Part shown: positions 1 through 64,000 of the stretch, one piece after another
How the letters are laid out: every line of letters begins with the position of its first letter
Numbering within the stretch: the first letter of the stretch is position 1
Virus record (IMG/VR): IMGVR_UViG_3300042391_000634
Location: 271,631-335,630 of that record
Reading direction: 5' to 3' (one strand)
DNA: 64,000 nt
The notes under the pieces: model-generated
Databases searched by the model: none
What the model was told of the DNA's origin: nothing
The model's input: the letters and a program-made list of their open reading frames with translations, nothing else
Program-made: the position numbers and the translations under genes

Positions 1-525
1 AATCAAGAACATTTAAGTTATCTAAAAGATAATGCACCATTTATTATTGACCATAGATATGATTTGAATTATAATTTGGCAGTTAATATAACTAAAGAGG
101 ATTATGAGAGAACATTCCTTTCAATGGTTACAGAATCTTTGGTTGATGACGGAACATTATTCTTCTCGGAGAAAATTTGGAAACCATTAATGGTCGGACA
201 TCCATTCTTGTTATATGGTAATCAATACTCATTGAAATATCTTAAAGAAAAAGGATATAGAACATTTGATAAATGGTTTGATGAGGGTTACGATAATGAA
301 CCAAATAGAGACCAACGATCTATAATGATATCAAAAGAATTAAAAAGATTGAGTGAATTATCAATGGAACAACTTCATCAGATGAGAAATGAAATGAAAG
401 ATGTGTGTCAACATAATCAATTAAAATACAGAGAACTATACGATTTAAAATATAGTGAAATGGAAATAAACAAAGACATATCTGATGTATTAGATGAGAT
501 ATGGTCTGACTTAAATAAAATATAA
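1..525 (+). CDS. 5'-truncated putative glycosyltransferase (VTES...SEKxWKP family, GT10-like C-terminus)
   Basis: Frame is open from base 1. Motif MVTES...FFSEKIWKPLMVGHPF...YD is shared with 1665..2963 and 57770..58930. Confidence 0.5.
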   Translation, partial: NQEHLSYLKDNAPFIIDHRYDLNYNLAVNITKEDYERTFLSMVTESLVDDGTLFFSEKIWKPLMVGHPFLLYGNQYSLKYLKEKGYRTFDKWFDEGYDNEPNRDQRSIMISKELKRLSELSMEQLHQMRNEMKDVCQHNQLKYRELYDLKYSEMEINKDISDVLDEIWSDLNKI

Positions 526-526
526 T

Positions 527-1702
527 ATGAAAGTAGGATTTATTGGAATTGGTAAATTAGGTAAAGAGGCCGCAGAGGTAATGCACGATGCGGGACATGA
601 TGTAACGGGTTATGATATTCAATCAGTAACCGATACTAAATTTAAAATGGTGACATCATTAAAAGATGTTTGTCAAGATAAAGAATTAATTTTTATAGCG
701 GTGCCAACACCACACGACCCCGCGTATGATGGTAGTCAACCAATGGCTCAATTACCACCAAAAGATTTTGACTATACAATTGTACAGGGAATTTTAAATG
801 AACTAAATGATTATACAAATAAATCACAATTAGTTGTATTAATATCGACTGTTTTACCTGGCACAACAAGAAGAGAGTTTTATCCGTTGGTTAGAAATTA
901 TCGATTTATTTATAACCCATATCTTATAGCAATGGGAACAGTTAAAGAAGATATGATAAAACCTGAAATGATTATAATTGGTACTGAAGATGGAACAACT
1001 ACGGGAGACGCAAACAAACTAACTGAGTTTTACGAAACCTTTGTGTATCCAAAAACAAGATGTGAAATTGGAACTTGGGATGACGCCGAAGGAATTAAAA
1101 TATTTTATAATACATTTATTTCTGCAAAATTAACATTGGTTAATATGATACAGGATATTGCAGAGAAAAATGGAAATATGAATACAGATATTGTTACCGG
1201 TGCATTAGAAAGAAGTACACAAAGAATCACAGGACCGGCATATATGAAAGCGGGAATGGGTGACGGAGGTTCATGTCACCCAAGAGATAATATTGCATTA
1301 AGATATCTTTCAGAAAGATTTGGTTTAGGTTATGATTTATTTGACTCAATTATGAAAACAAGAGAGGTTCAAGCAAAGAATTTAGCCGATAAATTAGTTA
1401 GACAAGCAAGACAACATAATTTACCAATTATTATTATGGGTAAAAGTTATAAACCGGGTGTTGAATTTACAGAAGGTTCATATTCAGTATTAGTTGGTTA
1501 TTACGTTAATTTTACATATAAAGAAAATGTTGATTTTGATAAAATAGAAACACCAGCAGTTTATTTATTAGGACATAGAGGAATTTTTAACGAGACAATA
1601 TTCCCTGAAGGTAGTATTGTTGTGGATCCATGGAGAGAAAGAAAATTAAACGACACAATTTATTATGGAGGAAAAAAACAAGATACTAAATCTTTGTTAT
1701 GA
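527..1702 (+). CDS. ugd: UDP-glucose/GDP-mannose dehydrogenase
   Basis: GIGKLG Rossmann motif, IAVPTP, STVLPGT, catalytic GGSCHPRD. Confidence 0.88.
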   Translation: MKVGFIGIGKLGKEAAEVMHDAGHDVTGYDIQSVTDTKFKMVTSLKDVCQDKELIFIAVPTPHDPAYDGSQPMAQLPPKDFDYTIVQGILNELNDYTNKSQLVVLISTVLPGTTRREFYPLVRNYRFIYNPYLIAMGTVKEDMIKPEMIIIGTEDGTTTGDANKLTEFYETFVYPKTRCEIGTWDDAEGIKIFYNTFISAKLTLVNMIQDIAEKNGNMNTDIVTGALERSTQRITGPAYMKAGMGDGGSCHPRDNIALRYLSERFGLGYDLFDSIMKTREVQAKNLADKLVRQARQHNLPIIIMGKSYKPGVEFTEGSYSVLVGYYVNFTYKENVDFDKIETPAVYLLGHRGIFNETIFPEGSIVVDPWRERKLNDTIYYGGKKQDTKSLL

Positions 1703-2963
1703 TAGATGGGATAGTGAAACCAATACCTTCAAATATAATGGAGGAGACAAATTCACATTTAATTTCCAACATCTATTATTACATTTTCAAATAGAAACAA
1801 AGGAACAAAATAAATTTGAAATTAAATCACACAATTTAAGTGAAGTTTATTTTAGGCCCGATTTAAATTTTTATTACCCAATCGCACACGGTAATATTGA
1901 TATAATAAATTTATTTGTTGAAAATGAAGAAAAGGAAACAGAAAAATTTGAAAAGTCACCTTTAAGTGATGAAGTTATTGAATGTTTAAAAAAATGTAAA
2001 AATCTTAAAGTGATTATAGTGACTGAACATGAACCAGATTATGAAACTGGATTTGTTAGGTTATTAGAATATCTCGAATTAAAAAAATTAGACCCAAAAC
2101 AATTTTATGTTATTAATAATAATGAAAGATTAAATGATTTAAAGAAAAAATATAACAGTGAAATAAATGTACATACGTTACATTTTATTGCACATTCATC
2201 TAATTTTTCATTAACAAATGCTGGAGGATGTAATTGGATTGATGATAAGGAAGGTAAAATGTTTATGTGTTTTAATAAAACACCAAAACATCATAGATAT
2301 GCTTTATTGTGTTTTTTAAAAAAACAAGGATTATTAGAAAAAATTAATTGGTCGTTGGTACCACCATACGATTGTTTTCCGATTGGACATTACTATGATA
2401 AAATCTTTACTAAAGAACAAAAGGAATATTTTAAGGATGAAATAATTTATTTTAATGAACTTAAGTTCAAAAGAAGTGACATGGAAGAAGATAAAAATTG
2501 GTTTAATTTATTTAATGAACCTAATACCGAAGGTTTCCCGTCGTGGATGAGAATACCTGAGTTCGGTATGAATTATGAAAATTCATATATTAATATTGTT
2601 ACTGAATCTAAATTTTTTGATGATTTATTTGTTACCCATATTAGTGAGAAATCATATAGACCATTTTTCTATTATCAATTACCAATGATATTGGCAACTC
2701 AATATCATATTAAAACAATGAAAGAGAAATATAATTTTGATTTCTTTGATGACATCATAAATCACTCTTATGATAATGAACCAAATCAAATGAGAAGATT
2801 AGAGATGTTTGTTGAAGAAATTAAAAGATTAGATGGAATACAAGACCAAGTTAAAGAGTTCTATAAGAACAATAAACAAAGATTTGAAGACAATAAACAA
2901 AAGGTATGGAACATGTTGAATATTGTTGAAAAAGATTATCAATTTTTTGAAAGTTTAATATAA
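1665..2963 (+). CDS. putative glycosyltransferase (VTES...SEK family)
   Basis: CFNKTPKHHR and INIVTES...HISEKSYRPF...SYD motifs; glycan gene neighbourhood. Confidence 0.45.
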   Translation: MEEKNKILNLCYDRWDSETNTFKYNGGDKFTFNFQHLLLHFQIETKEQNKFEIKSHNLSEVYFRPDLNFYYPIAHGNIDIINLFVENEEKETEKFEKSPLSDEVIECLKKCKNLKVIIVTEHEPDYETGFVRLLEYLELKKLDPKQFYVINNNERLNDLKKKYNSEINVHTLHFIAHSSNFSLTNAGGCNWIDDKEGKMFMCFNKTPKHHRYALLCFLKKQGLLEKINWSLVPPYDCFPIGHYYDKIFTKEQKEYFKDEIIYFNELKFKRSDMEEDKNWFNLFNEPNTEGFPSWMRIPEFGMNYENSYINIVTESKFFDDLFVTHISEKSYRPFFYYQLPMILATQYHIKTMKEKYNFDFFDDIINHSYDNEPNQMRRLEMFVEEIKRLDGIQDQVKEFYKNNKQRFEDNKQKVWNMLNIVEKDYQFFESLI

Positions 2964-3703
2964 TGAGAACACTTTGGACGTTTGGATGTAGTTTTACTGC
3001 GGAGTATGACCCAATCGATGGAATATTTTTTCCATTTGAAAATGATTTTGATAAATATAAAAAATGGAGAGGAGGTAACTTACCACCAGTTTGGCCGACC
3101 ATACTCGGAGAAAGATTAAACTGTAAGGTAATGAATTGTGCCGTTGGGGGTTCATCTAATTACAACATTTTCAATCAGTTCATTAATGTATGTGAGTTAA
3201 TAAAACAAGATGATATTGTGGTGTTTGGATGGACAAACCTTACAAGATTTATATCTGTAAATTTAGATGAAAATATCTTTACACAAATATTAGTTTCAGA
3301 AAATAACTTCGGAGGAACTGGTTTTTCAAAAAGAACAATAGAAGAAATAATGTATAATAGATCTCATCCTTTATGGGCATTAGAAGTAAACCAATGGATG
3401 AGATTTATAAATGTATATTTAAATAACGTTGGTGCTCATAATTTTTATTGGACGGCTGACGAGACAATATTCAATCAACATAATATTCAAGAAGATGATA
3501 CAAAGTGTATCGTTGTAAGAGATGGGGAAAGTAATAAAACAAACTTGTTGGGTTATTTGAACTTACCAATGTTCTTTGATGGAGTTCTTAAAGCAAGAAT
3601 TGTTGAAGAAACTAATGGTATTGTAATTGATGACCATATGGGAGAATTTGGGCACAAAAATCAAGCGGACTATTTCTATAACCATATCATAAAAAATATA
3701 TAA
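2963..3703 (+). CDS. SGNH/GDSL-like hydrolase or acyltransferase
   Basis: FGCSF, GSSN and C-terminal DDHMG motifs. Confidence 0.7.
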   Translation: MRTLWTFGCSFTAEYDPIDGIFFPFENDFDKYKKWRGGNLPPVWPTILGERLNCKVMNCAVGGSSNYNIFNQFINVCELIKQDDIVVFGWTNLTRFISVNLDENIFTQILVSENNFGGTGFSKRTIEEIMYNRSHPLWALEVNQWMRFINVYLNNVGAHNFYWTADETIFNQHNIQEDDTKCIVVRDGESNKTNLLGYLNLPMFFDGVLKARIVEETNGIVIDDHMGEFGHKNQADYFYNHIIKNI

Positions 3704-4326
3704 TGAGATTAATTACGTTTGGTGATAGTTGGACGGCAGGACATGGAATTGAGACAGATGTAAAATACAAAGAGGAACCGTTCCCTCACATGTTCATCCA
3801 AAAATTAAGAGACATGAACTCATGGCCAAGATGGGTCTCAGATAAATTAAAATGTGAATATATTAATTTAGGTGTTTGTGGTTATGGTAATGAATATATT
3901 TTAAAAGATATTAAAGAAACAGTTGAAAACGGGTTCATTAATAAAGATGATATTGTTATAGTAATGTTATCATATCCTTACCGTTATAAATCAAAAGACA
4001 TTCACAATGTGGTTGAAATATATCTATTAATGGAAGAATTATTGGGGGGATATAAACATTTTTATTTTAATTCTTTCTATCCGTCATTTAGAGAAGAGGA
4101 TGTGGACACAAAAAAATTACCTGAATATTTTATAAATCCAGATGGGTGCGTATCTGATGTATTAAGAAAGTATGAAATAAAAAACGATATAGGTGTTTGG
4201 GAGTATGAGAGTAGGTCAGTTTGGAATGATGAGAAAAATTTCTACGAAGGAGATTACCACCCAAATTTAAAGGGGTATAAAATAATTGCAAAACACATAT
4301 ATGACGAAATCAAACGAAGAATCTAA
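3703..4326 (+). CDS. SGNH/GDSL-like hydrolase
   Basis: FGDSW, NLGVCGYGN, DYHPNLKGY. Confidence 0.78.
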   Translation: MRLITFGDSWTAGHGIETDVKYKEEPFPHMFIQKLRDMNSWPRWVSDKLKCEYINLGVCGYGNEYILKDIKETVENGFINKDDIVIVMLSYPYRYKSKDIHNVVEIYLLMEELLGGYKHFYFNSFYPSFREEDVDTKKLPEYFINPDGCVSDVLRKYEIKNDIGVWEYESRSVWNDEKNFYEGDYHPNLKGYKIIAKHIYDEIKRRI

Positions 4327-5035
4327 AAAAATATGGGAACAATACCTAACTGAAGAATATGTTAAACATGTTGGATATACCCCATATATTCCGAAAGAAA
4401 CTGATTATTACGCGGTTATAATTGAACCAAGGGTTCATCCTGATTTGTTAACGGTAATAAAATCTACAATGTTTCATTTAAATGAAACAAATTCATCTAT
4501 CAAATGGGGGTTACAAATATTTCACGGTAATCAAAATAAAGAATTGGTTGAAAACATTAAGTTAAGTTTAGGTAATGTGACTTTAACAAATATTGGAATT
4601 GATAACTTTACTCATACTGAACATAGTAGATATATGGAAAGTGTTGAGTTTTGGAGACAAGTAAAAGGAACTAAGGCTTTAATCTTCCAAACGGATTCCT
4701 TATTATTAAGGAGCGGAATAGATGATTTTTTAGAATATGATTATGTGGGTGCACCGTGGAGAAAACCCAAAGAAAATCAATGGGTCGGAAACGGAGGATT
4801 ATCATTAAGAACAGTTAGTAAAATGATTGAGATTTGTGAAAATAATCCAGTTACTGAAGATATTTTAGAGGATATTTATTTTATGAAGTATATGGAGGGA
4901 AACGGAGTTGCAGATATCGAAACCGCAATGAAGTTTAGTATGGAGGATGTATTTTCACCAAACCCCTTAGGAGTTCATAACCCAATAAGGCACATAGGAC
5001 CTGAACAATTAAAAAAGGTTTTATATAAAAAGTAA
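4301..5035 (+). CDS. DUF5672-like putative glycosyltransferase
   Basis: FQTDS, YDYVGAPW, VGNGGLSLR, ED motifs; start moved to the in-frame ATG at 4301. Confidence 0.7.
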   Translation: MTKSNEESKKIWEQYLTEEYVKHVGYTPYIPKETDYYAVIIEPRVHPDLLTVIKSTMFHLNETNSSIKWGLQIFHGNQNKELVENIKLSLGNVTLTNIGIDNFTHTEHSRYMESVEFWRQVKGTKALIFQTDSLLLRSGIDDFLEYDYVGAPWRKPKENQWVGNGGLSLRTVSKMIEICENNPVTEDILEDIYFMKYMEGNGVADIETAMKFSMEDVFSPNPLGVHNPIRHIGPEQLKKVLYKK

Positions 5036-5038
5036 GTA

Positions 5039-6706
5039 ATGTATATAATAGGAATTTCAGCATTTTATCACGATTCATCTGTTTGTTTATTCAGAGATAA
5101 CCAATTAATATTTGCATGTGAAGAAGAGAAGTTCACAGGTATTAAACATGATGATTCGTTTCCAAAAAAAGCGTTGGAATATATCTACAAACAATATAAG
5201 ATAACACCAAAGAATTTACAGGCGGTTTGTTATTATGAAGACCCACAATTGAAATATCAAAGAGTAATGGAAAACATTAAACCTCAATGGTTTAAGAATC
5301 CATTATATTCATTAAAATCTTATTTGAAAATACGTAATAATGTAAAAGAGATTGATAAGAAATTAAAGGAGATTTGTTCCACCGTATTTTATTCAACACA
5401 TCACGAGGCTCATCAATATTATGCACATTATACATCACATTTTGAGGAGTCAACTTGTTTATCGGTTGATGGTGTAGGTGAGATTGATACCGTATCATTA
5501 GGTGTTGCCGATTATAATGGAATCAAATACAGTTCACTTGCAAAGTATCCACATTCAATGGGTCTTTATTACTCCGCATTAACCTCATATTTAGGGTTCA
5601 GACCAAACGAAGGAGAGTATAAGGTAATGGGATTAGCGTCCTATGGTGACCCCCAAAAGTATATTAAAGAGGTAAGAAACCTTATATCATTTAAATCAGG
5701 TAAGTTAGTATGTAATATGGATGTATTTTGTTGGAATAAGACAGATAAATCCATGTTCAATGAAAAACTTGCGGAACTATTAAGTGTTCCACAAAGATTA
5801 CCCGAAGAAACTTTAGAACAAACACACAAAGATTTAGCGGCCGCTGTTCAATTAAGATATGAGGAAGTATTGTTTGAAATTATTAAATCAATTAGACATG
5901 TAAGTAAAAGTCTAAACTTAACGTTGAGTGGTGGTTGTGCTTATAACGGAACCGCAAATGGTAAGATTATTGATAAGACACACTTTACACATCTTTGGAT
6001 ACCACCCGCACCATCAGATGCAGGATCAGCAATCGGTGCTGTTGTTCATTATTTAGTTAAAGAACGTAAAGTAAGGAGTAAAATTACAAGAAGTCCATTT
6101 TTGGGTCCTGAATATTATTACGATTATATTAGACGTGCAATTGGTATGAACAACTTTAAAAAATATGAATCTGAAAATAAATTAAGAACCCATATTGCTC
6201 AAAAAATATTTGAAGGTAAAGTAGTTGGGTGGTTTCAAGGACACATTGAATTTGGATCTCGAGCGTTAGGTAATAGATCTATTTTAGCTAATCCAACGTT
6301 TCCCGATATGAAAGATAGAATCAATAAGGTAATTAAAAAGAGAGAAGGTTTTAGACCATTCGCACCAATGGTTACTCAAGATAAACAACATCAATTCTTT
6401 GAAATGACGGATGATGTTCCATATATGAATCAAGTTGTTAAAGTTAAGGATGAATATAGAGACAAATTACCGGCGGTAACACATGTAGACGGTAGTGCTA
6501 GAGTTCAAACAGTTTATAAACACACAATGATACATGATTTATTAATCGAATTTGAAAAATTAAGTGGTTATCCAATTTTATTGAATACCTCATTCAATGT
6601 TAAAGATAAAACAATGGTATTAACACCAAAAGATGCCGTTGATACTTTCTTTGATACTGATATGGATATATTAGTAATGGGTAATTATGTTATGTATAAA
6701 AATTAA
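5039..6706 (+). CDS. O-carbamoyltransferase (NodU/CmcH family)
   Basis: YHDSS, HHEAH, DGVGE, EGEYKVMGLA, RALGNRS, KKREGFRPFAP, LLNTSFN. Confidence 0.93.
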   Translation: MYIIGISAFYHDSSVCLFRDNQLIFACEEEKFTGIKHDDSFPKKALEYIYKQYKITPKNLQAVCYYEDPQLKYQRVMENIKPQWFKNPLYSLKSYLKIRNNVKEIDKKLKEICSTVFYSTHHEAHQYYAHYTSHFEESTCLSVDGVGEIDTVSLGVADYNGIKYSSLAKYPHSMGLYYSALTSYLGFRPNEGEYKVMGLASYGDPQKYIKEVRNLISFKSGKLVCNMDVFCWNKTDKSMFNEKLAELLSVPQRLPEETLEQTHKDLAAAVQLRYEEVLFEIIKSIRHVSKSLNLTLSGGCAYNGTANGKIIDKTHFTHLWIPPAPSDAGSAIGAVVHYLVKERKVRSKITRSPFLGPEYYYDYIRRAIGMNNFKKYESENKLRTHIAQKIFEGKVVGWFQGHIEFGSRALGNRSILANPTFPDMKDRINKVIKKREGFRPFAPMVTQDKQHQFFEMTDDVPYMNQVVKVKDEYRDKLPAVTHVDGSARVQTVYKHTMIHDLLIEFEKLSGYPILLNTSFNVKDKTMVLTPKDAVDTFFDTDMDILVMGNYVMYKN

Positions 6707-6709
6707 AAT

Positions 6710-6826
6710 ATGAAAAAACTAATCAATTGGGTGAAGAAATACTTTGCCGACAAGAAAAGAAAGAAAGAATTTAAAAAGAAATTAGAAGAATTACGTAAAA
6801 GAGATCCATTTATCTATAACCACTAA
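6710..6826 (+). CDS. 38-aa basic protein ending RKRDPFIYNH
   Basis: Translated by hand: MKKLINWVKKYFADKKRKKEFKKKLEELRKRDPFIYNH; fills the gap between flanking genes. Confidence 0.7.
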   Translation: MKKLINWVKKYFADKKRKKEFKKKLEELRKRDPFIYNH

Positions 6827-6829
6827 TCT

Positions 6830-7564
6830 ATGTTAATATATACAAATGGTTGTTCACATAGTGACGATCACCCAACACTCAAAGAGAGTTATGTTTGGCC
6901 TAATCAACTTATGAGTGGATTTACCAAATCATTTAACTATTATCATAATCAATCTATTTTACCTTTGACTTTAAGTGAAATAAAGGCATTAGATAATGAC
7001 TTTTTAGTTAATGATGCGAGATCTGGTGTTGGTAATGATAAGATATTTCATCAATCAATGGAATCCATATGTAAATTAATGAGTACAGGTAAAAAACCTG
7101 ATTTTGTTATAATACAATGGTCGGGACCAAATAGACGAGAACATTGTTTAATGGATGAAAAACCAGTATATGTAACTTTATATGATAACACAGAATACCA
7201 TTTAAAGTATGAACCGATGGGTAGTATGCATACAATTCATTATGTATATTGTTTACAACAATTTTTAATGAATCACGATATTCCTTATTATTTTTTCAAT
7301 TATATGCAATTTGACTATAGTATTACGGAATTAGAAATATATAAAAAAATCGATATAGGTAGATTCGTTGATTTTGGGTTACATAGTAGAACATTATTTA
7401 CGGGTTTAATCGACCTCTTTAAAGAAAAAAGGTTCAATAGAGATGAACAGGGTCATGCAAATGAGGAAGGAAATAAATTTATTGCGGATAAAATAATGGG
7501 GACAATAAAAAATGACCCATTAAATGAAAAATTTATTGAGAATTATTTCTCAAAATCAACTTAA
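6830..7564 (+). CDS. SGNH-like hydrolase
   Basis: NGCSH, SGVGN, IQWS, GHANEEGN. Confidence 0.68.
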   Translation: MLIYTNGCSHSDDHPTLKESYVWPNQLMSGFTKSFNYYHNQSILPLTLSEIKALDNDFLVNDARSGVGNDKIFHQSMESICKLMSTGKKPDFVIIQWSGPNRREHCLMDEKPVYVTLYDNTEYHLKYEPMGSMHTIHYVYCLQQFLMNHDIPYYFFNYMQFDYSITELEIYKKIDIGRFVDFGLHSRTLFTGLIDLFKEKRFNRDEQGHANEEGNKFIADKIMGTIKNDPLNEKFIENYFSKST

Positions 7565-7584
7565 TTGATTATATTAATAATATT

Positions 7585-8019
7585 ATGATATATTGGTTAA
7601 CAGGACAACCCGGATCAGGTAAAACAACATTAGCATCATGGATACAGGCGAGTTTCCCAATTAAATCTATGATAGTAGATGGGGACGATATCCGTGAGAT
7701 ATTTGTAAATAAAGATTATAGTGAGGAAGGTAGACGTAAAAATATAGAAAAGGCTCAGATTTTGGCTAAATTCTTACACCATAAAGGGTATACTGTTATT
7801 GTATCGTTAGTTTCACCTTATAGAGATCAAAGAGAACAATTTAAGATTGAAATGGGGGATGATTTGATTGAAATTTATGTTCATACCACAAATATTAGAG
7901 GTAGAGAACAATTTCATGTTAATTATGAGGAACCCCAAACCTTTTTTATTGATTGTGATACAACGGATAGTTCCGAATATAACACATTTATGGAATTAAG
8001 AAGAAAATTAAAAATATAG
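7585..8019 (+). CDS. cysC: adenylylsulfate (APS) kinase
   Basis: WLTGQPGSGKTT P-loop, DGDDIR, RRKNI, VSPYRDQR, YEEP. Confidence 0.88.
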   Translation: MIYWLTGQPGSGKTTLASWIQASFPIKSMIVDGDDIREIFVNKDYSEEGRRKNIEKAQILAKFLHHKGYTVIVSLVSPYRDQREQFKIEMGDDLIEIYVHTTNIRGREQFHVNYEEPQTFFIDCDTTDSSEYNTFMELRRKLKI

Positions 8020-8022
8020 AAT

Positions 8023-8406
8023 ATGAGTAAAAAATATGCGATGTATGTGGGGCGTTGGCAAAATTGGCATAAGGGTCATGAATGGCTCCTTAACCAACAA
8101 TTAGAGAAGGGAAAAGATGTGTGGGTGGCAATTAGAAATGTGGAGATAGATGAGAATAATCCAAAAACTGCTCAACAGGTGATGATGGATTTATCAGATA
8201 CTCAGTTCTTTAAAGAAAATTCACAAAGAATTAATATATCAATTATTCCAGACATTGAGAGTATCAATTACGGTAGAGGAGTTGGATATGACGTTATTTA
8301 CCACGAACCACCTGAAGAAGTAGCTAAAATTAGTGGTACAAGTATCAGAAACGGGTATATTGACTCAAATGGAGATATTATTGAATATCCTAATATGAAT
8401 AATTAA
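8023..8406 (+). CDS. HIGH-motif nucleotidyltransferase (cytidylyltransferase-like; possible minimal sulfate adenylyltransferase)
   Basis: GRWQNWHKGH, YGRGVGY, ISGTSIR; adjacent to the APS kinase. Confidence 0.65.
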   Translation: MSKKYAMYVGRWQNWHKGHEWLLNQQLEKGKDVWVAIRNVEIDENNPKTAQQVMMDLSDTQFFKENSQRINISIIPDIESINYGRGVGYDVIYHEPPEEVAKISGTSIRNGYIDSNGDIIEYPNMNN

Positions 8407-8622
8407 ATGATAGTAGAACGTAAACGACATATAGCCAAAACCATTTCATATCGTATTGTGAGCACCCTAATTGGATTTTTACTAATGTGGTTGATAAGTG
8501 GGTCGATTAAGGTCGGAGCGGCGTTTGGGTTAGCTGAATTAATTTATAAACCAATTCAATATTATGTTCATGAAAGAATTTGGTATAAATTGATAAAATT
8601 TGGATTAAAAGATAAAAAATAA
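8407..8622 (+). CDS. DUF2061-like small membrane protein
   Basis: KTISYR...YYVHERIW signature with two hydrophobic segments. Confidence 0.75.
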   Translation: MIVERKRHIAKTISYRIVSTLIGFLLMWLISGSIKVGAAFGLAELIYKPIQYYVHERIWYKLIKFGLKDKK

Positions 8623-8623
8623 G

Positions 8624-8631
8624 TATTTATA
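8624..8631 (+). promoter_or_regulatory. putative late promoter TATTTATA
   Basis: The same octamer precedes several structural-type genes (22513, 24612, 48093, 49973, 53230, 56521; minus strand 34863-34870). Confidence 0.55.
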
Positions 8632-8649
8632 TACAAATAACAAAAAGAT

Positions 8650-10140
8650 ATGAGAACAGTATTGATAGGTTCGGACTTTATGTACGACAAAGATGGTAAT
8701 TTAAAACCAATTGAAATAAATACATCAGTAGGTTGGGATGGTGCCGAAAAAGTAGAAGATGATGTAGATTGTTTAGATTTAACAAATTTATATCAATTTG
8801 TTGAGAATAACAATTTTCAAAATGTACATTATATTGGAAACATTGGTTTTTTTCACAAAACATTAGAAACACACTATAGTGGAAGTTCAGTTACATATGA
8901 ATTTCATAGTGTTAGTGCAACTGCCATTACTATACCATATATCGAAGATACAACCGATGTATTAATTATTAGAAGTGCATATGATACGACCGCATTAGTA
9001 GATGATACATATTGTAGAGATAAAATTGAATTTCTTAAATTAATTAAAGATTCTTCATTTAGTTCTCAATTTGTGTATAAAGATGAAACCAATACATTGG
9101 TTTCAAATATTACATCTATAAATGATAACGGTGAACATCCTAATTTTATACTTAAATCAATATTACCAAATTACGATATATCATTATACCCAAAATATTT
9201 TAAAGTAACGAATCAATCGGAATTAGATACTATTATTGCAAATAATGTTACTACCAATTATTTCTTAATGGAATATTTGTATAATCCAACTAAAATTTGG
9301 GGGGGACATCTGACAGTAATAAGAAGTTTAAATTTATTAGTTCCACCAAATTTAGAATCAATTCAACTTGGACAATATACAAAATTAAATCAAAATATGT
9401 TATTGACAGGTGTAACATATAATCTAACCACATTAGAAGTTGATGCAGATTTTAGATCTAGTTATAGTACACTTCCAATAATAGACAATGTTCCTAAATT
9501 GTTAGATGCAGACATGGTAGAAATGGCGGATGGTTCATTTAAAACTGCGTTGGATTTACAAGTTGGTGATAGTATTAAAACAATTGAAATTCCAAATCCG
9601 GCTGGAACTAGTATAGATAGTTATATATCATCCGAATTTGGTCTTACATATGAAACCTTATTAACTGATACAATATACACAACCAATGTCATTACCAATA
9701 AACAAAAAGTAAACACTTTAACTTTTATACGTGAATTAGTATTTGACGATAATAGTACGTGGGAAGATACATCCGCTTCACGTTATTTGATAGATAGAGC
9801 GGGTGTGGTTATGTTTAAATCTTTATTTGGAATATTTGCAGGAGATGTAGTTTTATTGTTAGATACTACCGATGAGAATATAAATTTTGTAAGAAAAACT
9901 GTTGTATCAAATACTGAATTTAAAAGAGTTTTTTCTGGATGGTTTATTTCAGTTGAGAATGCAAAATTATTCTTAACTAAAACTCCGGGTTCAACTAATA
10001 ACGAATCATTTGTTTCAATTGAACATAATAGAGCTCCTTGTCCTACCTATGCATGTAATAGTGGATGTGGATATTATTGTCCGTCTTGTCCAAAAAATCA
10101 ATCATGTGCACCGGACAATGAGTGTTCACCAATTTGTTAA
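8650..10140 (+). CDS. circularly permuted ATP-grasp domain + Hint domain + C-terminal 36-aa Cys-rich peptide
   Basis: N-terminal GSDFMYDKDGNLKPIEINT, later FILKS, YFLMEY and VIRS. Hint-like LLDADMVEMADGSFKTALDLQVGDSI ... FISVENAKLF ... IEHN. Then RAPCPTYACNSGCGYYCPSCPKNQSCAPDNECSPIC. Confidence 0.72.
   Translation: MRTVLIGSDFMYDKDGNLKPIEINTSVGWDGAEKVEDDVDCLDLTNLYQFVENNNFQNVHYIGNIGFFHKTLETHYSGSSVTYEFHSVSATAITIPYIEDTTDVLIIRSAYDTTALVDDTYCRDKIEFLKLIKDSSFSSQFVYKDETNTLVSNITSINDNGEHPNFILKSILPNYDISLYPKYFKVTNQSELDTIIANNVTTNYFLMEYLYNPTKIWGGHLTVIRSLNLLVPPNLESIQLGQYTKLNQNMLLTGVTYNLTTLEVDADFRSSYSTLPIIDNVPKLLDADMVEMADGSFKTALDLQVGDSIKTIEIPNPAGTSIDSYISSEFGLTYETLLTDTIYTTNVITNKQKVNTLTFIRELVFDDNSTWEDTSASRYLIDRAGVVMFKSLFGIFAGDVVLLLDTTDENINFVRKTVVSNTEFKRVFSGWFISVENAKLFLTKTPGSTNNESFVSIEHNRAPCPTYACNSGCGYYCPSCPKNQSCAPDNECSPIC
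9496..10029 (+). other. Hint (intein-like) domain lacking Cys1 and the block-B His but retaining terminal His-Asn
   Basis: K283 aligns to position 1, block B reads TSAS rather than TxxH, and the domain ends H459-N460. Confidence 0.68.
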
Positions 10141-10168
10141 TAATAATTCTTAAATAAAATAAAATAAA

Positions 10169-10258
10169 ATGGCAATCATAATATCAAATACCGATATCAA
10201 TACTTTAAATACCACAATGACAACAATTGGTAGTTTAATAGTAACCGCAAACTCATAA
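10169..10258 (+). CDS. 29-aa Thr/Ser/Asn/Ile-rich micro-protein
   Basis: Translated by hand: MAIIISNTDINTLNTTMTTIGSLIVTANS; A-rich leader, ATG-GCA start. Confidence 0.55.
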   Translation: MAIIISNTDINTLNTTMTTIGSLIVTANS

Positions 10259-10290
10259 TGATTTATTAATCATTTAATAATTAGTTATAT

Positions 10291-10821
10291 ATGATACACC
10301 TTATAAAAGGTATATTAACAAAAGAAGAATGTAACATTCTTAAAAACCAGTTTGATATTGATAAACAAATCAATCCATCACTAGATAAATCAAAGGTTAC
10401 AGGTAACACCTATGGGTATGAACCTTCTTATATTTTCAATGAATATTTAGATAAACTTAAATCATCTGTTTTAAAACTTAATTATAAAATAGATGATTTA
10501 AGAAATGTCAATTCATATATCAGAGAATACAAAAATAATGATTTTTTAAAAAAACATAGAGATAGAGACGATATTAGTGTTACTATGTCGATATGTGTAG
10601 AATCAACAATAAATAAAGTTTGGCCATTAAATGCTGAAATTGATGATATAGAATATTCTTTTAACACAAATGTAGGCGATGCTATTGTGTTATTTGATGC
10701 GGATAAAATATATCATTGGAGAGATATTTTAATTTGTAATCAAAATGAAAGAGTAATACAATTCTTTTTACATTGGACACCCATTATACAGATTACCAAA
10801 AAAATAAAAACAATAATATAA
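10291..10821 (+). CDS. 2OG-Fe(II) oxygenase
   Basis: LTKEEC N-terminus, HRDR (HxD), GDAIVLF, HWR. Confidence 0.8.
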   Translation: MIHLIKGILTKEECNILKNQFDIDKQINPSLDKSKVTGNTYGYEPSYIFNEYLDKLKSSVLKLNYKIDDLRNVNSYIREYKNNDFLKKHRDRDDISVTMSICVESTINKVWPLNAEIDDIEYSFNTNVGDAIVLFDADKIYHWRDILICNQNERVIQFFLHWTPIIQITKKIKTII

Positions 10822-11366
10822 TGAATTATAATTTTAAATATTATGGCCAAGTAGATGTATCTAATATCGATAATTTAATTGTAAATACCCAATTAAATTG
10901 GGATGAATACACATATAGACAAACCGATAGATATGGTCAATCCGATACTAAAACAATACCATTATTATGGTCTGAAGATTTTGTTGAAAATATAACTTGG
11001 AAATCTTATGAAATTTTTAAAGATAGTTTAATTGAAATAGAAAATAATTTAATCAATTTATTGGGAGAAGGTAAAATTGAAGTTGCACTATTAATTAATT
11101 TACCAAAAAATAAAAAAATATTACCACACATAGATTCTGGATATGAACATTTTTTTAAAACTAAAAGAATACATATACCAATTACAACAAATGATAAATG
11201 TAACTTTATGGTTGGTGAAGAAATTGTACAAATGAAACTAGGTGAAATATGGGAAATTGATAATGCAAATAAAGTACATGGTGTTAATAATGATGGGAAT
11301 ACTGATAGAATTCATTTATTAATAGACTATCAAATTTCTGACAAAAAAATAAAAACATTATTATAA
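10821..11366 (+). CDS. aspartyl/asparaginyl beta-hydroxylase-family 2OG oxygenase
   Basis: PHID, RIHIPITTN, GEIWEIDN, HGVNN, RIHLLID; start at the TAATG overlap. Confidence 0.82.
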   Translation: MNYNFKYYGQVDVSNIDNLIVNTQLNWDEYTYRQTDRYGQSDTKTIPLLWSEDFVENITWKSYEIFKDSLIEIENNLINLLGEGKIEVALLINLPKNKKILPHIDSGYEHFFKTKRIHIPITTNDKCNFMVGEEIVQMKLGEIWEIDNANKVHGVNNDGNTDRIHLLIDYQISDKKIKTLL

Positions 11367-11379
11367 ACAAAAATAAATT

Positions 11380-11961
11380 ATGGCATTTACATATACAATA
11401 GTTCCTGAATTTTTAACAAAAGAAGAATGTAATATAATATTAAATTTTTCATTAAAAGAATTAAAATTAGAACCATCTCAAATTGTTACTCATTATATGG
11501 GTGGTAATGTTGATACCGATATAAGGAAGTCAAATCAAGTATTTTTTCCATATTATAAAGAATTTCCATTTTTATTAGAAAAAATGAGTAAATTGTTAAA
11601 TAAACATATTGACGTTAAAGGATTTGATTTGGATTATGAACATAGTCAATTTCAATTTACAGAGTATAATTCAGGTGACCATTTTGGTTGGCATAGAGAT
11701 GTAATTGGTGAAAAAATTACAAATTATGATAGATATTGTTCGTTAGTGATACAATTAAATGATGAATATGAAGAAGGTGATTTACAAATAAAAGATATAG
11801 AAGATAAAACATTAACAGTTGAAAAAGGTGTTGGCAATTTAATATTATTTTTATCTAATATTGAACATAGAGTAGTGCCAGTAAAAAGTGGAGTTAGATA
11901 CACATTAGTTAATTGGGTAAAATTAATGGAAAAAAAAGATTATAAAAAAACATTATTATGA
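11380..11961 (+). CDS. PKHD/prolyl-hydroxylase-type 2OG-Fe(II) oxygenase
   Basis: QFTEY, WHRD, YEEGDL, HRVVPVKSGVRYTLVNW. Confidence 0.88.
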   Translation: MAFTYTIVPEFLTKEECNIILNFSLKELKLEPSQIVTHYMGGNVDTDIRKSNQVFFPYYKEFPFLLEKMSKLLNKHIDVKGFDLDYEHSQFQFTEYNSGDHFGWHRDVIGEKITNYDRYCSLVIQLNDEYEEGDLQIKDIEDKTLTVEKGVGNLILFLSNIEHRVVPVKSGVRYTLVNWVKLMEKKDYKKTLL

Positions 11962-11962
11962 T

Positions 11963-12274
11963 ATGAAATTAGATTTTAAAGAAATATTCACAGCTTGGTA
12001 TAATGTTGTAAATCATACTCCTGAACAAAGGGAGTTGGCAGATAAAAGATTTGCAATATGTTTAGAATGTCCATCTAAAAAAGAAATATTAGAAGGTAAA
12101 GAATGGTCTTTAAAATGTGGAGAATGTGGTTGCCCATTAAAGGCGAAAGTTTATACAAAAAAAACATATAACAATAAAGATGGTTCATGTCCACTTAATA
12201 AATGGAAAGAAATTGAAATAGAATATATAAGTAATGTCAAAACCAATTATAAAACCAAAAAAACAATTATATAA
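11963..12274 (+). CDS. small Cys-rich metal-binding protein
   Basis: RFAICLECP, CGECGCPLKAK, CPLNKW. Confidence 0.65.
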   Translation: MKLDFKEIFTAWYNVVNHTPEQRELADKRFAICLECPSKKEILEGKEWSLKCGECGCPLKAKVYTKKTYNNKDGSCPLNKWKEIEIEYISNVKTNYKTKKTII

Positions 12275-12276
12275 CA

Positions 12277-12966
12277 ATGTCGTACTTAATAAACGATAAT
12301 CTTATATGGATAATTACACCCAAATGTGCTAGCAATTCAATAGAAACAGCCCTATTAAATTCAAATTTAAAGTTAAAAACGTATAACGATACGTTAGATC
12401 CAAAATCACATATACATATACCTTTAAATGATTCATTAAATTATTTTGGTAATAAAGAAACTGTATGCATTACCAGAGATTGGTTTGGAAAATGGTTAAG
12501 TGCATTGAATTTTATTTGGGACATAATTGAATTTTATTGGGGGTTTACACCTATTTGTAAATGGGAAGATATTGATAATGATTTCATATATAATACATTC
12601 GATACGGAATTTTTGAATCATTTACATTGGATAAATGATGAGGGATATGAAAAATGTATAATTAAATTATTAAAAATTAATCAGGACGAAATTAATAACA
12701 TACCAAAAAATTTACCACCAGTAGTTATGGTTTTAATTTCTGAAAAATACTATAAAAGTAATCAAAAATGTACGTATGAATTTGATATTAAAGAGTTAGA
12801 TAAATTTGTTAAATTTATTGAAGATAGGTTTGGTGAAAAAATACAATTAGATAATTTAAACACATCGACGAAAAGACCAAATAAAATAATAATAAACGAT
12901 GAGTTAAAATCTTTTGTTTGGGAAAAATTTGAAAAACCATTTGAAAAACGAAATCAATTAATTTAA
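12277..12966 (+). CDS. sulfotransferase-like protein
   Basis: PKCASNSI (5'-PSB-like), RDWFGKWLS (3'-PB-like), late N-T-S motif. Confidence 0.62.
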   Translation: MSYLINDNLIWIITPKCASNSIETALLNSNLKLKTYNDTLDPKSHIHIPLNDSLNYFGNKETVCITRDWFGKWLSALNFIWDIIEFYWGFTPICKWEDIDNDFIYNTFDTEFLNHLHWINDEGYEKCIIKLLKINQDEINNIPKNLPPVVMVLISEKYYKSNQKCTYEFDIKELDKFVKFIEDRFGEKIQLDNLNTSTKRPNKIIINDELKSFVWEKFEKPFEKRNQLI

Positions 12967-12967
12967 T

Positions 12968-13636
12968 ATGGCAACTCTTTGGACATTTGGAGATTCGTTT
13001 ACTGCAGGTGATGGTTGTGTGCAAAATATAGCAATTAGGGATGGTGATTTTAAATATTATAATGAATATAAACAATCGGATAGTGATATATGGTCAAATA
13101 TATTAAGTAAAACTATTGGATTTGAAGTAAAAAATATGGGAAAAAGTGGAGCAAGTAATGATTATATTTTAGATTCTATTATTGACAATTTTGATATGAT
13201 AGAACCAAATGATGTGGTTATAATTGAAAAAACATTTTACCAAAGATTTGATATTCCTAAATCTGGTGGTGATATATTCCAAACAATTTATGCTGAGGGC
13301 ATCTACCAACTTTCTATTGATTTAAAAATGAACAGATACTTTTGTGAAGATAAATTAGAAAGTGAAACAATATTAAATTATGGTGTTTTATTTGCTGGTC
13401 ATAAATTATTTAAACAAAGACACGATAAACGATTTAAATTTATAAAAACCCAATTGAATAACAAAGGAAACAAAATATTAATGTGGGACGTATTGGATGT
13501 TTTAAATGGTAAATTTGAAACAATATCGGAACATACAAAAGGTAAAATAAAAGATTATCATTTTAGTTTTAATGGTCACAAAACATTTAGTGAACTTTTA
13601 TTTAAAAAATTATACACCAAACCCGAATTAATTTAA
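12968..13636 (+). CDS. SGNH-like hydrolase or acyltransferase
   Basis: FGDSF, GASN, DYHFSFNGH. Confidence 0.72.
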   Translation: MATLWTFGDSFTAGDGCVQNIAIRDGDFKYYNEYKQSDSDIWSNILSKTIGFEVKNMGKSGASNDYILDSIIDNFDMIEPNDVVIIEKTFYQRFDIPKSGGDIFQTIYAEGIYQLSIDLKMNRYFCEDKLESETILNYGVLFAGHKLFKQRHDKRFKFIKTQLNNKGNKILMWDVLDVLNGKFETISEHTKGKIKDYHFSFNGHKTFSELLFKKLYTKPELI

Positions 13637-14689
13637 ATGAACAATCAAGTTGAGTTAAAGAATTATTTTTGTAGTGTACCATTTACATCATTAGAAATAC
13701 ATAATAATGTTTGTTTTGTTTGTTGTCCATCTTGGTTACCAAACAAAGTGGAACTTAGTGAAATTCCTTTAAAAGATGTTTACAATAGTGAACCAATTAT
13801 AGATATTAGAAATTCTATTTTAGACGGTTCGTTTAAATATTGTAGTAAAGAGCTTTGTCCTTATTTAAGTAAATTAGTAAACTTTGGAGTAACATCAGGA
13901 CCCGTTACATTAAAATCACATTCAAATATTAATAGCCCTATTATAGAAAATAATACACCGAATGATTTAATAATGAATTTTGACAGGACTTGTAATTACA
14001 AATGTCCATCATGTAGAGTAGATTTAATTGTTGAAAATAGTGAAGGAATACAAAGAGTTGAAAAAACAATTGAAGATATTGACACATATTATTCAAAATA
14101 TGTAAAAACTTTGTATATAACAGGATCAGGCGACCCATTTGTTTCAGTTGGATTTAGAAATTATCTAAGAAATTTTAATCCTAAAAAATACCCAAATTTA
14201 TCATCAATACATTTTCACACCAACGCATCTATGTGGAATAAAGAAATGTGGGATAGTATGCCAAATGTACATAAATATGTTCATACGTGTGAAATTAGTA
14301 TAGATGCCGGCACCAAAGATACTTACGAAAATAAAACGAGATTAGGTGGTAATTGGGAAAACTTATTAAATAATTTAAAATTTATTAGCACTTTACCACA
14401 TATGAATGTAAAAACGTCATTTGTTGTTCAAGATACAAATTATACTGAAATGGAAACCTTTTATAATTTAATGTATTCTATATTTGGCAAAAGAGTAAAT
14501 GTATTTTTTGGTAAGATAACTAATTGGGGAACATTTTCTGACGGTGAATTTAAATTAAAACAGGTATGGGATACCGAACATCCAGAACACATGTTATTTA
14601 AAAAAGAATTTAATAAAATATGGAAAAATCAAAACCTTTTTCATAACTTATATGAATTCATAGACAATACACATACATCGTTGATATGA
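13637..14689 (+). CDS. radical SAM protein with N-terminal Cys-rich (twitch/SPASM-like) region
   Basis: CNYKCPSC (CxxxCxxC), GSGDPF, HTN, ISIDA; N-terminal CSVPF...CC...C...C. Confidence 0.85.
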   Translation: MNNQVELKNYFCSVPFTSLEIHNNVCFVCCPSWLPNKVELSEIPLKDVYNSEPIIDIRNSILDGSFKYCSKELCPYLSKLVNFGVTSGPVTLKSHSNINSPIIENNTPNDLIMNFDRTCNYKCPSCRVDLIVENSEGIQRVEKTIEDIDTYYSKYVKTLYITGSGDPFVSVGFRNYLRNFNPKKYPNLSSIHFHTNASMWNKEMWDSMPNVHKYVHTCEISIDAGTKDTYENKTRLGGNWENLLNNLKFISTLPHMNVKTSFVVQDTNYTEMETFYNLMYSIFGKRVNVFFGKITNWGTFSDGEFKLKQVWDTEHPEHMLFKKEFNKIWKNQNLFHNLYEFIDNTHTSLI

Positions 14690-14706
14690 TAGTGAAATAA
14701 AAAATA

Positions 14707-15837
14707 ATGGAAGATAATATTTTAAATAAAAAAATAAATATAAATTTTATAGACGGACCTTTTGTTAAAATAATAGAAGATACTACATTACATTATAAAA
14801 TTGAATTTATTGATAGAGATGACAATAAAATTATTTTTGAAATAGATTTAATAAGTAATAAATGGGCCAAATGTTCAAAAAAATACTTTGTAAATTGGTT
14901 AATTAAAATAAAAGGTATTGATAATGATTTTTATTATGAACATACTTTTGATTTAAACAAAAAAAGAGTTTTTGTTTTTTTAGAATCACACTTACTTGGA
15001 GATACCTTAGCTTGGATTGATCAAGTCGATAGATTTAGAATAAAAAATAAATGTGAGGTGATATGTGCAACATCCCATAATAATATCTTCAAAGAACAAT
15101 ACCCCAATATTCAATTTACATCACCTACTTTACCTAAATCAAATGAGTCTGATTTTTATGCACTATATCGATTAGGGGTTTGGCGTATTAATGATGTAAT
15201 CGATATGGATAGACATAAAATTGATCCAAGAAAATTACCATTAATACAAGTTGGTTCTGATATTTTAGGAATTAATTATAAAGAAACAAAACCAAAATTA
15301 GCAAACTTAGGTAAAACAAAACAAAAACTAGTTACAATAGGATTTCACGGTGGAGGACAATTTAAATATTGGAATAACCCGACAGGATGGCAAGAAGTTG
15401 TGAATTTTTTAAATTTAGAAGGATATGAGGTTAGATTATTATCAAATGAAGAAGATGGTTATATGGGTAATCGGCCACCAAATGGTATAACTAAACAACC
15501 AAATGGACCATTAAGTGAAATAATTAAAGTTTTACAAGAATCTGTTTTATTTATCGGTATTAGTAGTGGTTTAAGTTGGTTATCTTGGGCGGCTGGAACA
15601 CCAACAATAATAATATCGGGATTTACAGATATTCATTTAGAACCAATAAATGGAATAACAAGAATCATTAATAAAGATGTATGTAATAGTTGTTGGTCTA
15701 AATATGAATTTAAACCTCATAATTGGTATTGGTGTCCTGTTTATGCCGGTACTGAAAATAGATTTGAGTGTTCTAAATCAATAACTGGTGAAGTGGTAAT
15801 TAAAAAAGTAAAAAATTTAATTAATAATTTATCATGA
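14707..15837 (+). CDS. AAH/TibC-like (autotransporter heptosyltransferase-like) GT-B glycosyltransferase
   Basis: LLGDTLAW...FR...C, FIGISSGLSWLSW, CNSCW...WCP...FECSKSIT. Confidence 0.75.
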   Translation: MEDNILNKKININFIDGPFVKIIEDTTLHYKIEFIDRDDNKIIFEIDLISNKWAKCSKKYFVNWLIKIKGIDNDFYYEHTFDLNKKRVFVFLESHLLGDTLAWIDQVDRFRIKNKCEVICATSHNNIFKEQYPNIQFTSPTLPKSNESDFYALYRLGVWRINDVIDMDRHKIDPRKLPLIQVGSDILGINYKETKPKLANLGKTKQKLVTIGFHGGGQFKYWNNPTGWQEVVNFLNLEGYEVRLLSNEEDGYMGNRPPNGITKQPNGPLSEIIKVLQESVLFIGISSGLSWLSWAAGTPTIIISGFTDIHLEPINGITRIINKDVCNSCWSKYEFKPHNWYWCPVYAGTENRFECSKSITGEVVIKKVKNLINNLS

Positions 15838-16127
15838 TTTTAAAAGAAAAAATATTATTTAGTAAAGAGGAGTGTCAATCCATTATTTTTTATGGGGGCA
15901 ATAATATTACAAATTGGGATATTAAAGATAGAAAATATCATTCACAGCCAATTACATATTCGTTGGGAAACAAATGGTTATTTGATAAACTTAAAAAATT
16001 TTTTGAAGAACAACTAAACGCTCAAATAAAAAAAAATAAAGAAGTTATTCATTTTCATAAATTTGTAAAAGGTGATTGGTTTTTAGAAAACGAACATATA
16101 AAAATAGAAACAAATAAATTAATATGA
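15834..16127 (+). pseudogene. internally deleted 2OG-Fe(II) oxygenase remnant
   Basis: Starts like its paralogues (LFSKEEC), reaches FHKFVKGDWF, then jumps to a C-terminal tail; no HxD...H...R. Confidence 0.5.
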
Positions 16128-16927
16128 AACCATTAAAATATTGGAAAAATGACACATTTGAAATATCATCATATCAATATAAATTGGAAGATAGGGTAAA
16201 TAAAAAATATCCCACATCTGGTTCGGATAATAGTGGTAAATGTCTTTATACTTACAATGAACTTGGTTTTAGAGGTGATAGTATTAAGAAACAAGGGTTT
16301 AAAGTAATGTCATTAGGTTGTTCAGTTACCGAAGGTGTTGGTGTAAATGACAATCAAACGTGGTCATCACAATTTGTAAATTTATTAACTAATGGGGTTG
16401 ATATGAATTTTGGTACAGGAGGTAGAAGTAATGACTTTATTTCGAGATGCTTATTATCATATTATGATATCATAAAACCAGATTTAGTTTTAGTTATGTA
16501 TACTTCACCAACTAGAAGAGAATATTATACCGAAAATAATGGAGTTGAACCATTTGTGGTTGGTAGTAAATGGGGTTGGTATGAACACCAAGAAGATGGT
16601 AGAAAGGCACATAAAATGTTATTTGAATTACAAAATGATAATGAAGATTTTATCAATTGGTATAAAAATCATTTATTAATTAAATATTTTTTAGAGTCTA
16701 AAGGTTGTAATTGGTTATGGAATGGTTGGTTTGACATACCAAAAGAATATGAAGAATTTAATAGATTTGATGGTGGTTATGAAAGATTTTTAGATTTAGG
16801 TGTAGATAATGGGCATCCAGGTCCAAACCACAATAAAACCTATGCACACAAACTACATGATTTTATAACAAAAAATTTCCCAAACTACATAAATAATTTA
16901 CCGAAAAATAAGCAAAATTTGATTTGA
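16124..16927 (+). CDS. SGNH-like hydrolase
   Basis: YNELGFRG, LGCSVTEG, GRSN, GHPGP. Confidence 0.72.
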   Translation: MKPLKYWKNDTFEISSYQYKLEDRVNKKYPTSGSDNSGKCLYTYNELGFRGDSIKKQGFKVMSLGCSVTEGVGVNDNQTWSSQFVNLLTNGVDMNFGTGGRSNDFISRCLLSYYDIIKPDLVLVMYTSPTRREYYTENNGVEPFVVGSKWGWYEHQEDGRKAHKMLFELQNDNEDFINWYKNHLLIKYFLESKGCNWLWNGWFDIPKEYEEFNRFDGGYERFLDLGVDNGHPGPNHNKTYAHKLHDFITKNFPNYINNLPKNKQNLI

Positions 16928-16957
16928 TTTTCAATTTATTTTCATTATATTATACCA

Positions 16958-19693
16958 ATGAAAATACTTGCACACACATGTTTTATTGGAGTCACAGGAT
17001 ATGCTAATCACGCAAAGTCCTTTTTTTGTGCTCTGAACAAACACCACACCGTAAAAGTTAGAAATTCAACCATAGGTGGTGGTTGGAAGGGAATGAATAA
17101 CACCCCGCATGATAATGAACCTTACATCACAGATGAGATGAAGGATATGTTAATTCTTCAAACTCTTAATAATTCGGACGGTAGTAGGTCGGATTACCCA
17201 ATCTACGGATATAGCGGTGATTATAATACAGACGTTAATATTGTTTTGGTAGATACAAACAACCATTATTTCTATGACAATTATGTGGGGTATAATATTG
17301 CATATAACGTTTGGGAATCAACACGTTATCCCGATAATTTCTTTAAAAGATTACATTACTTTGACGAGGTATGGGTACCAACACAATGGCAATTTGATTG
17401 TTTGGTTGAACAGGGTTATCCATCACATAAAATATCGATAGTCCCTGAGGGAGTTGATGTGGATACATTTAAACCGTTAACTAAGACACCAAAGAAGGAC
17501 AAATTTAGGTTTTTACACTTTGGTAGATGGGATTATAGAAAAGGAACAACAGAGGTTTTAAGAGCGTTTAGTGAGACATTTAAAGATAGGGACGATGTGG
17601 AGTTAATTGCATCAGTTGAAAACCCTTATCCATTTGACGGACTTAAAACAACTGAAGATAGGGTTAAACATCACAATATAGACACAACGAACATTAAATT
17701 TATAAAATTCACACCACAGGAAGAATATGTAAAATATTTGCAAGAGGGTGATGTGTTTGTTTCATGTGCTAGAAGTGAAGGTTGGAACTTACCTTTAATT
17801 GAGGCAATGGCATGTGGAACACCTTCAATTTATTCCGATTGGGGGGGACAATTACAATTTGCAGAAGGTAAAGGTGTACCAGTTGGAATTAAAGGATTGA
17901 GACCTGCAAATATTGAGCATAAAGAATGGCCAGGTGAATATTGTGAACCAGATTGGGATGATTTGAAGTGGAAGATGAGACAGGCGTACGATTATAACAC
18001 GGCAATGTGGGTAAAGGCCGTTAGTGACGCAAAAGATATTCATGAAAAATTTAATTGGGATACGGTTGCAAAGGGAGCATGTGATATATTGGAAAGAAAT
18101 AAAAAACCATTTGCGTTTGTAACTACCGGTAACTTAGGATACATGCCGGTGATTGAAAAGTTAGTTCAATCATTATTAGAATTTTCTAAACGTAAGATTA
18201 TAGTATATGGTATTGATTGTGAGGTTCCATTTGATTATCCAAATATTATTAAAAGAACGATAACAACACAAAAGATATCTGAACATGATAAATGGTATTG
18301 GAAACAAATGGCATGTATTGAATCCGTTAATGAAGGGTTTGATAACTATGTTTGGATGGATGGTGATGTTGTCGTTAATTACAACGTAGATAATATCAAA
18401 TCTTATTTCAAAGAGATTGAAAACTATCCAATATCCGATATACATGTTCAAGAAGAATTCTTTGGTTGGTATGATGATGGAACTAAATCACAATTATTTA
18501 ATGAACGAGTTGCTGAAGATTGGGGAGTTCAAAAACAACAACCATATATGCATGTATGTATGTATGTTTATAATAAAGAATGTAAATGGTGGTTTGAAGA
18601 GATCCTTAATCATTATGTGGAAGTAATGAAAGATGGTGGTAAAGACTACAAACGTTTATACCTATGGAATGATGAAGGTATTGATAATGCAATGAGATGG
18701 AAATACAACTTTAAAAAACATTTACCACTATCTAATTTTGACACATCATCTTATGATGGTGATGACGGAATGACAAATGAGACACAACATCATTTCTTAA
18801 AGTTTTGGAATGAAGAAGGACCACAAAATTTCAATAGAATATTTGGATATCAAGCAATACCAAAAGATAAGAATCAAATTCTTTATTTCCACGGTAATAA
18901 GAATGCACAGATGTCCGATTTTATGATGGACTTTATTAAGATGAAACGTGATAATAGTTTTTACAAATCAGAACAATTTTATACATCGTTAGATGTTAAC
19001 ACATATAAGTTAGAGAACTTAGGTGACATCAAAGATGTACCGGGAGGTACTATGGAAATTGCAGATAAGTATGGATGGGCAAGAGCAATCTACCATGAAA
19101 TTTTTAATTTACATGATTACTATAAAGGTGGTAATGAAAGAAGAATAAATGAAGGTGATATTGTGGTGGACTTAGGTGGTAACATGGGTATCTTCAATAG
19201 GTGGGCATATCATCAAGGTGCGAGTAAAGTAATCTCATTTGAACCAGATAGACGATATTTTAAATTACTGTCACTTAACGCTGACCCACGTTCAGTATTA
19301 TTCAACGCAGCCGCGGCACATGAAATTGGAGAATTGAATTTATATGAGAGTAGTCACTTAGGTGGGTCAAATGTTTTTGGTGTTGAAGGTCAAGAAGGAT
19401 ATAGTGTTAAAACATATACTTTAAACTATCTTTTTGAAAGTGGTTTAATTGACCATATCGATTTTCTTAAGGTTGATATTGAAGGAGCAGAACATGCTGC
19501 ATTTGCTGGTATCAGTGATGAGAACTTACAAAAAGTTAAAACCATCGCAATGGAATATCATCATAGTCATTTTGAATACGATGAAGAATTAAGAACAAAT
19601 TTTATAAATAAAATGAATGGATTAGGGTTCAATTCATATCTATTATTTATGGGTAATAATAACAGTTTACAAATGATATATTTTTGGAAATGA
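16958..19693 (+). CDS. multidomain GT4 glycosyltransferase + DxD glycosyltransferase + FkbM methyltransferase
   Basis: GRWDYRKG, SEGWNLPLIEAMACG; WMDGD; VDLGGNMG, FEP, LKVDIEGAE. Confidence 0.85.
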   Translation: MKILAHTCFIGVTGYANHAKSFFCALNKHHTVKVRNSTIGGGWKGMNNTPHDNEPYITDEMKDMLILQTLNNSDGSRSDYPIYGYSGDYNTDVNIVLVDTNNHYFYDNYVGYNIAYNVWESTRYPDNFFKRLHYFDEVWVPTQWQFDCLVEQGYPSHKISIVPEGVDVDTFKPLTKTPKKDKFRFLHFGRWDYRKGTTEVLRAFSETFKDRDDVELIASVENPYPFDGLKTTEDRVKHHNIDTTNIKFIKFTPQEEYVKYLQEGDVFVSCARSEGWNLPLIEAMACGTPSIYSDWGGQLQFAEGKGVPVGIKGLRPANIEHKEWPGEYCEPDWDDLKWKMRQAYDYNTAMWVKAVSDAKDIHEKFNWDTVAKGACDILERNKKPFAFVTTGNLGYMPVIEKLVQSLLEFSKRKIIVYGIDCEVPFDYPNIIKRTITTQKISEHDKWYWKQMACIESVNEGFDNYVWMDGDVVVNYNVDNIKSYFKEIENYPISDIHVQEEFFGWYDDGTKSQLFNERVAEDWGVQKQQPYMHVCMYVYNKECKWWFEEILNHYVEVMKDGGKDYKRLYLWNDEGIDNAMRWKYNFKKHLPLSNFDTSSYDGDDGMTNETQHHFLKFWNEEGPQNFNRIFGYQAIPKDKNQILYFHGNKNAQMSDFMMDFIKMKRDNSFYKSEQFYTSLDVNTYKLENLGDIKDVPGGTMEIADKYGWARAIYHEIFNLHDYYKGGNERRINEGDIVVDLGGNMGIFNRWAYHQGASKVISFEPDRRYFKLLSLNADPRSVLFNAAAAHEIGELNLYESSHLGGSNVFGVEGQEGYSVKTYTLNYLFESGLIDHIDFLKVDIEGAEHAAFAGISDENLQKVKTIAMEYHHSHFEYDEELRTNFINKMNGLGFNSYLLFMGNNNSLQMIYFWK

Positions 19694-20352
19694 GTACATT
19701 AGATAATTTGGCAAAAGTGTATGGAACTGATAAGTCTTCCGACAATCACAATTATTGTGTTAAATATGAAAAGTATTTACCATTTAACAGATATGATAAA
19801 TTAAACATATTGGAGATTGGTGTCTTAGATGGTAAGTCACTATTAACTTGGAAGGATTATTATTATCGTTCTAATATTTTAGGTATTGATATTAATGCTG
19901 ATTGTAAAAAATACGAAGAGGAAAGAATTTCAGTTGAGATTGGATCACAAGCTGATAATGTTTTCTTGCTTGATATAATGAGAGAGTATGGACCATTTGA
20001 TATAATATTAGATGATGGGTCACATATGAATGAACATGTTATTTATTCTTTTGAACATCTGTTTGAATCTATTAAACCTGGTGGGGTTTATATAGTTGAA
20101 GATGTTGCAACATCCTATTTCCCTTGGTACGGTGGGGGTTTAAATGACCCTAAGAGTATGATGGAATACTTCAAGAAATTAACGGATGATATTAACTTTA
20201 GAGGTGTTGAGAACTTAGATGACCAAGCCGCAGTATGGGATCGACGAGAAGATAAACTAATACCGTATTCAAATAAAGTACAACCTGATTGTAGAACTGA
20301 CATAGAGTCAATAACCTTCCTTAATGGAATAATTTTAATAAGAAAAAGATAA
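19690..20352 (+). CDS. class I SAM-dependent (sugar) O-methyltransferase
   Basis: YGTDK, LEIGV, GIDI, DDGSH, GGVYIVED. Confidence 0.82.
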   Translation: MSTLDNLAKVYGTDKSSDNHNYCVKYEKYLPFNRYDKLNILEIGVLDGKSLLTWKDYYYRSNILGIDINADCKKYEEERISVEIGSQADNVFLLDIMREYGPFDIILDDGSHMNEHVIYSFEHLFESIKPGGVYIVEDVATSYFPWYGGGLNDPKSMMEYFKKLTDDINFRGVENLDDQAAVWDRREDKLIPYSNKVQPDCRTDIESITFLNGIILIRKR

Positions 20353-22475
20353 TGGGATACACACAATTTAATGATGATGTTTTTGTAGTTGACTGCTGGC
20401 CGGATAATAAAGATAAAGAAAATGTTTTAAAAAAATTACTTACAAGTTTAAAGGTATATAATTGTCCCATTATATTATGTGGACATTACCCTGTTTCACC
20501 TGAGATACAAGTATTGGCTGATTATTATCTATATGATGGTAATAATGATATATTATTAGAAAAGGATTTTGCTGAGTATGGTATTAATAGTGATAGATGG
20601 ACAGATATGGGAACATATAAGTTAACCAATAAAATTGATTTTCATCATGACTATGCAATTTGGTTAACAATGAAAAACGCTTTCAATCTTGTTAAACAAT
20701 TAGGTAAACAATATATTCATTTTTTAGAGTATGATAATTTACCGGACGAAACACAATATCGACAAGCATTTATGGAATATATTAGAAGTAACGATGCGGT
20801 GGTTTATGAGTATTCAGAAGGTTCAACAAAAGAAAGTAATCCATATAGTTCGGCTTATATCTTTTCAATTAAGACAGATGTTGCGTTAAAGATGATTGGT
20901 CTTATTAATAGTAAAAAAGAATACTTTAAGGGTAAACCTGATAGATGGCAATTAGAAAAACAATTATATCAATCAATTAAAAAGGTTACCAATAGCATAT
21001 TCGTTAGTAAGTATATTCCGAACGATAATGAACTTAACATTTTTGCGGTATGGAATAGAAATGGTATATTAAAAAACGGCGTTCGTTTACAAACATATTT
21101 GGGTGTAGACGACTCTGGTCAATTGTTTATTCATTTTATATCGGGGTTTTCAGAACAACCAGCAAATAAAGATTATTTAATTGAAGTTAACTATGGAACA
21201 TATAAAAAATTCCATACGGTTAAAAAGGGAGAATACAAATTAGAAAGACTTGGTGAATATAAACAAAATGAGGTAGTTGAAGTACGTCATCAAGGATTGG
21301 AAATATTCACACAGGAACTTAAACACGAAATGAATGAGTTTAGAAGAAATAATAAATTATCAAGAAATAACGTTAACACAAATAGAAAAACAAACATTTA
21401 TTTTGTAGATGGTCCATTTGTTGAAATTGTTGAAGATGGTGATTATCTATATAATGTTCAATTTATAAATAATAAAAATAATAAAATTGAATATGAATTA
21501 AACCTAAAGAGTAATAATTGGGCTAGATCGGCTAAAAAATACTACGTAGATTGGTTAATTAAAATTAAAGGTGTTGATAATGACTATTATCATGAACATC
21601 ATATGAATTTAGAAAATAATAGGGTTATGATTTGTTTTGAATCAAAATCTTTAGGTGATAGTTTAGCTTGGATACCATATGTTGAGAAATTCAGGGTTAA
21701 AAATAAATGTAAAGTAATATGTTCTACATTTAATAATGATTTATTTAAGAATCAATACCCCGAAATTGAATTTGTTTTACCCGGTAGTAATGTTAATAAT
21801 ATTAATGCACTTTATCGTTTAGGTTTATTTTATGATGATAAAAGACAAATAGATTATACCAAACATCAAACAGATCCAAAGAAAGAACCTTTATTAAAAG
21901 TGGGGTCCGATATCTTGGGGTTAGATTATGAGGAAATTAAACCTAAATTGGCTAAATTAGGGAAGAAGAAAAAGAAAATGGTATCAATTGCGATTCATTC
22001 AACCGCTCAATGTAAATATTGGAATAACCCAACGGGTTGGCAGGATGTCGTAGATTACCTTAAAGCTAAGAATTATGAAGTCAGACTCCTATCAAGAGAA
22101 GAAGATGGATATATGGGTAACAAAAATCCAAAGGGTGTAACGATACAACCCACTAGTAAATTAACAGATATCATAAAAGTGTTACAAGAATCTGAATTAT
22201 TTATAGGTATAAGTAGTGGATTAAGTTGGTTATCATGGGCTTCAGATACACCTACAGTTATAATTTCAGGATTTACTGATGTTGATTTAGAACCTACCGA
22301 TGGTGTAACAAGAATAATCAATAAAAATGTATGTAATAGTTGTTGGTCTGACCATGAATTTAATCCAGGTAATTGGAATTGGTGTCCTGTTCATGAGAAT
22401 ACAGAAAGACAATTTGAATGTTCAAAAACTATTACAAGTGATGATGTTATATTAAGAATTGAAAAACTTTTATAA
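20352..22475 (+). CDS. N-terminal GT-like domain fused to an AAH/TibC-like glycosyltransferase
   Basis: C-terminal half has SLGDSLAWIPY, FIGISSGLSWLSW, CNSCW...WCP...FECSKTIT; paralogue of 14707..15837. Confidence 0.75.
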   Translation: MGYTQFNDDVFVVDCWPDNKDKENVLKKLLTSLKVYNCPIILCGHYPVSPEIQVLADYYLYDGNNDILLEKDFAEYGINSDRWTDMGTYKLTNKIDFHHDYAIWLTMKNAFNLVKQLGKQYIHFLEYDNLPDETQYRQAFMEYIRSNDAVVYEYSEGSTKESNPYSSAYIFSIKTDVALKMIGLINSKKEYFKGKPDRWQLEKQLYQSIKKVTNSIFVSKYIPNDNELNIFAVWNRNGILKNGVRLQTYLGVDDSGQLFIHFISGFSEQPANKDYLIEVNYGTYKKFHTVKKGEYKLERLGEYKQNEVVEVRHQGLEIFTQELKHEMNEFRRNNKLSRNNVNTNRKTNIYFVDGPFVEIVEDGDYLYNVQFINNKNNKIEYELNLKSNNWARSAKKYYVDWLIKIKGVDNDYYHEHHMNLENNRVMICFESKSLGDSLAWIPYVEKFRVKNKCKVICSTFNNDLFKNQYPEIEFVLPGSNVNNINALYRLGLFYDDKRQIDYTKHQTDPKKEPLLKVGSDILGLDYEEIKPKLAKLGKKKKKMVSIAIHSTAQCKYWNNPTGWQDVVDYLKAKNYEVRLLSREEDGYMGNKNPKGVTIQPTSKLTDIIKVLQESELFIGISSGLSWLSWASDTPTVIISGFTDVDLEPTDGVTRIINKNVCNSCWSDHEFNPGNWNWCPVHENTERQFECSKTITSDDVILRIEKLL

Positions 22476-22512
22476 TTTGGTGATTTTTTTCATTTAATTT
22501 AAAATTATCAAG

Positions 22513-22520
22513 TATTTATA
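22513..22520 (+). promoter_or_regulatory. putative late promoter TATTTATA
   Basis: 19 nt upstream of the fibre ATG. Confidence 0.55.
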
Positions 22521-22539
22521 TGGGTAACAATTAAACCAT

Positions 22540-24567
22540 ATGAAAATATTTGACGCAAACATCTCTGGATCACTAAACGTATCGGGCTCAGCCCATTTCT
22601 TTAATGATCTTACAGTAGACGGAACACTAAACGCCACCATCAGTGGAACATCCACAAACGCACTATCCTTAAACACAACGGGTTCCGCTCGTTTTGCTAC
22701 AACAGGTAGTAACGTATTTAAAGCCGACCAAACAATTAGCGGTTCACTTTATGTGACTACCGATATAATATTAAATGGACAATCATATACTGGACAAACT
22801 TCTGGTACATCAGGAACTAGTGGATCTAACGGTTCTTCAGGAACCTCAGGATCTAGTGGATCTAACGGTTCTTCAGGAACCTCAGGATCTAGTGGTTCAG
22901 ATGGTTCTTCAGGAACTTCAGGAACATCAGGTTCTTCAGGATCTAACGGATCTAGTGGAACATCAGGTTCTTCAGGATCTAACGGATCTAGTGGAACATC
23001 AGGATCTAGTGGTTCTAACGGTTCTTCAGGAACATCAGGTTCTTCAGGATCTAACGGATCTAGTGGAACATCAGGATCTAGTGGTTCTTCAGGAACATCA
23101 GGAACTAGTGGTTCTTCAGGAACTGCGGGTACATCAGGTTCTTCAGGTACCGTTACCTTATCAGGAACACAAGACAATGGTTTATTAACACTTAATGGAT
23201 CTTCTCCAAATGTGTCTGTAGAATCTAATTTAACATATGACGGATCTTTATTTAAGGTTAATTCAAACACAACAATTACAGGTTCATTGACCATTACCGC
23301 AAACTTAAACGTTTTAGGTTCTTCATCAATCACATATACTACTGCATCTCAATTAAGAGTAAATGATAATGTTATAACGGTTAATACCGCATCGCCAGGT
23401 GTAAGATTTGGTGGTTTATCTGTAATGGATAGTGGATCAAATAGTAGTACGGGATCTATATTTTGGGATTCATTAAATAACAGATGGGTATATCAACAAG
23501 AATCAGGATCATCTTACACAGGTGGTATCATAATGTCTGGTCCAAGAAACAATGGGGCTTTAGGAAGTGAAACTACTTTAACAAACAATAAAGTTGCAAA
23601 ATCTACGGGTGGAGATCATCTTGGTGATAGTAATATCAGTGACGACGGAACGACGGTTACAATTAGTACAAATACAGAAATTACAGGTTCATTAAAGGTA
23701 ACAAATGGTATCACAGGTACTTTAACAGGTAATATCACAGGTAATGCGGCAACGGTAACAACAAATGCTAACTTAACAGGTAATGTAACCTCAGTTGGTA
23801 ATTCAACGACAATAGCTGCGGGAGTTGTAACCGATTCAATGTTAGCTGGTTCTATATCAAACGCTAAATTAACTAACTCATCTGTAACGGTTTCGGCAGG
23901 AACAGGTATGAGTGGTGGTGGTGCGGTATCATTAGGTGGTACAGTGACATTAACAAACGCGGGTGTAACCTCAATCACAACAAATACAGGATTAAGTTCA
24001 AACGTAGGTGCAACAGGTGCGGTTACGATTACAAATACAATAACCAATAACAACCAATTAACAAATGGTGCGGGATATCTTTCAACCGCCGTAACCTCAG
24101 CAGTGGCTGGTACGGGTGTTGGGGTAAGTGCAGCAACAGGAGCCGTAACATTCTCAATCGGTCAAGCGGTAGCAACATCATCAAACGTTCAATTTAACTC
24201 ATTGGGTGTAGGAACTGCGGGACCAGTAACAGCAGGTTTAATCAGAGCAACAAATGATGTTATTGCGTTCTACGGTTCTGATGAAAGACTAAAAGAAAAC
24301 ATCACACCAATTGAAAATTCCTTAGATATCTTAAAACAAATAAATGGTTATTACTTCGATTGGAAGGAAATGCCAGGTATTCATGAGAACGAAGGTCATG
24401 ATATAGGGGTTGTAGCACAAGAAATTGGTGCTGTTTTACCTGAAATCGTAACAACAAGAGAGAATGGTTATATGGCCGTTAAATACGAAAAATTAGTTGC
24501 ATTGTTAATTCAAACAAACAAAGAATTATTAAATCGTGTTGAGGCTTTAGAAGCTAAAATAAAATAA
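22540..24567 (+). CDS. tail fibre/virion fibre with Ser-Gly repeat and C-terminal peptidase S74 intramolecular chaperone
   Basis: G/S/T/N-rich body; SDERLKENI...GVVAQE...VKYEKLVALLIQ followed by a coiled coil. Confidence 0.85.
   Translation: MKIFDANISGSLNVSGSAHFFNDLTVDGTLNATISGTSTNALSLNTTGSARFATTGSNVFKADQTISGSLYVTTDIILNGQSYTGQTSGTSGTSGSNGSSGTSGSSGSNGSSGTSGSSGSDGSSGTSGTSGSSGSNGSSGTSGSSGSNGSSGTSGSSGSNGSSGTSGSSGSNGSSGTSGSSGSSGTSGTSGSSGTAGTSGSSGTVTLSGTQDNGLLTLNGSSPNVSVESNLTYDGSLFKVNSNTTITGSLTITANLNVLGSSSITYTTASQLRVNDNVITVNTASPGVRFGGLSVMDSGSNSSTGSIFWDSLNNRWVYQQESGSSYTGGIIMSGPRNNGALGSETTLTNNKVAKSTGGDHLGDSNISDDGTTVTISTNTEITGSLKVTNGITGTLTGNITGNAATVTTNANLTGNVTSVGNSTTIAAGVVTDSMLAGSISNAKLTNSSVTVSAGTGMSGGGAVSLGGTVTLTNAGVTSITTNTGLSSNVGATGAVTITNTITNNNQLTNGAGYLSTAVTSAVAGTGVGVSAATGAVTFSIGQAVATSSNVQFNSLGVGTAGPVTAGLIRATNDVIAFYGSDERLKENITPIENSLDILKQINGYYFDWKEMPGIHENEGHDIGVVAQEIGAVLPEIVTTRENGYMAVKYEKLVALLIQTNKELLNRVEALEAKIK
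22801..23151 (+). repeat. 39 tandem X-G-S/T triplets (9-nt unit, 36-nt higher-order unit SGT-SGS-SGS-NGS)
   Basis: Counted directly from the DNA and protein sequence. Confidence 0.92.
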
Positions 24568-24579
24568 TTATATTAAATG

Positions 24580-24614
24580 ATACTCACCACGTCCTAAAAA
24601 AATGTGGTGAGTAT
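24580..24614. terminator. 11-bp inverted repeat downstream of the fibre gene, overlapping a TATTTATA motif
   Basis: ATACTCACCAC ... GTGGTGAGTAT followed by TTATA. Confidence 0.55.
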
Positions 24615-24648
24615 TTATAACAAAGAACTTAGTTAAAAGAAATATATC

Positions 24649-24867
24649 ATGGGTACAGTACCAGCAACGGGAACCGAAGTAAGTATGGGAAGAATTAGTG
24701 TAGTTTTAGGACTGGCAGCAACACCAGGTCAAGTACAAGTAGGTTTGAACTCAACTTTAGGTGTTGGTCGTAATAGGTCATATTCAGGAATTGCTAGTAT
24801 CCCAAGTGGATCTGAAAGTGCTGAAGGAGCATCTTTCGGTGGTTTATCAGGTTCAGGTACATATTAA
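24649..24867 (+). CDS. small Gly/Ser-rich putative virion (fibre-associated) protein
   Basis: MGTVPATGTEVSM...; follows the fibre gene and a late motif. Confidence 0.5.
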   Translation: MGTVPATGTEVSMGRISVVLGLAATPGQVQVGLNSTLGVGRNRSYSGIASIPSGSESAEGASFGGLSGSGTY

Positions 24868-24904
24868 TTTTACATTTTCACCTTTTTTTATTATATTATA
24901 ATGT

Positions 24905-25348
24905 ATGGATTTACGTTATAAGTGTCACCCCTCAAAATACGAATTACAATACGTTAAATGGAACGGAATTAACTTTGATAGAGAAAGACTCATCAAGTTT
25001 GTTAAACGTCTCAAATTGACGTATTTTTTGTGTTTTATACCCTATTACAGAAGGGAACATCAAATACTTAAGGAGATATTAAACACTTACGATATAGTTC
25101 GTATTCAAGGACTATTAGATGGGGATGAGAACATATTAAGAATGTGTTTTATTGAGAAATGGGCAAGGATTGGTGCTGTAGATATCTTACTAACAAATAC
25201 ATATTCAAGATTAACATATACGACGATTAGTAATCTTCCAATTAAAGACTTTCAACTTATATCTAAAAGGGTTGAAGAAATGGTTGAAGCGGGTAGAAAC
25301 ATAACATATCAAAATAATACCATAACAGACAACATACCAGGATTATGA
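24905..25348 (+). CDS. hypothetical protein
   Basis: 147-aa ORF coupled to the next gene. Confidence 0.55.
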   Translation: MDLRYKCHPSKYELQYVKWNGINFDRERLIKFVKRLKLTYFLCFIPYYRREHQILKEILNTYDIVRIQGLLDGDENILRMCFIEKWARIGAVDILLTNTYSRLTYTTISNLPIKDFQLISKRVEEMVEAGRNITYQNNTITDNIPGL

Positions 25349-25980
25349 GTAAATCAATCAACAATAGTTCAATGTGGGAGGTAAAACCACTTAAGTTATC
25401 AATATTAGTTCCAACGAGGGATACTGTTCATAGTCAGTTCTCTTATTGTATAACTCAATTATTTAATACAACAAGAGAGGCGGGTATAGATGCTTATTTA
25501 TTCTACGATTCAAGTACAATATTATTAAATCAAAGAAACAATCTTATTAAGAAAGCAAAGGAAGTAAATTCAGATTATGTCCTTTGGTTAGATAGTGATA
25601 TGATGTTCCCACCAACCACAGCGTTACGTCTTTTAGAACACAATAAGGACATTGTGGCATGTAATTATATGAGACGTTCAAAACCTCTTAAAACGGTTGC
25701 ATACACCGATTTAAATGATTGGAATAGTTGGTTACCAATGGAAATACAGGAAGACCTCGTTAAAGTGGAGGGAGTAGGTATGGGATGTATGTTAATGAAA
25801 TTAGATACATTCGATAAATTAGAAAAACCATATTTTGAATTTAGATATAAAGAAAACACCGAAGATTACTTCGGTGAAGACTTTATTCTATTAGGTAAGT
25901 TAAGAGAATTAGGATATGAAGTGTTTATTGATACATACTTAAGTATGATGGTTAAACATGTTGGTAATTACGCCTTTTGA
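25345..25980 (+). CDS. GT2-like glycosyltransferase
   Basis: LWLDSDMMF (DxD), GMGCML, GEDF. Confidence 0.75.
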   Translation: MSKSINNSSMWEVKPLKLSILVPTRDTVHSQFSYCITQLFNTTREAGIDAYLFYDSSTILLNQRNNLIKKAKEVNSDYVLWLDSDMMFPPTTALRLLEHNKDIVACNYMRRSKPLKTVAYTDLNDWNSWLPMEIQEDLVKVEGVGMGCMLMKLDTFDKLEKPYFEFRYKENTEDYFGEDFILLGKLRELGYEVFIDTYLSMMVKHVGNYAF

Positions 25981-27080
25981 TTTTTGTCGACAATTAACAA
26001 ACTTAAATTACCATATTCATATAAACCTGGACTATAATCATCTATTGAAACTCTTATAGTGTTAATAACATTAAAATCATCCTGAGTTAAGTCATCACCA
26101 ACAAAAACTTTTATATCTACGTTATCGACATCCTCAAATTTAGATTTTAAATCATATCTTGTAAATTTCTTCTCGTTATCAATATAATTTTGAGGAATTT
26201 CATCTATTTCAATCTTATCAAAAAATGGTTCCAACAATTCAATATGTTTGGAACTACTTAATTTAACACCAACAACTTTCTTAACGTATGTAAAGTTATC
26301 TGTTGTTTGATAATCCATGGCATTAAACATAGGAATACTAATACCCCATTTTCTAATGAAATTTCTAATTGAATGAGCTTCAATGTCTTGACGTATGTTT
26401 TTCATTTCATCACTAAATCTTGATGTCTGTGAAACAAAATGATAAGTAATTGCACTATCACATGTTTTTAATTCATATCCTTTTAATTTCGCACGAATTA
26501 AAAAGTCATCATCTTCACAAAAACATGGAACAAAACTAAATCCATCAAATCCACCTAAATCAATAAATGTTTTCTTATATGATGACATAAAGAAAACTGC
26601 ACCATTATGTAGAGTATCACTATTTTTCCATTGTTTAACATAATCATTAAAATTTGAATCATCAAAATTATTAAATCCCCTACCTAAATCTATTAACACC
26701 TTACCTGGTCTTTCGTGACCTTTAAAAATGGGTGGTTCGATTGTTGTATATGACAATATCATATTCTCAGTTAACAATCTTTCAATTGCCTCCAAGAAAC
26801 CTTCACCGATAACCATATCGTTATGTATAAGAACAATCTTTTCAGTATCAACAAGATCAATACCGGCATTATATGTTTCAGAAAAAGTTAAACGATCATC
26901 ATCATGAAAGAAAGATAAATTTTCATCCATTAAAGATTGTAACCATTCTTTTGTACCATCACTTGAACCACCACTACTAATAACTAATGGTGCATCGGGG
27001 TAAATTTCACGAAGTCTTTTATAACATTCTGTTGTTAAATCTAATTTATTGTAAACGGCTAAGACAAAGCTTATATTCAT
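25968..27080 (-). CDS. GT2 glycosyltransferase
   Basis: SFVLAVYN, GSSDGT, HNDM, GGFD, EDDD. Confidence 0.82.
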   Translation of the reverse strand: MNISFVLAVYNKLDLTTECYKRLREIYPDAPLVISSGGSSDGTKEWLQSLMDENLSFFHDDDRLTFSETYNAGIDLVDTEKIVLIHNDMVIGEGFLEAIERLLTENMILSYTTIEPPIFKGHERPGKVLIDLGRGFNNFDDSNFNDYVKQWKNSDTLHNGAVFFMSSYKKTFIDLGGFDGFSFVPCFCEDDDFLIRAKLKGYELKTCDSAITYHFVSQTSRFSDEMKNIRQDIEAHSIRNFIRKWGISIPMFNAMDYQTTDNFTYVKKVVGVKLSSSKHIELLEPFFDKIEIDEIPQNYIDNEKKFTRYDLKSKFEDVDNVDIKVFVGDDLTQDDFNVINTIRVSIDDYSPGLYEYGNLSLLIVDKNQKA

Positions 27081-27098
27081 TTTATTATTTTTTAAGTT

Positions 27099-27722
27099 CT
27101 ACACTTTTTTATTGTTAAATTTATTAAATTTCTTACAAATCGTTAATCCATGTCTATATGGAAACGATTCATTATGGTCTTTTGGTTTTGTACCTAAGTC
27201 AATAACTTGATATCCAATATCAAAAAAATGATTAGACAAATCTCTTTCATCTGGTTGATGAATCCATCCAACACCATTATAAAATGAATGACTGGTTGTT
27301 TTTTGATAATGTAAATTAGTATCGTGTAAAACCAAGACCGTATCATCGTCTATTATACCACATTCCACCATGTTATTAAAAAAAGATAAGGAATAATTAT
27401 AGTTATGACAATCAAAAAATACCATATCAACTCTATCTTTAATATCGTCTTTAACCACTCGTTCTACAGATTTAATAATTGTTATATGATTAGGTGAAAT
27501 TGGGGTTAGGTTAGTAATATCAATAGTATAAACAGTACCATCTGTGCCGACTGATTCTAAAAAGTTTTTTGCGGAATAACCATGAAGTCCCCCCACCTCA
27601 ATTATTCTTTTAAAAACGCATGTTTTTATTATTGAAAATAAAACCAATGCTTCGTCGTCTTGAATTGGCCCTAAAACCATTTGACTAGGTTCTTGTGTAA
27701 GATGTTCTAAATTATATTTCAT
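27099..27722 (-). CDS. class I SAM methyltransferase (Methyltransf_24-like)
   Basis: IIEVGGLHGYS, VFFDCH, VLHDT. Confidence 0.72.
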   Translation of the reverse strand: MKYNLEHLTQEPSQMVLGPIQDDEALVLFSIIKTCVFKRIIEVGGLHGYSAKNFLESVGTDGTVYTIDITNLTPISPNHITIIKSVERVVKDDIKDRVDMVFFDCHNYNYSLSFFNNMVECGIIDDDTVLVLHDTNLHYQKTTSHSFYNGVGWIHQPDERDLSNHFFDIGYQVIDLGTKPKDHNESFPYRHGLTICKKFNKFNNKKV

Positions 27723-27738
27723 TTCATTTCATTTCATT

Positions 27739-28335
27739 TTATTTTATTTTATTATTAAAAACGTAAAACATCATCCTCTCAAATTCCCAAGGAGATTGTT
27801 CTCTTTCTTCAGTTATTTTTTTACACTTCTCATAAAAAGAAATGTCTCTCATTCTTATTTGTTCTTTAGTCACACAAAATAAACAACCGGCAACAAACGG
27901 ATATTCACCAATTGGAGGTGATGTAAATAATGATGACCATAATGTGTTGATGTTTAATACTGGTACGTGGTGAGGTAGACCGTTTGATTGACTTACCAAT
28001 TTTTCTTTAAACACACCATTACTAAAAAAATGACAATCATCGATATTCAATTTACTATAACCTAATGAATTAGGAAAAACATCTAATATCCAATCATAAT
28101 TCTTAACGTGGTCAAATGGTTCAGCTTGAGTAAAGAAAACCCAATCAGATAAATTATTGTAATTAGTCACGATGTGATGAAAATATGTGTGCATCTCCCT
28201 ACCAACATTATCTAATTTAATAGTGTTTAAAATTTCAACATTTGATTTATTGTAAATGATAATTTTATAATCCTTTACTTTATTTAACCAATTTAAATTT
28301 TCTTTATAGTATGATACAACTAATTCTTTTGTCAT
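27739..28335 (-). CDS. DUF3431-like protein
   Basis: YKENLNW, NVGREMHTY, FTQAEPFDH, FER. Confidence 0.72.
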   Translation of the reverse strand: MTKELVVSYYKENLNWLNKVKDYKIIIYNKSNVEILNTIKLDNVGREMHTYFHHIVTNYNNLSDWVFFTQAEPFDHVKNYDWILDVFPNSLGYSKLNIDDCHFFSNGVFKEKLVSQSNGLPHHVPVLNINTLWSSLFTSPPIGEYPFVAGCLFCVTKEQIRMRDISFYEKCKKITEEREQSPWEFERMMFYVFNNKIK

Positions 28336-29331
28336 TTATTTTGTTTTCCAAAATGAATAAATTCCTTTATCTAATTCGTAGAACGGCCACACAAATCTCT
28401 CTCTAACTGGTTGACTTTTAACCCACTCCCACATTTTAGTTAGACCTTCTTTTAAATCTGTTTTATGTTCAAAATCTAACAGGTCAATTGACTTTTGCCA
28501 AGTTGGTATAGAGTGTTTAACCTCGTGTCTACCTTCAAAATATTTCACTTCACCTCCACCAACTACTTCACGTAAAATTTCGTTAGCTTCATTGATTGAA
28601 TATTCTTTTACACCACCTAGATTAATTATCTCTTTCGATGCTCTAATATCTTGAGAAGCTTTCCATAATGGTTCAAGACTGTCATCAATATAACTAAACG
28701 CTCTTGTTTGTGTACCGTCACCAAATATTGTCATTGGTTCATTGATTGTGTGTTGATACATCCAAATACCTAATACGTTTCTATATTTGTCCCATACGTT
28801 TTGTTTAACACCGTAAACATTGTGAGGTCTAATGATACACCAATCAAGTCCGTGTTGTTCACCGGCAATCTGTATATCCATTTCACAACCATATTTAGCG
28901 ACACCGTAAGGGTCAATAGGTTTAGGAACTTGAATCTCATCAAACATGTTACCATCTTGATGACCATACACCGCTAATGTCGATGTGAATACTAATCTTT
29001 TAATATTGTGTTTAATACATTGTGTAATAATACGTGATGTTGCAACTAAATTGTTTTGATAGTTATATGTTCTAATAAATGGTGATAATCCTTCAGCAGC
29101 ATAAGCCGCAAAGTGATAAACGTAATCAAATTGGTGTCTTTCAAAACATTCTTCAACATTACCATTAACTAAATTCATCTCCCATAACTCCACTTTAGAA
29201 TTAACATTTTCTTTATAACCACCACTCATATCGTCTATACCAACAATATGAACATCGGGATGATTTTCAATAATGTAATCTGATAATCTTGACCCAAGTA
29301 AACCCGCAACTCCTGTAATTAAAATTTTCAT
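28336..29331 (-). CDS. NAD-dependent epimerase/dehydratase
   Basis: TGVAGLLGS, YGVAK (YxxxK), RPHNVYG. Confidence 0.9.
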   Translation of the reverse strand: MKILITGVAGLLGSRLSDYIIENHPDVHIVGIDDMSGGYKENVNSKVELWEMNLVNGNVEECFERHQFDYVYHFAAYAAEGLSPFIRTYNYQNNLVATSRIITQCIKHNIKRLVFTSTLAVYGHQDGNMFDEIQVPKPIDPYGVAKYGCEMDIQIAGEQHGLDWCIIRPHNVYGVKQNVWDKYRNVLGIWMYQHTINEPMTIFGDGTQTRAFSYIDDSLEPLWKASQDIRASKEIINLGGVKEYSINEANEILREVVGGGEVKYFEGRHEVKHSIPTWQKSIDLLDFEHKTDLKEGLTKMWEWVKSQPVRERFVWPFYELDKGIYSFWKTK

Positions 29332-29942
29332 ACTTTATAATAATTTTCTTTTAAATCATTTTCGTTTACATAATTTATTTTTTTCATAATGACTTGATAA
29401 CCATTGTTAACTATTTCTAAATATTTGTGATATCCATGATAAAACGCGTCAGCACCAGTTTTAACTTGCATATATTGTTCTTGTTCAAGTCCTCCACCGT
29501 AATCGTCAAATATAATATAACCATTATTTTTCAAACAGTAAAATGCATTAACAGCATCTTCTAAAACATATTTACACATATGATTACCATCAATGTAAAC
29601 AAAGTCTAAAAACTCTTTAGTGTCACCGTTATGGTTAAATGTTTTAAAACTATCGGCCGACTCACCTAAAATATATGTTACCTTATCTTCATATGGTTTA
29701 ATATTGTTCTCAATAAATTCATTTGTATTAATATCCATTATATAATGATGTGAACCTTCCTTTTTACAGAATTCATCTAAAATATAAACTGAAGAACCAC
29801 CATACAATGCACCTATTTCTAAACATACTCTTGGTTCATCACCATAGTTAGGTAAAAAATGGTCCCATGCATCCACATGATTTAAAAAGAAATAACGTTC
29901 TCCTTCTGGATATTTAAAATGTTCGGGGTATTGATATGACAT
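29328..29942 (-). CDS. class I SAM methyltransferase (Methyltransf_24-like)
   Basis: LEIGALYGGS, YIDGNH, IFDDY. Confidence 0.78.
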   Translation of the reverse strand: MSYQYPEHFKYPEGERYFFLNHVDAWDHFLPNYGDEPRVCLEIGALYGGSSVYILDEFCKKEGSHHYIMDINTNEFIENNIKPYEDKVTYILGESADSFKTFNHNGDTKEFLDFVYIDGNHMCKYVLEDAVNAFYCLKNNGYIIFDDYGGGLEQEQYMQVKTGADAFYHGYHKYLEIVNNGYQVIMKKINYVNENDLKENYYKV

Positions 29943-29944
29943 AA

Positions 29945-30676
29945 TTAATTTTTTTTATACATAAAGTTATAAACACCACAATCTTCCACATCACATGAAA
30001 CGTGTATGTTGTTTAACCATATTTTAGGGGTTTTTGTTGGTGTGTAATCGGATTGACCCCTATTACAAAGAATTAACCAATCTTCATATGTTTTATAATA
30101 GTAATGATTTAATTGAATAATATCTGTAGGGCCGTTGGGATTGAATGGGCCTCTAAAAAAATTCCTATTAGTGTCCATTAATTTATTTGATGGGTTGTGA
30201 GGTAAAGACATTGTTGATTCACTTTTTAAATTCAATAAAGTTTTTATATGATGATTAACATCTTTATCTCTAAATGTAAATTGTTTTATCAATGAATTTT
30301 TATTTTCATTATCTCTAACTAATTTATTATTAGAACCAAACATATACCAGTTCATCGATATTCCAAATTCATTATGGTATTCTAATATAAATTCTTTAAT
30401 ATTAGAATGTTTTTTTAGATGTATAAATTCATCACAATCAATGAAGGCAACCCAGTCATAATCATTTTTATATTTAGAAATAAAATCATTATACGATTTT
30501 ACTTGCTTGTGCTTACCTGGAAAATCAACAAGTATAATATTAGGATGGTTAATTTTACATTTCCAATCGTTTTGATAAATTATAATATCGTCAAAACCTA
30601 ATTTTAAATGATAATTACACCACTCCTCGATATAATGGTCCTCATCCTTTGCAATACACATAACCGATATTCTCAT
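29945..30676 (-). CDS. GT92/GT2-like glycosyltransferase
   Basis: KDEDHYIEEW..YH, FIDCDEF, LNHY. Confidence 0.78.
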   Translation of the reverse strand: MRISVMCIAKDEDHYIEEWCNYHLKLGFDDIIIYQNDWKCKINHPNIILVDFPGKHKQVKSYNDFISKYKNDYDWVAFIDCDEFIHLKKHSNIKEFILEYHNEFGISMNWYMFGSNNKLVRDNENKNSLIKQFTFRDKDVNHHIKTLLNLKSESTMSLPHNPSNKLMDTNRNFFRGPFNPNGPTDIIQLNHYYYKTYEDWLILCNRGQSDYTPTKTPKIWLNNIHVSCDVEDCGVYNFMYKKN

Positions 30677-31293
30677 AATGAACTATAGTAGTTGTTTTGT
30701 TTTTCTTGACGATCAATCGTCTTATGGTGTTGTATACAATATTCTTCATCTAATGGTAATGATGAAAATTTCTGACCACCTATTATTCGTTCGTGAACCT
30801 TACCATACCAAGTCATTCCTTTACGGTATATTCGTCCTTGAGCATCAGGAAAGTTTACCCATCCTTTTTTATTAACATTCCAACCCCATTTATTAATATG
30901 TTCTTGTGTTATACCATTAACAGTATTAATACGAGGAACAAATATTAAATCAACCTTTGGATTTAATTCTAATATCTGATGGAGATTTTTAATTACATAT
31001 TCACTAACCATTTCATCGGCATCTATTTGATAGATATAATCTCCCTGACAGTAATCATTCAATTTGTTTTTCCAATCCGCAAAGTTACCACCAAAATCAA
31101 ACCCTCTCCACGTTTGAACGTGAGGGAATTTATTATATGGTAATAAGAAATCTAATATTTCGGGATTGCCGTTCTTCTCATCATAGAGAATAACAATCTC
31201 ATCTTCCTTTCTTTTATGTTCAAATAAAAATGGAACTAATCTTTTTATTTCCTCTAATTCATTACAAACTGTAATTGCAAAACTTATTTTCAT
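30673..31293 (-). CDS. GT2 glycosyltransferase
   Basis: ISFAITVCNE, QIDADE, GKVHE. Confidence 0.82.
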   Translation of the reverse strand: MKISFAITVCNELEEIKRLVPFLFEHKRKEDEIVILYDEKNGNPEILDFLLPYNKFPHVQTWRGFDFGGNFADWKNKLNDYCQGDYIYQIDADEMVSEYVIKNLHQILELNPKVDLIFVPRINTVNGITQEHINKWGWNVNKKGWVNFPDAQGRIYRKGMTWYGKVHERIIGGQKFSSLPLDEEYCIQHHKTIDRQEKQNNYYSSL

Positions 31294-31294
31294 A

Positions 31295-31537
31295 TTATGC
31301 TCTTTGTCCTCTGTTTATTCTTCCCGTTAATATATTTATTACTTCGTTGTCAATTTCTTCCACAATTTGTTCCGACATTAATCTTGTTAATTCAGCCTCA
31401 GCATCAATTCCATGATAATAATTTAAATCATCAACCAATTCAGGTCTCCATTGTGCTCGTAATGTTCTAACGATATTCTGAATACCTTCCGATTGAATTG
31501 TTATCCCATGAAAAAATCTAAACTGTCTAACTCCCAT
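31295..31537 (-). CDS. 80-aa protein consisting largely of a T4 gp23 (major capsid protein)-like segment
   Basis: RTLRAQWRPELVDDLNYYHGIDAEAELTRLMSEQIVEEIDNEVI resembles the conserved gp23 R-L-A-x-ELAQDL-x-HG-DA-AEL block. Confidence 0.72.
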   Translation of the reverse strand: MGVRQFRFFHGITIQSEGIQNIVRTLRAQWRPELVDDLNYYHGIDAEAELTRLMSEQIVEEIDNEVINILTGRINRGQRA

Positions 31538-31538
31538 A

Positions 31539-31769
31539 TTATTGTCTTTCTCTTGTGAATAATTTAAATACTCTACCATTATCATTAAATGTCATTTCAG
31601 TATTACTCGTTGGACTTAAACGAATACTACAATCATTCGGACCATGAGCAAAAATAACTGGTTCATCATCACCAAATTGAAAACAAAATTCAACATTTGA
31701 TGGTTCAAATGAGACCGGTGTAAAACATAATGTAGGTGTTTCATCACCTTTAAAAAATTTGAAGTTCAT
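31539..31769 (-). CDS. hypothetical protein (N-terminal FKFFKG)
   Basis: 76-aa ORF within the operon. Confidence 0.55.
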   Translation of the reverse strand: MNFKFFKGDETPTLCFTPVSFEPSNVEFCFQFGDDEPVIFAHGPNDCSIRLSPTSNTEMTFNDNGRVFKLFTRERQ

Positions 31770-33031
31770 TATTTAACTTTATTTAATTTAGGTAATATTA
31801 ATTTAGTTTGTTGTGGAGGAGGTTGAAACGCAATTGAATAAGGTTTTAATATCTCACCAAACTTAACTTTCATTTTTTCTAAAGAAAAATTTTCTTTATT
31901 TTCTTCTTTAAGTTTTAATGACTTCAATAAAAAATTACTATAATCATTTTTAACTATTTTCATAATTTCAGCAGCTTCACCGTAGTTCGCCGTAAACCAT
32001 TTAGATCCTTTAATGATGAACTGATCAATTGCACTATCGTCAACATCTGTTAATTTACCACCAACCATAACGGATTTATCCATAGGTAAAAAATCTTTAT
32101 GTCCCGACCAATTAGAGGCAATAACGGGTTTTCCTGACATTGTGAATTCTAATAGTGGTCTACCGAATCCCTCACCTTTAGTAATCGATACCATAGATTT
32201 TATTTTTGGATGATTATACAAATCATTCATTTCTTTATTAGTAAGGTCACCAAATAACAAATATATTGAAGGTGGATTTTGTATATCGGTAACAACATCT
32301 TTAATTTTCTTTATAAACAAATCTCTTTCTTTAATTGAGAAATTAGATGATGATGTTTTTAATACTAATGCCGGCATATCCCTACCATCTTTAAATGATT
32401 CAACAAAACATTTAATTAACATACCAATGTCTTTTCTATCTTGACCTATATTACCTTTTAACCAATGACCAACAAATAAAAATGCAAAGTTTTCTTTTAT
32501 ATCCAATTTAAAATCTTTATTAATTACATCATTAAATATTGATGTATCAACACCCTCAAATAGAACCTCAATAGGTTTTTCTATTCTATGTTGTTTAATT
32601 ATTTCATTTGTATTTTTATTTCTTTCGTCATAAACCGTTGATAATAAAACTTCTTTAGAAAAATTAGATGTTGCAATAATTAAATCCATTTGATTACAAC
32701 CATCAACCCAATCTTTAGGGGCTACAGTTGTTTCAATACCTGCGGTGATACCAATGTTAAATTTACCAAATCTACGAAACTCATTAGGTACAGTAACTTG
32801 AATGTAGATGTCTGGTAATCCTTCAAATCTTGTTGTAATATTAGATTCAATCCATTTATGAAATGTATTGTCAGGTTCTAATGCAGTCATAGGTGTGTTA
32901 CCCCATACACAACTATCAATCTTTATATTAAAAAGATTCATTTGATATAATGATTCTAATAAATCTCTTGAATGTGATCCATAACCACTTCTTGTTTTAA
33001 CCGGTCCTCTAAATAATATTGTTGGTTTCAT
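31769..33031 (-). CDS. GT4 glycosyltransferase
   Basis: SGYG, DRKD, GEGFGRPLLE, WSGHKDF. Confidence 0.85.
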   Translation of the reverse strand: MKPTILFRGPVKTRSGYGSHSRDLLESLYQMNLFNIKIDSCVWGNTPMTALEPDNTFHKWIESNITTRFEGLPDIYIQVTVPNEFRRFGKFNIGITAGIETTVAPKDWVDGCNQMDLIIATSNFSKEVLLSTVYDERNKNTNEIIKQHRIEKPIEVLFEGVDTSIFNDVINKDFKLDIKENFAFLFVGHWLKGNIGQDRKDIGMLIKCFVESFKDGRDMPALVLKTSSSNFSIKERDLFIKKIKDVVTDIQNPPSIYLLFGDLTNKEMNDLYNHPKIKSMVSITKGEGFGRPLLEFTMSGKPVIASNWSGHKDFLPMDKSVMVGGKLTDVDDSAIDQFIIKGSKWFTANYGEAAEIMKIVKNDYSNFLLKSLKLKEENKENFSLEKMKVKFGEILKPYSIAFQPPPQQTKLILPKLNKVK

Positions 33032-34392
33032 TAAATTACTTTATATAAATTAAATCTCTCTCTTGGAGTGAAATTTTTTATTGTTTTGTTAATCCCATCA
33101 CACATTTTATCACACATAATTTTCGATGATAGGTTTTTAATTGCCCATTCTCTTCCCTTTAAACCTCTTTCTTTTCTTTCTTCTTTAGACCAATTATACA
33201 TTTCCATTATCGTATCGGCAACATCATTGTTATTAACTCTATCATCGTACAAGTAAGGTGTTAATGGTGAACCATTTAAATTAATTGCTGATGACCATAT
33301 AGGTATAACCCATTCACCATATGGGATAGTTTCATAATCCTTTTTACTGTGTAATGTTTCTATATTTATATAATCATTTTCTGTAAACGGAAATCCACAT
33401 TGGTCTTGTAATCCACCTGTTACATTAACAATAATAGGGGTTCCAGCCATTATACTTTCGGCGGTACCTAAACCAAATCCTTCATTATTTGCAATGTTAA
33501 TCGTACAATCAGCAAGATTATATAATTTATTTAAAACATCAGACTCAATTTTAGACTGAGAAAATATTACGTCATAATTTGGACATATCTTATCTCTAAC
33601 AGCGTATAAATCAGTACCATTGTTATCTATAGGAGTTGTGTGCATTAATAAAACACATCTCTTTGATTTTTCTTTAGGAAGTTTATCACAAAACAACTTA
33701 AAAGAATTAATAACATCTGAAGGTTGTTTTCTACGAATATTTCTACTGTTAAAAAACAAAACAAAATCATATTCTTTATCACCAAACAAATCTTTTTTTA
33801 CATCAATCAATTCTTTATCCTCCAATGGTTTAAATGTATCTTGATTGATACCGTGAGGAACGTAACTAATTTGCCAATCTTGTAATGGTTTACAAAAACC
33901 GTCATCTAATTTACCAACACGGTGGACAATTCCATATGTTAATTTAGAAATACAACCTAACCAATCACAACTTTCGTAGTAGTTTTTATTATATAATGGG
34001 TCCGGTGTGTTATCCCAAATATGGTAATAAAGAATTGGAACTTGTTGTCTAATTTCATGTTCATTGTCATATAACCATTGCCAATAGTGAGGATCGGTAA
34101 AGTGTAATATTGCATCGATTTTAAATTCACTTAATAATTTTCTTAAAATGTTTATATCACCGTAACTATTGTATGGTATAATTTTTAATTCAGCATCGGC
34201 AATTCCAGTTTTTTCTCTAATGTCGGTATCCACATCAACCATTTTTCCATTTTCAGGATGATTAATACCAGCACCTAATTGAACCCAATTAAATCTATCT
34301 ACAGTACCCATTACAATTTCTCTTGACATAGTGGAAATTCCCGATGTCATTCGTAAATCGTCTGATAATAATAAAATTCTTTTTTTACCCAT
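33031..34392 (-). CDS. GT4 glycosyltransferase
   Basis: VPHGI, RNIRRK, NEGFGLGTAES, TGGLQDQ. Confidence 0.87.
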   Translation of the reverse strand: MGKKRILLLSDDLRMTSGISTMSREIVMGTVDRFNWVQLGAGINHPENGKMVDVDTDIREKTGIADAELKIIPYNSYGDINILRKLLSEFKIDAILHFTDPHYWQWLYDNEHEIRQQVPILYYHIWDNTPDPLYNKNYYESCDWLGCISKLTYGIVHRVGKLDDGFCKPLQDWQISYVPHGINQDTFKPLEDKELIDVKKDLFGDKEYDFVLFFNSRNIRRKQPSDVINSFKLFCDKLPKEKSKRCVLLMHTTPIDNNGTDLYAVRDKICPNYDVIFSQSKIESDVLNKLYNLADCTINIANNEGFGLGTAESIMAGTPIIVNVTGGLQDQCGFPFTENDYINIETLHSKKDYETIPYGEWVIPIWSSAINLNGSPLTPYLYDDRVNNNDVADTIMEMYNWSKEERKERGLKGREWAIKNLSSKIMCDKMCDGINKTIKNFTPRERFNLYKVI

Positions 34393-34393
34393 A

Positions 34394-34591
34394 TTAATAT
34401 TTTGACCCACTCACAGATAAATCTGTGTAATTGTTTATTTTATTTCTAAATGCATCATCTTTAACATAAAGATCTAATGTACGATTAACTAATTTTTGTA
34501 GGTTAATATTACCATCAATTGCATTTATTTTAAATTTTCTGTAAACGTCTTCCAATACATGGACACTCGTTAATTTTTTTTCTACTTTCAT
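34394..34591 (-). CDS. small putative ribbon-helix-helix DNA-binding protein
   Basis: KLTSVHV strand followed by two helices; first gene of the minus-strand GT operon. Confidence 0.45.
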   Translation of the reverse strand: MKVEKKLTSVHVLEDVYRKFKINAIDGNINLQKLVNRTLDLYVKDDAFRNKINNYTDLSVSGSKY

Positions 34592-34627
34592 ATTCAATTA
34601 TATATTTAGATATATATTACTAATTCA

Positions 34628-34657
34628 AAAAATATCGCCAATTAAGACGATATTTTT
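34628..34657 (-). terminator. intrinsic terminator-like hairpin
   Basis: AAAAATATCG ... CGATATTTTT, downstream of the minus-strand ORF 34681..34848. Confidence 0.55.
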
Positions 34658-34680
34658 AATTATCATTAATATTAACGATA

Positions 34681-34848
34681 CTAAGTGTTAAGTTGATTTA
34701 ACTTAGCAATTATTGCATCAACAGTTTTTTGTTGTTCTTCTGTTAGTGTTGGAGATTGTGTAGGTTGAGATTGGTCAACAGTCACATTAACTTCCGCAGG
34801 TTGATTTACAACCTCTGTGTTTTTATTTTTTTTACAGCCGCATCCCAT
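34681..34848 (-). CDS. 55-aa protein starting MGCGCKK
   Basis: Translated by hand; has its own TATTTATA motif (34863-34870, minus strand) and terminator. Confidence 0.7.
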   Translation of the reverse strand: MGCGCKKNKNTEVVNQPAEVNVTVDQSQPTQSPTLTEEQQKTVDAIIAKLNQLNT

Positions 34849-34940
34849 AGTATTTCTTTTTTTATAAATATTTTGGTTTATTGTTTTTATTTCTTATATT
34901 TTAATAATACAAAAAATAAATTTTAAAATCAATAAAAAAC

Positions 34941-35624
34941 ATGAAAATAGGTGTTCAAGGTTGTTCCCATTCTTCCGACAGTTACGGACACCCGTGGCAT
35001 TACTATTTAGGTCAAGAATATAGTGCGGACATTAAATTTGGGGCATCCTCAGGTTCAGGTAATGAAATCAACATTGAGAAGGTTAAAATGTTAATAAATC
35101 GTTATCCTGATATGAAAACCTTTATTTTACAACTTACCGACCCCTCAAGATTAGATTTTGGTATAGATAATATTGATTATGATTGGTTATATAGAGATAA
35201 AGAATTAATAAATTTAAGACACTATACGGTTAGATTAAATAATAATGACGGCGAACTTAAACATCATTTTAGAAATAAATATGAGATACATGATTTTTTT
35301 AAGAATCATGTTTTAACATCAGATTTAAATATCAAATATAAAATTTTTCATACATTAATGTCAATTCAATACATATGTAATTTTTATGATATTAAAGTAA
35401 TTTTTATAAGTTGGTTTGTTGATTTACAATCACTTGCAAAAGAAATTGGTTATAGTGATATATTGGATAAAATGAACGTATTAAAAGGAACGGTTATGGA
35501 TTTTATTGATAAAAATAAAGTAATGGAAATCCCTGGTAACGGACACTACGGATCAAAAGAACATAAAAGAATATTTGAAGAATATATAAACCCACAATTA
35601 ATAAAATATAATATAAATGGATAA
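34941..35624 (+). CDS. SGNH-like hydrolase
   Basis: GCSH, GSGN, GHYG. Confidence 0.62.
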   Translation: MKIGVQGCSHSSDSYGHPWHYYLGQEYSADIKFGASSGSGNEINIEKVKMLINRYPDMKTFILQLTDPSRLDFGIDNIDYDWLYRDKELINLRHYTVRLNNNDGELKHHFRNKYEIHDFFKNHVLTSDLNIKYKIFHTLMSIQYICNFYDIKVIFISWFVDLQSLAKEIGYSDILDKMNVLKGTVMDFIDKNKVMEIPGNGHYGSKEHKRIFEEYINPQLIKYNING

Positions 35625-36309
35625 GGATTTCAAAATGGTTAAAAGTGTCTACACCTCAAACTTTGACGCAATTACGAACATAATGCACCTTTATAACATA
35701 GAAAGGTTTGATTTAGATTGTACATACTCTAAAGGTAGTTTTTGGAAAGACTTACCTGGACCCGTTTATAAGACAGATTTAATACCTGCAAATGATACGG
35801 TAGTTGAGGCTAATTCTGAGAATCTACCGTTTGAGGATGGGTCAATGAGAACTATTATGTATGATCCTCCATTTGTTGTGGCTGGAGCATCCTATAAGAA
35901 CAATAAAGAAGGTAGCTCAATCATAGCAAAAAGATTTGAGGGGTATACTAATTATAAAGAATTAACTGACAATTATTACAATACATTAAAAGAATTATAT
36001 AGGGTATGTCAGAAAGGTGGGTATGTTGTAATGAAATGTCAGGACACAGTATCAGGAGGTAAGAATCACTTTACACATTGTCTTATTATGAACATGGCTA
36101 TGGAGATTGGGTTCTATCCAAGAGATATGTTTATTCTTCATAACAAGGTGAGAATAAATAGTTTTGGAACAAAATGGACTAAACAAGAACATGCAAGAAA
36201 ATATCATAGTTACTATTGGGTATTTGAGAAAGTGAAACCAAGAGTAAAATATGATTTTATAACCCCAATTAAATTAGAAATAGATATCGATGAGTCACCA
36301 AATAATTAA
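35617..36309 (+). CDS. putative DNA amino-methyltransferase
   Basis: DLDCTYSKGSFW, YDPPF, ELYRV..KGG. Confidence 0.65.
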   Translation: MDKDFKMVKSVYTSNFDAITNIMHLYNIERFDLDCTYSKGSFWKDLPGPVYKTDLIPANDTVVEANSENLPFEDGSMRTIMYDPPFVVAGASYKNNKEGSSIIAKRFEGYTNYKELTDNYYNTLKELYRVCQKGGYVVMKCQDTVSGGKNHFTHCLIMNMAMEIGFYPRDMFILHNKVRINSFGTKWTKQEHARKYHSYYWVFEKVKPRVKYDFITPIKLEIDIDESPNN

Positions 36310-36958
36310 TAAAGATTTTAGAACTTGTGAAATTCCAAGTGGATTAACAATAACTGACCCACCATATAATCAAGATTATTCATATAATGAATATGACGAT
36401 AAATTGACCGATGAACAGTATATTGAATTATTATCACACATCCCAACCCCTTGTGTTATAATACACTACCCTGAGGAAACGATTAATATATTACCAAAAG
36501 CAATTAAAGCAAAATGTGAACAAGTTGTTTGTTGGGTATATAATTCTAACACAGGAAAACAAAGTAGATTAATTTCTTGGTGGGGATGTAAACCTGATTT
36601 TAGAAAGGTTAGACAACCTTATAAAAATTTGAAAGATAAGAGAATACAAAAAAGAATATCGGAGGGGAAAACAGGTGCAAAATTATATGATTGGTGGGAA
36701 ATTAATCAGGTAAAGAATGTTAGTAAAGAAAAGACCGACCACCCTTGTCAAATCCCTGAAGAGTTAATAAAACGAATCATAATAACAACCGCTAAGGAAA
36801 ATCAGACTATAATTGATGTCTTTGGAGGTAGTGGAACAACGTCAAAGGTTGCGAATGATTTGGGTTATGATACCATATCATATGAAATAGACCCATTGTA
36901 TTGTCAAATTGCGGAAAATAGAATTAAACAGGATTTTGAGGAGACCCCAAATACATAG
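36290..36958 (+). CDS. DNA N4/N6 methyltransferase (beta class)
   Basis: TDPPYN, HPCQIP, DVFGGSGTT. Confidence 0.88.
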   Translation: MSHQIINKDFRTCEIPSGLTITDPPYNQDYSYNEYDDKLTDEQYIELLSHIPTPCVIIHYPEETINILPKAIKAKCEQVVCWVYNSNTGKQSRLISWWGCKPDFRKVRQPYKNLKDKRIQKRISEGKTGAKLYDWWEINQVKNVSKEKTDHPCQIPEELIKRIIITTAKENQTIIDVFGGSGTTSKVANDLGYDTISYEIDPLYCQIAENRIKQDFEETPNT

Positions 36959-37286
36959 CCACTTTATCACCAATTTTCCAACCATCGGTAGAACCCGAGG
37001 GAAATTCAATAACATGGTCACCAATACCCGTGTAACGGGGTAAGGTCATTCGATGTGGGTCTTCAACAGGACAATTACGATGAATGTGACTGATACGTTT
37101 ATTGAGGATAAAAACGATATCTAATGGGATTAAACAATTCTTCATCCAAAATGAATGATGACCTCTACCCATTTTGAATACCATACAACCGTTTAGTTCT
37201 TCTCTACCCATCATACCTCTTTCAATATCCTCAGGTGTAGACAAGTATTCGGCGGCAAATGTTTTATTATTAATGTGAACTGACAT
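36924..37286 (-). CDS. DUF192 family protein
   Basis: RGMMGR, FWMKNCLIPLDIVF, VIE. Confidence 0.85.
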   Translation of the reverse strand: MSVHINNKTFAAEYLSTPEDIERGMMGREELNGCMVFKMGRGHHSFWMKNCLIPLDIVFILNKRISHIHRNCPVEDPHRMTLPRYTGIGDHVIEFPSGSTDGWKIGDKVAMYLGSPQNPV

Positions 37287-37333
37287 ATCTATAATTATTT
37301 GGAATTATCAAAATATATCATTATATTTAAACT

Positions 37334-37585
37334 ATGGAAAGTATATTCGGAGGTTTAATAGAATTTGATACGGAAAATGACTTTGATGAATTTGTTAAAG
37401 ACATCAATGAAAAAAATGCACTTTCAATAATTGAAAAGGCTTTTGAATATGGTCATCATAATAATTTATATACGGTGCAAGAGACGTATTTTATTTATAA
37501 ATGTTTAAAAAAATTAAAAGACAATGCAAATAAGAATCAAGGAAATCATTTACATAATGATGATACTAACGGGGATATTAATTGA
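37334..37585 (+). CDS. hypothetical protein
   Basis: 83-aa ORF after a promoter-like sequence. Confidence 0.55.
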   Translation: MESIFGGLIEFDTENDFDEFVKDINEKNALSIIEKAFEYGHHNNLYTVQETYFIYKCLKKLKDNANKNQGNHLHNDDTNGDIN

Positions 37586-37703
37586 GAAATACGGACTTAA
37601 GGGTGCCGACCCTGAGTTGGTAAAATATTTTGGATGGGGGGTGATTAGTCTCGGTTCATTCAATTTAGTATTAGATTACATTAGAAAACCTAAAAAGAAA
37701 TAA
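37524..37703 (+). CDS. 59-aa two-helix membrane protein
   Basis: Translated by hand: MQIRIKEIIYIMMILTG...DYIRKPKKK. Confidence 0.5.
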   Translation: MQIRIKEIIYIMMILTGILIEKYGLKGADPELVKYFGWGVISLGSFNLVLDYIRKPKKK

Positions 37704-37704
37704 T

Positions 37705-38277
37705 ATGATAAAGTATACAAAAAAATGGGACAAAGAGTTTACCAAAAAATATTCCAATTGTTTGAAAGAATTGGAATCTCTTGAAAAAGAATTTAAAACT
37801 ATGGTTGACGATAATCCCGACCAATACATTTCAGTTTATCCTGACACTTCCAACATTGAATTAGGTCAAGAAAATGGTTTTATGGTTTATGACTTTGGTA
37901 AGGACGAGACTCCACGTGTTGATGTTCAGTTATCAACACCTAATGGATCTTTTAATTTTACATTTACCGATTTAAAAAAACTAATTGAGTTCAGAGATGA
38001 ATTAATGAAATCAATTGACACATTCAAAAGACCATTAGAAAAAGAAAAAAACATAATTGATTCAGATTGTGATGAGGATTTACCTGAAGACGCTGAAGAA
38101 ACAGAATGGGAAATTAAAGCCGAACAACCATTAGTTCAATCTTGGACTTACACGGTTATGGCGAGAAGTGCATGTGAAGCAATTAAGAAAATAGAAGAGG
38201 GTGAAGAAGATGGGGTCACTAATAACGATGATTTCAATTACTATGATTACGGTGATATTGAATACGAAGCAATTTAA
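37705..38277 (+). CDS. hypothetical acidic protein
   Basis: 190-aa ORF. Confidence 0.55.
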   Translation: MIKYTKKWDKEFTKKYSNCLKELESLEKEFKTMVDDNPDQYISVYPDTSNIELGQENGFMVYDFGKDETPRVDVQLSTPNGSFNFTFTDLKKLIEFRDELMKSIDTFKRPLEKEKNIIDSDCDEDLPEDAEETEWEIKAEQPLVQSWTYTVMARSACEAIKKIEEGEEDGVTNNDDFNYYDYGDIEYEAI

Positions 38278-38282
38278 ATAAT

Positions 38283-38477
38283 ATGTTAAATAATTATGAC
38301 AAAGATTTCTTTATTTATAAAAAGAAACATCATTGGTTTATTATACCGACAGTTGTTTTCTTTTACAATAAAGATACGTTTCTCGAAACCGGCGTAACAT
38401 CACCATCTTGGGGATTAACAATTAGATGGTTAACATATATGGTGGGAATACAAATACAAAAGACTTATGAAAATTGA
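38283..38477 (+). CDS. hypothetical protein
   Basis: 64-aa ORF in a run of co-oriented genes. Confidence 0.5.
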   Translation: MLNNYDKDFFIYKKKHHWFIIPTVVFFYNKDTFLETGVTSPSWGLTIRWLTYMVGIQIQKTYEN

Positions 38478-38649
38478 GATTACAAAAGAACAGATAGAAA
38501 AAACATTGGGTTATGAAATTGAACATTTTAGCTTACATCCACATTATAAAGATGGGTTATGTAGCGGGTTAGAAATATGTGTAACCCCAACAGTTACAGA
38601 AATTGAAATACCAATGGAGGTTTTTATATCCACAAAAAGACCATCATAA
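38467..38649 (+). CDS. hypothetical protein
   Basis: 60-aa ORF in a run of co-oriented genes. Confidence 0.5.
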   Translation: MKIEITKEQIEKTLGYEIEHFSLHPHYKDGLCSGLEICVTPTVTEIEIPMEVFISTKRPS

Positions 38650-38652
38650 TAG

Positions 38653-39285
38653 ATGAATACATTATGGACATTTGGAGATAGTTTAACCGATGGATTTAGA
38701 TCTAATGATACGTGGGCAAAAACGTATGTTGATTGGAAAGGTTATATTCCATTAACATATGGTGAAATTATATCTAAAGAATTAAATTACGAATTAATTA
38801 ATTTAGGTAAGGGTGGTTCAGACAACAACCTAATATTTGAATCATTTATTAAAAACATAGATAATATTAAAGATGGAGATATTGTAATAATAGGTTGGTC
38901 TGATATTGGTAGATTTAGATTAGCCACCAAATTAAATACATGGATATCATTTGTTCCTAATTTTAACAATAACCTGACAAATATGGAAAACATTAGTAAC
39001 CAAACAATAATGGAAGTATTTGTTAATAGGTTATCTGATGTCTATACCGATGAGGTCAATATATGGATTAATTTTATTAAAAAAACCATAAAAAATTTTA
39101 AAATTATTAATTGGTCAACATTTAATCAAGGTAAAATAAATGGTATTTATGTTAATGAAATTGAGAGAATTATAGATGAAACCAATGGACTTATAAAAGA
39201 CGCACATTTTAGTGAAAGGGGTCAAAAACAGTTATCTGAAATTTTATTAAATAAAATAAATGGTAATTATAACAAAATAATATAA
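38653..39285 (+). CDS. SGNH-like hydrolase
   Basis: FGDSL, GSDN, DAHFSERG. Confidence 0.72.
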   Translation: MNTLWTFGDSLTDGFRSNDTWAKTYVDWKGYIPLTYGEIISKELNYELINLGKGGSDNNLIFESFIKNIDNIKDGDIVIIGWSDIGRFRLATKLNTWISFVPNFNNNLTNMENISNQTIMEVFVNRLSDVYTDEVNIWINFIKKTIKNFKIINWSTFNQGKINGIYVNEIERIIDETNGLIKDAHFSERGQKQLSEILLNKINGNYNKII

Positions 39286-39286
39286 A

Positions 39287-39320
39287 AAAACCCTGATAAT
39301 CAATAAATTAACAGGGTTTT
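39287..39320. terminator. bidirectional terminator
   Basis: AAAACCCTG ... CAGGGTTTT between convergent genes. Confidence 0.65.
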
Positions 39321-39334
39321 AGTAAGGAATTGTA

Positions 39335-39460
39335 TTATCTTCCTTGTCCACGATAGTTCTTTTCAGTTCTATCATGTTTGTTGCGAGTTTTGGTAGATTT
39401 ACCACATTTTCTTTTACCGAAAGTGACTTTATTACTACTTACACCTTTTGATTTAGCCAT
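39335..39460 (-). CDS. 41-aa basic protein ending YRGQGR
   Basis: Translated by hand: MAKSKGVSSNKVTFGKRKCGKSTKTRNKHDRTEKNYRGQGR; this terminus recurs in small basic phage proteins. Confidence 0.7.
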   Translation of the reverse strand: MAKSKGVSSNKVTFGKRKCGKSTKTRNKHDRTEKNYRGQGR

Positions 39461-39499
39461 AAATTTATTTTATTATAAGTATATCTGAAAATACTTTTG

Positions 39500-39507
39500 T
39501 ATATTTG
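39500..39507 (+). promoter_or_regulatory. Bacteroidota-type -7 element (TAnnTTTG)
   Basis: TATATTTG upstream of ATG 39525. Confidence 0.55.
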
Positions 39508-39524
39508 AACCCTAAACTTACTTT

Positions 39525-41456
39525 ATGGAAGAAATATTACTTTATCAACGATACTCTTACGCAAGGATAACCCCGTTTAAGAACTATTCTAAGTTCCCAA
39601 GAGTAGACATACCTCATAGTGGTATACATAAACAAGTGTCATATGAAGATATCAAGTATGGTGGTAGTATGGCCACTGAATATTATGACGGGAATAGTGG
39701 AGTCCCAATATCACCACTAACAGATGAAATTAAGAAGAAAAAAACAAGATTTTTTTATTGGGATGATGAGTATAAAAATCCTCCGATTATTAGGTACGCA
39801 TCCACTCATAAACTAAATGGAATAATAGGGGAGTTTTATACCACAAAAGATAGACACATCAAGAAATACTATAACGAACCTCTTAGTGAAATATCGGTTC
39901 ATATTATAGAGAGGTCAGTAATAAAAAGAGGTGATAAGGTTACCATTAAAATAAATAAATTTACAAAATGTAGAGGATTTAACTGTAAGTATTTTAAATC
40001 AAACAAATGGGCATCATCGGTTACTTTTGATATGGTTAAAGGAGATTTTTTATTGGTTAATAGTAGTAAACACGGTAAAACCAAAACCACACCTCGATTT
40101 AGAAAGAATGGATTTCAACAACTTGACAATTTTATAGACAGTAGTGATGGACCATTTAAGTTTTTGAGAAATCATTTAAGTAAAAATAATCCATTGTATA
40201 ATGAATTAAAAAATAATTTTAAAGATAAAGAATTTAACGAGGTGTTGAGTAAAGTGTTTAATATTAATTTTCCAACAGACGGGTTATTATTTAAAACTAT
40301 GTTTTATGACGAAGTAATGAGGTGGTTTATTAATACCAAAAAAATAAAGATACCAAATGACTATAAAAAACTATTGGTTCATTATTACCCAACAGAAAAA
40401 TACTTAAAGAAAAACGATAGAAAATTAATTGCATCAGTATTAGATGTTTATCAAATAAAATCTAAAGTAACAATAAAACTATTACACGAGAAACCTAATA
40501 TTGATTTAGGTTCTTTATATATGTTATGTTATTTGTTTGGTAATAACTATCAAAAATATATTGGTTCCATAAATAAAGATTTATTTGGGACAACATCCGA
40601 TAACGATAAGGGACATTTAATTGGAGCATCATCATTAAAATTGATGGAAGATATACGTGACAGAATTAAAAATCATGGATACGACATATCGGATATTGAA
40701 AAAGAAAATTTATTATCAGTATTAACAATAAATCCAGAAAGAGGAGTATCTGTCAATGAAAATTTTATGGGTTTAGTAATGGATCATTTTAAGATGTTAG
40801 ATAAAATTAGAGAATATGACAGTAACATTAGAATGAGGGCGACCACCTCAATTAAATTCCATACTGAACATAACGAATTATCTAGAATGATATCAGCAAT
40901 TAAAAAGGGTTGGGTCATTCAATATTCCTATCCTGAAGAAACGGTGAGACAAATACAACAACCAATTAGTTGTGAGAAAAAAAGTGAGTTGTGGAAACAC
41001 AATAGTAATGGTATCAAAGAACTCATCACCACAGTAAGTGATGGTGAGATAATGATATACCCATACGTTCTAACAAGAGAAGAGGAATACATTGAAGAAG
41101 GTAGGTTTATGCATCACTGTGTTGCATCATACGCGGAGACAGAGACATCAATCATTGTATCATTGAGGACTGAAGACAAACAAGATAGAGTTACGTGCGA
41201 GTTTAAAATATCTGATGGAAGAATGACACAATCAAAATATTTCTCAAACGCACAACCACCAAAACATTATCAAAATGCAATAGATGGTGTAAGTGATTTG
41301 ATTAGAATACATGCAAGATTTGGAACACTCAATTGGTTAAAGAAAGATAGGGTTCCAGTTATGATAAATGGAGTTGAAATTGCACCAGAAATGAGAGAAC
41401 CAAGAAGATTGATTGATATTTTAGATTTAGATGATGATTTACAGTTACTATTTTAA
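39525..41456 (+). CDS. PcfJ-like domain protein
   Basis: EEGRFMHHCVASY, IVSLR, Q..YFSN. Confidence 0.72.
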   Translation: MEEILLYQRYSYARITPFKNYSKFPRVDIPHSGIHKQVSYEDIKYGGSMATEYYDGNSGVPISPLTDEIKKKKTRFFYWDDEYKNPPIIRYASTHKLNGIIGEFYTTKDRHIKKYYNEPLSEISVHIIERSVIKRGDKVTIKINKFTKCRGFNCKYFKSNKWASSVTFDMVKGDFLLVNSSKHGKTKTTPRFRKNGFQQLDNFIDSSDGPFKFLRNHLSKNNPLYNELKNNFKDKEFNEVLSKVFNINFPTDGLLFKTMFYDEVMRWFINTKKIKIPNDYKKLLVHYYPTEKYLKKNDRKLIASVLDVYQIKSKVTIKLLHEKPNIDLGSLYMLCYLFGNNYQKYIGSINKDLFGTTSDNDKGHLIGASSLKLMEDIRDRIKNHGYDISDIEKENLLSVLTINPERGVSVNENFMGLVMDHFKMLDKIREYDSNIRMRATTSIKFHTEHNELSRMISAIKKGWVIQYSYPEETVRQIQQPISCEKKSELWKHNSNGIKELITTVSDGEIMIYPYVLTREEEYIEEGRFMHHCVASYAETETSIIVSLRTEDKQDRVTCEFKISDGRMTQSKYFSNAQPPKHYQNAIDGVSDLIRIHARFGTLNWLKKDRVPVMINGVEIAPEMREPRRLIDILDLDDDLQLLF

Positions 41457-41491
41457 CTACACATTTTCATTTAATCCATATATATTACTAT

Positions 41492-42910
41492 ATGGATTTA
41501 TTATTTTCTTACAATCAACAAAAGAAAGATAGAAATAGAAAAACCGATAATCAAATTGCTCAATGTTTATTGAGATTGTATATCGATGGAGAAAGTTTAT
41601 GTTACGAAGGTATTTTTTATTTTGATTACGATAGGTATAGTAAAAAAAGACACGTAACGTTTGAACATAATTTTACCGTCAACATTATATCTGGAGATGT
41701 TAGTGTTACATATAAAATCATCAACGATGGATTAACCGATGATAAATTCTTAAAAAATTCAACTAAATTTAAAAAAAATGATTTTAAATTATTATACGAT
41801 CTTGTTGAAAATGGAATTGATCGTGGAGAAAAAAGAAGAGGATTTTGGGGTGTTAAATATGATAGGTCAGTAGAACAAATTACTAATATTATGATTAGTA
41901 AATTAAGACCAAATTTTAAATCTGAATTTTATTTAAATAAAAATTATAAATCAAATACAGCATTTAATACCATATATGAATTAATGGTAGATTATCATTT
42001 AGATTTAAAAGGTATAAAAGCACACAACGGAATATATTATGACATTCAAAATGAATACCCAAAGAAAAAATGGTTAGTTAAAAATGATTACAAATACATT
42101 CCATCTGTTTTAGATTATTATGGAATTAAATGTAAGTATTTGGTGTCTGAATTATCTAAGACAAATAGAAATGTCCAACTAAGTTCATTGAATTATTTGT
42201 GTAAACTATTTGGTAAAAATTATGTTGATTACCTCAAAAAGATATCTTGGGATATACATTGTTACGACGCATCACCAAATAAAAAAATACATGAATTAAA
42301 AAATGAATTTGAAAAAGAATGTTTAGTTAATGTAATTAACACTTGGGAAACTGAGGTTATAAAAACAGATTCATTAATCTACATACTAAATAAGATGTTC
42401 ACAATTAGAGAATTGTTAGAACAAAGAGGTCTTAATTTAAAGTTTAAAGCAAATAATGACAACCAATTTGATAATATCATGGAAATGTGGTCGGGATTAA
42501 AATTATATTTTGCCAGAGGATATAAGGTCAGGTATATCATGTCAAACGATTTTATTAAAGAAATGGAAGAAGATATTATAATTGGTGATTTAACATTCAA
42601 ACCTAAAATATTATTAACGGAAGAGGACTTTAGACTTGAAGGGTTTTATATGAAAAATTGTATGTCCAAACAATTTGCACATGGGGCAATATACATATTC
42701 GCTTCATTACAACACAAAAGAAAAAGAATTAATTTACAATATAGAAAGGGAAATCTCATACAATCATATGGTAAAGCAAACACTCCCGTCATTAGTATAT
42801 TTGAAGAGGCAACCAATATTTTAACCTCAAGATTTAAGAAATACTCCACATTAGAGTGGAAAAAAGAAAAATATGAATTTATAACTAATTCATTATCAAT
42901 GAGTAAATAG
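41492..42910 (+). CDS. PcfJ-like domain protein (paralogue)
   Basis: EGFYMKNCM, QSYGKAN; shares YPxxKxLxKND with the upstream gene. Confidence 0.62.
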   Translation: MDLLFSYNQQKKDRNRKTDNQIAQCLLRLYIDGESLCYEGIFYFDYDRYSKKRHVTFEHNFTVNIISGDVSVTYKIINDGLTDDKFLKNSTKFKKNDFKLLYDLVENGIDRGEKRRGFWGVKYDRSVEQITNIMISKLRPNFKSEFYLNKNYKSNTAFNTIYELMVDYHLDLKGIKAHNGIYYDIQNEYPKKKWLVKNDYKYIPSVLDYYGIKCKYLVSELSKTNRNVQLSSLNYLCKLFGKNYVDYLKKISWDIHCYDASPNKKIHELKNEFEKECLVNVINTWETEVIKTDSLIYILNKMFTIRELLEQRGLNLKFKANNDNQFDNIMEMWSGLKLYFARGYKVRYIMSNDFIKEMEEDIIIGDLTFKPKILLTEEDFRLEGFYMKNCMSKQFAHGAIYIFASLQHKRKRINLQYRKGNLIQSYGKANTPVISIFEEATNILTSRFKKYSTLEWKKEKYEFITNSLSMSK

Positions 42911-42973
42911 ATATCTACACTTCCATTTTTTATTACAAAAATAGTTTTGTATATTTGTATAAACATTTAAATT

Positions 42974-43138
42974 ATGCAAGAAAAAGAATCAAAAACAAGC
43001 ACACATTTTCGGATTAGTTTAGTTAAATCTTTTTTTAGAATTTGTGCGGGTGTTGCTTTAGCTGATGGAAATTTACTGTATGCGGGTGGTTTATTAATCA
43101 TTGCCGAAGCGCTTGGAATTGCTGAAGAAATATTTTAA
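42974..43138 (+). CDS. 54-aa membrane protein
   Basis: Translated by hand: HFRISLVKS...AEALGIAEEIF; TATATTTG at 42950. Confidence 0.65.
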   Translation: MQEKESKTSTHFRISLVKSFFRICAGVALADGNLLYAGGLLIIAEALGIAEEIF

Positions 43139-43140
43139 TT

Positions 43141-43455
43141 ATGAATCATTATTTAATTACGGCGATAGCCAATAAAACCTATTACGATAATATGAAAACA
43201 TTTAAAGACATCGAGTTTAAAACAAACCCAATGGGTGAAGAGTTTGGAATTACGAGTAGAACAAAATTTAAAAACGGATATGAGGCTTCAGTAGTTAAAA
43301 GTGAACACTCATATGGAGGTAGAGATGGTCTATATGAATTGGCCATTTTTAAAGACGGTGAAATATGTTATGACACACCAATTACTGATGATGTGATTGG
43401 TTATTTATCAATGAAAGACGTAACCGACACGTTTATTAAAATTCAAGAGTTATAA
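43141..43455 (+). CDS. conserved phage hypothetical protein
   Basis: FKNGYEASVV...SYGG..GLYELA...TPITDDVIGYL. Confidence 0.65.
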   Translation: MNHYLITAIANKTYYDNMKTFKDIEFKTNPMGEEFGITSRTKFKNGYEASVVKSEHSYGGRDGLYELAIFKDGEICYDTPITDDVIGYLSMKDVTDTFIKIQEL

Positions 43456-43456
43456 T

Positions 43457-43720
43457 ATGAACACTGAAACCAAATTTAGAGCGGGATTAGCTATGACATT
43501 GTTAGGTTTAACGATAATGACATTTGAATATTTTGAGAAGGACAGAGTCTATCAGGAACTTAAAGTATCATCATCAACACAAATTGATAGTTTAAGAGAT
43601 GAAAATTTTATTTTAAATGTTGAATTGGGTAGAAATGATTTAACTTGGGAGTATCTTAAAGAAAACTTCCCTAATGTGTATAATAATGTAATGAATTTTA
43701 AATCACATGAAACAGAATAA
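43457..43720 (+). CDS. membrane-anchored hypothetical protein
   Basis: N-terminal hydrophobic helix. Confidence 0.55.
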   Translation: MNTETKFRAGLAMTLLGLTIMTFEYFEKDRVYQELKVSSSTQIDSLRDENFILNVELGRNDLTWEYLKENFPNVYNNVMNFKSHETE

Positions 43721-44027
43721 AGAAACTGAAATATTTTTAGGTGCGGGGAATAATGTGACAATGAAATCATCAAGATTAGTTAGCACATATCAAACACTTT
43801 ATTTAACCACACCTGAGGATGGAACAATATCAATAAACGTTAAAATTGAGGCGGATTTTGACACTATACCGGAAGAATATCAAGAGGTGTTTATGAATAT
43901 GATATCTGTTAAATATTTGAATAGGGTTTCATTTGGTGATAACCCATTCTCACAATGTTTACCGGCACCCAAAAGACGTTGGTATCAATTTTGGAAGAAA
44001 TTGGAATATAAAACTAAAACCGTATGA
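43707..44027 (+). CDS. hypothetical protein
   Basis: Ends with a KRRWYQFWK amphipathic motif. Confidence 0.55.
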   Translation: MKQNKETEIFLGAGNNVTMKSSRLVSTYQTLYLTTPEDGTISINVKIEADFDTIPEEYQEVFMNMISVKYLNRVSFGDNPFSQCLPAPKRRWYQFWKKLEYKTKTV

Positions 44028-44164
44028 TGTACATTGCAATTGGGATTATCGGAACCATAATATGGATGGCGTATGAAATGTATACAGCACCATACATGGA
44101 CGATGATGGTAGAATAACCAAACCAGGTAATAAACTATCGGATCTATTTAAAAAGAAAAGATGA
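44024..44164 (+). CDS. 46-aa membrane protein
   Basis: Translated by hand; ATGA overlap with the upstream stop codon. Confidence 0.5.
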   Translation: MMYIAIGIIGTIIWMAYEMYTAPYMDDDGRITKPGNKLSDLFKKKR

Positions 44165-44187
44165 TATTTATCATATAAACAACTAAT

Positions 44188-44589
44188 ATGGCATATTCAG
44201 ATAAAGTATTGAATCACTATTCCAACCCACAAAATGTAGGAACATTAGATAAATCTAAATCCAATGTAGGGACTGGATTGGTGGGTGCACCCGAATGTGG
44301 TGATGTAATGAGATTACAAATTGAGGTTGTAGATAACATTATAGTTGATGCTAAATTCAAAACCTTTGGATGTGGTTCAGCAATAGCATCTTCATCTGTC
44401 GCAACTGAGTGGTTGAAAGGAAAGAGTATTGATGAAGCAATGACGATTGACAATATGGATTTAGTTGAGGAATTAAATCTACCGCCAGTTAAAATTCACT
44501 GTTCGGTTTTAGCCGAGGATGCCATTAAATCTGCAATAAACGATTACCGTGTTAAGAATGGTATGGATGTATTAGTATTTGAACATTAA
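44188..44589 (+). CDS. iscU: Fe-S cluster scaffold IscU
   Basis: APECGDVM, FKTFGCGSAIASSS, LPPVKIHCSVLAEDA. Confidence 0.96.
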   Translation: MAYSDKVLNHYSNPQNVGTLDKSKSNVGTGLVGAPECGDVMRLQIEVVDNIIVDAKFKTFGCGSAIASSSVATEWLKGKSIDEAMTIDNMDLVEELNLPPVKIHCSVLAEDAIKSAINDYRVKNGMDVLVFEH

Positions 44590-44590
44590 T

Positions 44591-44920
44591 ATGGTTACAA
44601 TATCGGATAAAGCACTTAATCATGTTGTTCTGTTAATGATGGAAAAAGGAATAACACCTGACACCCATTTTCTTCGTGTTGGGGTTAAGGGAGGTGGATG
44701 TAGTGGATTATCTTACGCTATGGATTTTGATGATATGGTAACAGATATGGATGAAGTTGTTGATTTAAATGTCTTGAAAGTGATTATAGATAAAAAATCA
44801 GTTCTATATCTATATGGAACCGAATTAGATTATTCCGATGGATTAAACGGAAAAGGATTTAATTGGATTAACCCACAAGCTAGCCGCACTTGCGGATGTG
44901 GAGAAAGTTTTGCATTATGA
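44591..44920 (+). CDS. iscA: A-type Fe-S carrier (IscA/HesB family)
   Basis: RVGVKGGGCSGLSY, CGCGESF. Confidence 0.93.
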   Translation: MVTISDKALNHVVLLMMEKGITPDTHFLRVGVKGGGCSGLSYAMDFDDMVTDMDEVVDLNVLKVIIDKKSVLYLYGTELDYSDGLNGKGFNWINPQASRTCGCGESFAL

Positions 44921-45594
44921 TATATTATTTAGGGGACAGCCATACCGCAGGAATACATACACCTGATGAATTAGGTATTGATTATAAACATATAACATAC
45001 CCAAAGTATCTATCTAAAATGATGGGAATGGAATATGTTAATTTAGGTATACCTGGAAGTAATTTAGTTAATAATGTCAATGTTTTTATAGAAAACATGA
45101 AAGATATTATAGATAATGCTAAAATTGTATTTTTTCAATTTCAACATTTTCAAAATGCATATTTTAGATTTGATGAGGAAAATTTTAATTGGAAAGATTT
45201 AGCAATAAGAGATGATGATGTTTTAGATAGACTTAAAACTTTTAATCTAACTGAAGACGATAAGTATGTGTTAGTTAGTTATTTAAATAAGTTTGAAGAA
45301 CGAAGAAGTTGGTATGAAATGCAAAAGGTTTATTCTTTATTTAATCAATTAGAATTATACGGTATTAAATGTTATAGTTTATATTGGACTAAACCTGCAA
45401 TTATTAATACAATGGAAGATAAAAGAAATGTTATTTTCCCTAATAACATTAAGTTTGTAAACCAAATTGGTTTGACTACAATTAATGACGAAACTAACGG
45501 AAAGTGGGTGGATATGCATACAGGTACGGAAGGAAACAAAAAACTTGCTAGTTTTATTTATGATTTTATAGGTATTAATAAAAAAATCATTTAA
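44917..45594 (+). CDS. SGNH-like hydrolase
   Basis: LGDSH, NLGIPGSN, DMHTG; ATGA overlap with iscA. Confidence 0.7.
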   Translation: MIYYLGDSHTAGIHTPDELGIDYKHITYPKYLSKMMGMEYVNLGIPGSNLVNNVNVFIENMKDIIDNAKIVFFQFQHFQNAYFRFDEENFNWKDLAIRDDDVLDRLKTFNLTEDDKYVLVSYLNKFEERRSWYEMQKVYSLFNQLELYGIKCYSLYWTKPAIINTMEDKRNVIFPNNIKFVNQIGLTTINDETNGKWVDMHTGTEGNKKLASFIYDFIGINKKII

Positions 45595-45664
45595 TTTTTT
45601 TTATTAATTTATTTTTTGTATATTTTTACGTGAAGATAATATTACTAAAATTAAAAATTAAATT

Positions 45665-45772
45665 ATGGAAATGTTAATTATAATTGGATTTGTAGTTTTT
45701 GCCGTAATGTCGGTATTCGGAACTATAAATTTAATAAGACAAATCAACAACATTAAGGATGAAAATCAATAA
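45665..45772 (+). CDS. 35-aa single-pass membrane peptide
   Basis: Translated by hand: MEMLIIIGFVVFAVMSVFG.... Confidence 0.45.
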   Translation: MEMLIIIGFVVFAVMSVFGTINLIRQINNIKDENQ

Positions 45773-46517
45773 AATTTTTGCCAATGGGTGTAGTTTCACA
45801 TATGGAGGAGGACTACATTGGGAAGATGTTAAAGAGATATATCGTAAGGAGTTAAATATTGATATTGTAAATCATTTAGATTATGCATACCCTAATGTAA
45901 TTGGTTATGAATTAGGTGTCGATGTGGTTAATAACTCAGTACCAGGAGGGTCTTCTAATAGATTGGTTAGAACAACCTATGAATATCTTTATGAAAATAA
46001 AGATAACTTAGATGGAACTTTTTTTATATTAGAAATACCACCATATTGGAGAGATGAGTTGTATTCAAATGAATTAAAAAGAACCATCAATTTAACAATA
46101 ACAAGTATTCATTCATATACAGATATTACAGACTTTGCAAACGGTAACCCAAGAGAAGATCTATCAAAAATTTACAAAGACTTAACAAATTATTTTTATA
46201 ATTTTGTTGAGGATGATTTTGAAAAAAATAAAATGATGGCAACCTTCTTTGGTTTAATATCTTATATAAAACTATTGGGATTAAATTATCTGATTATTGA
46301 TAGTGGGGACTTTCAAATGTATCTTAAGAACCATAATTTATCAAATGACGATTATAATTTTATTTGGTTTGATAAAGATGCTTTATGTAATTGGATGAAT
46401 AAACATGAAATATTAATTAAACATGAAACCAATGGATTATCTAAAGATGAACATTTAGGTATTGAGGGTAATAAAATAGTTGCTCAAAGAATAATTAATA
46501 AAATGAAAGATGATTGA
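45759..46517 (+). CDS. SGNH-like hydrolase
   Basis: NGCSF, GGSSNR, DEHLGIEGN. Confidence 0.72.
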   Translation: MKINKIFANGCSFTYGGGLHWEDVKEIYRKELNIDIVNHLDYAYPNVIGYELGVDVVNNSVPGGSSNRLVRTTYEYLYENKDNLDGTFFILEIPPYWRDELYSNELKRTINLTITSIHSYTDITDFANGNPREDLSKIYKDLTNYFYNFVEDDFEKNKMMATFFGLISYIKLLGLNYLIIDSGDFQMYLKNHNLSNDDYNFIWFDKDALCNWMNKHEILIKHETNGLSKDEHLGIEGNKIVAQRIINKMKDD

Positions 46518-46728
46518 ATTATTAGGATGGGTCGCTTCCGTAGTTGTTTTGGTGTCCATGACATTTAAAACAATGTGGAAATTAAGATTAGTGAATAGTA
46601 TTGCTTGTGTTATGTGGATATGTTATGGTTATTTTATAACAAATAACCCAACTATGTTTGTCAATTTAGCTATATTAATAACACATATAATTTGGTTCGT
46701 TAAAAACAAAACATATGAAAAAAATTAA
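46510..46728 (+). CDS. YgjV/PQ-loop-like small membrane protein
   Basis: LGWVAS...LRLVN...W.CYG...N. Confidence 0.6.
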   Translation: MIELLGWVASVVVLVSMTFKTMWKLRLVNSIACVMWICYGYFITNNPTMFVNLAILITHIIWFVKNKTYEKN

Positions 46729-47401
46729 ACATCCTTTAGTTAAAGGTGTAGTTAAAGAAATTGTTCCACAAATATATTGTGTTCAAATTGATGATGATTA
46801 CGATCGTGCAATGTTATTTTGTCGTTATCAAGAATATTATGAATCACCACATAAAAAGTTTAGAGGTAAACGTTTTACTTGGATGGAATATATGAGACAT
46901 TACAAAGATATGTGGAAGAAAAGAACTTTTACATATCCTGATGATTGGGCTGGATATAATATCCCATCAAATATATTAGACGGAGGAGTAGATGCGTTTT
47001 ATAAAGAAACCGAGTATGATGTTATTATGAATGACATTTATTTTTATTGTTCAATTGATTCACAAAATAAAAATAATGGAACAAGATGTGATTGGTATTT
47101 GATTGGTGCAAGTTCTAAGGATAAAGGAACAATGAACCACGAAATTGCTCACGGTTTATACTTTACCAATAAAGATTATAAGAAAAGGGTAAATGAAATC
47201 ATTGGTAATATTAAATCAACTCATTATGATAAGTTAAAAAAGAAACTTATTAAAATGGGTTATGTGGACGACAAGAAAATTATTGATGATGAGATACAAG
47301 CCTTCATGTCAACAGGTTTATATAATGAACTGAACACAAAAGAATTAAAGGTTTATGAAAAAGAATTTAAAAGTAATTTTAAAAAATTCAATGAGAGGTA
47401 A
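46715..47401 (+). CDS. hypothetical protein with HExxH motif
   Basis: FCRYQEYYES, HEIAHGLY, DEIQA. Confidence 0.55.
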   Translation: MKKIKHPLVKGVVKEIVPQIYCVQIDDDYDRAMLFCRYQEYYESPHKKFRGKRFTWMEYMRHYKDMWKKRTFTYPDDWAGYNIPSNILDGGVDAFYKETEYDVIMNDIYFYCSIDSQNKNNGTRCDWYLIGASSKDKGTMNHEIAHGLYFTNKDYKKRVNEIIGNIKSTHYDKLKKKLIKMGYVDDKKIIDDEIQAFMSTGLYNELNTKELKVYEKEFKSNFKKFNER

Positions 47402-47912
47402 AGCAATATTCATAGATATCGACGGACCACTATCATATGGGACATGGGGAGATGGTAAAGTAAAAATAATGGAGGAAACCCCAACCGAATTTACAATACC
47501 CTATTCGTGGAATCAAGACGAGTGTGACGCGTTATGTGAAATCATTAAACAAACTGATGCAAGATTAGTGGTGTCATCTGATTGGAGAAAACACTATGGA
47601 TTTAACCAATTGATGATGATATTTGAACATTATGGTATTGGTAGATGGAATTTGTTAGATACCACATCACATTTTAACCCTCGTAAGAAAATGAGTTCAT
47701 CTAATGAATGGGATAGAGCGTGCGAAATTGAGACTTGGGTTAAGACATTCAAACCTACCAATTGGATTTCTATTGATGATATGCAATTAAACTTTGGATA
47801 TAAATCATTAGGTATTCCACAATTTCATCATGTCCAAGTTGATGGTGATTGGGGACAGGGTGGAAAATTAAAAAATAAAATTGATGAATGTATTAAAAAA
47901 TTAAACAGATAA
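47391..47912 (+). CDS. HAD-superfamily protein (Swiss-army-knife RNA-repair-like)
   Basis: FIDIDG, VVSSDWR, SIDD. Confidence 0.75.
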   Translation: MRGKAIFIDIDGPLSYGTWGDGKVKIMEETPTEFTIPYSWNQDECDALCEIIKQTDARLVVSSDWRKHYGFNQLMMIFEHYGIGRWNLLDTTSHFNPRKKMSSSNEWDRACEIETWVKTFKPTNWISIDDMQLNFGYKSLGIPQFHHVQVDGDWGQGGKLKNKIDECIKKLNR

Positions 47913-47915
47913 ATT

Positions 47916-48077
47916 ATGGGATACGTAATTGGTGTTGGTTGTAGTTTTGTTTTAGCGGCGATAGTTGCGTTCTTTTGGGTTAGAGGTATTGATTATATGA
48001 AGGAAAACCATCCAGATTATAAGGGAGATGACCTATTTGGTAAATTTGACGATGAAGATGAGAAACACATAGGATAA
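47916..48077 (+). CDS. 53-aa membrane-anchored protein
   Basis: Translated by hand: ...GIDYMKENHPDYKGDDLF.... Confidence 0.55.
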   Translation: MGYVIGVGCSFVLAAIVAFFWVRGIDYMKENHPDYKGDDLFGKFDDEDEKHIG

Positions 48078-48105
48078 AACAATAATTTGGGATATTTATA
48101 TTCGT

Positions 48106-49515
48106 ATGAAGAAAAGAACTTTAAAAGAGGAATTAGAGAGAATACATAGTATCACTTACGGTAAGAAAGTAATATTAGAGGACGATTTATTAACAAAACT
48201 AATACAGGGCGGTGACACGAATGCCATTAAACCAATAGACGATCCCACTAAAGCCGATTACGTTGATAATGATGTTTCAAAATTCCTTACCGATCTTAAA
48301 TCTATTAAACAACCAGTTAGTCAACAGAAATTAGGGTCCATGCAACATCAAAAAGAAGTGGAAACAGTTCAAATTGGGTTGGTTTTATTGGGTTATGAAT
48401 TACCGAGATTCGGGATTGATGGGTTATTTGGTCCTGAAACTGCAGAAGCGGTTAGAAAATATAAGACTGATAATAACATTATAAGTGAGGGAGCCATACC
48501 TGGTATTGATGAAATGGTATGGAACAAGATGCCATGGGGTATTGATGCTGGTAATAAAAAAGACGGTTTAAAGTGGTCAAATCACGATACACATATTCAT
48601 TTTGGGTTTACTGACGCTCAGGTTGCTGTTAAAGTAATGGAAAAGGCTTTATCGTTAGGTTTACATGCGGGTGAAAATCCGTATACGTCTAAAGTTAACC
48701 CTGTACACGTTAATAATAGTCACCATTACGAAACATTTAGTCAAACTGTTAACGGTAAAAAAGTAGGTGGAGGTTTAGATGTTAGTGGTAATGCGGATAA
48801 AATGGAAGAATTGTTTAATTGGGTATCGACCGAAATAGGTAGTGGAGAGTCGGTTACCATGAGTGGTGAATTAGATACTAACACTGACGAAAGTGCGGTA
48901 GAATCAGTTACACCTGAGATGGCTCAATCAATGGCGTCTAAATTAGAATTAAAGGGTGTAACTAAAGAACAATTAAGTCAATTAATAGATAAAGTTACAA
49001 CAGGAGGAAGTGACGTTTTTACAGATTTAGATTTAATGACAGAAGATGGTTATAAGATGTACACTAGAATATGTGATATATTTATAAAATTAAGAAACCC
49101 TAATTTATTGAATATCACAGGTGATATGATGGCTTCAAGTGCTAAAAGAACATTTGAAAAACGTAACAAATATATTCCACCTGAATTGGCTTTAGGTCAA
49201 TTAGCGGCTGAAGGAGGTATAGGAAACCCTGATTCAAATGTCCTACCAATAAAAACTAAAAACCCATTCAACGTGGGAAATACCGATGACGGAGCTACGG
49301 TAAACCATAGTTCAGTTCAATCAGGAATTGATGCATATTACGATTTAATTGCTAGAGATTATATAGGTAAAGGTAAAACCGCACAAGACTTAATTTATAA
49401 TTTTGTTAACCATAATAATCTAAGATATGCAGGTGCACCAAACTATGAAAAGGTGGTCGCTTCTATCGCAAAACAAGTAAATAAAATTGCCAAAAGTTTA
49501 GGAACAAATTCGTAA
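48106..49515 (+). CDS. peptidoglycan-binding domain + putative peptidase + lysozyme/glucosaminidase-like hydrolase
   Basis: GIDGLFGPETAEAV; His-rich middle region; ELALGQLAAEGG...NPFNVG...YA; late motif at 48093. Confidence 0.68.
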   Translation: MKKRTLKEELERIHSITYGKKVILEDDLLTKLIQGGDTNAIKPIDDPTKADYVDNDVSKFLTDLKSIKQPVSQQKLGSMQHQKEVETVQIGLVLLGYELPRFGIDGLFGPETAEAVRKYKTDNNIISEGAIPGIDEMVWNKMPWGIDAGNKKDGLKWSNHDTHIHFGFTDAQVAVKVMEKALSLGLHAGENPYTSKVNPVHVNNSHHYETFSQTVNGKKVGGGLDVSGNADKMEELFNWVSTEIGSGESVTMSGELDTNTDESAVESVTPEMAQSMASKLELKGVTKEQLSQLIDKVTTGGSDVFTDLDLMTEDGYKMYTRICDIFIKLRNPNLLNITGDMMASSAKRTFEKRNKYIPPELALGQLAAEGGIGNPDSNVLPIKTKNPFNVGNTDDGATVNHSSVQSGIDAYYDLIARDYIGKGKTAQDLIYNFVNHNNLRYAGAPNYEKVVASIAKQVNKIAKSLGTNS

Positions 49516-49569
49516 AATATTTCGTAATATCAAAAAAGAAGTTTAGATTTATATTCTAAACTTTTTTTT

Positions 49570-49959
49570 ATGCCAAATGAAACTTGTATTATCTGTGGAA
49601 AAGAAACTAATGTCGATTTAAACACACATATCGATTTAAGATATGGTTACGTTGAAGGAGCTGGTCAATGTTGTAGAGAGTGTTATGATAGAACATATAA
49701 CAAATCATCTGAAGATTATATCACAACAGTAATGAAAAATAGAACAACATTAATTACAATATCGGCGGAAGATATTTTAAATACACCCAATGACCAAGAA
49801 CTTGGGGCGAAGGTTAGACAGAAATATTGGGAATTAACCAAAGAAACCCCAACCCCACAAATGATTTGTAGTTATTGTGGTCGAGATACATCTGAAATTG
49901 ATTATGATTATTTAGTTAATACCGATCATTTGGAATGTATATTAAAAATGAATCCATAA
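49570..49959 (+). CDS. zinc-ribbon hypothetical protein
   Basis: CIICG, YVEGAGQCCREC, CSYC. Confidence 0.6.
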   Translation: MPNETCIICGKETNVDLNTHIDLRYGYVEGAGQCCRECYDRTYNKSSEDYITTVMKNRTTLITISAEDILNTPNDQELGAKVRQKYWELTKETPTPQMICSYCGRDTSEIDYDYLVNTDHLECILKMNP

Positions 49960-50001
49960 GTCATAAACGGAGTATTTATATACACATAGAAGTATACTCA
50001 A

Positions 50002-51237
50002 ATGAAAGAAATATCAAAGAAAGACTTATTAGTTCAATTAATGGAACAATCTGATGTAGATGAAATGGCCTATAACCAAAAGGGAACACAGGACACATCT
50101 AACAAACTTGCAGCATTCAGACCTATTTTTAAACCAGGGAATACTACAAATATACCCGATGGATGGGAACTTAAAAAAATAAATACGGTTGAAGACCCTG
50201 ACACAGGTGAAAAGAAAAAAGAACTTGTTCCAAATAGTGAACGTATTTGGATTCCATTAGACGGAGTTGAGTTGGAAGCATTTAAAGAAGCAAACAAAAG
50301 TTGGTTAGATAGTTTAAGTGATAGTCACGGTATGGCTCCTGAATTGGTGGCAACCAAAAGACTTAAAGACCAACCAAGAAACGCTAAGGCGGGAACATCT
50401 TACCAACATTCTGGTAACGTTAAACCGTCAACAACCAAGATTAAAATAGAACTTAACCGTTTAGTTGATGAGTATTTGGGTAATCCTGATGTGTCAGCAC
50501 GTTTAGAAAGATTAAGTATTCCTGAGGTTAAATCAAGGGATAGAAAACATTTAAATAGATATGGTAGAGTAGATAATGACCAAATCAATTATCAAACACA
50601 CACATTTAATTCTTATTTATCATCAACTCAATTCTTAAAGTTTGTTATGTCAAGAATTGGCGGTAAGAAATTGGATGACCCATATAAATCATATCACTTG
50701 GCTCGTCAATTCAACCAAAACTATATGAATTGGGAAGAAACGAGAAAGAATAACAAACAATATCAAGGAAAGACACCAGCTTATATGTTGGATGCATATG
50801 GTTTTGATGAGGAGAACTTGGATGTGACAGTTAGAATGGATTTATCAGTTAAAGGACAATTACTTGATAATCAATACCTATGGACCATTAGATTTAAAAC
50901 TAAATTCGGTAGAAAACTTAAGGAAGACAGATGGGTTAGTAATGGTTTAGAGTTGGATAAAGATGAGACCATCAGAAAGACGGCACAACTTGAACCAGGA
51001 ACTCAATTTGACGATAGAATGACTGTAATGGATAGTTTACCTATCAAGACATCATTAATTGAAGCCTTGGACGAATTAAGAGATAAAATTATGACTGAAT
51101 ATAAACCAGTTGAAATGTTGAAGAAGGCTAACGTTAAACAATACGATATTACAAAAAAACCTACAGTAAACGAAGGTATTGAAATTGCCAAACAAGTTAT
51201 TAAGAAAATTAATAATATAAAGAAACTTAAAAAATAA
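50002..51237 (+). CDS. hypothetical late (possible head-internal) protein
   Basis: TATTTATA at 49973; N-terminal ISKKDLLVQLME. Confidence 0.55.
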   Translation: MKEISKKDLLVQLMEQSDVDEMAYNQKGTQDTSNKLAAFRPIFKPGNTTNIPDGWELKKINTVEDPDTGEKKKELVPNSERIWIPLDGVELEAFKEANKSWLDSLSDSHGMAPELVATKRLKDQPRNAKAGTSYQHSGNVKPSTTKIKIELNRLVDEYLGNPDVSARLERLSIPEVKSRDRKHLNRYGRVDNDQINYQTHTFNSYLSSTQFLKFVMSRIGGKKLDDPYKSYHLARQFNQNYMNWEETRKNNKQYQGKTPAYMLDAYGFDEENLDVTVRMDLSVKGQLLDNQYLWTIRFKTKFGRKLKEDRWVSNGLELDKDETIRKTAQLEPGTQFDDRMTVMDSLPIKTSLIEALDELRDKIMTEYKPVEMLKKANVKQYDITKKPTVNEGIEIAKQVIKKINNIKKLKK

Positions 51238-51291
51238 AGAGCCCATCCTTGGATAGTATTCTTGGATTGACACACGTACGTGTTTCGCCCT

Positions 51292-51322
51292 AATCCTCAC
51301 AGAAATGTGGGGATTTTTTTTT
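51292..51322 (+). terminator. intrinsic terminator
   Basis: AATCCTCACA-GAAA-TGTGGGGATT followed by a T tract. Confidence 0.8.
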
Positions 51323-51329
51323 GTGATAT

Positions 51330-51360
51330 TTTGTGATATCAAAAACATTTAATATCTTTG
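51330..51360 (+). promoter_or_regulatory. Bacteroidota sigma70-type promoter
   Basis: TTTG-N19-TATCTTTG. Confidence 0.65.
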
Positions 51361-51365
51361 TTGGT

Positions 51366-51773
51366 ATGAATATATTACTATTAATCTTTATAATATTGGT
51401 TTGGGCAACCTCATCTGTTTATGTGATGTATTATCATAATAAACATTACACATTAGGTTTGGATATGGTAATAGGTGCAATATTGTTAGGACCAATATTA
51501 GCTTTAATAGTAGGAAAGGATGTTGAGGAGAAGAAGAAATATTATGGGGTAATGGAACGGGAGAATAACAATCAACATAGAGGATGGTTTAGAACAATGT
51601 CAGAAATTAATAGACAACGAATGACAAGTTTTGGTAGAACTATTCCACCTCCACCACCAATATCACGAGTAGAACGAGCACAATCAGAAAGAGAAACGGC
51701 AATTAGGTCTGCAATAGAAAGAATAGATAAAAATAAATTAAAAGACTTTAAATTTTTGAGCGGTGGTAAGTAA
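51366..51773 (+). CDS. membrane protein
   Basis: Two hydrophobic helices and PPPPP; start moved to ATG 51366. Confidence 0.55.
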   Translation: MNILLLIFIILVWATSSVYVMYYHNKHYTLGLDMVIGAILLGPILALIVGKDVEEKKKYYGVMERENNNQHRGWFRTMSEINRQRMTSFGRTIPPPPPISRVERAQSERETAIRSAIERIDKNKLKDFKFLSGGK

Positions 51774-51987
51774 ATTCAAGTTCTTCCAAAAGAACATATA
51801 TAAAGATAGATGTAGATTACAAATTGGTTCCACATTTATTTCCCGTGGATACTATTGTATTGTAACCAAAGTATCCCCCAATCATTTTACTTATATTATT
51901 CAAGAGACTGGAATGACTGGTTATATGAATTACCAACATTATTTAACCACACCATCAGCAGCAGGAAGACAATTAAATAGAATATAA
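51763..51987 (+). CDS. hypothetical protein (N-terminal FKFF)
   Basis: GTG start; coupled to the next gene. Confidence 0.5.
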   Translation: MVSKFKFFQKNIYKDRCRLQIGSTFISRGYYCIVTKVSPNHFTYIIQETGMTGYMNYQHYLTTPSAAGRQLNRI

Positions 51988-52640
51988 TGTTAAAGATACC
52001 GAACGATAGAAAAGTATGGGTGACTTCGGACACACACTATTCACACACAAACATATGTCGTGGAATAACTAATTGGAGATTACCTAATGGTGATGTACCG
52101 GAAAAACAAACACGCCCATTTGAAACATTGGATAAGATGAATGCATCAATTGTTAATAACATCAATGAGGTTGTCGGACAGGATGATTTGTTGATACACT
52201 TTGGTGATTGGAGTTTTGGTGGATTTGAAAACATTGAAGAACTTCGTAATAGAATATGGTGTAAAGAGATTCATTTAATTTATGGGAACCACGACCACCA
52301 TCTGGTTAACAATAGAGATAACTGTCAGAAATTATTCACATCAACACAGTGGTTCCTACAATTGAACTATATGGGTGAGACAATGGAATGTATGCACTTT
52401 CCTATCCTGTCATGGAATGGACTGGGTAAGGGTCGTATACACCTTCACGGACATTCTCACCTTAGTAATGAAAAGAAAATATCATTTAGGAGAATGGATG
52501 TTGGTATGGATGGACATCCTGAATTTAGACCTTATGATTTACATAGGGAGATATTAAACCCAATGAAGAAACAACCGATAGGTTCCGAACTTGGAGATGA
52601 TGAACATCATGTTGATGGATTGAAAAATGTTATTGGATAA
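51987..52640 (+). CDS. calcineurin-like metallophosphoesterase
   Basis: SDTHY, HFGDW, GNHD, HGHSH, DVGMD. Confidence 0.9.
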   Translation: MLKIPNDRKVWVTSDTHYSHTNICRGITNWRLPNGDVPEKQTRPFETLDKMNASIVNNINEVVGQDDLLIHFGDWSFGGFENIEELRNRIWCKEIHLIYGNHDHHLVNNRDNCQKLFTSTQWFLQLNYMGETMECMHFPILSWNGLGKGRIHLHGHSHLSNEKKISFRRMDVGMDGHPEFRPYDLHREILNPMKKQPIGSELGDDEHHVDGLKNVIG

Positions 52641-52676
52641 TTTCTTTCTTTCAAAATATTTTCTTATATTTTGAAT

Positions 52677-52919
52677 ATGAATTTAGAAGAAATAATTGAA
52701 ATGTTTCCCGAAGAGGAGTTCTTAACCGCAGATGGTTTTGATAGTGCCATAGTTGGTGTCGAACCAAATACAATGAGATTGGTATATAGTCGTGATAAAA
52801 TGATTGGTATACTAATTGAAGATGAGGAGATGGAAGAGATTGATGCGATTGAATATCTTGAGTTTAACACTTGGAATGCTTATGTTGGTGAGAAGACGCC
52901 AATTTTTATTGAAATTTAA
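52677..52919 (+). CDS. conserved phage hypothetical protein
   Basis: ADGFDSAIVG...EYLEFN...YVGEKTPIF. Confidence 0.65.
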   Translation: MNLEEIIEMFPEEEFLTADGFDSAIVGVEPNTMRLVYSRDKMIGILIEDEEMEEIDAIEYLEFNTWNAYVGEKTPIFIEI

Positions 52920-52930
52920 AATTATATTAT

Positions 52931-53215
52931 ATGATGTTATTTGTGGTTATTTTATTAGTAATTTTTGTTGTAGTACCAGGTGTCATTTTTTTTAAGATGG
53001 AGATAGGGATAACAAACGATAGACTACTATGGTTAGAAGAAAGATTAACTAAGTTAGAAAAGGATGCGGTTAAGATTACATTTACCCCAAAACCAAATCC
53101 AAAACAATTTGATGGAGTTAAAAGTGAAGAACCGTTTGTGAAAACTAGAACCAAACGTAAACCCAAATCAGTAAAAGATTGGGAAGACCAATTTGACTTA
53201 GGTGGACATGAATAA
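52931..53215 (+). CDS. membrane-anchored hypothetical protein
   Basis: N-terminal transmembrane helix. Confidence 0.55.
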   Translation: MMLFVVILLVIFVVVPGVIFFKMEIGITNDRLLWLEERLTKLEKDAVKITFTPKPNPKQFDGVKSEEPFVKTRTKRKPKSVKDWEDQFDLGGHE

Positions 53216-53250
53216 ATGGATTTACTCTATATTTATATAAAAAGAACATT

Positions 53251-53466
53251 ATGTCAAAAGTAGTAAAAATTAAACAATCTGATATCGAAAGTATTGTTGA
53301 AAATATAGTATCGGGTCAAATGGACCAAGAAAACTCAATTGCAAAGGAAGAAACCACAGAAGATATTGATAATCAAAGTGGTGAGAAATTTATGGTAGCT
53401 AAAAGTGAAGACGGTAAGTTTGCGGTAATCAACATTAAAACAGGTGAAGTTTTAGGAATGAAATAA
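53251..53466 (+). CDS. small late protein
   Basis: TATTTATA at 53230; KVVKIKQSDIESIVE. Confidence 0.55.
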   Translation: MSKVVKIKQSDIESIVENIVSGQMDQENSIAKEETTEDIDNQSGEKFMVAKSEDGKFAVINIKTGEVLGMK

Positions 53467-53486
53467 AGAATATAGAGTTTTATACC

Positions 53487-53512
53487 AACCCCAAAGAAAT
53501 TTGGGGTTTTTT
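53487..53512 (+). terminator. intrinsic terminator
   Basis: AACCCCAAA-GAAA-TTTGGGGTT followed by a T tract. Confidence 0.82.
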
Positions 53513-53523
53513 ATTGCTATTTT

Positions 53524-53555
53524 TTTGGATATTCGAATTAATTTATCTACCTTTG
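53524..53555 (+). promoter_or_regulatory. Bacteroidota sigma70-type promoter
   Basis: TTTG-N20-TACCTTTG, ending 4 nt before the ATG. Confidence 0.65.
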
Positions 53556-53559
53556 TTGT

Positions 53560-53880
53560 ATGAGTTATATAATAGGTAGTAAGTGTGTTAGTTGTATTGA
53601 TGGATCTTGTTTAAAGGTCTGTCCAGTCGATTGTATCAACGGACCTATTGATGTAAAAGGTATGGGTAAAGAACTTGAAACGATGACCAAAGAAGATTAC
53701 ATTGGGAAACAACTATATATTAACCCTGATGTATGTATTGATTGTGGCGCGTGTGTTCCTGAATGTCCTGTGGATGCTATTCACCCAACTGAAGAATGGG
53801 CAATTAAGGATGGTGAGTTAGAGTATGTACATAAGAACTATGAATTTTACGGACAAACATACAACCCCAAAATAAAATGA
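53560..53880 (+). CDS. dicluster ferredoxin (FdxA-like)
   Basis: [34 protein letters not shown]. Confidence 0.92.
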
Positions 53881-54080
53881 AACCACTAACTTACTACAAA
53901 GGACCTGAGATATTTTGGTTCCGAATCTTTGGTTATGGACTATCCTTTAGGTCTTTTAGACACGGACATGTACCGTTCTCAATACGGTATGGTTATCGTA
54001 AAACCTATAAACTTTTTGGTTATAGAGTTGAATTTCTTAAAAAAGATAAAATTAAATACTATGGACGCAGACAGTTTTAA
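53877..54080 (+). CDS. hypothetical basic/aromatic protein
   Basis: ATGA-coupled ORF. Confidence 0.5.
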
Positions 54081-54351
54081 TCAAAAGTATAAAGAATACA
54101 TACCAAATGATTGGTATGGTTTAGGGTTTAACATTCCTGAAGTAACTGATTACTTGGATAAAATAATGGAAGAATTAATTTTAATACCAGGATTTGAACT
54201 TCACCAAATTAAATTAAAATTTAATACGGCGAGATTTTATTTTGAAACTAATTGGAAAGATAAGAATTTAGAATTAGCCCTACAGAATAAAATCGAAGAC
54301 AAAATAAACGAATTAGTAAAAGAACACGACGAAAAAAAGAACTCATTATGA
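54061..54351 (+). CDS. hypothetical protein (QIKxKF..RFY family)
   Basis: Start moved to ATG 54061. Confidence 0.5.
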   Translation: MDADSFNQKYKEYIPNDWYGLGFNIPEVTDYLDKIMEELILIPGFELHQIKLKFNTARFYFETNWKDKNLELALQNKIEDKINELVKEHDEKKNSL

Positions 54352-54992
54352 TATACATCAGCATAGATATTGAAACCAGCGGTTTAGACCACGAGAAACA
54401 CAAAGTATTATCTATCGGTGCCATCATCGAAGATACCGAAAAGAAATTACCATACGAAGAATGTCCTAAGTTCAATGCAATTGTTCTTCAAAATGAAATA
54501 ACAGGTTCACCGAGAGCACTAACAATGAACAAAGATTTAATTGCAATGATAGGTGAATACTTGGAGGGTAGTGATGATATTAGATTTAATATGGATACCA
54601 TTCTTAATTATTCTTTTTATAAACAAGATGATGTTGTAAAAAAGTTTTACGAGTTCCTTTGGGTAAATGGATATGGTGACGCAATACCAAATCAATTATT
54701 GGTTACATCGAGAATTGATTCAAACTCAAAACCAATTACAATTAATGTTGCAGGTAAAAACTTTGGGACATTTGATAAGTTATTTTTACAAGAATTACCT
54801 TGGTGGCAAAAACTAATCAGAACTCGTCAAAGAGTGTTGGACCCCGCAATCTTAATGGTTGATTGGAAGAACGATAAGTCCTTACCAAACTTAACACAAT
54901 GTAAAGAACGTGCAGGTATTAATGGTATTGTGACACACGATGCACTTGAGGATGCGTGGGACGTTATTGAAGTAATGAGAAAATTTTATTAA
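54348..54992 (+). CDS. DEDDh 3'-5' exonuclease
   Basis: IDIETSG, N.GTFD, HDALEDA. Confidence 0.82.
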   Translation: MIYISIDIETSGLDHEKHKVLSIGAIIEDTEKKLPYEECPKFNAIVLQNEITGSPRALTMNKDLIAMIGEYLEGSDDIRFNMDTILNYSFYKQDDVVKKFYEFLWVNGYGDAIPNQLLVTSRIDSNSKPITINVAGKNFGTFDKLFLQELPWWQKLIRTRQRVLDPAILMVDWKNDKSLPNLTQCKERAGINGIVTHDALEDAWDVIEVMRKFY

Positions 54993-54995
54993 AAT

Positions 54996-55145
54996 ATGAA
55001 AAAATACGAATACCTATCAAGACCATTACAAACTACCGAACATCTTAACATTTTAGGTCAAGAAGGTTGGGAACTAGTATGTATAAATCAAAACATCTTT
55101 ATCTTTAAGAGAGAGATTGTTGAAGAAAAAACTAAAAAGAAATAA
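54996..55145 (+). CDS. DUF4177-like small protein
   Basis: Translated by hand: YEY...LNILGQEGWELV...FKRE. Confidence 0.65.
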   Translation: MKKYEYLSRPLQTTEHLNILGQEGWELVCINQNIFIFKREIVEEKTKKK

Positions 55146-55146
55146 T

Positions 55147-55392
55147 ATGGCAAAGGCAACATTAGAGTTTGATTTAAATGATTCCGATGATATGATAGCA
55201 CATCTAAGAGCGGTCAAGTCTTTAGATATGGCGATGGCTTTATGGGAAATTGTACATAACACTAAAAAAGGTTTAGAATGGTCAATGGAAGACAAAGAAA
55301 TTGACAAATATGATGCTTTGGAATTGGTGTATAAAAAGATACATGAAATCTTAGATGACCATAACATTAATACAGATGAATTAATTAACTAA
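55147..55392 (+). CDS. conserved phage hypothetical protein
   Basis: MAKATLEFDL.... Confidence 0.6.
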   Translation: MAKATLEFDLNDSDDMIAHLRAVKSLDMAMALWEIVHNTKKGLEWSMEDKEIDKYDALELVYKKIHEILDDHNINTDELIN

Positions 55393-55444
55393 AATTTGGA
55401 ATTACAAATAAAAATATTTATATTTTAGAATAAAACTATACACC

Positions 55445-56506
55445 ATGTCAAGAATTAAAGATTTAAGAACTAATGAAGATTACAACCTAAACATCGTTTC
55501 TATTTTAGAAATGTTTAGTCCTGAAAGTAAATCAAAATATACGGAGACATTACTTCGTATGATGAAGAACACACCAAACCTAAAAGAACACACCAAAGAA
55601 ATTAAATTGTTCTTAGTTGATAAGTTTCCATTTATAGAAAAAAGTAAATTAGATTTGATGAGTGACATCCAAATGATGTTATTATATAAGTTTATCGATG
55701 GATTTTTTAATACAGAAGATTTACAGAAATATAGAAAGTTCTGTGAATACAACGAAAGAAATTTAATTGAAGAAAATGATTTAACAAAATACAAATCATT
55801 TGAACAGATGATAGCAGCAATGGGTGTTGCCGAAATGAAATCTGAAGAGAAAGAATTAGAAACACAAGTTATTAAAATACATGAAGATGCTGAGTGGTTA
55901 TTGATTAGACCTTTAACATTCAAATCATCTTGTAAGTATGGTGCAAATACTAAATGGTGCACAACTACAGAACACAATCAAGAATACTATAACAAATACG
56001 CTAAGAGAGGTGTGTTAGTTTATTGTATTAACAAGAAAAATGGATATAAGGTTGCTGCGTTTTATTCATTAGATAAAAACGAACCGGAGTTTTCATATTG
56101 GAATCAAAAGGATACTCGTATCGATTCAACTGATTCACAATTACCGTTAGAATTAATTGGTTTTATTCGTGATTACGTTAAAGACCCTAAAGTAAAATCA
56201 AATACGGCAATGTTAACTGGTGATGCTAAGAAGAAAGAGTTGGCACAATCAAATAATAAAAGAGGTAATGCGATTAGTGAGAGAGTTGCGTCAGCGGTAA
56301 GAAGAGCACAAGAAGAGATTGAAGTATCTGAACCGATGGCAATGGAAGAATCCGTAATGGAACAACCTGAATTACCATTTTATGACCAAAGAAGCGATGA
56401 AACGGAGGAGGAAGGACCAACAATATGTTACCAACCCGAACAACCTGAAAGTTCTTTAGATAGAATGCAATGGTCATCAACTACCACTACATCAGAAACT
56501 GAATAA
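55445..56506 (+). CDS. hypothetical protein (YGxxTKWCTT motif)
   Basis: 353-aa ORF with an acidic tail. Confidence 0.6.
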   Translation: MSRIKDLRTNEDYNLNIVSILEMFSPESKSKYTETLLRMMKNTPNLKEHTKEIKLFLVDKFPFIEKSKLDLMSDIQMMLLYKFIDGFFNTEDLQKYRKFCEYNERNLIEENDLTKYKSFEQMIAAMGVAEMKSEEKELETQVIKIHEDAEWLLIRPLTFKSSCKYGANTKWCTTTEHNQEYYNKYAKRGVLVYCINKKNGYKVAAFYSLDKNEPEFSYWNQKDTRIDSTDSQLPLELIGFIRDYVKDPKVKSNTAMLTGDAKKKELAQSNNKRGNAISERVASAVRRAQEEIEVSEPMAMEESVMEQPELPFYDQRSDETEEEGPTICYQPEQPESSLDRMQWSSTTTTSETE

Positions 56507-56531
56507 AGAATAAATTGAGATATTTATAGGT

Positions 56532-56765
56532 ATGAATGTAATTATCACTGAAAATCAGTATGTTAGATTGGTTGAAAACTATTGGGATAGGGAAAAACTA
56601 TATGATAGGAAGAAAATAGTCGAAAGATTAAAAAAAGGACCATCATATATAAAACAATATATTAAAAAATTACCTCATATAGAAATGCAAGACGATCAGG
56701 GTAATATCCTGATTGCAACCAAAATACCTCAAACTATTTACCAATATCTATTTGGTAATTTTTAA
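56532..56765 (+). CDS. small late protein
   Basis: TATTTATA at 56521; MNVIITENQYVRLVE. Confidence 0.55.
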   Translation: MNVIITENQYVRLVENYWDREKLYDRKKIVERLKKGPSYIKQYIKKLPHIEMQDDQGNILIATKIPQTIYQYLFGNF

Positions 56766-56772
56766 AACATTT

Positions 56773-56803
56773 TTTGGAATATCCTAAAAATACACTATCT
56801 TTG
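56773..56803 (+). promoter_or_regulatory. Bacteroidota sigma70-type promoter
   Basis: TTTG-N19-TATCTTTG. Confidence 0.65.
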
Positions 56804-56820
56804 AACTCTAAATTAAAAAT

Positions 56821-57219
56821 ATGAGTAAAAAATCAGTTTCAATTAGTCCATATTCATTTCCTGGACTTAGGTTATCACAAAGAGAGAAGGAGAGTTTTAA
56901 GAATTCACAAAGGTCATTAAGGTTTAGAATAACTAAGGATGAAATTTTACAGATTATCGCTTATGAATGTTCGGTATCGGTTACCGATATTGTGACAAAA
57001 ACAAGAAAAAAAGAAGTGGTTAACGGACGTTTCATATTCTGTGGTATCATGAAAGAATACTTTGGTTATTCTTTAAAAAAAATTGGCGAGTTTGTTGGGG
57101 GTCGTGACCATACAACTATAATCCATTCAGTTGAAAAATATCACGATAGATATCAAAATGAAGAACATTATAGGTTTTTAGTAAATAACATTTATAATAA
57201 AATAGGAATAACAAAGTAA
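56821..57219 (+). CDS. stand-alone DnaA domain IV (DNA-binding) protein
   Basis: TRKKEVVNGR, SLKKIGEFVGGRDHTTIIHS. Confidence 0.85.
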   Translation: MSKKSVSISPYSFPGLRLSQREKESFKNSQRSLRFRITKDEILQIIAYECSVSVTDIVTKTRKKEVVNGRFIFCGIMKEYFGYSLKKIGEFVGGRDHTTIIHSVEKYHDRYQNEEHYRFLVNNIYNKIGITK

Positions 57220-57220
57220 T

Positions 57221-57766
57221 ATGAAAACGTTAATTATACATCCGGCCGATCCGAGCACATTTTTTTTAGATATTGTTTATGAATCAGTGCAAGATAAAAC
57301 ATTAATTACTGGTGGAGTATCTAAAGGAGATTTAATTAGATTAATTGATGAACATGATCGTGTTATGATGATGGGTCACGGCAGTCCGGCTGGACTTTTT
57401 TCAGTGGGTCAATTCAAGAATGTTGGGGCATATATTATTGACCAATCAATGATACCTTATTTAAAACAAAAAGAGAATAATGTTTACATATGGTGTAATG
57501 CCGATAAATTTGTTGACGTATTTGGATTAAAGGGATTTTATTCTGGTATGTTCATCAGCGAAGTAGGTGAGGCAAACTATTGTGGTTTACCAGGTATGAG
57601 TCAAGAAATTGTTGACGAATCTAACTATGGGTTTTGTAATATTATTGCAAAATATATTAATGAAAACAAAGAACTTATACATGAAAATGTTAAGAAAGAG
57701 TATGGTCTTATTGCCGAATCAAATCCTGTGGCACTTTATAACAATAATAGATTATATAAAGCTTAA
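57221..57766 (+). CDS. hypothetical protein; possible caspase/gingipain-fold peptidase
   Basis: MMMGHGS and IWCNA. Confidence 0.4.
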   Translation: MKTLIIHPADPSTFFLDIVYESVQDKTLITGGVSKGDLIRLIDEHDRVMMMGHGSPAGLFSVGQFKNVGAYIIDQSMIPYLKQKENNVYIWCNADKFVDVFGLKGFYSGMFISEVGEANYCGLPGMSQEIVDESNYGFCNIIAKYINENKELIHENVKKEYGLIAESNPVALYNNNRLYKA

Positions 57767-57769
57767 TTA

Positions 57770-58930
57770 TTGGACTTGTTAGAAAAATATGAACATTTAA
57801 ATGATAAACTTAATTTAAGTGATATCAGAGATAAGAAGATTATATCTTGTTTAATATCTGACTTTGCAATGTATTGGGTGTATTATTTAGCTTCCGACAA
57901 CGAAAAGGTATCGGTGTCTAAGAATTACGTAATATCGTATTCAAAAAAATTCGATGTATATTTTATATATTTTACAACGGATAATAAAGATAAAGTAATT
58001 GAATACATAAATGAACTTATAGTTAATAACTACGTTCATTTTGTGATGTGGAAATTTAGAGAGACTCGTGAATTGGTTATGTACTTTGAGAATAATGATA
58101 TGTCTAATTTTGACTACTCATTAGTTAATAATATGTCAGAAATTGTTTTTGATGATGAACCACATAATCTTAATGAGTATAAAAAGATTAAATATTTCTT
58201 TGCATGTACTAACATATTAGAAAGAAATAAGAATCATATTCATACAGATTCTAAATTCCCAATTAATAATCCTGATAAGTTTATATTAGATTACAAATAT
58301 TCATTTACATATTTCTATACTAAATTAGGATTTTGTTATTTTCAAAAAGGAGACCACATTATTGAGATTGCAAATAGAAAGAATAAAGTTTTTTTATATT
58401 CAAAAACACAAAATAAACACAGAACAATATCTATCAATGAGGCATTGGAAACAGGTAAGATATATGAAAAACCATACACCGATGAAGATTACTTTTGGTA
58501 TTTTAATAATTACAACTATTACCATACTCCATTTGTAATTGATTACAATTTATGTAAATTCAATTTAGTTACCGAAACTTTACCACTATTAAAATCTAAC
58601 ACAGAAGAACATATACAAACGTGTAAGTTTTTTAGTGAGAAAACAATTAAATCATTAATGGTTGCAACGCCCGCTTATGTTTTATTACAAGAAGAAGTTT
58701 ACGATGTATTAAAGAGTTATGGATTTTATTTTCTAAATGATGAGTTTGGTAAATATGGATATGAAAATTATGAAAAGTTTTGTGATTTTCTAAAACGTTC
58801 ATCTGATAAACAATTAGATGACCTATTCAATAGAACCTACGAAAAAAGTAAATTAAATAAAATAAAATTAGAGGAATATATCTATTCAGATAAAACAAAA
58901 GAAATAAATTTATTAATAAATTTTAAATAA
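57770..58930 (+). CDS. putative glycosyltransferase (VTET...SEK family)
   Basis: FNLVTET...FFSEKTIKSL...GF; TTG start. Confidence 0.45.
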   Translation: MDLLEKYEHLNDKLNLSDIRDKKIISCLISDFAMYWVYYLASDNEKVSVSKNYVISYSKKFDVYFIYFTTDNKDKVIEYINELIVNNYVHFVMWKFRETRELVMYFENNDMSNFDYSLVNNMSEIVFDDEPHNLNEYKKIKYFFACTNILERNKNHIHTDSKFPINNPDKFILDYKYSFTYFYTKLGFCYFQKGDHIIEIANRKNKVFLYSKTQNKHRTISINEALETGKIYEKPYTDEDYFWYFNNYNYYHTPFVIDYNLCKFNLVTETLPLLKSNTEEHIQTCKFFSEKTIKSLMVATPAYVLLQEEVYDVLKSYGFYFLNDEFGKYGYENYEKFCDFLKRSSDKQLDDLFNRTYEKSKLNKIKLEEYIYSDKTKEINLLINFK

Positions 58931-58951
58931 AACCCCTTAAGGGGTTTTTTT
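58929..58951 (+). terminator. intrinsic terminator
   Basis: AAAACCCC-TTAA-GGGGTTTT followed by more T. Confidence 0.78.
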
Positions 58952-58980
58952 ATTTAAATAATTTTTCTTATATTAATAAC

Positions 58981-59331
58981 ATGTTTAATTATTATAAAAT
59001 ATTCTTAGGAATATTATTTGGGATTATAGGGCAAACCGGAACTTTCTGTCAATTACAAGTTTCTTACAAGTATGGTTGGTATGATAGATATCCTTGGTTA
59101 GTTATACTAGCAAGTGTTCCTTTAGGGTGGATTTATATCCTATCCGTTAATAACTTTATAGAAGGTTTTGGAGGTCAAATATGGCCATCAAGGTTGGTTG
59201 GTTTTGGGGTTGGTGTAATAGTATTCACTCTTATGTCACATTTCCTATTTAAAGAGCAATTAGACCTTAAAAATGGTATATGTTTAGGTTTAGGACTCAC
59301 AATAATACTCGTACAATTATTTGTTAAATAA
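58981..59331 (+). CDS. four-helix membrane protein (SMR/DMT-like size and topology)
   Basis: Four hydrophobic segments in 116 aa. Confidence 0.5.
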   Translation: MFNYYKIFLGILFGIIGQTGTFCQLQVSYKYGWYDRYPWLVILASVPLGWIYILSVNNFIEGFGGQIWPSRLVGFGVGVIVFTLMSHFLFKEQLDLKNGICLGLGLTIILVQLFVK

Positions 59332-59338
59332 TAAATTT

Positions 59339-60103
59339 ATGGCGACATTATTTGGATTCGGTGATAGTTTTACCGGCGGACATTTTTTAGATAAAGACTT
59401 TGAACCATATAAACAGTGGAAGGAGTATAGGGGAGGAGATTTACCACCAGTGTGGATAGATTTATTAGGTGATAAACTTAATATGAATGTTATAAACTAT
59501 GGACATGGGGGTAACTCAAATCAAGAAATATTTGAAACAATATGTAACAACTGTTATCAATTTAAAAAAGAGGATATTGTTATAATTAACTGGACTGAGA
59601 TACATAGATTTAGATGGGTCGCATATGGTAATTATAGGGCTCCCGAAGGTATTTTTAATGTAGATTATTGGAGAAGAATATCTGCCGCTTCTGATGATAG
59701 TGAAGAAATTAAGAACCAAACAAAAATGGATATTATTCAAAATAGATCTTCTTATTTGTATATTGAAGAGATCTATAATTATGAAAAAATTATAGATCAA
59801 CTATCAAAATCAATTGGATTTAATGTTTTCTATTGGTCTGGTGATAGTGATATTATTTACAGATTACCGTCAGATAAATTAAAACAAAAGAAATATATTA
59901 TTAATGATTTAATATCTAATATTACAGAAAATCCCCCCAACATCTTTAGATTAGGTGGTATTTTCTTTGATACAATAAAACATTACGGTGGGTTAATAGT
60001 TAAAGAAGAAACAAATGAAAATTGTACCGATACACATTTAGGAGAAAGTGGACATAGAGTTCAATTTGAATTATTTTATAATTATATTATAAAAAATATT
60101 TAA
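59339..60103 (+). CDS. SGNH-like hydrolase
   Basis: FGDSF, GNSN, DTHLGESGH. Confidence 0.72.
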   Translation: MATLFGFGDSFTGGHFLDKDFEPYKQWKEYRGGDLPPVWIDLLGDKLNMNVINYGHGGNSNQEIFETICNNCYQFKKEDIVIINWTEIHRFRWVAYGNYRAPEGIFNVDYWRRISAASDDSEEIKNQTKMDIIQNRSSYLYIEEIYNYEKIIDQLSKSIGFNVFYWSGDSDIIYRLPSDKLKQKKYIINDLISNITENPPNIFRLGGIFFDTIKHYGGLIVKEETNENCTDTHLGESGHRVQFELFYNYIIKNI

Positions 60104-60870
60104 TGAGTACATTATTTACATTTGGTTGTAGTTTTAGTGAGGAATTTAGTGTTCTATTACCAAGAACATCCCCCAATACAAGAGTTGACTATATTGAACA
60201 ATACTTTAATGGTGTTGCACCAGATTCATGGCCTACGATGTTATCTAAAAAGTTAGGATTTGATATTAAAAATTATTCAGGTAATGGGGGGTATAAAGAC
60301 CCAATAAATAACATAGGTGAAGGTAATTGTAATCAATCGGTATTAAACAACATCGCATATTATTGTAATCAGTTTAAGAAAGGGGACATTGTTATTGTTG
60401 AATGGACGTATATTGAAAGGTTTAAATGGGCGAACGAAACAGGTAAGTCAATGATATCTGTTTATCCCGCGTTTGTTCCTGGTACTGGAATACCTGATTA
60501 TCCAGATTACATCGATAATAACACAGCGGAGAACATATTTGTTAATAGAACAAATCCAATATGGATTAATGAATTATTCATTCAACAGAAACTATTAAAT
60601 CAATTTGCAGATAATACAGGATTTAATATATTTTATTGGACTGTAGATAATAATATTATAAATTATAAGAATAAAGAAATTAAAAATGATAAAAAGTATT
60701 TGTTATCAGATACGTTGGGTGAAAGAGATTATATGAATTTATTTAAAGAAGAAGGTGCTAAAACAATAATAGAAGAAACAAACGAAAAAGTCAGAGATTG
60801 GCATTATGGTGTAACGGGTCATCAGGTTCAATGTGATTTGTTTTATAACTATATTATAAAAAATATTTAA
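60103..60870 (+). CDS. SGNH-like hydrolase
   Basis: FGCSF, GNCN, DWHYG. Confidence 0.7.
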   Translation: MSTLFTFGCSFSEEFSVLLPRTSPNTRVDYIEQYFNGVAPDSWPTMLSKKLGFDIKNYSGNGGYKDPINNIGEGNCNQSVLNNIAYYCNQFKKGDIVIVEWTYIERFKWANETGKSMISVYPAFVPGTGIPDYPDYIDNNTAENIFVNRTNPIWINELFIQQKLLNQFADNTGFNIFYWTVDNNIINYKNKEIKNDKKYLLSDTLGERDYMNLFKEEGAKTIIEETNEKVRDWHYGVTGHQVQCDLFYNYIIKNI

Positions 60871-61610
60871 TGAATACATTATTTACATTTGGATGTAGTT
60901 ATACTGAAGATTTTGAAAGAGTTCTTGAAATTACTAAAAATAGTGATTTTATACCCGCACAAAGAAGATATGTTGAAAATCATTTAGATGGTAGAACACC
61001 AAAATCGTGGCCTCAATTATTGAGTGAAAAATTGGAGATAGATTTAAAAAATTATGGAGGAGGTGGAATGTCAAATTATCAAATATTTGAAGAGATATGT
61101 GAACATTGTAATGAATTTAAAGAAAACGATATTGTAATAATTGGATGGACACATATAACGAGATTTAGGTGGCCATTCAACAACGGGGGTTGGTCCTCTA
61201 TTTTTTCAGATTTTACCGAAACCACTTCTGAGTTGATGAGTAAAATAACACACAGTGAAATATTAGTTAATAGAACAAATAAAATGTTTATTAATGAAAT
61301 ATATCAATATCAAAAACTATTAGAACAATTTTGTAAATTACTTGGTGTTAAATTATATTTTTGGTCATCAGATGATAACATTATATATAAAGAAAATAAA
61401 GAATTTTTTACCGATAAAAAATATTTATTAAATGATTTAATTTCAAATAATAACAACATCTTTAACATCATACAAAAAAATGGTGGTAAAACAATAAACG
61501 AAGAAACTAATGGTGAAATACCTGATAATCATTTAGCGGAAACTGGACATAGAGTACAAGCTGAACTTTTTTACAATCACATTATAAATGGGAAACAAAA
61601 AATTATTTAA
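60870..61610 (+). CDS. SGNH-like hydrolase
   Basis: FGCSY, GMSN, DNHLA. Confidence 0.7.
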   Translation: MNTLFTFGCSYTEDFERVLEITKNSDFIPAQRRYVENHLDGRTPKSWPQLLSEKLEIDLKNYGGGGMSNYQIFEEICEHCNEFKENDIVIIGWTHITRFRWPFNNGGWSSIFSDFTETTSELMSKITHSEILVNRTNKMFINEIYQYQKLLEQFCKLLGVKLYFWSSDDNIIYKENKEFFTDKKYLLNDLISNNNNIFNIIQKNGGKTINEETNGEIPDNHLAETGHRVQAELFYNHIINGKQKII

Positions 61611-62241
61611 CAATGGATACCTAATTGGATCTTTTGACTATGATAGTATCATTAAAGATGATATAGATTTAGTAATTGAAAAATCAAAAGATACTAATAA
61701 TTTATCTTGTAGATATGACATTGCCGGTAAAGACCTAATTAAATTACATTTCACTAAGAGCTGCACTTACGAACAAAGTTTAATGTATGATAAATACGTT
61801 AAAGAAACTGATGAAAATGTATTCGGGGTATTTCAAAAATGGTTTAGTATAGACATACCAGTGAGTGACAATTTTAGAAAATTATCTTTCGAATTGATAA
61901 AGGATTTATACGATTTAAAAGATGATAGTAAATTGATTTATAATGATGAATATACAATGTTTAATGATGGTTGTTTTATAAATTCTCACGTTGATAATGA
62001 TAAAGATTCTAAAAGAAGAATATGTGTGGTTTTGATTTATCTTAATAAAGAAATACCTAAAGATGCCATTGGAGGTGGTTTAACGATTGAAGATTCACAC
62101 GGTGTTAAAGTTACAGTTGAACCAAAGTATACAACATATACCATTTTAGATTTTACAAATAATAATTTAAGACATGAGGTATCTAAAGTAAAAAATTGGA
62201 ATAGATATACCTACATTAACTTTATTGATTTAATAGATTAA
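61588..62241 (+). CDS. 2OG-Fe(II) oxygenase
   Basis: HVD, LIYLN, GGGL, HEVSKV, RY. Confidence 0.8.
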   Translation: MGNKKLFNNGYLIGSFDYDSIIKDDIDLVIEKSKDTNNLSCRYDIAGKDLIKLHFTKSCTYEQSLMYDKYVKETDENVFGVFQKWFSIDIPVSDNFRKLSFELIKDLYDLKDDSKLIYNDEYTMFNDGCFINSHVDNDKDSKRRICVVLIYLNKEIPKDAIGGGLTIEDSHGVKVTVEPKYTTYTILDFTNNNLRHEVSKVKNWNRYTYINFIDLID

Positions 62242-62242
62242 C

Positions 62243-63046
62243 ATGAATACAATACACGCATTTGGAGACAGTTATACAGAGGGACAACCATACGAATGTA
62301 CTTACCCACCATTTATTCAATGGAGAGAATTAAGAGGTGGAAACCTACCATTATGTTGGGTTGATATATTAGGAGAGAAGTTAGGTATGGAAACAATTAA
62401 TCGTGGAGTTGGTGGTAATTCTAATGTTCAAATATTTCAGGATGTTTGTGAACACGCACATACTTTTAAGAAAGGGGACATTGTGTTTGTAAATTGGGCA
62501 TATAGGGATAGGTTTAGATGGGGATGTTTAATAAAATACGCTGACGGATCTTGGTCACATAAAGATAAAGAAGGTAATCCATTACACACTTGGAGAAAGT
62601 TAAGTTCACATAATGGTAATCCTGACGATTTTAATTATATCTCTAAATCAACCAAGGAGGAAATAGTTGTTAACAGATCAACCGGTTTGTATATTGATGA
62701 GATTTACAATTATGAGAATATAATTGAACAGTATGCCGATGCGAGAGGATTTGAAATTTATTTTTGGTCTACTGACAATGATATAATATATTCGTTACCT
62801 CCTGAAAAATACAACCAAAAGAAATATATATTACATAATGTAATAACACCACGTCAGTATGTTAAGGAATATCATGGGGGTGACTTTATGTCTATGATTA
62901 TGTTTAAAGGTGGTGAAACCATATATATGGAAACAAACCACGTTGTTGAGGATGATACTCATTTAGGTGAGAAAGGACATAAAATACAAGCTGAATTATT
63001 TTACGAATACATTTTAAAATATGAGAATATTAGTATTAAAACATAG
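62243..63046 (+). CDS. SGNH-like hydrolase
   Basis: FGDSY, GNSN, DTHLGEKGH. Confidence 0.72.
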   Translation: MNTIHAFGDSYTEGQPYECTYPPFIQWRELRGGNLPLCWVDILGEKLGMETINRGVGGNSNVQIFQDVCEHAHTFKKGDIVFVNWAYRDRFRWGCLIKYADGSWSHKDKEGNPLHTWRKLSSHNGNPDDFNYISKSTKEEIVVNRSTGLYIDEIYNYENIIEQYADARGFEIYFWSTDNDIIYSLPPEKYNQKKYILHNVITPRQYVKEYHGGDFMSMIMFKGGETIYMETNHVVEDDTHLGEKGHKIQAELFYEYILKYENISIKT

Positions 63047-63602
63047 AAGAGCAGGTGGGTTTAATTTATCTCAATGGATTGCGAGTGAATTACAACTTCA
63101 TCATTATCATGAACCTTTAGGTGAAGACAACCCATTTAATAGACATAACGCCGAACGTGCATTATATGGTGGTAATGTGGTTATAGAAGAAATACCTGAA
63201 TCAATTAAAGAATTTGGATTGGACTATGAGGAATATCTTAATACATTTGATAAGATAATATGTTTAACAAGAAATGATATTAAAGAATGTGCAATTAGTT
63301 TACAGACATTCATTAGGAAAGATAAGTATGAACAATATAATATCATAAACACAGATTGGTTAAATTTAAATCAATCTGAATTTAATTTAAATGAGGAATA
63401 TCTTAATAAATCAAAAATAGAAATTTTAAATGTTATTAATGGTTTGCAAGTTACTTATGAAGATATATTCGAAACAAAAAAAGATGTCCAAGAAGTAGTT
63501 AACTATTTGGGAATGAACAAATTAAGATATATTGAAACATTAAATATTATAGATCCTGCTGCTAAAAAATTACGGAATATATCAACTAAAAAATTGATTT
63601 GA
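63021..63602 (+). CDS. sulfotransferase-like protein
   Basis: HRRAGGFNL, HEPL, LTRND...S, YEDI. Confidence 0.58.
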   Translation: MRILVLKHRRAGGFNLSQWIASELQLHHYHEPLGEDNPFNRHNAERALYGGNVVIEEIPESIKEFGLDYEEYLNTFDKIICLTRNDIKECAISLQTFIRKDKYEQYNIINTDWLNLNQSEFNLNEEYLNKSKIEILNVINGLQVTYEDIFETKKDVQEVVNYLGMNKLRYIETLNIIDPAAKKLRNISTKKLI

Positions 63603-63649
63603 TATATTGAATTATTTTTCATATATTATAATTGTAAATAACTATACAA

Positions 63650-63763
63650 ATGAGAGAGGCTTTTGATGTAATGAGTGAACATCCATTCCTTACAATTTTC
63701 TTGGGATTTGTCCTAATGGTGGTCGTAAGTGAAATAACCGAGATATTTAAGAGAAAGGAGTAA
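63650..63763 (+). CDS. 37-aa membrane peptide
   Basis: Translated by hand: MREAFDVMSEHPFLTIFLG.... Confidence 0.5.
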   Translation: MREAFDVMSEHPFLTIFLGFVLMVVVSEITEIFKRKE

Positions 63764-63764
63764 C

Positions 63765-64000
63765 ATGAAAAAATTTTTATTTTTCCGCGGATATGTGGAA
63801 ACCAATTTGTTGGATATTGATTGGGAAGAAATCAATAGAAGAATGAATACCAACATAATACCAATAACATATCCAACTTGGACAGGAACAACATATACCC
63901 CAACATGGGTTGTAAATCCGAGTTATATAACGTATACTCAACCTAATTATACGATTACAACCACACCTGGTACAGGAACTTATACAATACCTTACAACGG
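63765..64000 (+). CDS. 3'-truncated Thr/Tyr/Pro-rich protein (N-terminal FLFFRG)
   Basis: Open to the end of the window. Confidence 0.5.
   Translation, partial: MKKFLFFRGYVETNLLDIDWEEINRRMNTNIIPITYPTWTGTTYTPTWVVNPSYITYTQPNYTITTTPGTGTYTIPYN

What the first reader, a model, noticed from the sequence alone, without database searches (positions are those of the whole stretch)
2963..63046. Thirteen divergent SGNH paralogues in 64 kb
Seen: genes at 2963, 3703, 6830, 12968, 16124, 34941, 38653, 44917, 45759, 59339, 60103, 60870 and 62243 all keep G-[DC]-S, a G-x-x-N-like block and a terminal D/G-x-H. Many also share an EETNG-like segment. Some are tandem and others sit singly among unrelated genes. 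Known: SGNH proteins act as esterases or O-acyltransferases on glycans. Inference: an expanded, mobile repertoire that edits acylation of virion or host surface glycans.
Basis: partly seen in the sequence, partly recalled or inferred. Interest (0 to 1): 0.6.

Follow-up and report, generated by a model that had tools for sequence, protein, structure and literature searches.

The report
Virus-only SGNH esterase family, expanded
An uncultured 336-kb freshwater jumbo phage carries 17 genes of a virus-specific, uncharacterised branch of the SGNH esterase/acyltransferase superfamily (13 of them in this window); about half sit inside the phage's sugar-building gene islands, so they probably tailor acyl groups on a phage-made glycan, though no activity has been measured.

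Summary
All 13 ORFs are true paralogues. All-vs-all BLASTP and an iterative HMM recover exactly those 13 in the window. Block I G-[CD]-S and the C-terminal His are present in 13/13. AlphaFold models of a core copy (pLDDT 94.5) and of the most divergent copy (82.8) match SGNH enzymes almost exclusively (Z 9–14). The window is the last 64 kb of a complete 335.6-kb lake jumbo myovirus, which holds four more family genes. The family is virus-restricted, has no PHROG, falls below most Pfam cut-offs, and is always annotated "hypothetical". The paralogues are old: nearly every copy has its own orthologue in related phages. They are under purifying selection (median dN/dS 0.12, against 0.10 for other genes). 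Whole genes are still gained and lost between close relatives, and near-identical gene junctions favour unequal crossing-over. No copy has a signal peptide or TM segment. Eight of the 17 genes lie within one or two genes of sugar-nucleotide, glycosyltransferase or carbamoyltransferase genes. My best reading is cytoplasmic Ser-His(-Asp) O-acyl esterases/transferases that tailor a phage-built glycan. That function is inferred, not shown. This is a new variant of a known kind.

The parts
2963..3703 (+). SGNH paralogue (246 aa), first gene of the variable array between the 432-aa gene and DUF5672
   Evidence: HMM E 1e-84; GCS, GSSN, WTxxxR, EETNG and DDH motifs; orthologues in G001 and L020, dN/dS 0.05-0.07
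3703..4326 (+). SGNH paralogue (207 aa), directly upstream of DUF5672 in five of six relatives
   Evidence: Pfam Lipase_GDSL_2 2.8e-6, below cut-off; HMM E 3e-18 at first iteration; synteny; dN/dS 0.03-0.10
6830..7564 (+). SGNH paralogue (244 aa), next to the carbamoyltransferase; lacks the block V Asp (QGH)
   Evidence: DUF6071 4.9e-5; HMM E 8e-9; G001 orthologue 95% identical, dN/dS 0.12
12968..13636 (+). SGNH paralogue (222 aa), upstream of the radical-SAM and GT9 genes; lies in a segment that G001 replaces with one holding a different paralogue
   Evidence: Pfam Lipase_GDSL 24.5 bits, above the 23.6 cut-off; BLASTP to 38653 2e-17; segment replacement
16124..16927 (+). SGNH paralogue (267 aa) with a ~57-aa N-terminal extension; always next to the GT4-FkbM gene; NGH in block V
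   Evidence: HMM E 4e-5 at first iteration; orthologues in G001, G002 and G003 with 99% support; synteny; dN/dS 0.30
34941..35624 (+). Most divergent SGNH paralogue (227 aa), between the GT1 operon and the DNA methylases; NGH in block V
   Evidence: hhalign of independent profiles 95%, E 3.8e-8; AF2 pLDDT 82.8; SGNH fold Z up to 13.9; dN/dS 0.20
38653..39285 (+). SGNH paralogue (210 aa), upstream of PcfJ-like genes
   Evidence: Pfam Lipase_GDSL 5e-4 over the full length; core HMM member; dN/dS 0.34
44917..45594 (+). SGNH paralogue (225 aa; the ORF may start at TTG 44890); present here but absent at the same site in close relative G001
   Evidence: Pfam Lipase_GDSL 24.1 bits, above cut-off; HMM E 1e-10; 733 bp here against 226 bp in G001
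45759..46517 (+). SGNH paralogue (252 aa), DUF6071-like
   Evidence: DUF6071 1.2e-4; HMM E 5e-10; G001 orthologue 93% identical, dN/dS 0.08
59339..60103 (+). SGNH paralogue (254 aa; the ORF may start at TTG 59321), first gene of the tandem cluster
   Evidence: BLASTP to 62243 5e-71; dN/dS 0.20
60103..60870 (+). SGNH paralogue (255 aa), tandem cluster; has a 12-residue insertion in block II
   Evidence: BLASTP to 60870 1e-57; alignment; dN/dS 0.10
60870..61610 (+). SGNH paralogue (246 aa), tandem cluster; absent in G001; this is the copy that was modelled
   Evidence: AF2 pLDDT 94.5, pTM 0.92; all 50 best PDB matches are SGNH, Z 9.3-12.4; absence in G001; contigs break at 60868-60870 in 4 lake samples
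62243..63046 (+). SGNH paralogue (267 aa), separated from the tandem cluster by a 2OG-Fe(II) oxygenase gene
   Evidence: Pfam Lipase_GDSL_2 5.9e-6 over the full length; dN/dS 0.05
60089..60120 (+). Gene-junction repeat (3' end of one SGNH gene plus 5' end of the next), 97% identical to 60856-60887
   Evidence: the repeat finder D13; D8 extends the similarity to 170 nt at 75%
60856..60887 (+). Second copy of the junction repeat; likely site of unequal crossing-over
   Evidence: G001 lacks the gene between the two junctions; contig breakpoints
527..34410 (.). Glycan-synthesis and decoration island that embeds six of the SGNH genes. It holds UDP-Glc dehydrogenase, DUF5672, carbamoyltransferase, an APS-kinase-like gene, 2OG/Asp-Arg hydroxylases, a radical SAM enzyme, GT9 x2, GT4-FkbM, methyltransferases, GT2 x4, an epimerase, GT1 x2, and a collagen/S74 fibre gene at 22540-24567.
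   Evidence: Pfam scans. The island continues upstream of the window to about G000 258 kb.

Best explanation
The 13 genes (17 in the whole genome, 18 domains) encode small, soluble, cytoplasmic enzymes of a virus-restricted and so far uncharacterised branch of the SGNH/GDSL superfamily. Each most likely works by the usual SGNH chemistry. The block I Ser, at about residue 10, attacks an ester or thioester. It is activated by the C-terminal His, which an Asp two residues upstream assists in 10 of 13 copies. The block II Gly stabilises the oxyanion, together with a nearby conserved Asn or Arg. The resulting acyl-enzyme is then resolved by water (esterase) or by a sugar hydroxyl (O-acyltransferase). 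The substrates are most likely sugar-nucleotide-, lipid- or protein-linked intermediates of the unusual glycan that the phage's own islands build. Those islands encode nucleotide-sugar enzymes, GT1/2/4/9 transferases, O-methyl- and carbamoyl-transferases, and an HldE/HldD-like heptose set. The old, divergent paralogues would supply different regio- or substrate specificities. Arrays that gain and lose genes by unequal crossing-over at conserved gene junctions would vary the decoration between phage strains. Shown here: paralogy, the fold, retention of the catalytic residues, purifying selection, gene flux, lack of export signals, and genomic association with glycan genes. Inferred: catalytic activity, esterase versus transferase, the substrate, and whether the final glycan sits on the virion or on the infected cell.
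For: Paralogy. Fold: for a core copy and for the most divergent copy. The top hits include carbohydrate esterases CE2/CE3/CE12/CE16, the O-acetyltransferases PatB and OatA, and phage G7C gp63.1. Catalytic Ser and His are present in 13/13 copies despite 17-45% identity. Purifying selection: 11 orthologue pairs have dN/dS 0.03-0.34 with median 0.12, against 0.10 for 48 other genes, Mann-Whitney p 0.21. Old, retained paralogues: the tree needs 17 label changes for 18 G000 rows, and orthologue pairs have 98-100% SH-aLRT support. Glycan context: for the window. Outside it, copy 54832 shares an operon with PfkB, a cytidylyltransferase-like gene and an epimerase, and copy 269016 lies between an RmlC-like gene and an epimerase. 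Conserved pairings across relatives are the 3703-type with DUF5672 and the 16124-type with GT4-FkbM. The one cultured-phage member, Mosig_00086, sits in a similar island with a carbamoyltransferase, radical-SAM enzymes and a sugar aminotransferase. Gene flux. Cytoplasmic location: the Ser is at residue 9-10 of most copies and no hydrophobic segment is present.
Against: No biochemical data exist for any member. Nine of the 17 genes (38653, 44917, 45759, the 59339-62243 cluster, 83785, 22333) have no glycan gene as a neighbour. Their neighbours are DNA methylases, PcfJ-like genes, 2OG oxygenases, a homing endonuclease or unknowns. The canonical block III Asn is missing, and the Asp spacing is D-x-H rather than D-x-x-H, so the detail of the catalytic machinery is uncertain. 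No acyl-donor partner (AT3 or MBOAT) was seen in the window. No RNA data are available. Structural neighbours also include lipases and thioesterases, so the fold alone does not single out carbohydrates.
Confidence: 0.5

Rival explanations
1. The proteins are general lipolytic or thioesterase enzymes (lysophospholipase, acyl-CoA or acyl-ACP thioesterase-like). They would remodel or scavenge host lipids or envelope precursors during takeover or lysis, without any link to the phage's own glycan.
For: TesA, PlaA, lipases and GDSL 'lipolytic' proteins are among the structural matches with similar Z. The proteins are cytoplasmic. Half of the copies are not next to sugar genes.
Against: Seventeen divergent genes retained for a long time are hard to explain by one bulk lipid function. 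Eight genes sit inside sugar operons, and their pairings with DUF5672 and GT4-FkbM are conserved. No lipid-metabolism genes were seen nearby.
Confidence: 0.17
2. The proteins tailor a hypermodified DNA base, for example by adding or removing acyl groups on sugar- or amino-modified nucleotides, rather than acting on a surface or virion glycan.
For: Copy 34941 abuts two DNA methylase genes. Radical-SAM, carbamoyltransferase, kinase-like and 2OG enzymes in the island could in principle serve base hypermodification.
Against: The island is dominated by GT1/2/4/9 transferases, nucleotide-sugar epimerases and dehydratases, RmlC-like and HldE/HldD-like genes and a fibre gene. These are typical of polysaccharide or protein glycosylation. 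I did not search for a hydroxymethylase or a DNA glycosyltransferase.
Confidence: 0.06
3. The proteins are counter-defence or signalling esterases that destroy ester-containing host immune signals or toxins, and the expansion reflects an arms race.
For: Gene-level presence/absence between close relatives, and location in a hypervariable genome arm, are typical of arms-race loci.
Against: There is no match to any PADLOC model. The paralogues are old and under ordinary purifying selection, not diversifying selection. They are embedded in sugar operons.
Confidence: 0.06
4. Most copies are decaying duplicates or non-catalytic pseudoenzymes with a structural or binding role.
For: Three copies lack the block V Asp. 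One out-of-window match (22333-22968) aligns only partly, with neither block I nor block V.
Against: Ser and His are retained in 13/13 window copies. All ORFs are intact. dN/dS ranges from 0.03 to 0.34 and is not distinguishable from other genes. Orthologues are kept across phages that have diverged to 40-60% identity.
Confidence: 0.03

Closest known systems
SGNH/GDSL carbohydrate esterases (e.g. rhamnogalacturonan acetylesterase 1deo; CE2 and CE3 acetyl-xylan esterases 2waa, 2vpt, 7ddy)
   Same: Same alpha/beta/alpha fold (Z 10-12, 155-170 residues aligned). The nucleophile Ser lies in an N-terminal G-x-S motif, the block II Gly is present, and the His lies at the C-terminus.
   Different: Sequence identity is only 8-19%. 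There are about 80 residues of insertions. G-x-N-D of block III is replaced by W-[TS]-x-x-x-R. The Asp spacing is D-x-H, or the Asp is missing. An extra conserved E-T-N segment is present. The proteins are cytoplasmic, viral, and have no carbohydrate-binding module.
Peptidoglycan or glycan O-acetyltransferase SGNH domains (PatB 7tjb; OatA C-terminal domain 6vjp, 5ug1)
   Same: Same fold (Z 10-12.3). They show that this fold can transfer acyl groups to glycans rather than hydrolyse them.
   Different: Those enzymes act outside the cytoplasm and receive the acyl group from a membrane AT3 or MBOAT partner. The phage proteins have no signal peptide or TM segment, and no such partner was seen in the window.
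SGNH deacetylase domains of phage tail fibres and tailspikes (G7C gp63.1 4qnl; SFP21A Gp09 9lna; Pan3 tailspike 9vyh; Acinetobacter and Klebsiella phage esterases, PMC11058221 and PMC12115436)
   Same: These are phage-encoded SGNH domains acting on surface polysaccharide acyl groups, with a similar fold (Z 9.3-11.2).
   Different: Those are domains inside large trimeric virion fibres, with one or two per genome. Here the proteins are free-standing (207-267 aa), have no fibre domain, and number 17 genes per genome.
Pfam DUF6071 (PF19547) and unnamed viral clusters of the ESM Atlas and BFVD; Mosig_00086 of Pelagibacter phage Mosig EXVC030M
   Same: These are the closest relatives by sequence and shape. 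DUF6071 hits reach 4.9e-5 and 1.2e-4. Atlas clusters are 100% viral with TM 0.69-0.77. Forty BFVD hits are mostly 'uncultured Caudovirales phage'. Mosig_00086 scores HMM E 2e-19 and lies in a similar sugar-type island.
   Different: All of them are uncharacterised and annotated as hypothetical. The DUF6071 scores are below the gathering cut-off. Mosig has a single copy in the fetched 16.7-kb region, against 17 genes in this genome.
LPS or glycan gene clusters of aquatic T4-like phages (P-SSM2; PMC1079782)
   Same: [quoted passage not shown]
   Different: That paper makes no mention of an SGNH gene family. The island here is larger (about 48 kb plus a second locus) and lies in a jumbo phage unrelated to T4-like cyanophages (PolB about 24% identical to the nearest cultured phage).

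Membership tests
SGNH/GDSL hydrolase superfamily | Three-layer alpha/beta/alpha SGNH fold | tested here: met
   The AF2 model of 60870 (pLDDT 94.5) has SGNH enzymes as all 50 best PDB matches, Z 9.3-12.4. The model of 34941 (pLDDT 82.8) has 49 of 50, Z up to 13.9.
SGNH/GDSL hydrolase superfamily | Block I: nucleophilic Ser in G-x-S near the N-terminus | tested here: met
   G-[CD]-S is present in 13/13 window copies. The Gly and Ser are invariant in A1, and the Ser is at least 90% conserved in the 98-sequence A2.
SGNH/GDSL hydrolase superfamily | Block II: oxyanion-hole Gly | tested here: met
   The Gly is invariant in A1 (G63 of the first sequence). It aligns to the block II Gly of rhamnogalacturonan acetylesterase in the HMMER alignment.
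SGNH/GDSL hydrolase superfamily | Block III: Asn in G-x-N-D | tested here: inconclusive
   The canonical motif is absent. The equivalent strand end reads W-[TS]-x-x-x-R, with the Arg in 12/13 copies. A near-invariant Asn sits three residues after the block II Gly instead. I could not decide which of the two fills the oxyanion hole without the model coordinates.
SGNH/GDSL hydrolase superfamily | Block V: catalytic His with Asp (D-x-x-H) | tested here: inconclusive
   The His is present in 13/13 copies. The Asp is at -2 (D-x-H) in 10/13 and absent in 6830, 16124 and 34941. The PDB chain 8gkd, an SGNH esterase, aligns with D-V-H at the same place.
SGNH/GDSL hydrolase superfamily | Pfam GDSL models (PF00657, PF13472) at gathering score | tested here: not met
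   Only 12968 (24.5 bits) and 44917 (24.1 bits) pass PF00657's cut-off of 23.6. Six other copies hit below the cut-offs, and five have no GDSL hit. The proteins belong to the superfamily by fold and catalytic blocks, not to those Pfam families as curated.
DUF6071 (PF19547) | Score at or above the gathering cut-off of 27 bits | tested here: not met
   The best scores are 23.5 bits (6830) and 22.2 bits (45759). Atlas clusters labelled DUF6071 are structural neighbours, TM 0.69-0.71. This is a sister group or a distant member.
Phage tail-fibre or tailspike SGNH deacetylases | SGNH domain embedded in a multi-domain virion fibre protein | tested here: not met
   All window copies are single-domain proteins of 207-267 aa that start at block I, or after a 57-aa extension in 16124.
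AT3/MBOAT-dependent extracytoplasmic O-acyltransferases (OatA, PatB, OafA type) | Signal peptide or membrane anchor, plus a membrane acyl-translocating partner | tested here: not met
   No hydrophobic 19-residue window exceeds a mean Kyte-Doolittle value of 1.6. No AT3 or MBOAT domain was found in the Pfam scans of the window's ORFs. The rest of the genome was not fully scanned.
Known anti-phage defence proteins (PADLOC) | Match to any PADLOC model | tested here: not met
   0 of 13 copies match at E 0.01 or better.

The most novel reading that the evidence does not exclude
A virus-only SGNH clade forms a combinatorial 'acyl-editing cassette array'. Old paralogues with distinct specificities are shuffled in and out of conserved slots of a jumbo phage's glycan island by unequal crossing-over at near-identical gene junctions. 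Co-occurring strains of a lytic phage would then display differently O-acylated glycans on their virions or on infected cells. That would be a phage counterpart of bacterial serotype conversion and of giant-virus fibril glycosylation.
Probability: 0.25. Interest if true: 0.75.

Novelty: new variant of a known kind. Interest (0 to 1): 0.55.

Why it matters
SGNH enzymes in phages are known mainly as single deacetylase domains of tail fibres. Here a whole family of free-standing cytoplasmic SGNH proteins is restricted to viruses and invisible to PHROGs and to most Pfam cut-offs. It has been kept for a long time in up to 17 genes per genome, tied to one of the largest sugar-decoration islands seen in a phage. 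If the proteins tailor a phage-built glycan, they point to elaborate and strain-variable glycan chemistry in abundant freshwater jumbo phages. They would also offer a ready set of divergent esterases or acyltransferases with possibly distinct regiospecificities. The family has 207 clusters (50% identity) at E 1e-30 or better, and it deserves a name and a model so that it stops being annotated as 'hypothetical'.

Tried and rejected
1. The search for related loci with the 13-sequence alignment failed because no stretch was conserved enough. With the single protein 60870 it found nothing. The carbamoyltransferase worked instead.
2. The genome search on metagenome loci L015, L016 and L018 and on L039, the 334-kb relative, was not possible because those records are not held. 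Copy numbers in relatives therefore come from incomplete records (43-65% complete).
3. PHROGs gave no family for any copy, and PADLOC gave none.
4. tblastn of 60870 and 45759 against 50,697 cultured phage records gave no match. 3703 gave one marginal hit, which the family HMM then confirmed.
5. Sequence search of the PDB gave only E of about 0.02.
6. The hhalign runs of 34941 and 16124 against A2 were discarded as evidence, because A2 contains those sequences. I replaced them with independent profiles for 34941. For 16124 the independent support is the first-iteration HMM hit at E 4e-5 from a seed that excluded it, plus conserved orthologues.
7. No RNA run holds the phage, so expression is untested.
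8. Read laying returned only short Logan contigs. Its joints have short sides (21-48 nt) at 85% likeness, so I treat them as suggestive only.
9. The careful tree did not finish in time. The quick IQ-TREE with SH-aLRT support is what I used, and G004 was left out as a near-duplicate of G002.
10. Literature searches for DUF6071 (no paper), DUF5672 (one irrelevant paper) and SGNH with jumbo phage (only tail-fibre esterases) gave nothing on this family.

Full report
WHAT THE WINDOW IS

The window is the last 64 kb (G000:C1:271631-335630) of a 335,630-bp IMG/VR virus record that CheckV rates 100% complete. The two ends of the record share about 125 bp, so the assembly is circular or terminally redundant and the window's position at the end is arbitrary. 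GC content is 31%.

The genome encodes a tail sheath, a family-B DNA polymerase, SbcC and collagen-like fibres, plus a tmRNA and four tRNAs. It is a jumbo myovirus. Its polymerase is only about 24% identical to that of the nearest cultured phages. Near-identical DNA occurs in lake-water and freshwater metagenomes from about 18 studies.

- All 13 ORFs exist.
- All-vs-all BLASTP connects them, with E-values down to 5e-71.
- An HMM seeded with seven copies recruits five more at E 3e-18 to 4e-5 and then 34941 at E 1e-4. It recruits nothing else among the 91 ORFs of the window.
- The alignment shows G-[CD]-S in 13/13, an invariant block II Gly followed by a near-invariant Asn, and a C-terminal His in 13/13.
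- D-x-H is present in 10/13. Copies 6830, 16124 and 34941 have x-G-H.
- An E-T-N segment just upstream of the His is clear in 8/13.
- The canonical block III G-x-N-D is replaced by W-[TS]-x-x-x-R.

Pfam sees the copies only weakly. Two pass the PF00657 cut-off, and the others score below the cut-offs or hit DUF6071. PHROGs has no matching family.

THE FOLD IS SGNH

An AlphaFold2 model of 60870, built on a 98-sequence alignment, has pLDDT 94.5 and pTM 0.92. All 50 best matches among 48,161 PDB representatives are SGNH/GDSL enzymes, with Z 9.3-12.4 and 155-190 residues aligned. They include carbohydrate esterases, PatB, OatA-C and the phage G7C fibre esterase. Foldseek agrees.

I tested the weakest member, 34941, independently:
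- A profile of its own orthologues matches a core-family profile that holds no window sequence, at 95% probability and E 3.8e-8.
- Its model (pLDDT 82.8) gives SGNH matches up to Z 13.9.

HOW BIG AND HOW OLD THE FAMILY IS

- The whole genome has four more family genes: 269016-269849(-), 54832-55590(-), 22333-22968(-, partial match) and a 598-aa protein with two tandem domains at 83785-85581.
- A profile search of 1.84 billion cluster representatives finds 207 clusters at E 1e-30 or better and about 10,900 at E 1e-3 or better. The latter shade into the general superfamily.
- Close homologues are all metagenomic 'hypothetical proteins' without a Pfam call, several of them on contigs of 120-309 kb.
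- The nearest ESM Atlas clusters are 100% viral, and BFVD hits are uncharacterised proteins of uncultured tailed phages.
- Among 50,697 cultured phage records I found one member, Mosig_00086 of Pelagibacter phage Mosig (family HMM E 2e-19). It lies in an island with a carbamoyltransferase, radical-SAM enzymes, a sugar aminotransferase and an epimerase.

A maximum-likelihood tree of 62 domains from this phage and its relatives scatters the 18 G000 domains. It needs 17 label changes. Most G000 copies pair with an orthologue in G001, G002, G003 or metagenome contigs, with 98-100% SH-aLRT support. The duplications therefore predate the divergence of these phages, and the copies have been retained.

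SELECTION

Against the close relative G001 (80-92% nucleotide identity), 11 SGNH orthologue pairs have dN/dS of 0.025-0.343 with a median of 0.124. For 48 other genes the median is 0.104 (Mann-Whitney p = 0.21). More distant pairs give 0.03-0.20. Selection is not relaxed.

GENE FLUX

G000 and G001 are collinear but differ by whole SGNH genes:
- 44917 is present only in G000 (733 bp there against 226 bp in G001).
- 60870 is present only in G000.
- A divergent extra copy lies beside the carbamoyltransferase only in G001.
- The segment 9384-16076, which holds 12968, is replaced in G001 by a segment with a different paralogue.

The slot between the conserved 432-aa gene and DUF5672 holds 2 SGNH genes in G000 and G001, 3 in G002, 4 in G003, L016 and L018, and 5 in L015. 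The paralogue types in the slot differ.

Adjacent genes can have very different histories. Against L016, 3703 is 95% identical while 2963 is only 49% identical.

The junction between consecutive tandem genes is nearly identical. The stretches 60089-60120 and 60856-60887 are 97% alike, and a 170-nt stretch around them is 75% alike. This is an obvious substrate for unequal crossing-over. In four independent lake metagenomes, several contigs break exactly at 60868-60870 and continue into different upstream sequence. That result is only suggestive, because the contigs are short.

One out-of-window copy abuts a SegE-like GIY-YIG endonuclease.

CONTEXT AND LIKELY ROLE

Positions 527-34410 of the window form a dense sugar island:
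- UDP-Glc dehydrogenase, DUF5672 and a carbamoyltransferase;
- an APS-kinase-like kinase, 2OG and Asp/Arg hydroxylases, and a radical SAM enzyme;
- two GT9 genes, one with a weak TibC N-domain hit;
- a GT4-FkbM fusion and several O-methyltransferases;
- four GT2 genes, an epimerase and two GT1 genes;
- a collagen/S74 fibre gene in the middle.

The island continues upstream with RmlC-like, epimerase/dehydratase and split TPP-enzyme genes, where copy 269016 is embedded. Copy 54832 lies in an operon with PfkB, a cytidylyltransferase-like gene and an epimerase. That is an HldE/HldD-like set, and it fits the GT9 heptosyltransferases.

In all, 8 of the 17 genes are within one or two genes of sugar enzymes. 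Two pairings are conserved across relatives: the 3703-type with DUF5672 and the 16124-type with GT4-FkbM. The other nine genes have unrelated or unknown neighbours.

No copy has a signal peptide, a TM segment or a fibre domain. The enzymes must therefore act inside the infected cell.

I conclude that they are most likely Ser-His(-Asp) O-acyl esterases or transferases that tailor intermediates of a phage-built glycan. Whether that glycan ends up on the virion or on the host envelope is open. The latter was proposed for the LPS clusters of cyanophage P-SSM2 (PMC1079782). Activity, substrate and direction of the reaction are inferences.

RIVALS

- Lipid or thioester hydrolases. The fold allows it, but it explains the number of genes and their context poorly.
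- DNA-hypermodification tailoring.
- Counter-defence esterases. There is no PADLOC match, and selection is ordinary purifying selection.
- Decaying duplicates or pseudoenzymes. This is largely refuted.

COMPARISON WITH THE KNOWN, AND NOVELTY

The proteins belong to the SGNH superfamily by fold and by blocks I, II and V. They differ in block III and in the Asp spacing. They fail the curated cut-offs of the GDSL Pfam families and of DUF6071. They are neither tail-fibre deacetylases nor AT3-dependent extracytoplasmic transferases.

I found no paper that describes this family or such an expansion. I therefore rate it a new variant of a known kind. It is a virus-specific, unnamed SGNH clade with an exceptional and long-maintained expansion, coupled to a very large phage glycan island.

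Noticed in passing
L003:12519-14492 (G000 52519-54492, - strand) and window 14707-15837, 20352-22475, 22540-24567: The phage encodes an HldE/HldD-like set (PfkB kinase, cytidylyltransferase-like gene, epimerase) and two GT9 heptosyltransferase-like genes. One GT9 has a weak TibC N-domain hit (E 8e-4). The GT9 genes flank a collagen/S74 fibre gene. This suggests the phage makes its own nucleotide-heptose and may heptosylate a fibre protein or the host LPS core.
   Followed up: partly
window 14707-15837 vs 20352-22475: The 376-aa GT9 protein is 60% identical to the C-terminal half of the 707-aa GT9 protein (BLASTP 9e-154), with 300-nt DNA repeats at 71-79% identity. This is a second duplicated family inside the island.
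   Followed up: no
window 10773-11366, 11380-11961, 61588-62241; L014:2823-5435: There are several 2OG-Fe(II) oxygenase or Asp/Arg-hydroxylase genes, one fused between two epimerase domains. 11380 and 61588 are paralogues, and 61588 sits inside the tandem SGNH cluster. Their function is unknown.
   Followed up: no
window 1665-2963 (and 64-525): The conserved 432-aa gene that opens the variable SGNH slot belongs to a virus-only family of hypothetical proteins (ESM Atlas score 0.97, 100% viral). There is only a weak lead to GT10 fucosyltransferases (0.79). It shares a 35%-identical 87-aa stretch with ORF 64-525.
   Followed up: partly
G001 and G002 (relatives of the window's genome): IMG/VR classes these 211-kb relatives as 'provirus', although they are collinear with this complete jumbo phage. 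The bacterial-looking glycan island may have been mistaken for host flank.
   Followed up: no
L005:6275-6679 and 10452-11590 (G000 86-92 kb): The phage carries a tmRNA gene (tag ATSTVAVA) and four tRNAs (Glu, Ser, Met, Thr). Just upstream are a SegE-like GIY-YIG endonuclease gene and the two-domain SGNH gene.
   Followed up: no
window 35617-36309 and 36290-36958: Two adjacent N6/N4 DNA methylase genes lie directly downstream of SGNH copy 34941.
   Followed up: no
window 39525-41456 and 41492-42910: Two paralogous large genes (23% identity, E 6e-20), the first with a PcfJ-like domain. Their function is unknown.
   Followed up: no
window 22767-23180: A 9-nt periodic repeat array (25 registers) encodes the collagen-like Gly-X-Y region of the fibre protein, which ends in a Peptidase_S74 intramolecular chaperone domain.
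   Followed up: no
L055:7932-8672 (Pelagibacter phage Mosig, MT647606.1 63388-64128): Mosig_00086, annotated as hypothetical, is a member of this SGNH family (HMM E 2e-19). It is embedded in an island with a carbamoyltransferase, MoaA-like radical-SAM genes, an ArnB-like aminotransferase, an Asp/Arg hydroxylase and an epimerase. It is a cultured system in which the family could be studied.
   Followed up: partly
G000 ends (1-125 and 335506-335630): The record's two ends repeat the same sequence of about 125 bp inside a coding region. The 'linear' record is therefore a circularly closed assembly, and the SGNH-rich arm adjoins the genes at the start of the record.
   Followed up: no

Follow-up and report, generated by a model that had tools for sequence, protein, structure and literature searches.

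Can a single phage polypeptide supply a ligase, a domain that cuts the chain and the small peptide that the cut sets free? This question is raised by a gene of 496 codons (8650..10140, + strand) in the genome of an uncultured giant bacteriophage, of which we analysed a stretch of 64,000 nucleotides, referred to here as the window. The predicted protein has three parts, a permuted ATP-grasp domain, a Hint domain and a Cys-rich tail. We favour a reading in which it processes itself, its Cys-rich cargo being released and possibly ligated, and would put the probability of this reading at roughly 45 %.

Three parts of one gene

The reading frame contains no internal stop, and with 496 open codons at a genome GC content of 29.8 % and homologous clusters numbering at least 770 at 90 % identity and 330 at 50 % identity (E ≤ 1e-3; at least 330 in the family) it is not a chance frame. 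On re-reading it, all of the strings quoted in the original prediction were found in place. These are GSDFMYDKDGNLKPIEINT at residues 7-25, FILKS at 166-170, YFLMEY at 204-209 and VIRS at 223-226, followed by the Hint landmarks K283 (position 1), T374-S-A-S377 (block B), H459-N460 (end) and R461 (+1). An in-frame stop lies upstream and all relatives share an M[KR]xV start, so this N-terminus is the true one and the permuted motif order is no artefact of truncation. A truncated or split ATP-grasp was considered and ruled out, as the upstream gene encodes an unrelated DUF2061 membrane protein and the same Met starts all relatives. The family is large, unannotated and known only from uncultured phages. 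A tblastn search of 50,697 deposited phage genomes with the window protein, three distant relatives and two long cargos returned no match, and Pfam, PHROGs and NCBIfam scans of the whole protein and its parts, together with a sequence search of the PDB, returned nothing meaningful. Literature searches for a ligase-Hint-Cys tail architecture found no relevant description, and the combination of a ligase-type domain, a Hint domain and a Cys-rich mini-peptide in one protein appears to be previously undescribed.

Residues 1-282 (8650..9495, +) form a circularly permuted ATP-grasp-like domain, recognised by AF2 modelling and Foldseek and matched by no Pfam model. A shallow alignment of 25 sequences gave a poor AF2 model, while one of 73 sequences gave a pLDDT of 93.6 and a pTM of 0.89, and the three-domain alpha/beta fold of ATP-grasps was found in the model and by Foldseek. 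The best Foldseek match was yeast glutathione synthase (E 1.5e-5, probability 1.0), followed by weak matches to PurK, RimK, LysX and ITPK1 (E 0.18-0.5); the BFVD viral structure library held no counterpart of the domain. When a profile was compared with the PDB, eight of nine matches were ATP-grasps, each of them weak (E 0.12-2.7) and all aligning at a beta-hairpin of residues 7-25 (8668..8724, +) that carries D9...E22-x-N24 as a putative Mg2+/ATP-binding motif. Residues 8-36 align with the E-x-N motif that biotin carboxylases and D-Ala-D-Ala ligases carry C-terminally, and the motif, spaced D9-x12-E22-x-N24, is N-terminal here where it is C-terminal in ordinary ATP-grasps.

Among 111 diverged relatives D9, E22, N24 and R108 (8971..8973, +) are invariant. 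K169 within HPNFILK (9154..9156, +), a candidate ATP-phosphate-binding Lys, is kept in 110, and R225 within VIRS (9322..9324, +), which is invariant in the narrower alignment A2, in 109. Conservation of these candidate Mg2+/ATP- and phosphate-binding residues makes an active ATP-dependent carboxylate ligase probable. The Glu of YFLMEY that should form the hinge, E208, is present in only 64 of the 111, so the assignment of this string as an ATP-grasp motif is weak. Pfam matches among family members were weak (RimK, ATPgrasp_ST and YheCD), and the CP_ATPgrasp_1/2 models gave no match to the window protein at E ≤ 10 and were not among the top families of 73 diverged members.

Residues 283-460 (9496..10029, +) adopt a Hint fold in the AF2 model (pLDDT 75-93). 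Foldseek matched them best to BIL2 (6y75; E 2.7e-7, TMt 0.71), then to hedgehog (1at0; 9e-6) and BIL 2lwy and, at E ≤ 1e-3, to over 40 intein chains. The window protein alone matched no Pfam Hint model. Comparison by hhalign of the family Hint alignment with an alignment of canonical Hints, whose members exceed the Pfam PT-HINT or Intein_splicing thresholds, gave a probability of 98.1 % (E 1.2e-13).

The last 36 residues, 461-496 (10030..10137, +), make up a hypervariable tail, the predicted released cargo. It contains 8 Cys with a spacing of 4-3-3-2-5-4-3, which on our own reading fits neither ferredoxin-type nor metallothionein-type motifs, and a single Lys within a C-P-K motif. Its composition is 21 % Cys, 13 % Pro and about 3 % acidic residues in a genome of ~30 % GC. 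Where the bodies of relatives are 80-90 % identical the non-Cys positions of their tails are 43 % identical, and 182 of 184 tails have an even number of Cys; Lys occurs in all 64 single-Hint tails and exactly once in 43 of them. From the even number of Cys one may speculate on disulfides or paired metal sites, and hence on a stable extracellular or virion-exposed mini-protein. Estimates of dN/dS (NG86) were about 0.9 for non-Cys tail sites versus 0.33 and 0.46 for the two domains, although dS is saturated at about 1, which makes these values unreliable and no evidence of positive selection. Both fold assignments of the original prediction, permuted ATP-grasp and Hint, are borne out by the models and alignments, as is its hypervariable peptide on a conserved Cys framework. 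Its assignment of YFLMEY is weak, and as a whole its interpretation is supported in part.

Neighbouring genes and possible substrates of the ligase

Under the favoured reading N460 would cyclise and cut the N460-R461 bond, freeing the Cys-rich peptide with a new N-terminus in the manner of C-terminal-cleaving BIL and pretoxin Hint domains. The ligase domain, together with a DUF6171-like Cys protein encoded nearby, might then form an amide bond involving the cargo, for which the new alpha-amine, the single Lys and the C-terminal carboxylate are candidate groups, and the outcome could be ring closure or attachment to an acceptor. That the ligase acts on the freed peptide at all, cyclising or attaching it, is speculative, as is any tailoring of the peptide by the neighbouring oxygenases, sulfotransferase and radical SAM enzyme.

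The original prediction had missed three conserved partners of the gene, the DUF6171-like protein, a sulfotransferase-like protein and a micro-ORF. About 82 of 84 related loci have the micro-ORF (29 aa; 10169..10258, +) directly 3′ of the gene, and its product is 24-30 aa long among relatives with an N-terminal half rich in Thr plus Asp/Glu. The DUF6171-like protein (103 aa with six invariant Cys; 11963..12274, +), probably a Zn-ribbon, adjoins the family in every context examined, being adjacent in loci L001, L004, L005, L086, L088 and L089 and in 71 of the 84 related loci. The L088 homologue scores 31.8 bits against DUF6171 (PF19668; cut-off 27) and the L086 homologue falls below the threshold; the window copy has no direct PF19668 match and is 41 % identical to the L088 protein. 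It ends in a basic/hydrophobic K-x-T-I-I tail, and literature searches on DUF6171 found nothing relevant. A probable PAPS-dependent sulfotransferase (229 aa; 12277..12966, +) is linked in 68 of the 84 loci and in the distant locus L004. Three 2OG-Fe(II)/Asp-Asn-hydroxylase-type oxygenase genes (10291..11961, +) lie between the micro-ORF and the DUF6171-like gene and are absent from this position in L001, and a twitch/SPASM-like radical SAM enzyme, below threshold (13637..14689, +), is present in 44 of the 84 loci. None of the known RiPP-class enzyme models reaches threshold, and a promoter and terminator scan around the gene stayed at chance level. Trp halogenase is present in distant loci; setting it against Trp-rich tails was uninformative, with the halogenase in only one of the loci compared and Trp-rich tails also occurring without it.

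The surrounding genes also fit glycan decoration, so that other substrates for the ligase are on offer. UDP-glucose dehydrogenase (527-1702), carbamoyltransferase (5039-6706) and glycosyltransferases make sugar-modifying genes abundant nearby, distant locus L086 likewise has a UDP-glucose dehydrogenase, two genes upstream, and two family members weakly match a "sugar-transfer associated ATP-grasp". The protein might therefore be a polyprotein in which the Hint domain cuts at N460 merely to part two independent products, the Cys peptide acting alone and the ATP-grasp finding its substrate elsewhere. That substrate could be a uronic acid or other glycan-pathway carboxylate or, as in graspetides, the micro-peptide encoded directly downstream, with its N-terminal half rich in Thr and Asp/Glu. 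In some relatives the cargo is long, or the tail is followed by a second Hint, canonical and Cys-initiated. In the double-Hint relatives the Cys-rich segment lies between the HN and the canonical Cys1 Hint, matching the BIL1-Ubl-BIL2 logic of BUBL loci (PMC8616854), which marks it as excised cargo. The thioester-forming second Hint could activate the C-terminus of this cargo without ATP, yet all of the ligase residues are retained in these relatives, and the ligase may thus serve an unrelated role. We nonetheless consider separate fates for the two products unlikely. Ligase, Hint and cargo remain fused in one chain in relatives down to about 25-30 % identity, which is unexpected for unrelated parts, and the sugar genes are not kept beside the gene in all distant contexts. 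Graspetide ligases, moreover, are of the non-permuted RimK type and their precursors bear N-terminal leaders.

Predicted cleavage at N460 and the fate of the tail

The predicted site of Asn-cyclisation cleavage is the terminal His-Asn, H459-N460 (10024..10029, +). The Asn is the sole invariant column of the Hint alignment, at about 25 % identity, and the His is kept in at least 90 % of its members; in the wider set of 111 relatives N is found in 92 and H in 90, the remainder being mostly alignment gaps. Sequence conservation ends exactly at the Asn, and the part beyond the junction can be as short as about 4 aa or as long as 1,241 aa. The invariance of this residue and the extreme variability of the downstream part make self-cleavage after N460 likely, as inferred from the alignments.

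The remaining catalytic residues are less complete. Position 1 is no Cys/Ser/Thr nucleophile in the window protein (K283) and varies among relatives between K, Y, H, A, S and G; block B reads T374-S-A-S377 in place of T-x-x-H, with S, T, A or N in the His column; block F has no conserved His; and a few members carry Q, L or A in place of H459. The unconserved block-F His, the substitutions of H459 and the unconserved E208 of the N-terminal domain all count against a self-processing ligase. Such an incomplete set would suit a Hint domain that is a spacer or adaptor, holding the attached Cys tail as a metal-binding or disulfide-stabilised binding module, for instance a targeting or adhesion tip. 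The relatives in which the cargo grows to domains of 500-1,200 aa point the same way, as their BACON carbohydrate-binding domains and neighbouring tail-sheath genes suggest a binding or structural role. In intein chemistry, however, the N-terminal acyl shift needs Cys1 and the block-B His, and Asn cyclisation needs neither. The residues lost here serve the N-terminal reaction and not Asn cyclisation (PMC8616854). A terminal Asn kept as the only invariant Hint column is also hard to explain without catalysis, and with conservation stopping exactly there we regard an uncleaved protein as distinctly unlikely. The +1 residue, R461, is no Cys/Ser/Thr and is highly variable among relatives, sometimes Pro, so that cleavage may be slower in some cases, and this variability argues against a specific alpha-amine substrate.

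An HN-ended Hint directly before a hypervariable C-terminal module recalls the PT-HINT toxins, and one distant relative (P0189) touches the Pfam PT-HINT model. Together with the fast divergence of the tail and the small partner gene that always adjoins, this could make the protein a phage equivalent of the polymorphic toxins, with the Hint domain freeing a diversifying effector (toxin, inhibitor or signal) against the host or competing phages and the DUF6171-like protein acting as an immunity or handling factor. We think this very unlikely, as an enzyme occupies the N-terminus, where no secretion or trafficking domain is present, and the tail is far below known toxin domains in size and matches solved structures at chance level at most (E 0.59). 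The DUF6171-like partner, furthermore, is conserved (36-42 % identical across contexts where the ligase-Hint protein is about 27-36 % identical) and does not co-diversify with the tail. In three relatives (P0233, P0234 and P0238) the HN is followed by only 4-7 residues, almost no cargo, which weighs against the cargo model and would allow cleavage to matter for its own sake, but that N460 cleavage merely removes a functionless autoinhibitory tail to switch the ligase on is highly improbable, since a disposable tail should neither keep an even Cys framework, a single Lys and a composition against AT bias nor expand to domains of 500-1,200 aa.

The self-processing reading can be extended, in a form that we find rather unlikely, to a new class of peptide maturation. 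A 460-aa self-removing enzyme leader would ligate or cyclise its own hypervariable Cys-framework cargo with the DUF6171-like protein as helper and tailoring enzymes docked by means of a common K-x-[TS]-L-[IL] tail at the C-terminus, to yield a stable mini-protein that diversifies and is displayed on the virion or released. The architecture suggests that phages make and process small peptides in a previously unseen manner. If the chemistry proposed here is true, it represents a widespread and wholly unannotated phage route to disulfide- or metal-stabilised small peptides, in which one polypeptide supplies an ATP-dependent ligase, a self-cleaving protease and the product. Hint autoprocessing would then extend past inteins, hedgehog and polymorphic toxins, permuted ATP-grasps would gain a second natural lineage, and a compact, genetically encoded cut-and-ligate module would be available for possible use in peptide engineering. 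A fixed framework with hypervariable cargo would point to an arms-race interface between the phage and its host or environment. Read as cautiously as possible, the family, with the DUF6171-like partner that always accompanies it, is still a well-defined experimental target.

Comparison with known systems

The phage protein shares with PT-HINT domains and B-type BILs a Hint fold that ends in His-Asn, lacks a +1 nucleophile and directly precedes a highly variable C-terminal module, and with it the expectation of cleavage by Asn cyclisation without splicing. It differs from them in having an enzyme upstream in place of a secretion or repeat domain, a Lys at position 1, no block-B His, a score below every Pfam Hint threshold, a 36-aa Cys cargo in place of a toxin domain, and a phage as its host. 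From polymorphic toxins as a whole it is further set apart by its N-terminal ATP-grasp and by a neighbouring DUF6171-like gene that is conserved rather than diversifying, and from inteins by the absence of Cys/Ser/Thr at position 1, of T-x-x-H and of a +1 nucleophile. The best structural match of the phage Hint domain is to the BUBL loci of Tetrahymena (BIL1-ubiquitin-like-BIL2; PDB 6y75), in which a C-terminal-cleaving Hint and a Cys1 Hint release and activate a Ubl for ATP-independent conjugation (PMC8616854). The double-Hint relatives share with these loci a cargo that lies between Hints of these two kinds, whereas the window protein has the first Hint only, a Cys-rich cargo instead of a beta-grasp Ubl, and an ATP-grasp fused upstream.

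Eukaryotic glutathione synthetase (PDB 1m0t), itself a circularly permuted ATP-grasp, is the one structure that residues 1-282 match strongly, and the elements of both proteins stand in a non-canonical order. The phage domain is however much shorter (285 versus about 490 residues), is 12-14 % identical to it and gives no hint of a glutathione-type substrate. CP_ATPgrasp_1/2 are permuted ATP-grasp families of peptide and amidoligase systems, and the concept of a permuted ATP-grasp amidoligase in a peptide-modification setting is common to them and the phage protein, although the latter matches neither model.

Among RiPP pathways, graspetides, ranthipeptides/SCIFF and disulfide-framework peptides such as cyclotides and conotoxins are the nearest parallels to the hypervariable phage core with its conserved Cys framework. 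In ranthipeptides/SCIFF a radical SAM enzyme acts on Cys-rich cores, and graspetides are made by ATP-grasp enzymes; the phage loci share with RiPP pathways a nearby ATP-grasp, radical SAM enzyme, hydroxylases and sulfotransferase, with Trp halogenase in distant loci. Here, by contrast, the "leader" would be a 460-aa self-removing enzyme, and no RiPP-class model reaches threshold. The phage system differs from graspetides in its permuted ligase and in a tail with only about 3 % acidic residues, while the micro-ORF does have Thr and Asp/Glu. The LysX-LysW/ArgX amino-group carrier system, finally, also comprises an ATP-grasp ligase and an adjoining small Cys-rich partner, and LysX is among the weak fold matches of the N-terminal domain. 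LysW has an acidic tail (EDWGE), whereas the phage partner ends in K-x-T-I-I and the phage ligase is permuted and fused to a Hint domain and its cargo.

The gene family and its N-terminal domain

The target gene (window 8650..10140, + strand) is open over 496 codons without interruption, and each string quoted in the original prediction was found at its residue. Given a genome of 29.8 % GC and a large homologous family, this ORF is not a product of chance. A word-indexed search identified at least 770 homologous clusters of ~495 amino acids with 60-77 % identity, and an exhaustive profile search 330 clusters (50 % identity) at E ≤ 1e-3, with 137 scoring below 1e-30. The source contig, IMG/VR UViG_3300042391_000634 (335.6 kb), is that of a tailed phage, on the basis of a 675-aa protein (22540-24567) that matches tail-fibre and baseplate families and whose C-terminus matches pelagiphage HTVC008M and cyanomyoviruses. 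Genes within the window are densely packed in the same direction, and tail-sheath genes adjoin relatives of the target. The sole match among 185,579 species genomes was L089, a 540-aa relative (30 % identity) on the 248 kb contig CBFHJJ010000001.1 of a Flavobacteriaceae MAG, the start of which is overlapped by a DUF6171-like gene. This contig may derive from a phage that was co-binned with the MAG; alternatively, it may indicate that the host belongs to the Flavobacteriaceae. On one phage contig (IMGVR_UViG_3300042892_005961, 211 kb) the gene is present as two paralogues ~38 kb apart (L043 and L067, 49 % and 46 % identity to the window protein). Four ~250-aa ORFs at both window ends (2963-3703, 59321-60103, 60103-60870 and 60870-61610) have near-identical endings (F-Y-N-[HY]-I-I-[KN]), indicating another paralogous family repeated in this genome.

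As a single sequence, residues 1-282 were without a match in Pfam, PHROG, NCBIfam or PDB sequences. AlphaFold2, run with an alignment of 73 diverged relatives, gave a confident model (pLDDT 93.6, pTM 0.89) whose sole strong PDB match by Foldseek was yeast glutathione synthase (E 1.5e-5, probability 1.0), while PurK, RimK, LysX/ArgX and ITPK1 matched weakly (E 0.18-0.5) amid unrelated folds of like E-value. Eukaryotic glutathione synthetase is the classic circularly permuted ATP-grasp, and since Foldseek alignments follow sequence order, a strong match to it together with weak matches to ordinary ATP-grasps is expected of a permuted ATP-grasp. The profile of the same alignment yielded nine weak matches to PDB sequences, eight of which were ATP-grasp enzymes (biotin-carboxylase domains, D-Ala-D-Ala ligases); in every case query residues 8-36 aligned with the C-terminal Mg2+-binding strand of the enzyme (positions ~256-311), in independent agreement with the permuted order. 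Scanned individually, the 73 members produced only three Pfam families matched by more than one member, including RimK and ATPgrasp_ST, all weakly, and the window protein and these members fell outside the Pfam CP_ATPgrasp families. Model, structural match and strand alignment together uphold the permuted ATP-grasp originally proposed. The proposed 'hinge Glu', E208, did not hold up, being kept in only 64 of 111 diverged relatives. The same relatives show no variation at D9, E22, N24 and R108 and almost none at K169 (110/111) and R225 (109/111); D118 is invariant in the 73-member alignment. The permuted order as an annotation artefact was ruled out by an in-frame stop 5′ of the start, an unrelated upstream gene (a DUF2061 protein) and the M-[KR]-x-V start common to all relatives.

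The Hint domain and the sequence that follows it

For residues 283-460 (pLDDT 75-93 in the full-length model), structural matches comprised over 40 intein chains, two BIL domains (BIL2 from the BUBL locus of Tetrahymena, 6y75, E 2.7e-7, TM 0.71; one from Clostridium, 2lwy) and the autoprocessing domain of hedgehog (1at0). When profiles were compared, the family's own Hint aligned at 98.1 % probability (E 1.2e-13) with the canonical second Hints that several relatives carry, which pass Pfam PT-HINT or Intein_splicing thresholds. This alignment places block B (T-x-x-H) on T374-S-A-S377, where the His is missing, so that both the Hint fold and the absent block-B His were recovered as predicted. 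Position 1 is Lys in the window protein and K, Y, H, A, S or G among relatives, and the +1 residue after N460 is highly variable. The domain is therefore incapable of splicing or of an N-terminal acyl shift. It does retain the residues required for Asn cyclisation, i.e. C-terminal cleavage: in the family profile the terminal Asn is the sole invariant column and the preceding His the sole other at ≥ 90 %. Two caveats are that the block-F His position is variable in the family and that a few members have Q, L or A in place of H459. A binding module that is never cleaved is among the main alternatives.

The ATP-grasp and Hint body is constant across the family and the part after H459-N460 varies. 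Most members carry Cys-rich tails of 20-65 aa; P0233, P0234 and P0238 have next to nothing, and others have extensions of 150-1,241 aa, some with BACON domains (P0185, P0189, P0206). Two long-cargo relatives (L005:150-5153, 1,667 aa, and L088:8001-10994, 997 aa) lie directly 5′ of DUF6171-like and tail-sheath genes, a placement that may point to virion-associated cargo; their cargos gave no match among deposited phage genomes.

Sequence conservation collapses beyond N460. In pairwise comparisons identity at non-Cys tail positions is 43 % for bodies that are 80-90 % identical and 27 % for those at 70-80 %, and 182 of 184 tails have an even number of Cys (8 in 133, 6 in 39), in line with the predicted hypervariable peptide on a conserved Cys spacing. 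Even parity speaks for disulfides or for paired metal sites more than for thioether links made from one side. The most frequent spacing, 4-3-3-2-5-4-3, can be read as two alike four-Cys halves, each initiated by C-P. Tails are rich in Cys (21 %, against 0.6 % in the body), Pro (13 %), Ser (11 %), Gly (9 %) and Tyr (8 %), which runs counter to the AT bias of the genome. They are nearly devoid of charged residues save one Lys, which in 113 of 120 close tails lies in a C-P-K motif; Lys is present in each of the 64 diverged single-Hint tails, exactly once in 43. dN/dS decreases from tail to Hint to ATP-grasp, but dS is saturated and positive selection is not claimed. Comparison of the tail with solved structures gave nothing above chance level (best E 0.59). 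A toxin-like effector is another of the main alternatives.

About ten representatives (P0174, P0180, P0205, P0219, P0224 from locus L004, P0227, P0232, P0246, P0257 and P0261) carry a Cys-rich segment after the HN followed by a canonical Hint with a Cys start (C-F-[IV]-A-G-T) and a V-H-N end plus a few residues; P0261 also has a third. The six Cys-rich inter-Hint segments lack Lys and have a Gly-rich end, while their single-Hint sisters have Lys after the last Cys, at the end. Ligase residues are retained in both forms, and the double-Hint forms argue against the ligase being a mere activator of the cargo C-terminus. A zymogen switch also ranks among the main alternatives.

Conserved neighbours

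Neighbours were counted in 84 loci, all from related phages, for which synteny alone is weak evidence; distant members (27-36 % identity) were therefore inspected. A ~100-aa Cys protein (71/84 loci, mostly the next sizeable gene) adjoins the gene in all distant members (L004, L005, L086, L088, L089 and the P0179 contig). It has six invariant Cys and a P-L-x-K-W motif, the L088 copy exceeds the Pfam DUF6171 threshold, and its family (793 clusters) is similar in size to that of the target. Other neighbours include a 2OG-Fe(II) oxygenase (71/84), a ~229-aa protein (68/84) and a twitch/SPASM-like radical SAM enzyme scoring below threshold (44/84), with a Trp halogenase additionally in distant loci. 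A 197-aa Asp/Asn-hydroxylase-like ORF (TTG start 10773) shares 49 nt (10773-10821) with the end of the 176-aa ORF before it, and its real start may be further downstream. The 675-aa tail-fibre-like protein contains a collagen-like segment (about residues 86-227), and the nearby P4H-type 2OG oxygenases could equally hydroxylate this protein rather than the Cys-rich tail.

The 229-aa protein recurs beside the distant P0224 (36 % identity, E 1e-43) and has a sulfotransferase signature that is coherent, though weak: at least one member matches each of four Pfam families of sulfotransferases, and the top PDB profile match, heparan-sulfate 2-O-sulfotransferase, aligns the 5′-PSB loop, His and RD...R...S. 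Upstream, in ~36 loci each, are a DUF2061 protein, a small nucleotidyltransferase, an APS-kinase-like protein and a carbamoyltransferase. Together the sulfotransferase signature and the APS-kinase-like gene suggest a sulfation module, whose possible genes (7585-8406 and 12277-12966) encode APS-kinase-like (144 aa), HxGH-type nucleotidyltransferase (127 aa) and probable PAPS sulfotransferase (229 aa) proteins. A carbamoyltransferase (5039-6706), a UDP-glucose dehydrogenase (527-1702), GDSL esterases, methyltransferases and glycosyltransferases share this cluster, a gene set reminiscent of Nod-factor-like decorated-glycan tailoring.

A micro-ORF of 24-30 aa begins 12-58 nt past the target stop in about 82 of 84 loci (29 aa in the window, 10169-10258, + strand, directly 3′ of the target) and has a conserved end (T-x-I-G-x-L-I-[VI]-x-x-N-S). 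Next to distant members, too, there are small ORFs (45 aa in L004, 50 aa in L089, 30 aa in L005), whose similarity to it is doubtful. A main alternative for the whole chain is a polyprotein in which the ligase serves the nearby glycan-decoration genes or this micro-peptide.

A C-terminal K-x-[TS]-[ILF]-[ILF] ending recurs among neighbour proteins that are unrelated to one another, in the window, in L004 and in 85 loci overall. Its carriers are 2OG oxygenases, DUF6171-like proteins (56/74), the 176-aa (31/33) and 199-aa (25/26) families, radical SAM and sulfotransferase-like proteins and the L004 Trp halogenase; upstream neighbour families have none. Only 4 of 93 window ORFs end in this way, all consecutive (10291-12274). 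The ending could serve for docking or as a degron, or it could act at the RNA level as a signal for coupling (nt AAAAAACAxTAxTA-stop).

Proposed maturation and comparison with known systems

The family combines in one conserved chain an active-looking permuted ATP-grasp, a Hint domain left with only its residues for C-terminal cleavage and a cargo that diversifies around a fixed Cys framework, with the DUF6171-like protein as constant partner. We infer, at a probability of roughly two in three, that N460 cyclises and frees the cargo. The ligase might then make an amide bond involving the cargo, and adjacent oxygenases, sulfotransferase and radical SAM enzyme might tailor it.

The searchable literature yielded no account of an ATP-grasp-Hint fusion, this family or DUF6171; a search of 50,697 deposited phage genomes gave no homologue, and one of a viral structure library no counterpart. 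There is a realistic chance that this is a new kind of peptide-maturation system. Eukaryotic glutathione synthetase, itself permuted, is the best fold match of the N-terminal domain. In BUBL loci a ubiquitin-like domain is bracketed by BILs, and its conjugation by BIL2 after release needs no ATP (PMC8616854). The double-Hint relatives bracket their Cys-rich segment alike, which is the best comparative evidence for the post-HN segment as excised cargo. Each domain type by itself is already known.

What the first reader, a model, noticed from the sequence alone, without database searches (positions are those of the whole stretch)
31295..31537. Stand-alone mini-gene encoding a slice of T4-like major capsid protein
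Seen: about 50 of the 80 residues match the highly conserved gp23 block (R.L.A.W..EL..DL...HG.DAEAEL...S..I..EI..EVI). It has an intact start and stop and sits in a glycosyltransferase operon with no other capsid sequence nearby. Known: several anti-phage systems sense major capsid protein (CapRel SJ46, Lit with the Gol peptide). Inference: a capsid-mimic decoy, an assembly modulator, or an adaptor linking glycosylation enzymes to the capsid. A decayed duplication is the less interesting alternative.
Basis: partly seen in the sequence, partly recalled or inferred. Interest (0 to 1): 0.7.

Follow-up and report, generated by a model that had tools for sequence, protein, structure and literature searches.

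The report
Conserved stand-alone capsid-protein slice gene
A giant T4-like phage keeps, under selection, an 80-residue gene made from one slice of its major capsid protein plus a short N-terminal tag shared with about 20 other small phage proteins. This looks like a new kind of capsid-mimic accessory protein, and its job is still unproven.

Summary
Window 31295..31537 (-) is an intact 80-aa ORF. Residues 11-70 match the Gp23 major-capsid family (Pfam E=2e-13) and are 51% identical to residues 349-405 of this phage's own 591-aa capsid protein, which lies 177 kb away. No other capsid sequence flanks it.

It is not a decayed duplicate:
- About 470 proteins of similar size exist in metagenomes.
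- Wherever enough flanking DNA was held (about 18 loci, down to 42% identity), it lies just after the second of two GT4 glycosyltransferase genes. Where the contig continues, a GT2 usually follows.
- dN/dS is 0.15-0.5 overall and 0.03-0.15 in the N-terminal 32 codons.
- Only this reading frame stays open in relatives.

On T4 gp23 it maps to residues 251-310: I-domain linker 2, the short acidic P-domain helix and the spine helix. That region contains one cluster of T4 head-length mutations. It is not the Gol region.

New here: its N-terminus carries an F-[KR]-F-F-x-G tag shared by about 22 otherwise unrelated small ORFs in this genome. Other capsid slices also occur as tagged mini-genes.

Best guess (about 0.4): a capsid-protein mimic that docks on the capsid or prohead lattice or its partners. 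The glycosylation-adaptor and immune-decoy readings remain open. Function is untested.

The parts
31295..31537 (-). The mini-gene: an 80-aa protein (P0001) including its stop codon. It is an exapted slice of the major capsid protein.
   Evidence: ORF. Pfam Gp23 E=2e-13. 51% identity to own capsid protein residues 349-405. About 470 homologues of similar size. dN/dS 0.15-0.5. The only frame open in all 11 relatives.
31505..31528 (-). Codons 4-11 (R-Q-F-R-F-F-H-G): the N-terminal F-[KR]-F-F-x-G tag.
   Evidence: F6, F8, F9 and G11 are invariant in 32 family members. The same motif sits at the N-terminus of about 22 small ORFs of this genome, with synonymous codon variation. It lies outside the Pfam Gp23 match.
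31328..31507 (-). Codons 11-70: the capsid-homologous core. It corresponds to T4 gp23 251-310: the P-proximal part of I-domain linker 2, the short acidic P-domain helix and the spine helix.
   Evidence: Alignment to PDB 6uzc/5vf3 gp23. Domain names and positions of the length mutations A268, A275, D285, D287 and the gp31-bypass mutations G292, V306, V307 come from PMC9546572.
31448..31468 (-). Codons 24-30 (R-T-L-R-A-Q-W): a conserved basic strand motif shared with all Gp23-type capsid proteins.
   Evidence: R24, R27 and A28 are nearly invariant and W30 is invariant. The capsid protein has ERKLRASW and T4 has SRQLKAAY.
31388..31444 (-). [quoted passage not shown]
   Evidence: H42, I44, D45, E49 and L50 are conserved. 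AF2 predicts a helix at 33-42. T4 D285 and D287 align to D45 and E47.
31298..31315 (-). Codons 75-80 (N-R-G-Q-R-A): the C-terminal N-G-G-x-R-A motif. The final R-A is nearly invariant.
   Evidence: Alignment A1. Arg codons (AGA/AGG/CGA) and downstream junctions differ between loci while R-A is kept.
31539..31769 (-). Upstream 76-aa ORF. It starts M-N-F-K-F-F-K-G (same tag) and has a small beta body. Its stop is 1 nt before the mini-gene's ATG.
   Evidence: ORF. Homologues lie upstream of the mini in most relatives, some untagged. AF2 gives pLDDT 62.6 with four strands and a disordered tag at 1-18. Only a weak PKD hit, E=0.03.
30673..31293 (-). Downstream 206-aa GT2 glycosyltransferase. Its ATG lies 1 nt after the mini-gene's stop.
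   Evidence: Pfam Glycos_transf_2 E=1.9e-7. It follows the mini in nearly all loci where the contig continues. dN/dS 0.03-0.13.
31769..33031 (-). GT4-type glycosyltransferase number 2 (420 aa).
   Evidence: PHROG 2170 E=1.4e-19; Pfam Glycos_transf_1 E=2e-5. It precedes the mini (with or without the small beta ORF) in every locus that holds upstream DNA except L021, which lacks both GT4 genes.
33031..34410 (-). GT4-type glycosyltransferase number 1 (459 aa).
   Evidence: Pfam Glycos_transf_1 E=3.8e-6; PHROG 2170 E=4.6e-14.
34394..34597 (-). 67-aa ORF at the head of the cassette. It is conserved, including in phage immuto. It looks like a ribbon-helix-helix protein by eye only.
   Evidence: No Pfam hit. 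68-97% identical in relatives. An immuto 60-aa counterpart exists.
25968..30676 (-). Rest of the minus-strand sugar operon: GT2/GT92-like (243 aa), two methyltransferases, an NAD-dependent epimerase/dehydratase, a DUF3431 protein and a GT2 (370 aa).
   Evidence: Pfam hits. A terminator-like hairpin at 25857-25876 (-) closes the unit.

Best explanation
What it is (well supported): a real, selectively maintained gene for an 80-aa protein. It was carved long ago out of a T4-type major capsid protein (MCP). It keeps only the return strand of the E-loop-equivalent I-domain linker, the short acidic P-domain helix and the spine helix. Ahead of these sits an N-terminal F-[KR]-F-F-x-G tag, and after them a C-terminal N-G-G-x-R-A tail.

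The tag and the R-x-L-R-A-x-W strand are the most conserved parts. The stretch between them varies in length. That is the position where real capsid proteins carry their inserted I-domain. So the protein is best read as the capsid protein's hairpin plus spine helix with the I-domain removed and everything after the spine helix cut off (inference).

How it most likely works (inferred, not shown): on its own it is predicted to be only partly folded. It keeps the residues that in T4 gp23 lie at the capsomer periphery near the quasi-threefold contacts, where head-length mutations cluster. I therefore propose that it acts by mimicry. It would dock on the phage's own capsid-protein lattice or prohead, or on a partner that normally reads this part of the capsid protein. 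There it would serve as an accessory factor, either an assembly modulator or cement, or a dock for other factors.

The tag is shared with about 20 unrelated small proteins. It is probably a common docking or targeting peptide, analogous in layout to the T4 capsid targeting sequence.

The fixed position between the glycosyltransferase genes may mean it links that cassette to the capsid. It may also only reflect insertion into a variable slot that has been inherited since.

Confidence is split. That it is a real, selected, exapted capsid slice: about 0.9. The capsid-docking mimicry mechanism: about 0.4, which is the figure given in the confidence field.
For: Real gene under selection:
- About 470 homologues of 80-110 aa, and 664 hits in the 50%-identity representative library, many of them small tagged proteins.
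- The Atlas holds several clusters of 127-148 members.
- In 12 IMG/VR loci at 62-93% identity the mini keeps the same immediate neighbours. The same holds in more distant ones at 42-53%.
- dN/dS is 0.03-0.15 for codons 1-32 and 0.15-0.52 overall. The bootstrap CI is below 1 in 7 of 8 pairs, similar to the neighbouring GT4 at 0.13-0.22.
- It is the only open frame of six in all relatives.

Own family identity:
- 29 of 30 minis form one group apart from capsid proteins (support 94/92).
- They carry signature residues of their own: R-T/R-L instead of R-K-L, E-L-T-R, E-I-D-N/E-E.
- The same block is invariant in 38 capsid proteins of the clade.

Capsid-contact mapping:
- Residues 11-70 align to T4 gp23 251-310.
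- PMC9546572 places length mutations A268V, A275T, D285V and D287V/N there, next to the short acidic P-domain helix near the quasi-threefold axes. It describes I-domain linker 2 as an inter-capsomer contact.

Needs a partner: the AF2 monomer has pLDDT 53, with only helices 33-42 and 46-76 and no structure in the best-conserved first 32 residues.

Tag as a shared peptide signal:
- About 22 real ORFs carry it at the N-terminus, against a background of 3.3e-4 per residue.
- Its codons vary synonymously.
- The protein bodies are mostly unrelated.
- It is predicted to be disordered in the 76-aa neighbour.
- Precedent: diverse T4 internal proteins share only a roughly 10-aa N-terminal CTS, MKTYQEFIAE. 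Targeting depends on residues 4 and 7 (PMC3012670, PMC9026906, PMC8442874).
Against: - No binding was shown. The co-folding job for capsid protein plus mini gave no verdict, which is not evidence either way.
- There are no expression-timing or virion data. No RNA run was listed, and the T4 late-promoter motif is not enriched.
- The gene lies in a sugar operon, not the head module. That fits a glycosylation-linked role at least as naturally.
- The conserved residues are also the most conserved residues of all Gp23 proteins. They may be kept simply for folding of the hairpin-helix unit rather than for capsid contacts.
- The helix part evolves much faster than in the capsid protein, with dN/dS up to 0.8 in some pairs.
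- The tag lacks T4-type CTS hallmarks. There is no [LIV]-x-E cleavage motif after it (3 of 23 against about 7 expected), and the proteins are not basic.
- Equating the tag with I-domain linker 1 rests on position and pattern only.
Confidence: 0.4

Rival explanations
1. Glycosylation-cassette partner. The mini (with the tagged 76-aa beta protein) is a subunit, adaptor, specificity factor or acceptor for the neighbouring glycosyltransferases. For example, it could present or recognise the capsid protein so that the virion is glycosylated. Alternatively, the tag could be the docking peptide that marks small proteins as enzyme clients.
For: - It lies directly after GT4 number 2 (with or without the small beta ORF) in every locus that holds upstream DNA except L021, and before the 206-aa GT2 in nearly all loci where the contig continues, down to 42% identity.
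- The junctions are tight: TAA-T-ATG, or an ATGA overlap.
- The only two tagged ORFs outside the 3.7-17.5 kb array are inside this cassette.
- The window holds about 35 kb of sugar-modifying genes with a tail-fibre gene embedded among them.
- The best (weak) PDB hits of the GT2 are protein or peptide glycosyltransferases: GalT1 at E=0.01 and SunS at E=0.47.
Against: - The same GT4-GT4-[X]-GT2 cassette in the cultured phage immuto holds an unrelated 152-aa Zn-ribbon protein in the slot. So the mini is not a core part of the enzyme set.
- In L021 capsid-slice genes sit at the locus without the GT4 pair. In L024 an epimerase follows instead of the GT2.
- No Ser, Thr, Cys or Asn-x-Ser/Thr is conserved in the family, so it is not a conserved acceptor.
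- Synteny can be explained by vertical descent, since the neighbours diverge in step.
- The PDB hits are not significant.
Confidence: 0.22
2. Decoy or interference protein. The slice imitates a highly conserved capsid-protein epitope. It would either occupy a host immune sensor or host factor that reads capsid proteins without triggering it, or poison capsid assembly of co-infecting related phages.
For: - Several defence systems sense capsid proteins: CapRel (PMC9712102), Avs7 and Dsr1 (PMC13581612), and Lit/Gol (PMC3014915).
- The mini retains blocks that are invariant in clade capsid proteins yet evolves faster than the capsid protein, as expected for an arms-race factor.
- Other conserved capsid blocks also occur as tagged mini-genes. 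One is the N-terminal block, which lies in the first quarter of gp23 and is therefore probably the Gol-equivalent region (L021 gene 2; genome 12980..13453).
- Sigma-70-like hexamers (TTGAAT, then a spacer of about 20 nt, longer than the 16-18 nt the scanner accepts, then TATAAT) read by eye just upstream of the cassette would allow early expression (a weak hint, not reported by the scan).
Against: - No sensor or target is known for this host or clade.
- This slice is not the Gol region.
- A fragment of a trigger would be expected to activate rather than block a sensor, unless it has changed specifically.
- A poison of conserved contacts would also hit the phage's own assembly.
- The location in a sugar operon is unexplained.
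- The strongest constraint is on the tag and strand rather than on the surface-exposed acidic helix.
Confidence: 0.15
3. Non-functional remnant. A decaying partial duplication or recombination scar of the capsid gene, kept open by chance or by constraints belonging to neighbouring genes.
For: - It is short and has a low-confidence fold.
- The C-terminal half shows relaxed constraint in some pairs, with dN/dS 0.7-0.8.
- One member (P0159) groups with clade capsid proteins, suggesting repeated exchange with the capsid gene.
- L021 shows slices separated by 28-nt tandem duplications that break a once-continuous frame.
Against: - There are hundreds of intact homologues across 42-100% identity.
- Indels are in frame only.
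- dN/dS is significantly below 1.
- Five alternative frames are full of stops in every relative.
- The family has its own conserved tag and C-terminal R-A, neither of which is a capsid-protein feature.
- It does not overlap neighbouring genes.
Confidence: 0.04

Closest known systems
T4-type major capsid protein gp23 and its paralogue gp24 (Pfam PF07068; HK97 fold with inserted I-domain)
   Same: There is clear sequence homology over about 60 residues, covering I-domain linker 2, the short P-domain helix and the spine helix. The hallmark motifs R-x-L-[RK]-A-x-[WY] and H-x-[IM]-D-A-[ED]-A-E-L are kept. gp24 shows that capsid-protein paralogues can take on accessory roles.
   Different: It covers only profile positions 135-194 of 376. 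There is no N-arm, I-domain, A-domain or C-terminal P-domain sheet, so it cannot form a capsomer. It has a non-capsid N-terminal tag and C-terminal tail and its own signature residues. It evolves several times faster than the capsid protein.
[quoted passage not shown]
   Same: In both, a short N-terminal peptide of about 10 aa is shared by many small, otherwise unrelated proteins of a T4-like phage. These are encoded largely in a tandem, plastic array. Aromatic residues at positions 4 and 7 of the shortest tag form (M-K-P-F-K-F-F) mirror the targeting-critical residues 4 and 7 of the T4 CTS.
   Different: There is no detectable homology. No [LIV]-x-E protease site follows the tag, and the proteins are not basic. 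Packaging into heads is untested. The mini and the 76-aa ORF lie in a sugar operon.
Small capsid decoration or cement proteins such as T4 Soc (80 aa, clamps capsomers near quasi-threefold sites)
   Same: They are of similar size. The proposed site of action is the capsomer periphery and I-domain linkers, which in T4 form the Soc site (PMC9546572). The genome has no Soc homologue.
   Different: There is no sequence relationship. Soc is not derived from the capsid protein. There is no evidence that the mini is in virions.
Satellite-encoded capsid-protein homologues and capsid-size redirectors (PICI Ccm, P4 Sid, SaPI CpmAB; from my own knowledge, not checked here)
   Same: The shared idea is a capsid-related accessory protein that alters how the major capsid protein assembles.
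   Different: Those are satellite genes acting on a helper phage, and Ccm is a full HK97-fold protein. This is a phage-borne 80-aa fragment, and no size effect has been shown.
Gol peptide of gp23, sensed through EF-Tu by the Lit protease
   Same: Both are short, highly conserved stretches of the T4-type capsid protein with a biological activity of their own.
   Different: Gol lies in the first quarter of gp23 and the mini maps to 251-310. Gol is part of the capsid protein and not a separate gene. The probable Gol-equivalent block is carried by other slice genes (L021 gene 2; genome 12980..13453), not by this one.

Membership tests
Gp23-type major capsid protein (PF07068) | Significant sequence match to the family profile | tested here: met
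   50.9 bits against a gathering score of 24.4, E=2e-13. PHROG 138 E=1.2e-12.
Gp23-type major capsid protein (PF07068) | Complete HK97-type fold (N-arm, I/E-loop, P-domain sheet, A-domain) of about 400-600 aa, able to form capsomers | tested here: not met
   The protein is 80 aa. The match covers profile positions 135-194 of 376 only and own capsid protein residues 349-405 of 591. The AF2 model shows two helices only. It is a homologue of a fragment, not a capsid protein.
Pseudogene or decayed duplication | Frameshifts or stops, lineage-restricted, neutral evolution (dN/dS about 1) | tested here: not met
   The frame is intact in all relatives and the other five frames are closed. There are about 470 homologues. 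dN/dS is 0.15-0.52 with CI below 1 in 7 of 8 pairs, and 0.03-0.15 in codons 1-32. No capsid remnants lie in the flanks.
T4 CTS-bearing internal (ejection) proteins | Short N-terminal peptide shared by otherwise unrelated small proteins of one phage | tested here: met
   About 22 real ORFs carry M-x(0-4)-F-[KR]-[FL]-[FL] at the N-terminus (25 regex matches, at least 2 judged spurious nested ORFs). The bodies are mostly unrelated. The tag is protein-level, because its codons vary.
T4 CTS-bearing internal (ejection) proteins | Prohead-protease site ([LI]-x-E) at the end of the tag; basic proteins | tested here: not met
   [LIV]-x-E occurs within 20 residues after the tag in 3 of 23 proteins, against about 7 expected by chance. 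pI is mostly 4.1-6.9.
T4 CTS-bearing internal (ejection) proteins | Incorporation into the prohead core and presence in virions | not testable with these tools
   This needs virion or prohead proteomics. No cultured member was found.
Gol-type trigger peptide of Lit | Corresponds to the Gol region in the first quarter of gp23 | tested here: not met
   The mini aligns to gp23 251-310 of 521. Gol is a 29-residue region in the first quarter (PMC3014915).
Soc-type decoration protein | Homology to Soc (PF16855) | tested here: not met
   There is no Soc match anywhere in the genome, and the mini matches Gp23 only. Functional analogy remains untested.
Glycocin/RiPP-like peptide substrate of an adjacent GT2 | Conserved Cys, Ser or Thr acceptor in an inter-helix loop, with disulfide-forming Cys pairs | tested here: not met
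   No Cys occurs in the family, and no Ser, Thr or Asn is among the invariant or near-invariant columns. The inter-helix loop is the most variable spot among close relatives.
Recoded or fused product with the upstream ORF (frameshift or ribosome hop) | Conserved overlap or slippery site linking the two frames in relatives | tested here: not met
   The junctions differ: a 1-nt gap, an 8-nt overlap, or a different upstream gene. In L005 a stop closes the extension, and L020 has no small ORF at all.

The most novel reading that the evidence does not exclude
The phage clade expresses the most conserved blocks of its own major capsid protein as separate, tagged mini-proteins. This one is the widespread form, and others carry the N-terminal (probably Gol-equivalent) and C-terminal blocks. 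They would serve as molecular mimics, in one of two ways. They could be decoys that pre-occupy host sensors or host factors that recognise capsid proteins (EF-Tu/Lit-like, Avs7-like or CapRel-like). Alternatively, the FKFF tag could imitate the capsid protein's own I-domain linker-1 strand, so that tagged cargo docks by strand addition onto unexpanded proheads. Either would be a previously undescribed class of capsid-mimic accessory proteins.
Probability: 0.15. Interest if true: 0.88.

Novelty: new variant of a known kind. Interest (0 to 1): 0.62.

Why it matters
Capsid-protein paralogues such as gp24 and satellite Ccm are known, and so are targeting tags such as the T4 CTS. I found no description of a conserved, selected, stand-alone slice of an HK97-fold capsid protein in the papers searched. 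It is also absent from the cultured-phage collection.

The family is abundant in metagenomes, with hundreds of sequences, and belongs to a clade of roughly 330-kb T4-like phages. If it binds the capsid lattice, it offers a natural minimal module for the inter-capsomer contacts that set head size in T4-type phages. If it is a decoy, it would be the first phage-encoded capsid mimic against capsid-sensing immunity.

The FKFF tag, shared by about 20 unrelated small proteins, is a separate lead. It may be a new targeting or docking signal, directly testable by fusing it to a reporter.

Even the modest reading is useful for annotation. These ORFs are currently called 'hypothetical' or 'Gp23 domain-containing' and could be mistaken for broken capsid genes.

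Tried and rejected
- Co-folding of the own capsid protein (alignment A2) with the mini (A1) gave no verdict, score 0.00. It is not used as evidence either way.
- The AF2 monomer of the mini had low confidence, pLDDT 53. The 76-aa neighbour had pLDDT 62.6. Neither was good enough for fold searches, so none were run.
- tblastn of the mini against 50,697 cultured or deposited phage records hit only full-length capsid genes.
- Metatranscriptome evidence: no RNA run was listed.
- Expression class: the T4 late-promoter motif TATAAATA is not enriched, with 17 found against 23.8 expected. The sigma-70 scan did not exceed shuffled controls.
- Pfam and PHROG searches of ten tagged ORFs found nothing except a sub-threshold Gp23 N-terminal match in one.
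- The idea that the 76-aa ORF is a remnant of the capsid protein's I-domain found no similarity, best E=0.35.
- The idea that the tag is a DNA or RNA element, or a Shine-Dalgarno artefact, was rejected. Its codons vary synonymously and the spacing to the ATG is 0-2 nt.
- T4-type CTS processing was not supported.
- Frameshift or ribosome-hop fusion with the upstream ORF was rejected because there is no conserved junction.
- Antisense ORFs at 31275..31415 and 31297..31470 (+) are closed by stops in relatives.
- A search for stand-alone homologues of the C-terminal slice gene (L021 gene 3) found only itself. So the three-slice array is rare and not a general rule.
- Cluster look-ups gave no names or accessions.
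- PDB sequence searches of the GT2 and GT4 gave only weak, non-significant hits.
Full report
**Setting.** The window is the last 64 kb (271631-335630) of a 335,630-bp IMG/VR virus record with 31% G+C. The genome encodes one full-length T4-type major capsid protein (MCP) of 591 aa at 124971..126746. An acidic scaffold-like gene lies just upstream of it. The MCP clade is very abundant in metagenomes: thousands of hits, and the best 120 are 78-93% identical. The nearest cultured relative found is Flavobacterium phage immuto, at 66% nucleotide identity over the GT2 gene.

**Observation.** Window 31295..31537 (-) is an intact ORF of 80 aa, stored as P0001.
- Residues 11-70 match Pfam Gp23 (E=2e-13, profile 135-194 of 376) and PHROG 138.
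- They match the phage's own MCP at residues 349-405 (29/57 identical, E=2e-17).
- They match T4 gp23 residues 251-310.
- A tblastn of the MCP against the whole genome finds no other capsid-like sequence near the locus.
- The ORF is separated by a single base from the stop of an upstream 76-aa ORF and from the ATG of a downstream 206-aa GT2 (TAA-T-ATG at both ends).

**It is a real gene.**
- A length-restricted search of 5.8 billion proteins returned about 470 proteins of 80-110 aa. All of the 120 listed carry the Gp23 hit.
- An exhaustive search of 50%-identity representatives returned 664 hits. Many are 70-125-aa stand-alone proteins that align from residue 2-4 to the C-terminus at 42-65% identity.
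- Twelve IMG/VR loci at 62-93% identity share the gene order: 67-aa ORF, GT4 (about 459 aa), GT4 (about 420 aa), small beta ORF(s), mini, GT2 (about 206 aa). A methyltransferase usually follows.
- More distant members keep the position: P0131 at 53%, P0137 at 43%, P0153 at 46%, P0126, P0146 and P0159.
- Nei-Gojobori dN/dS is 0.03-0.15 for the first 32 codons and 0.1-0.8 for the rest. All indels are in frame.
- Whole-gene values are 0.15-0.52, with bootstrap intervals below 1 in 7 of 8 pairs. The neighbouring GT4 gives 0.13-0.22 and the GT2 gives 0.03-0.13.
- In all 11 sequences only the mini's frame is open. The other five frames carry 3-18 stops each.

The 'decayed duplication' reading is rejected.

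**Anatomy.** An alignment of 32 members (A1) shows four parts.
1. An N-terminal motif with F6, F8, F9 and G11 invariant.
2. A stretch of very variable length.
3. The strand motif R24-x-x-R27-A28-x-W30, followed by H42-x-I44-D45-x-x-x-E49-L50 and D63.
4. A tail N-G-G-x-R-A whose last two residues are nearly invariant. Some members insert 15-20 residues before them.

The Arg codon varies (AGA, AGG, CGA) and the downstream junctions differ, so the R-A is selected at the protein level.

By the T4 structure paper (PMC9546572), gp23 251-310 comprises three elements. These are the P-proximal part of I-domain linker 2 (the linkers being the equivalent of the HK97 E-loop), the short acidic P-domain helix at the capsomer periphery, and the spine helix. 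Several T4 mutations fall in this stretch: the head-length mutations A268V, A275T, D285V and D287V/N, and the gp31-bypass changes G292S, V306I and V307I. A268, D285 and D287 align with the mini's A28, D45 and E47.

The variable stretch between the tag and the R-x-L-R-A-x-W strand lies where real MCPs carry the I-domain. So I read the protein as the MCP hairpin plus spine helix with the I-domain removed and everything after the spine helix missing. Equating the tag with linker 1 is my inference.

The block is invariant in 38 MCPs of the clade, whereas the minis vary and have their own signature residues. In a tree of the 54-column block, 29 of 30 minis form one group (support 94/92). P0159 sits with the clade's MCPs (96/90). 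A single origin is not rejected (p-AU 0.23). Mini branches are several times longer than MCP branches.

**The tag.** The upstream 76-aa ORF begins M-N-F-K-F-F-K-G. A census of the genome for ATG-started frames with M-x(0-4)-F-[KR]-[FL]-[FL] gave 25 matches. About 22 are real small ORFs:
- 20 lie in a tandem array at 3.7-17.5 kb;
- the other two are the 76-aa ORF and the mini.

The motif's background frequency is 3.3e-4 per residue. The codons vary synonymously, the reversed-pattern control gives 0-1 matches, and phage immuto has none. The bodies of these proteins are mostly unrelated, with only three similar pairs, and they match no Pfam or PHROG family. In the AF2 model of the 76-aa protein the tag is disordered ahead of a four-strand beta body.

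The closest precedent is the T4 capsid targeting sequence. It is a roughly 10-residue N-terminal peptide (MKTYQEFIAE) shared by diverse internal proteins, and targeting depends on residues 4 and 7. The resemblance is architectural only. No [LIV]-x-E site follows the tag, and the proteins are not basic.

**Other capsid slices.**
- One tagged ORF of the array (genome 12980..13453, 157 aa) carries the MCP's N-terminal conserved block, with a sub-threshold Gp23 match at profile 8-89. It is conserved in four IMG/VR contigs at 71-91%.
- P0131 and P0129 fuse the mini-type slice to that N-terminal block.
- A 1.8-kb contig (L021) has three tandem tagged mini-genes at the equivalent locus. They match MCP residues 344-402, 74-106 and 519-579. 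They are separated by 28-nt tandem duplications of the tag-coding sequence (an exact duplication at the second junction, a near-identical one at the first), each of which breaks a once-continuous frame.
- By the T4 alignment, these three blocks include or adjoin the three clusters of T4 length mutations. They are also simply the most conserved MCP blocks.
- The C-terminal slice gene has no other homologue of similar size. So only the slice studied here is widespread.

**Mechanism.** The AF2 monomer is poorly defined, with pLDDT 53 and helices only at 33-42 and 46-76. The best-conserved first 32 residues are unstructured in it. This suggests the protein folds against a partner.

My preferred reading (about 0.4) is a capsid-protein mimic. 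It would dock on the phage's own capsid or prohead lattice, or on a partner that reads this part of the MCP, with the tag as a shared docking peptide.

The main rival (about 0.22) is a role tied to the glycosyltransferases, given the fixed position and tight coupling. Against it, the slot is variable. Immuto has an unrelated Zn-ribbon protein there, and L021 and L024 differ. No acceptor residue is conserved either.

A decoy or interference role (about 0.15) fits the known capsid-sensing defences, but it has no direct support, and this slice is not the Gol region.

The one co-folding job (MCP plus mini) gave no verdict and is not counted. No expression data could be obtained.

**Verdict.** The feature is real, conserved and apparently undescribed. 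The papers searched do not describe it, and the cultured-phage collection lacks it. Its origin and anatomy are well supported. Its function is inferred only.

Noticed in passing
G000:C1:3765-17493 (held as L022:1-13494); in the window only 31539-31769 and 31295-31537: A tandem array of about 20 small ORFs (72-176 aa) each begins M-x(0-4)-F-[KR]-[FL]-[FL]. Many overlap their neighbour so that the upstream ORF ends ...N-E-T-I* on the same bases that encode M-K-P-F-K of the next. The bodies are mostly unrelated and match no Pfam or PHROG family.
   Followed up: partly
L021:722-1446 (ENA ERZ27297473 k141_485352; also one Logan contig): Three tandem tagged mini-genes encode three separate conserved blocks of the capsid protein (own MCP 344-402, 74-106, 519-579). 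They are separated by 28-nt tandem duplications of the tag-coding sequence (AATAATTTTAAATTTTTACGAGGATATG, exact at the second junction; a near-identical pair at the first). Removing one copy at each junction would restore a single frame. The block order is permuted relative to the capsid protein.
   Followed up: partly
G000:C1:12980-13453 (L022:8981-9454): A tagged 157-aa ORF carries the capsid protein's N-terminal conserved block (A-R-R-x-A-G-R-T-I-A-Q-D-L-V-P-V-Q-P-L-G-S-P). The Gp23 match is sub-threshold at profile 8-89. It is conserved at 71-91% in four IMG/VR contigs. By position in gp23 this is probably the Gol-equivalent block.
   Followed up: partly
L024:275-505 (protein P0159): This tagged mini at the same locus is closer to the clade's capsid protein (62%) than to other minis (49%), and it groups with the capsid proteins in the tree. 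That suggests gene conversion with, or a second capture from, the capsid gene.
   Followed up: partly
G000:C1:8577-9044 / 9041-9424, and window 51333-51773 (genome 322963-323403): Two untagged ORFs end in the tag sequence (...L-T-F-K-F-F-R-G* and ...D-F-K-F-L-S-G-G-K*). The first lies directly before a tagged ORF, as in L021. This hints that new tagged genes arise by duplication or recombination at the tag.
   Followed up: no
window 1-25980 (+ strand): The left 25 kb of the window also contains sugar-modification genes. These include a Nol-like carbamoyltransferase (5039-6706) and a 911-aa GT-methyltransferase fusion (16958-19693). A tail-fibre-like gene (22540-24567) is embedded among them. 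Together with the minus-strand operon this makes a glycan island of about 35 kb.
   Followed up: partly
window 34681-34848 (-) and 34630-34660: A 55-aa ORF starts M-G-C-G-C-K-K and has a counterpart in L021 (51 aa). It is followed by a hairpin plus T-run that looks like a terminator, just upstream of the cassette's first gene. TTGAAT and TATAAT hexamers about 20 nt apart precede that gene; the spacing is longer than the canonical 16-18 nt.
   Followed up: no
L023:7465-7923 (MW353176.1, immuto35A_91): Cultured Flavobacterium phage immuto has the same small-ORF, GT4, GT4, [slot], GT2 cassette. An unrelated 152-aa Cys-rich (Zn-ribbon-like) hypothetical protein sits in the slot. It has no FKFF-tagged ORFs anywhere in its genome.
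   Followed up: partly
window 31295-31537 compared with neighbours: Synonymous divergence of the mini (dS 0.5-0.8) is lower than that of the flanking GT2 and GT4 genes in the same genome pairs (dS 0.7-2.0). The cause is unknown. It could be the small sample, recombination or some nucleotide-level constraint.
   Followed up: no
whole window: ARAGORN finds no tRNA genes. The T4 late-promoter motif TATAAATA is not enriched (17 found, 23.8 expected). So this T4-like phage probably uses a different late-promoter signal.
   Followed up: no
window 31542-31769 and relatives (alignment A3): The small beta ORF family upstream of the mini exists in two forms. One is tagged (M-N-F-K-F-F-K-G-D-E) and one is untagged and Lys-rich (M-A-K-S-T-K-K-K-K-G-E). 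L012 has both in tandem. All end in a conserved G-[KR]-x-F-K-[LF]-[FY]-A-R-x-x-Q, which again resembles the tag.
   Followed up: partly
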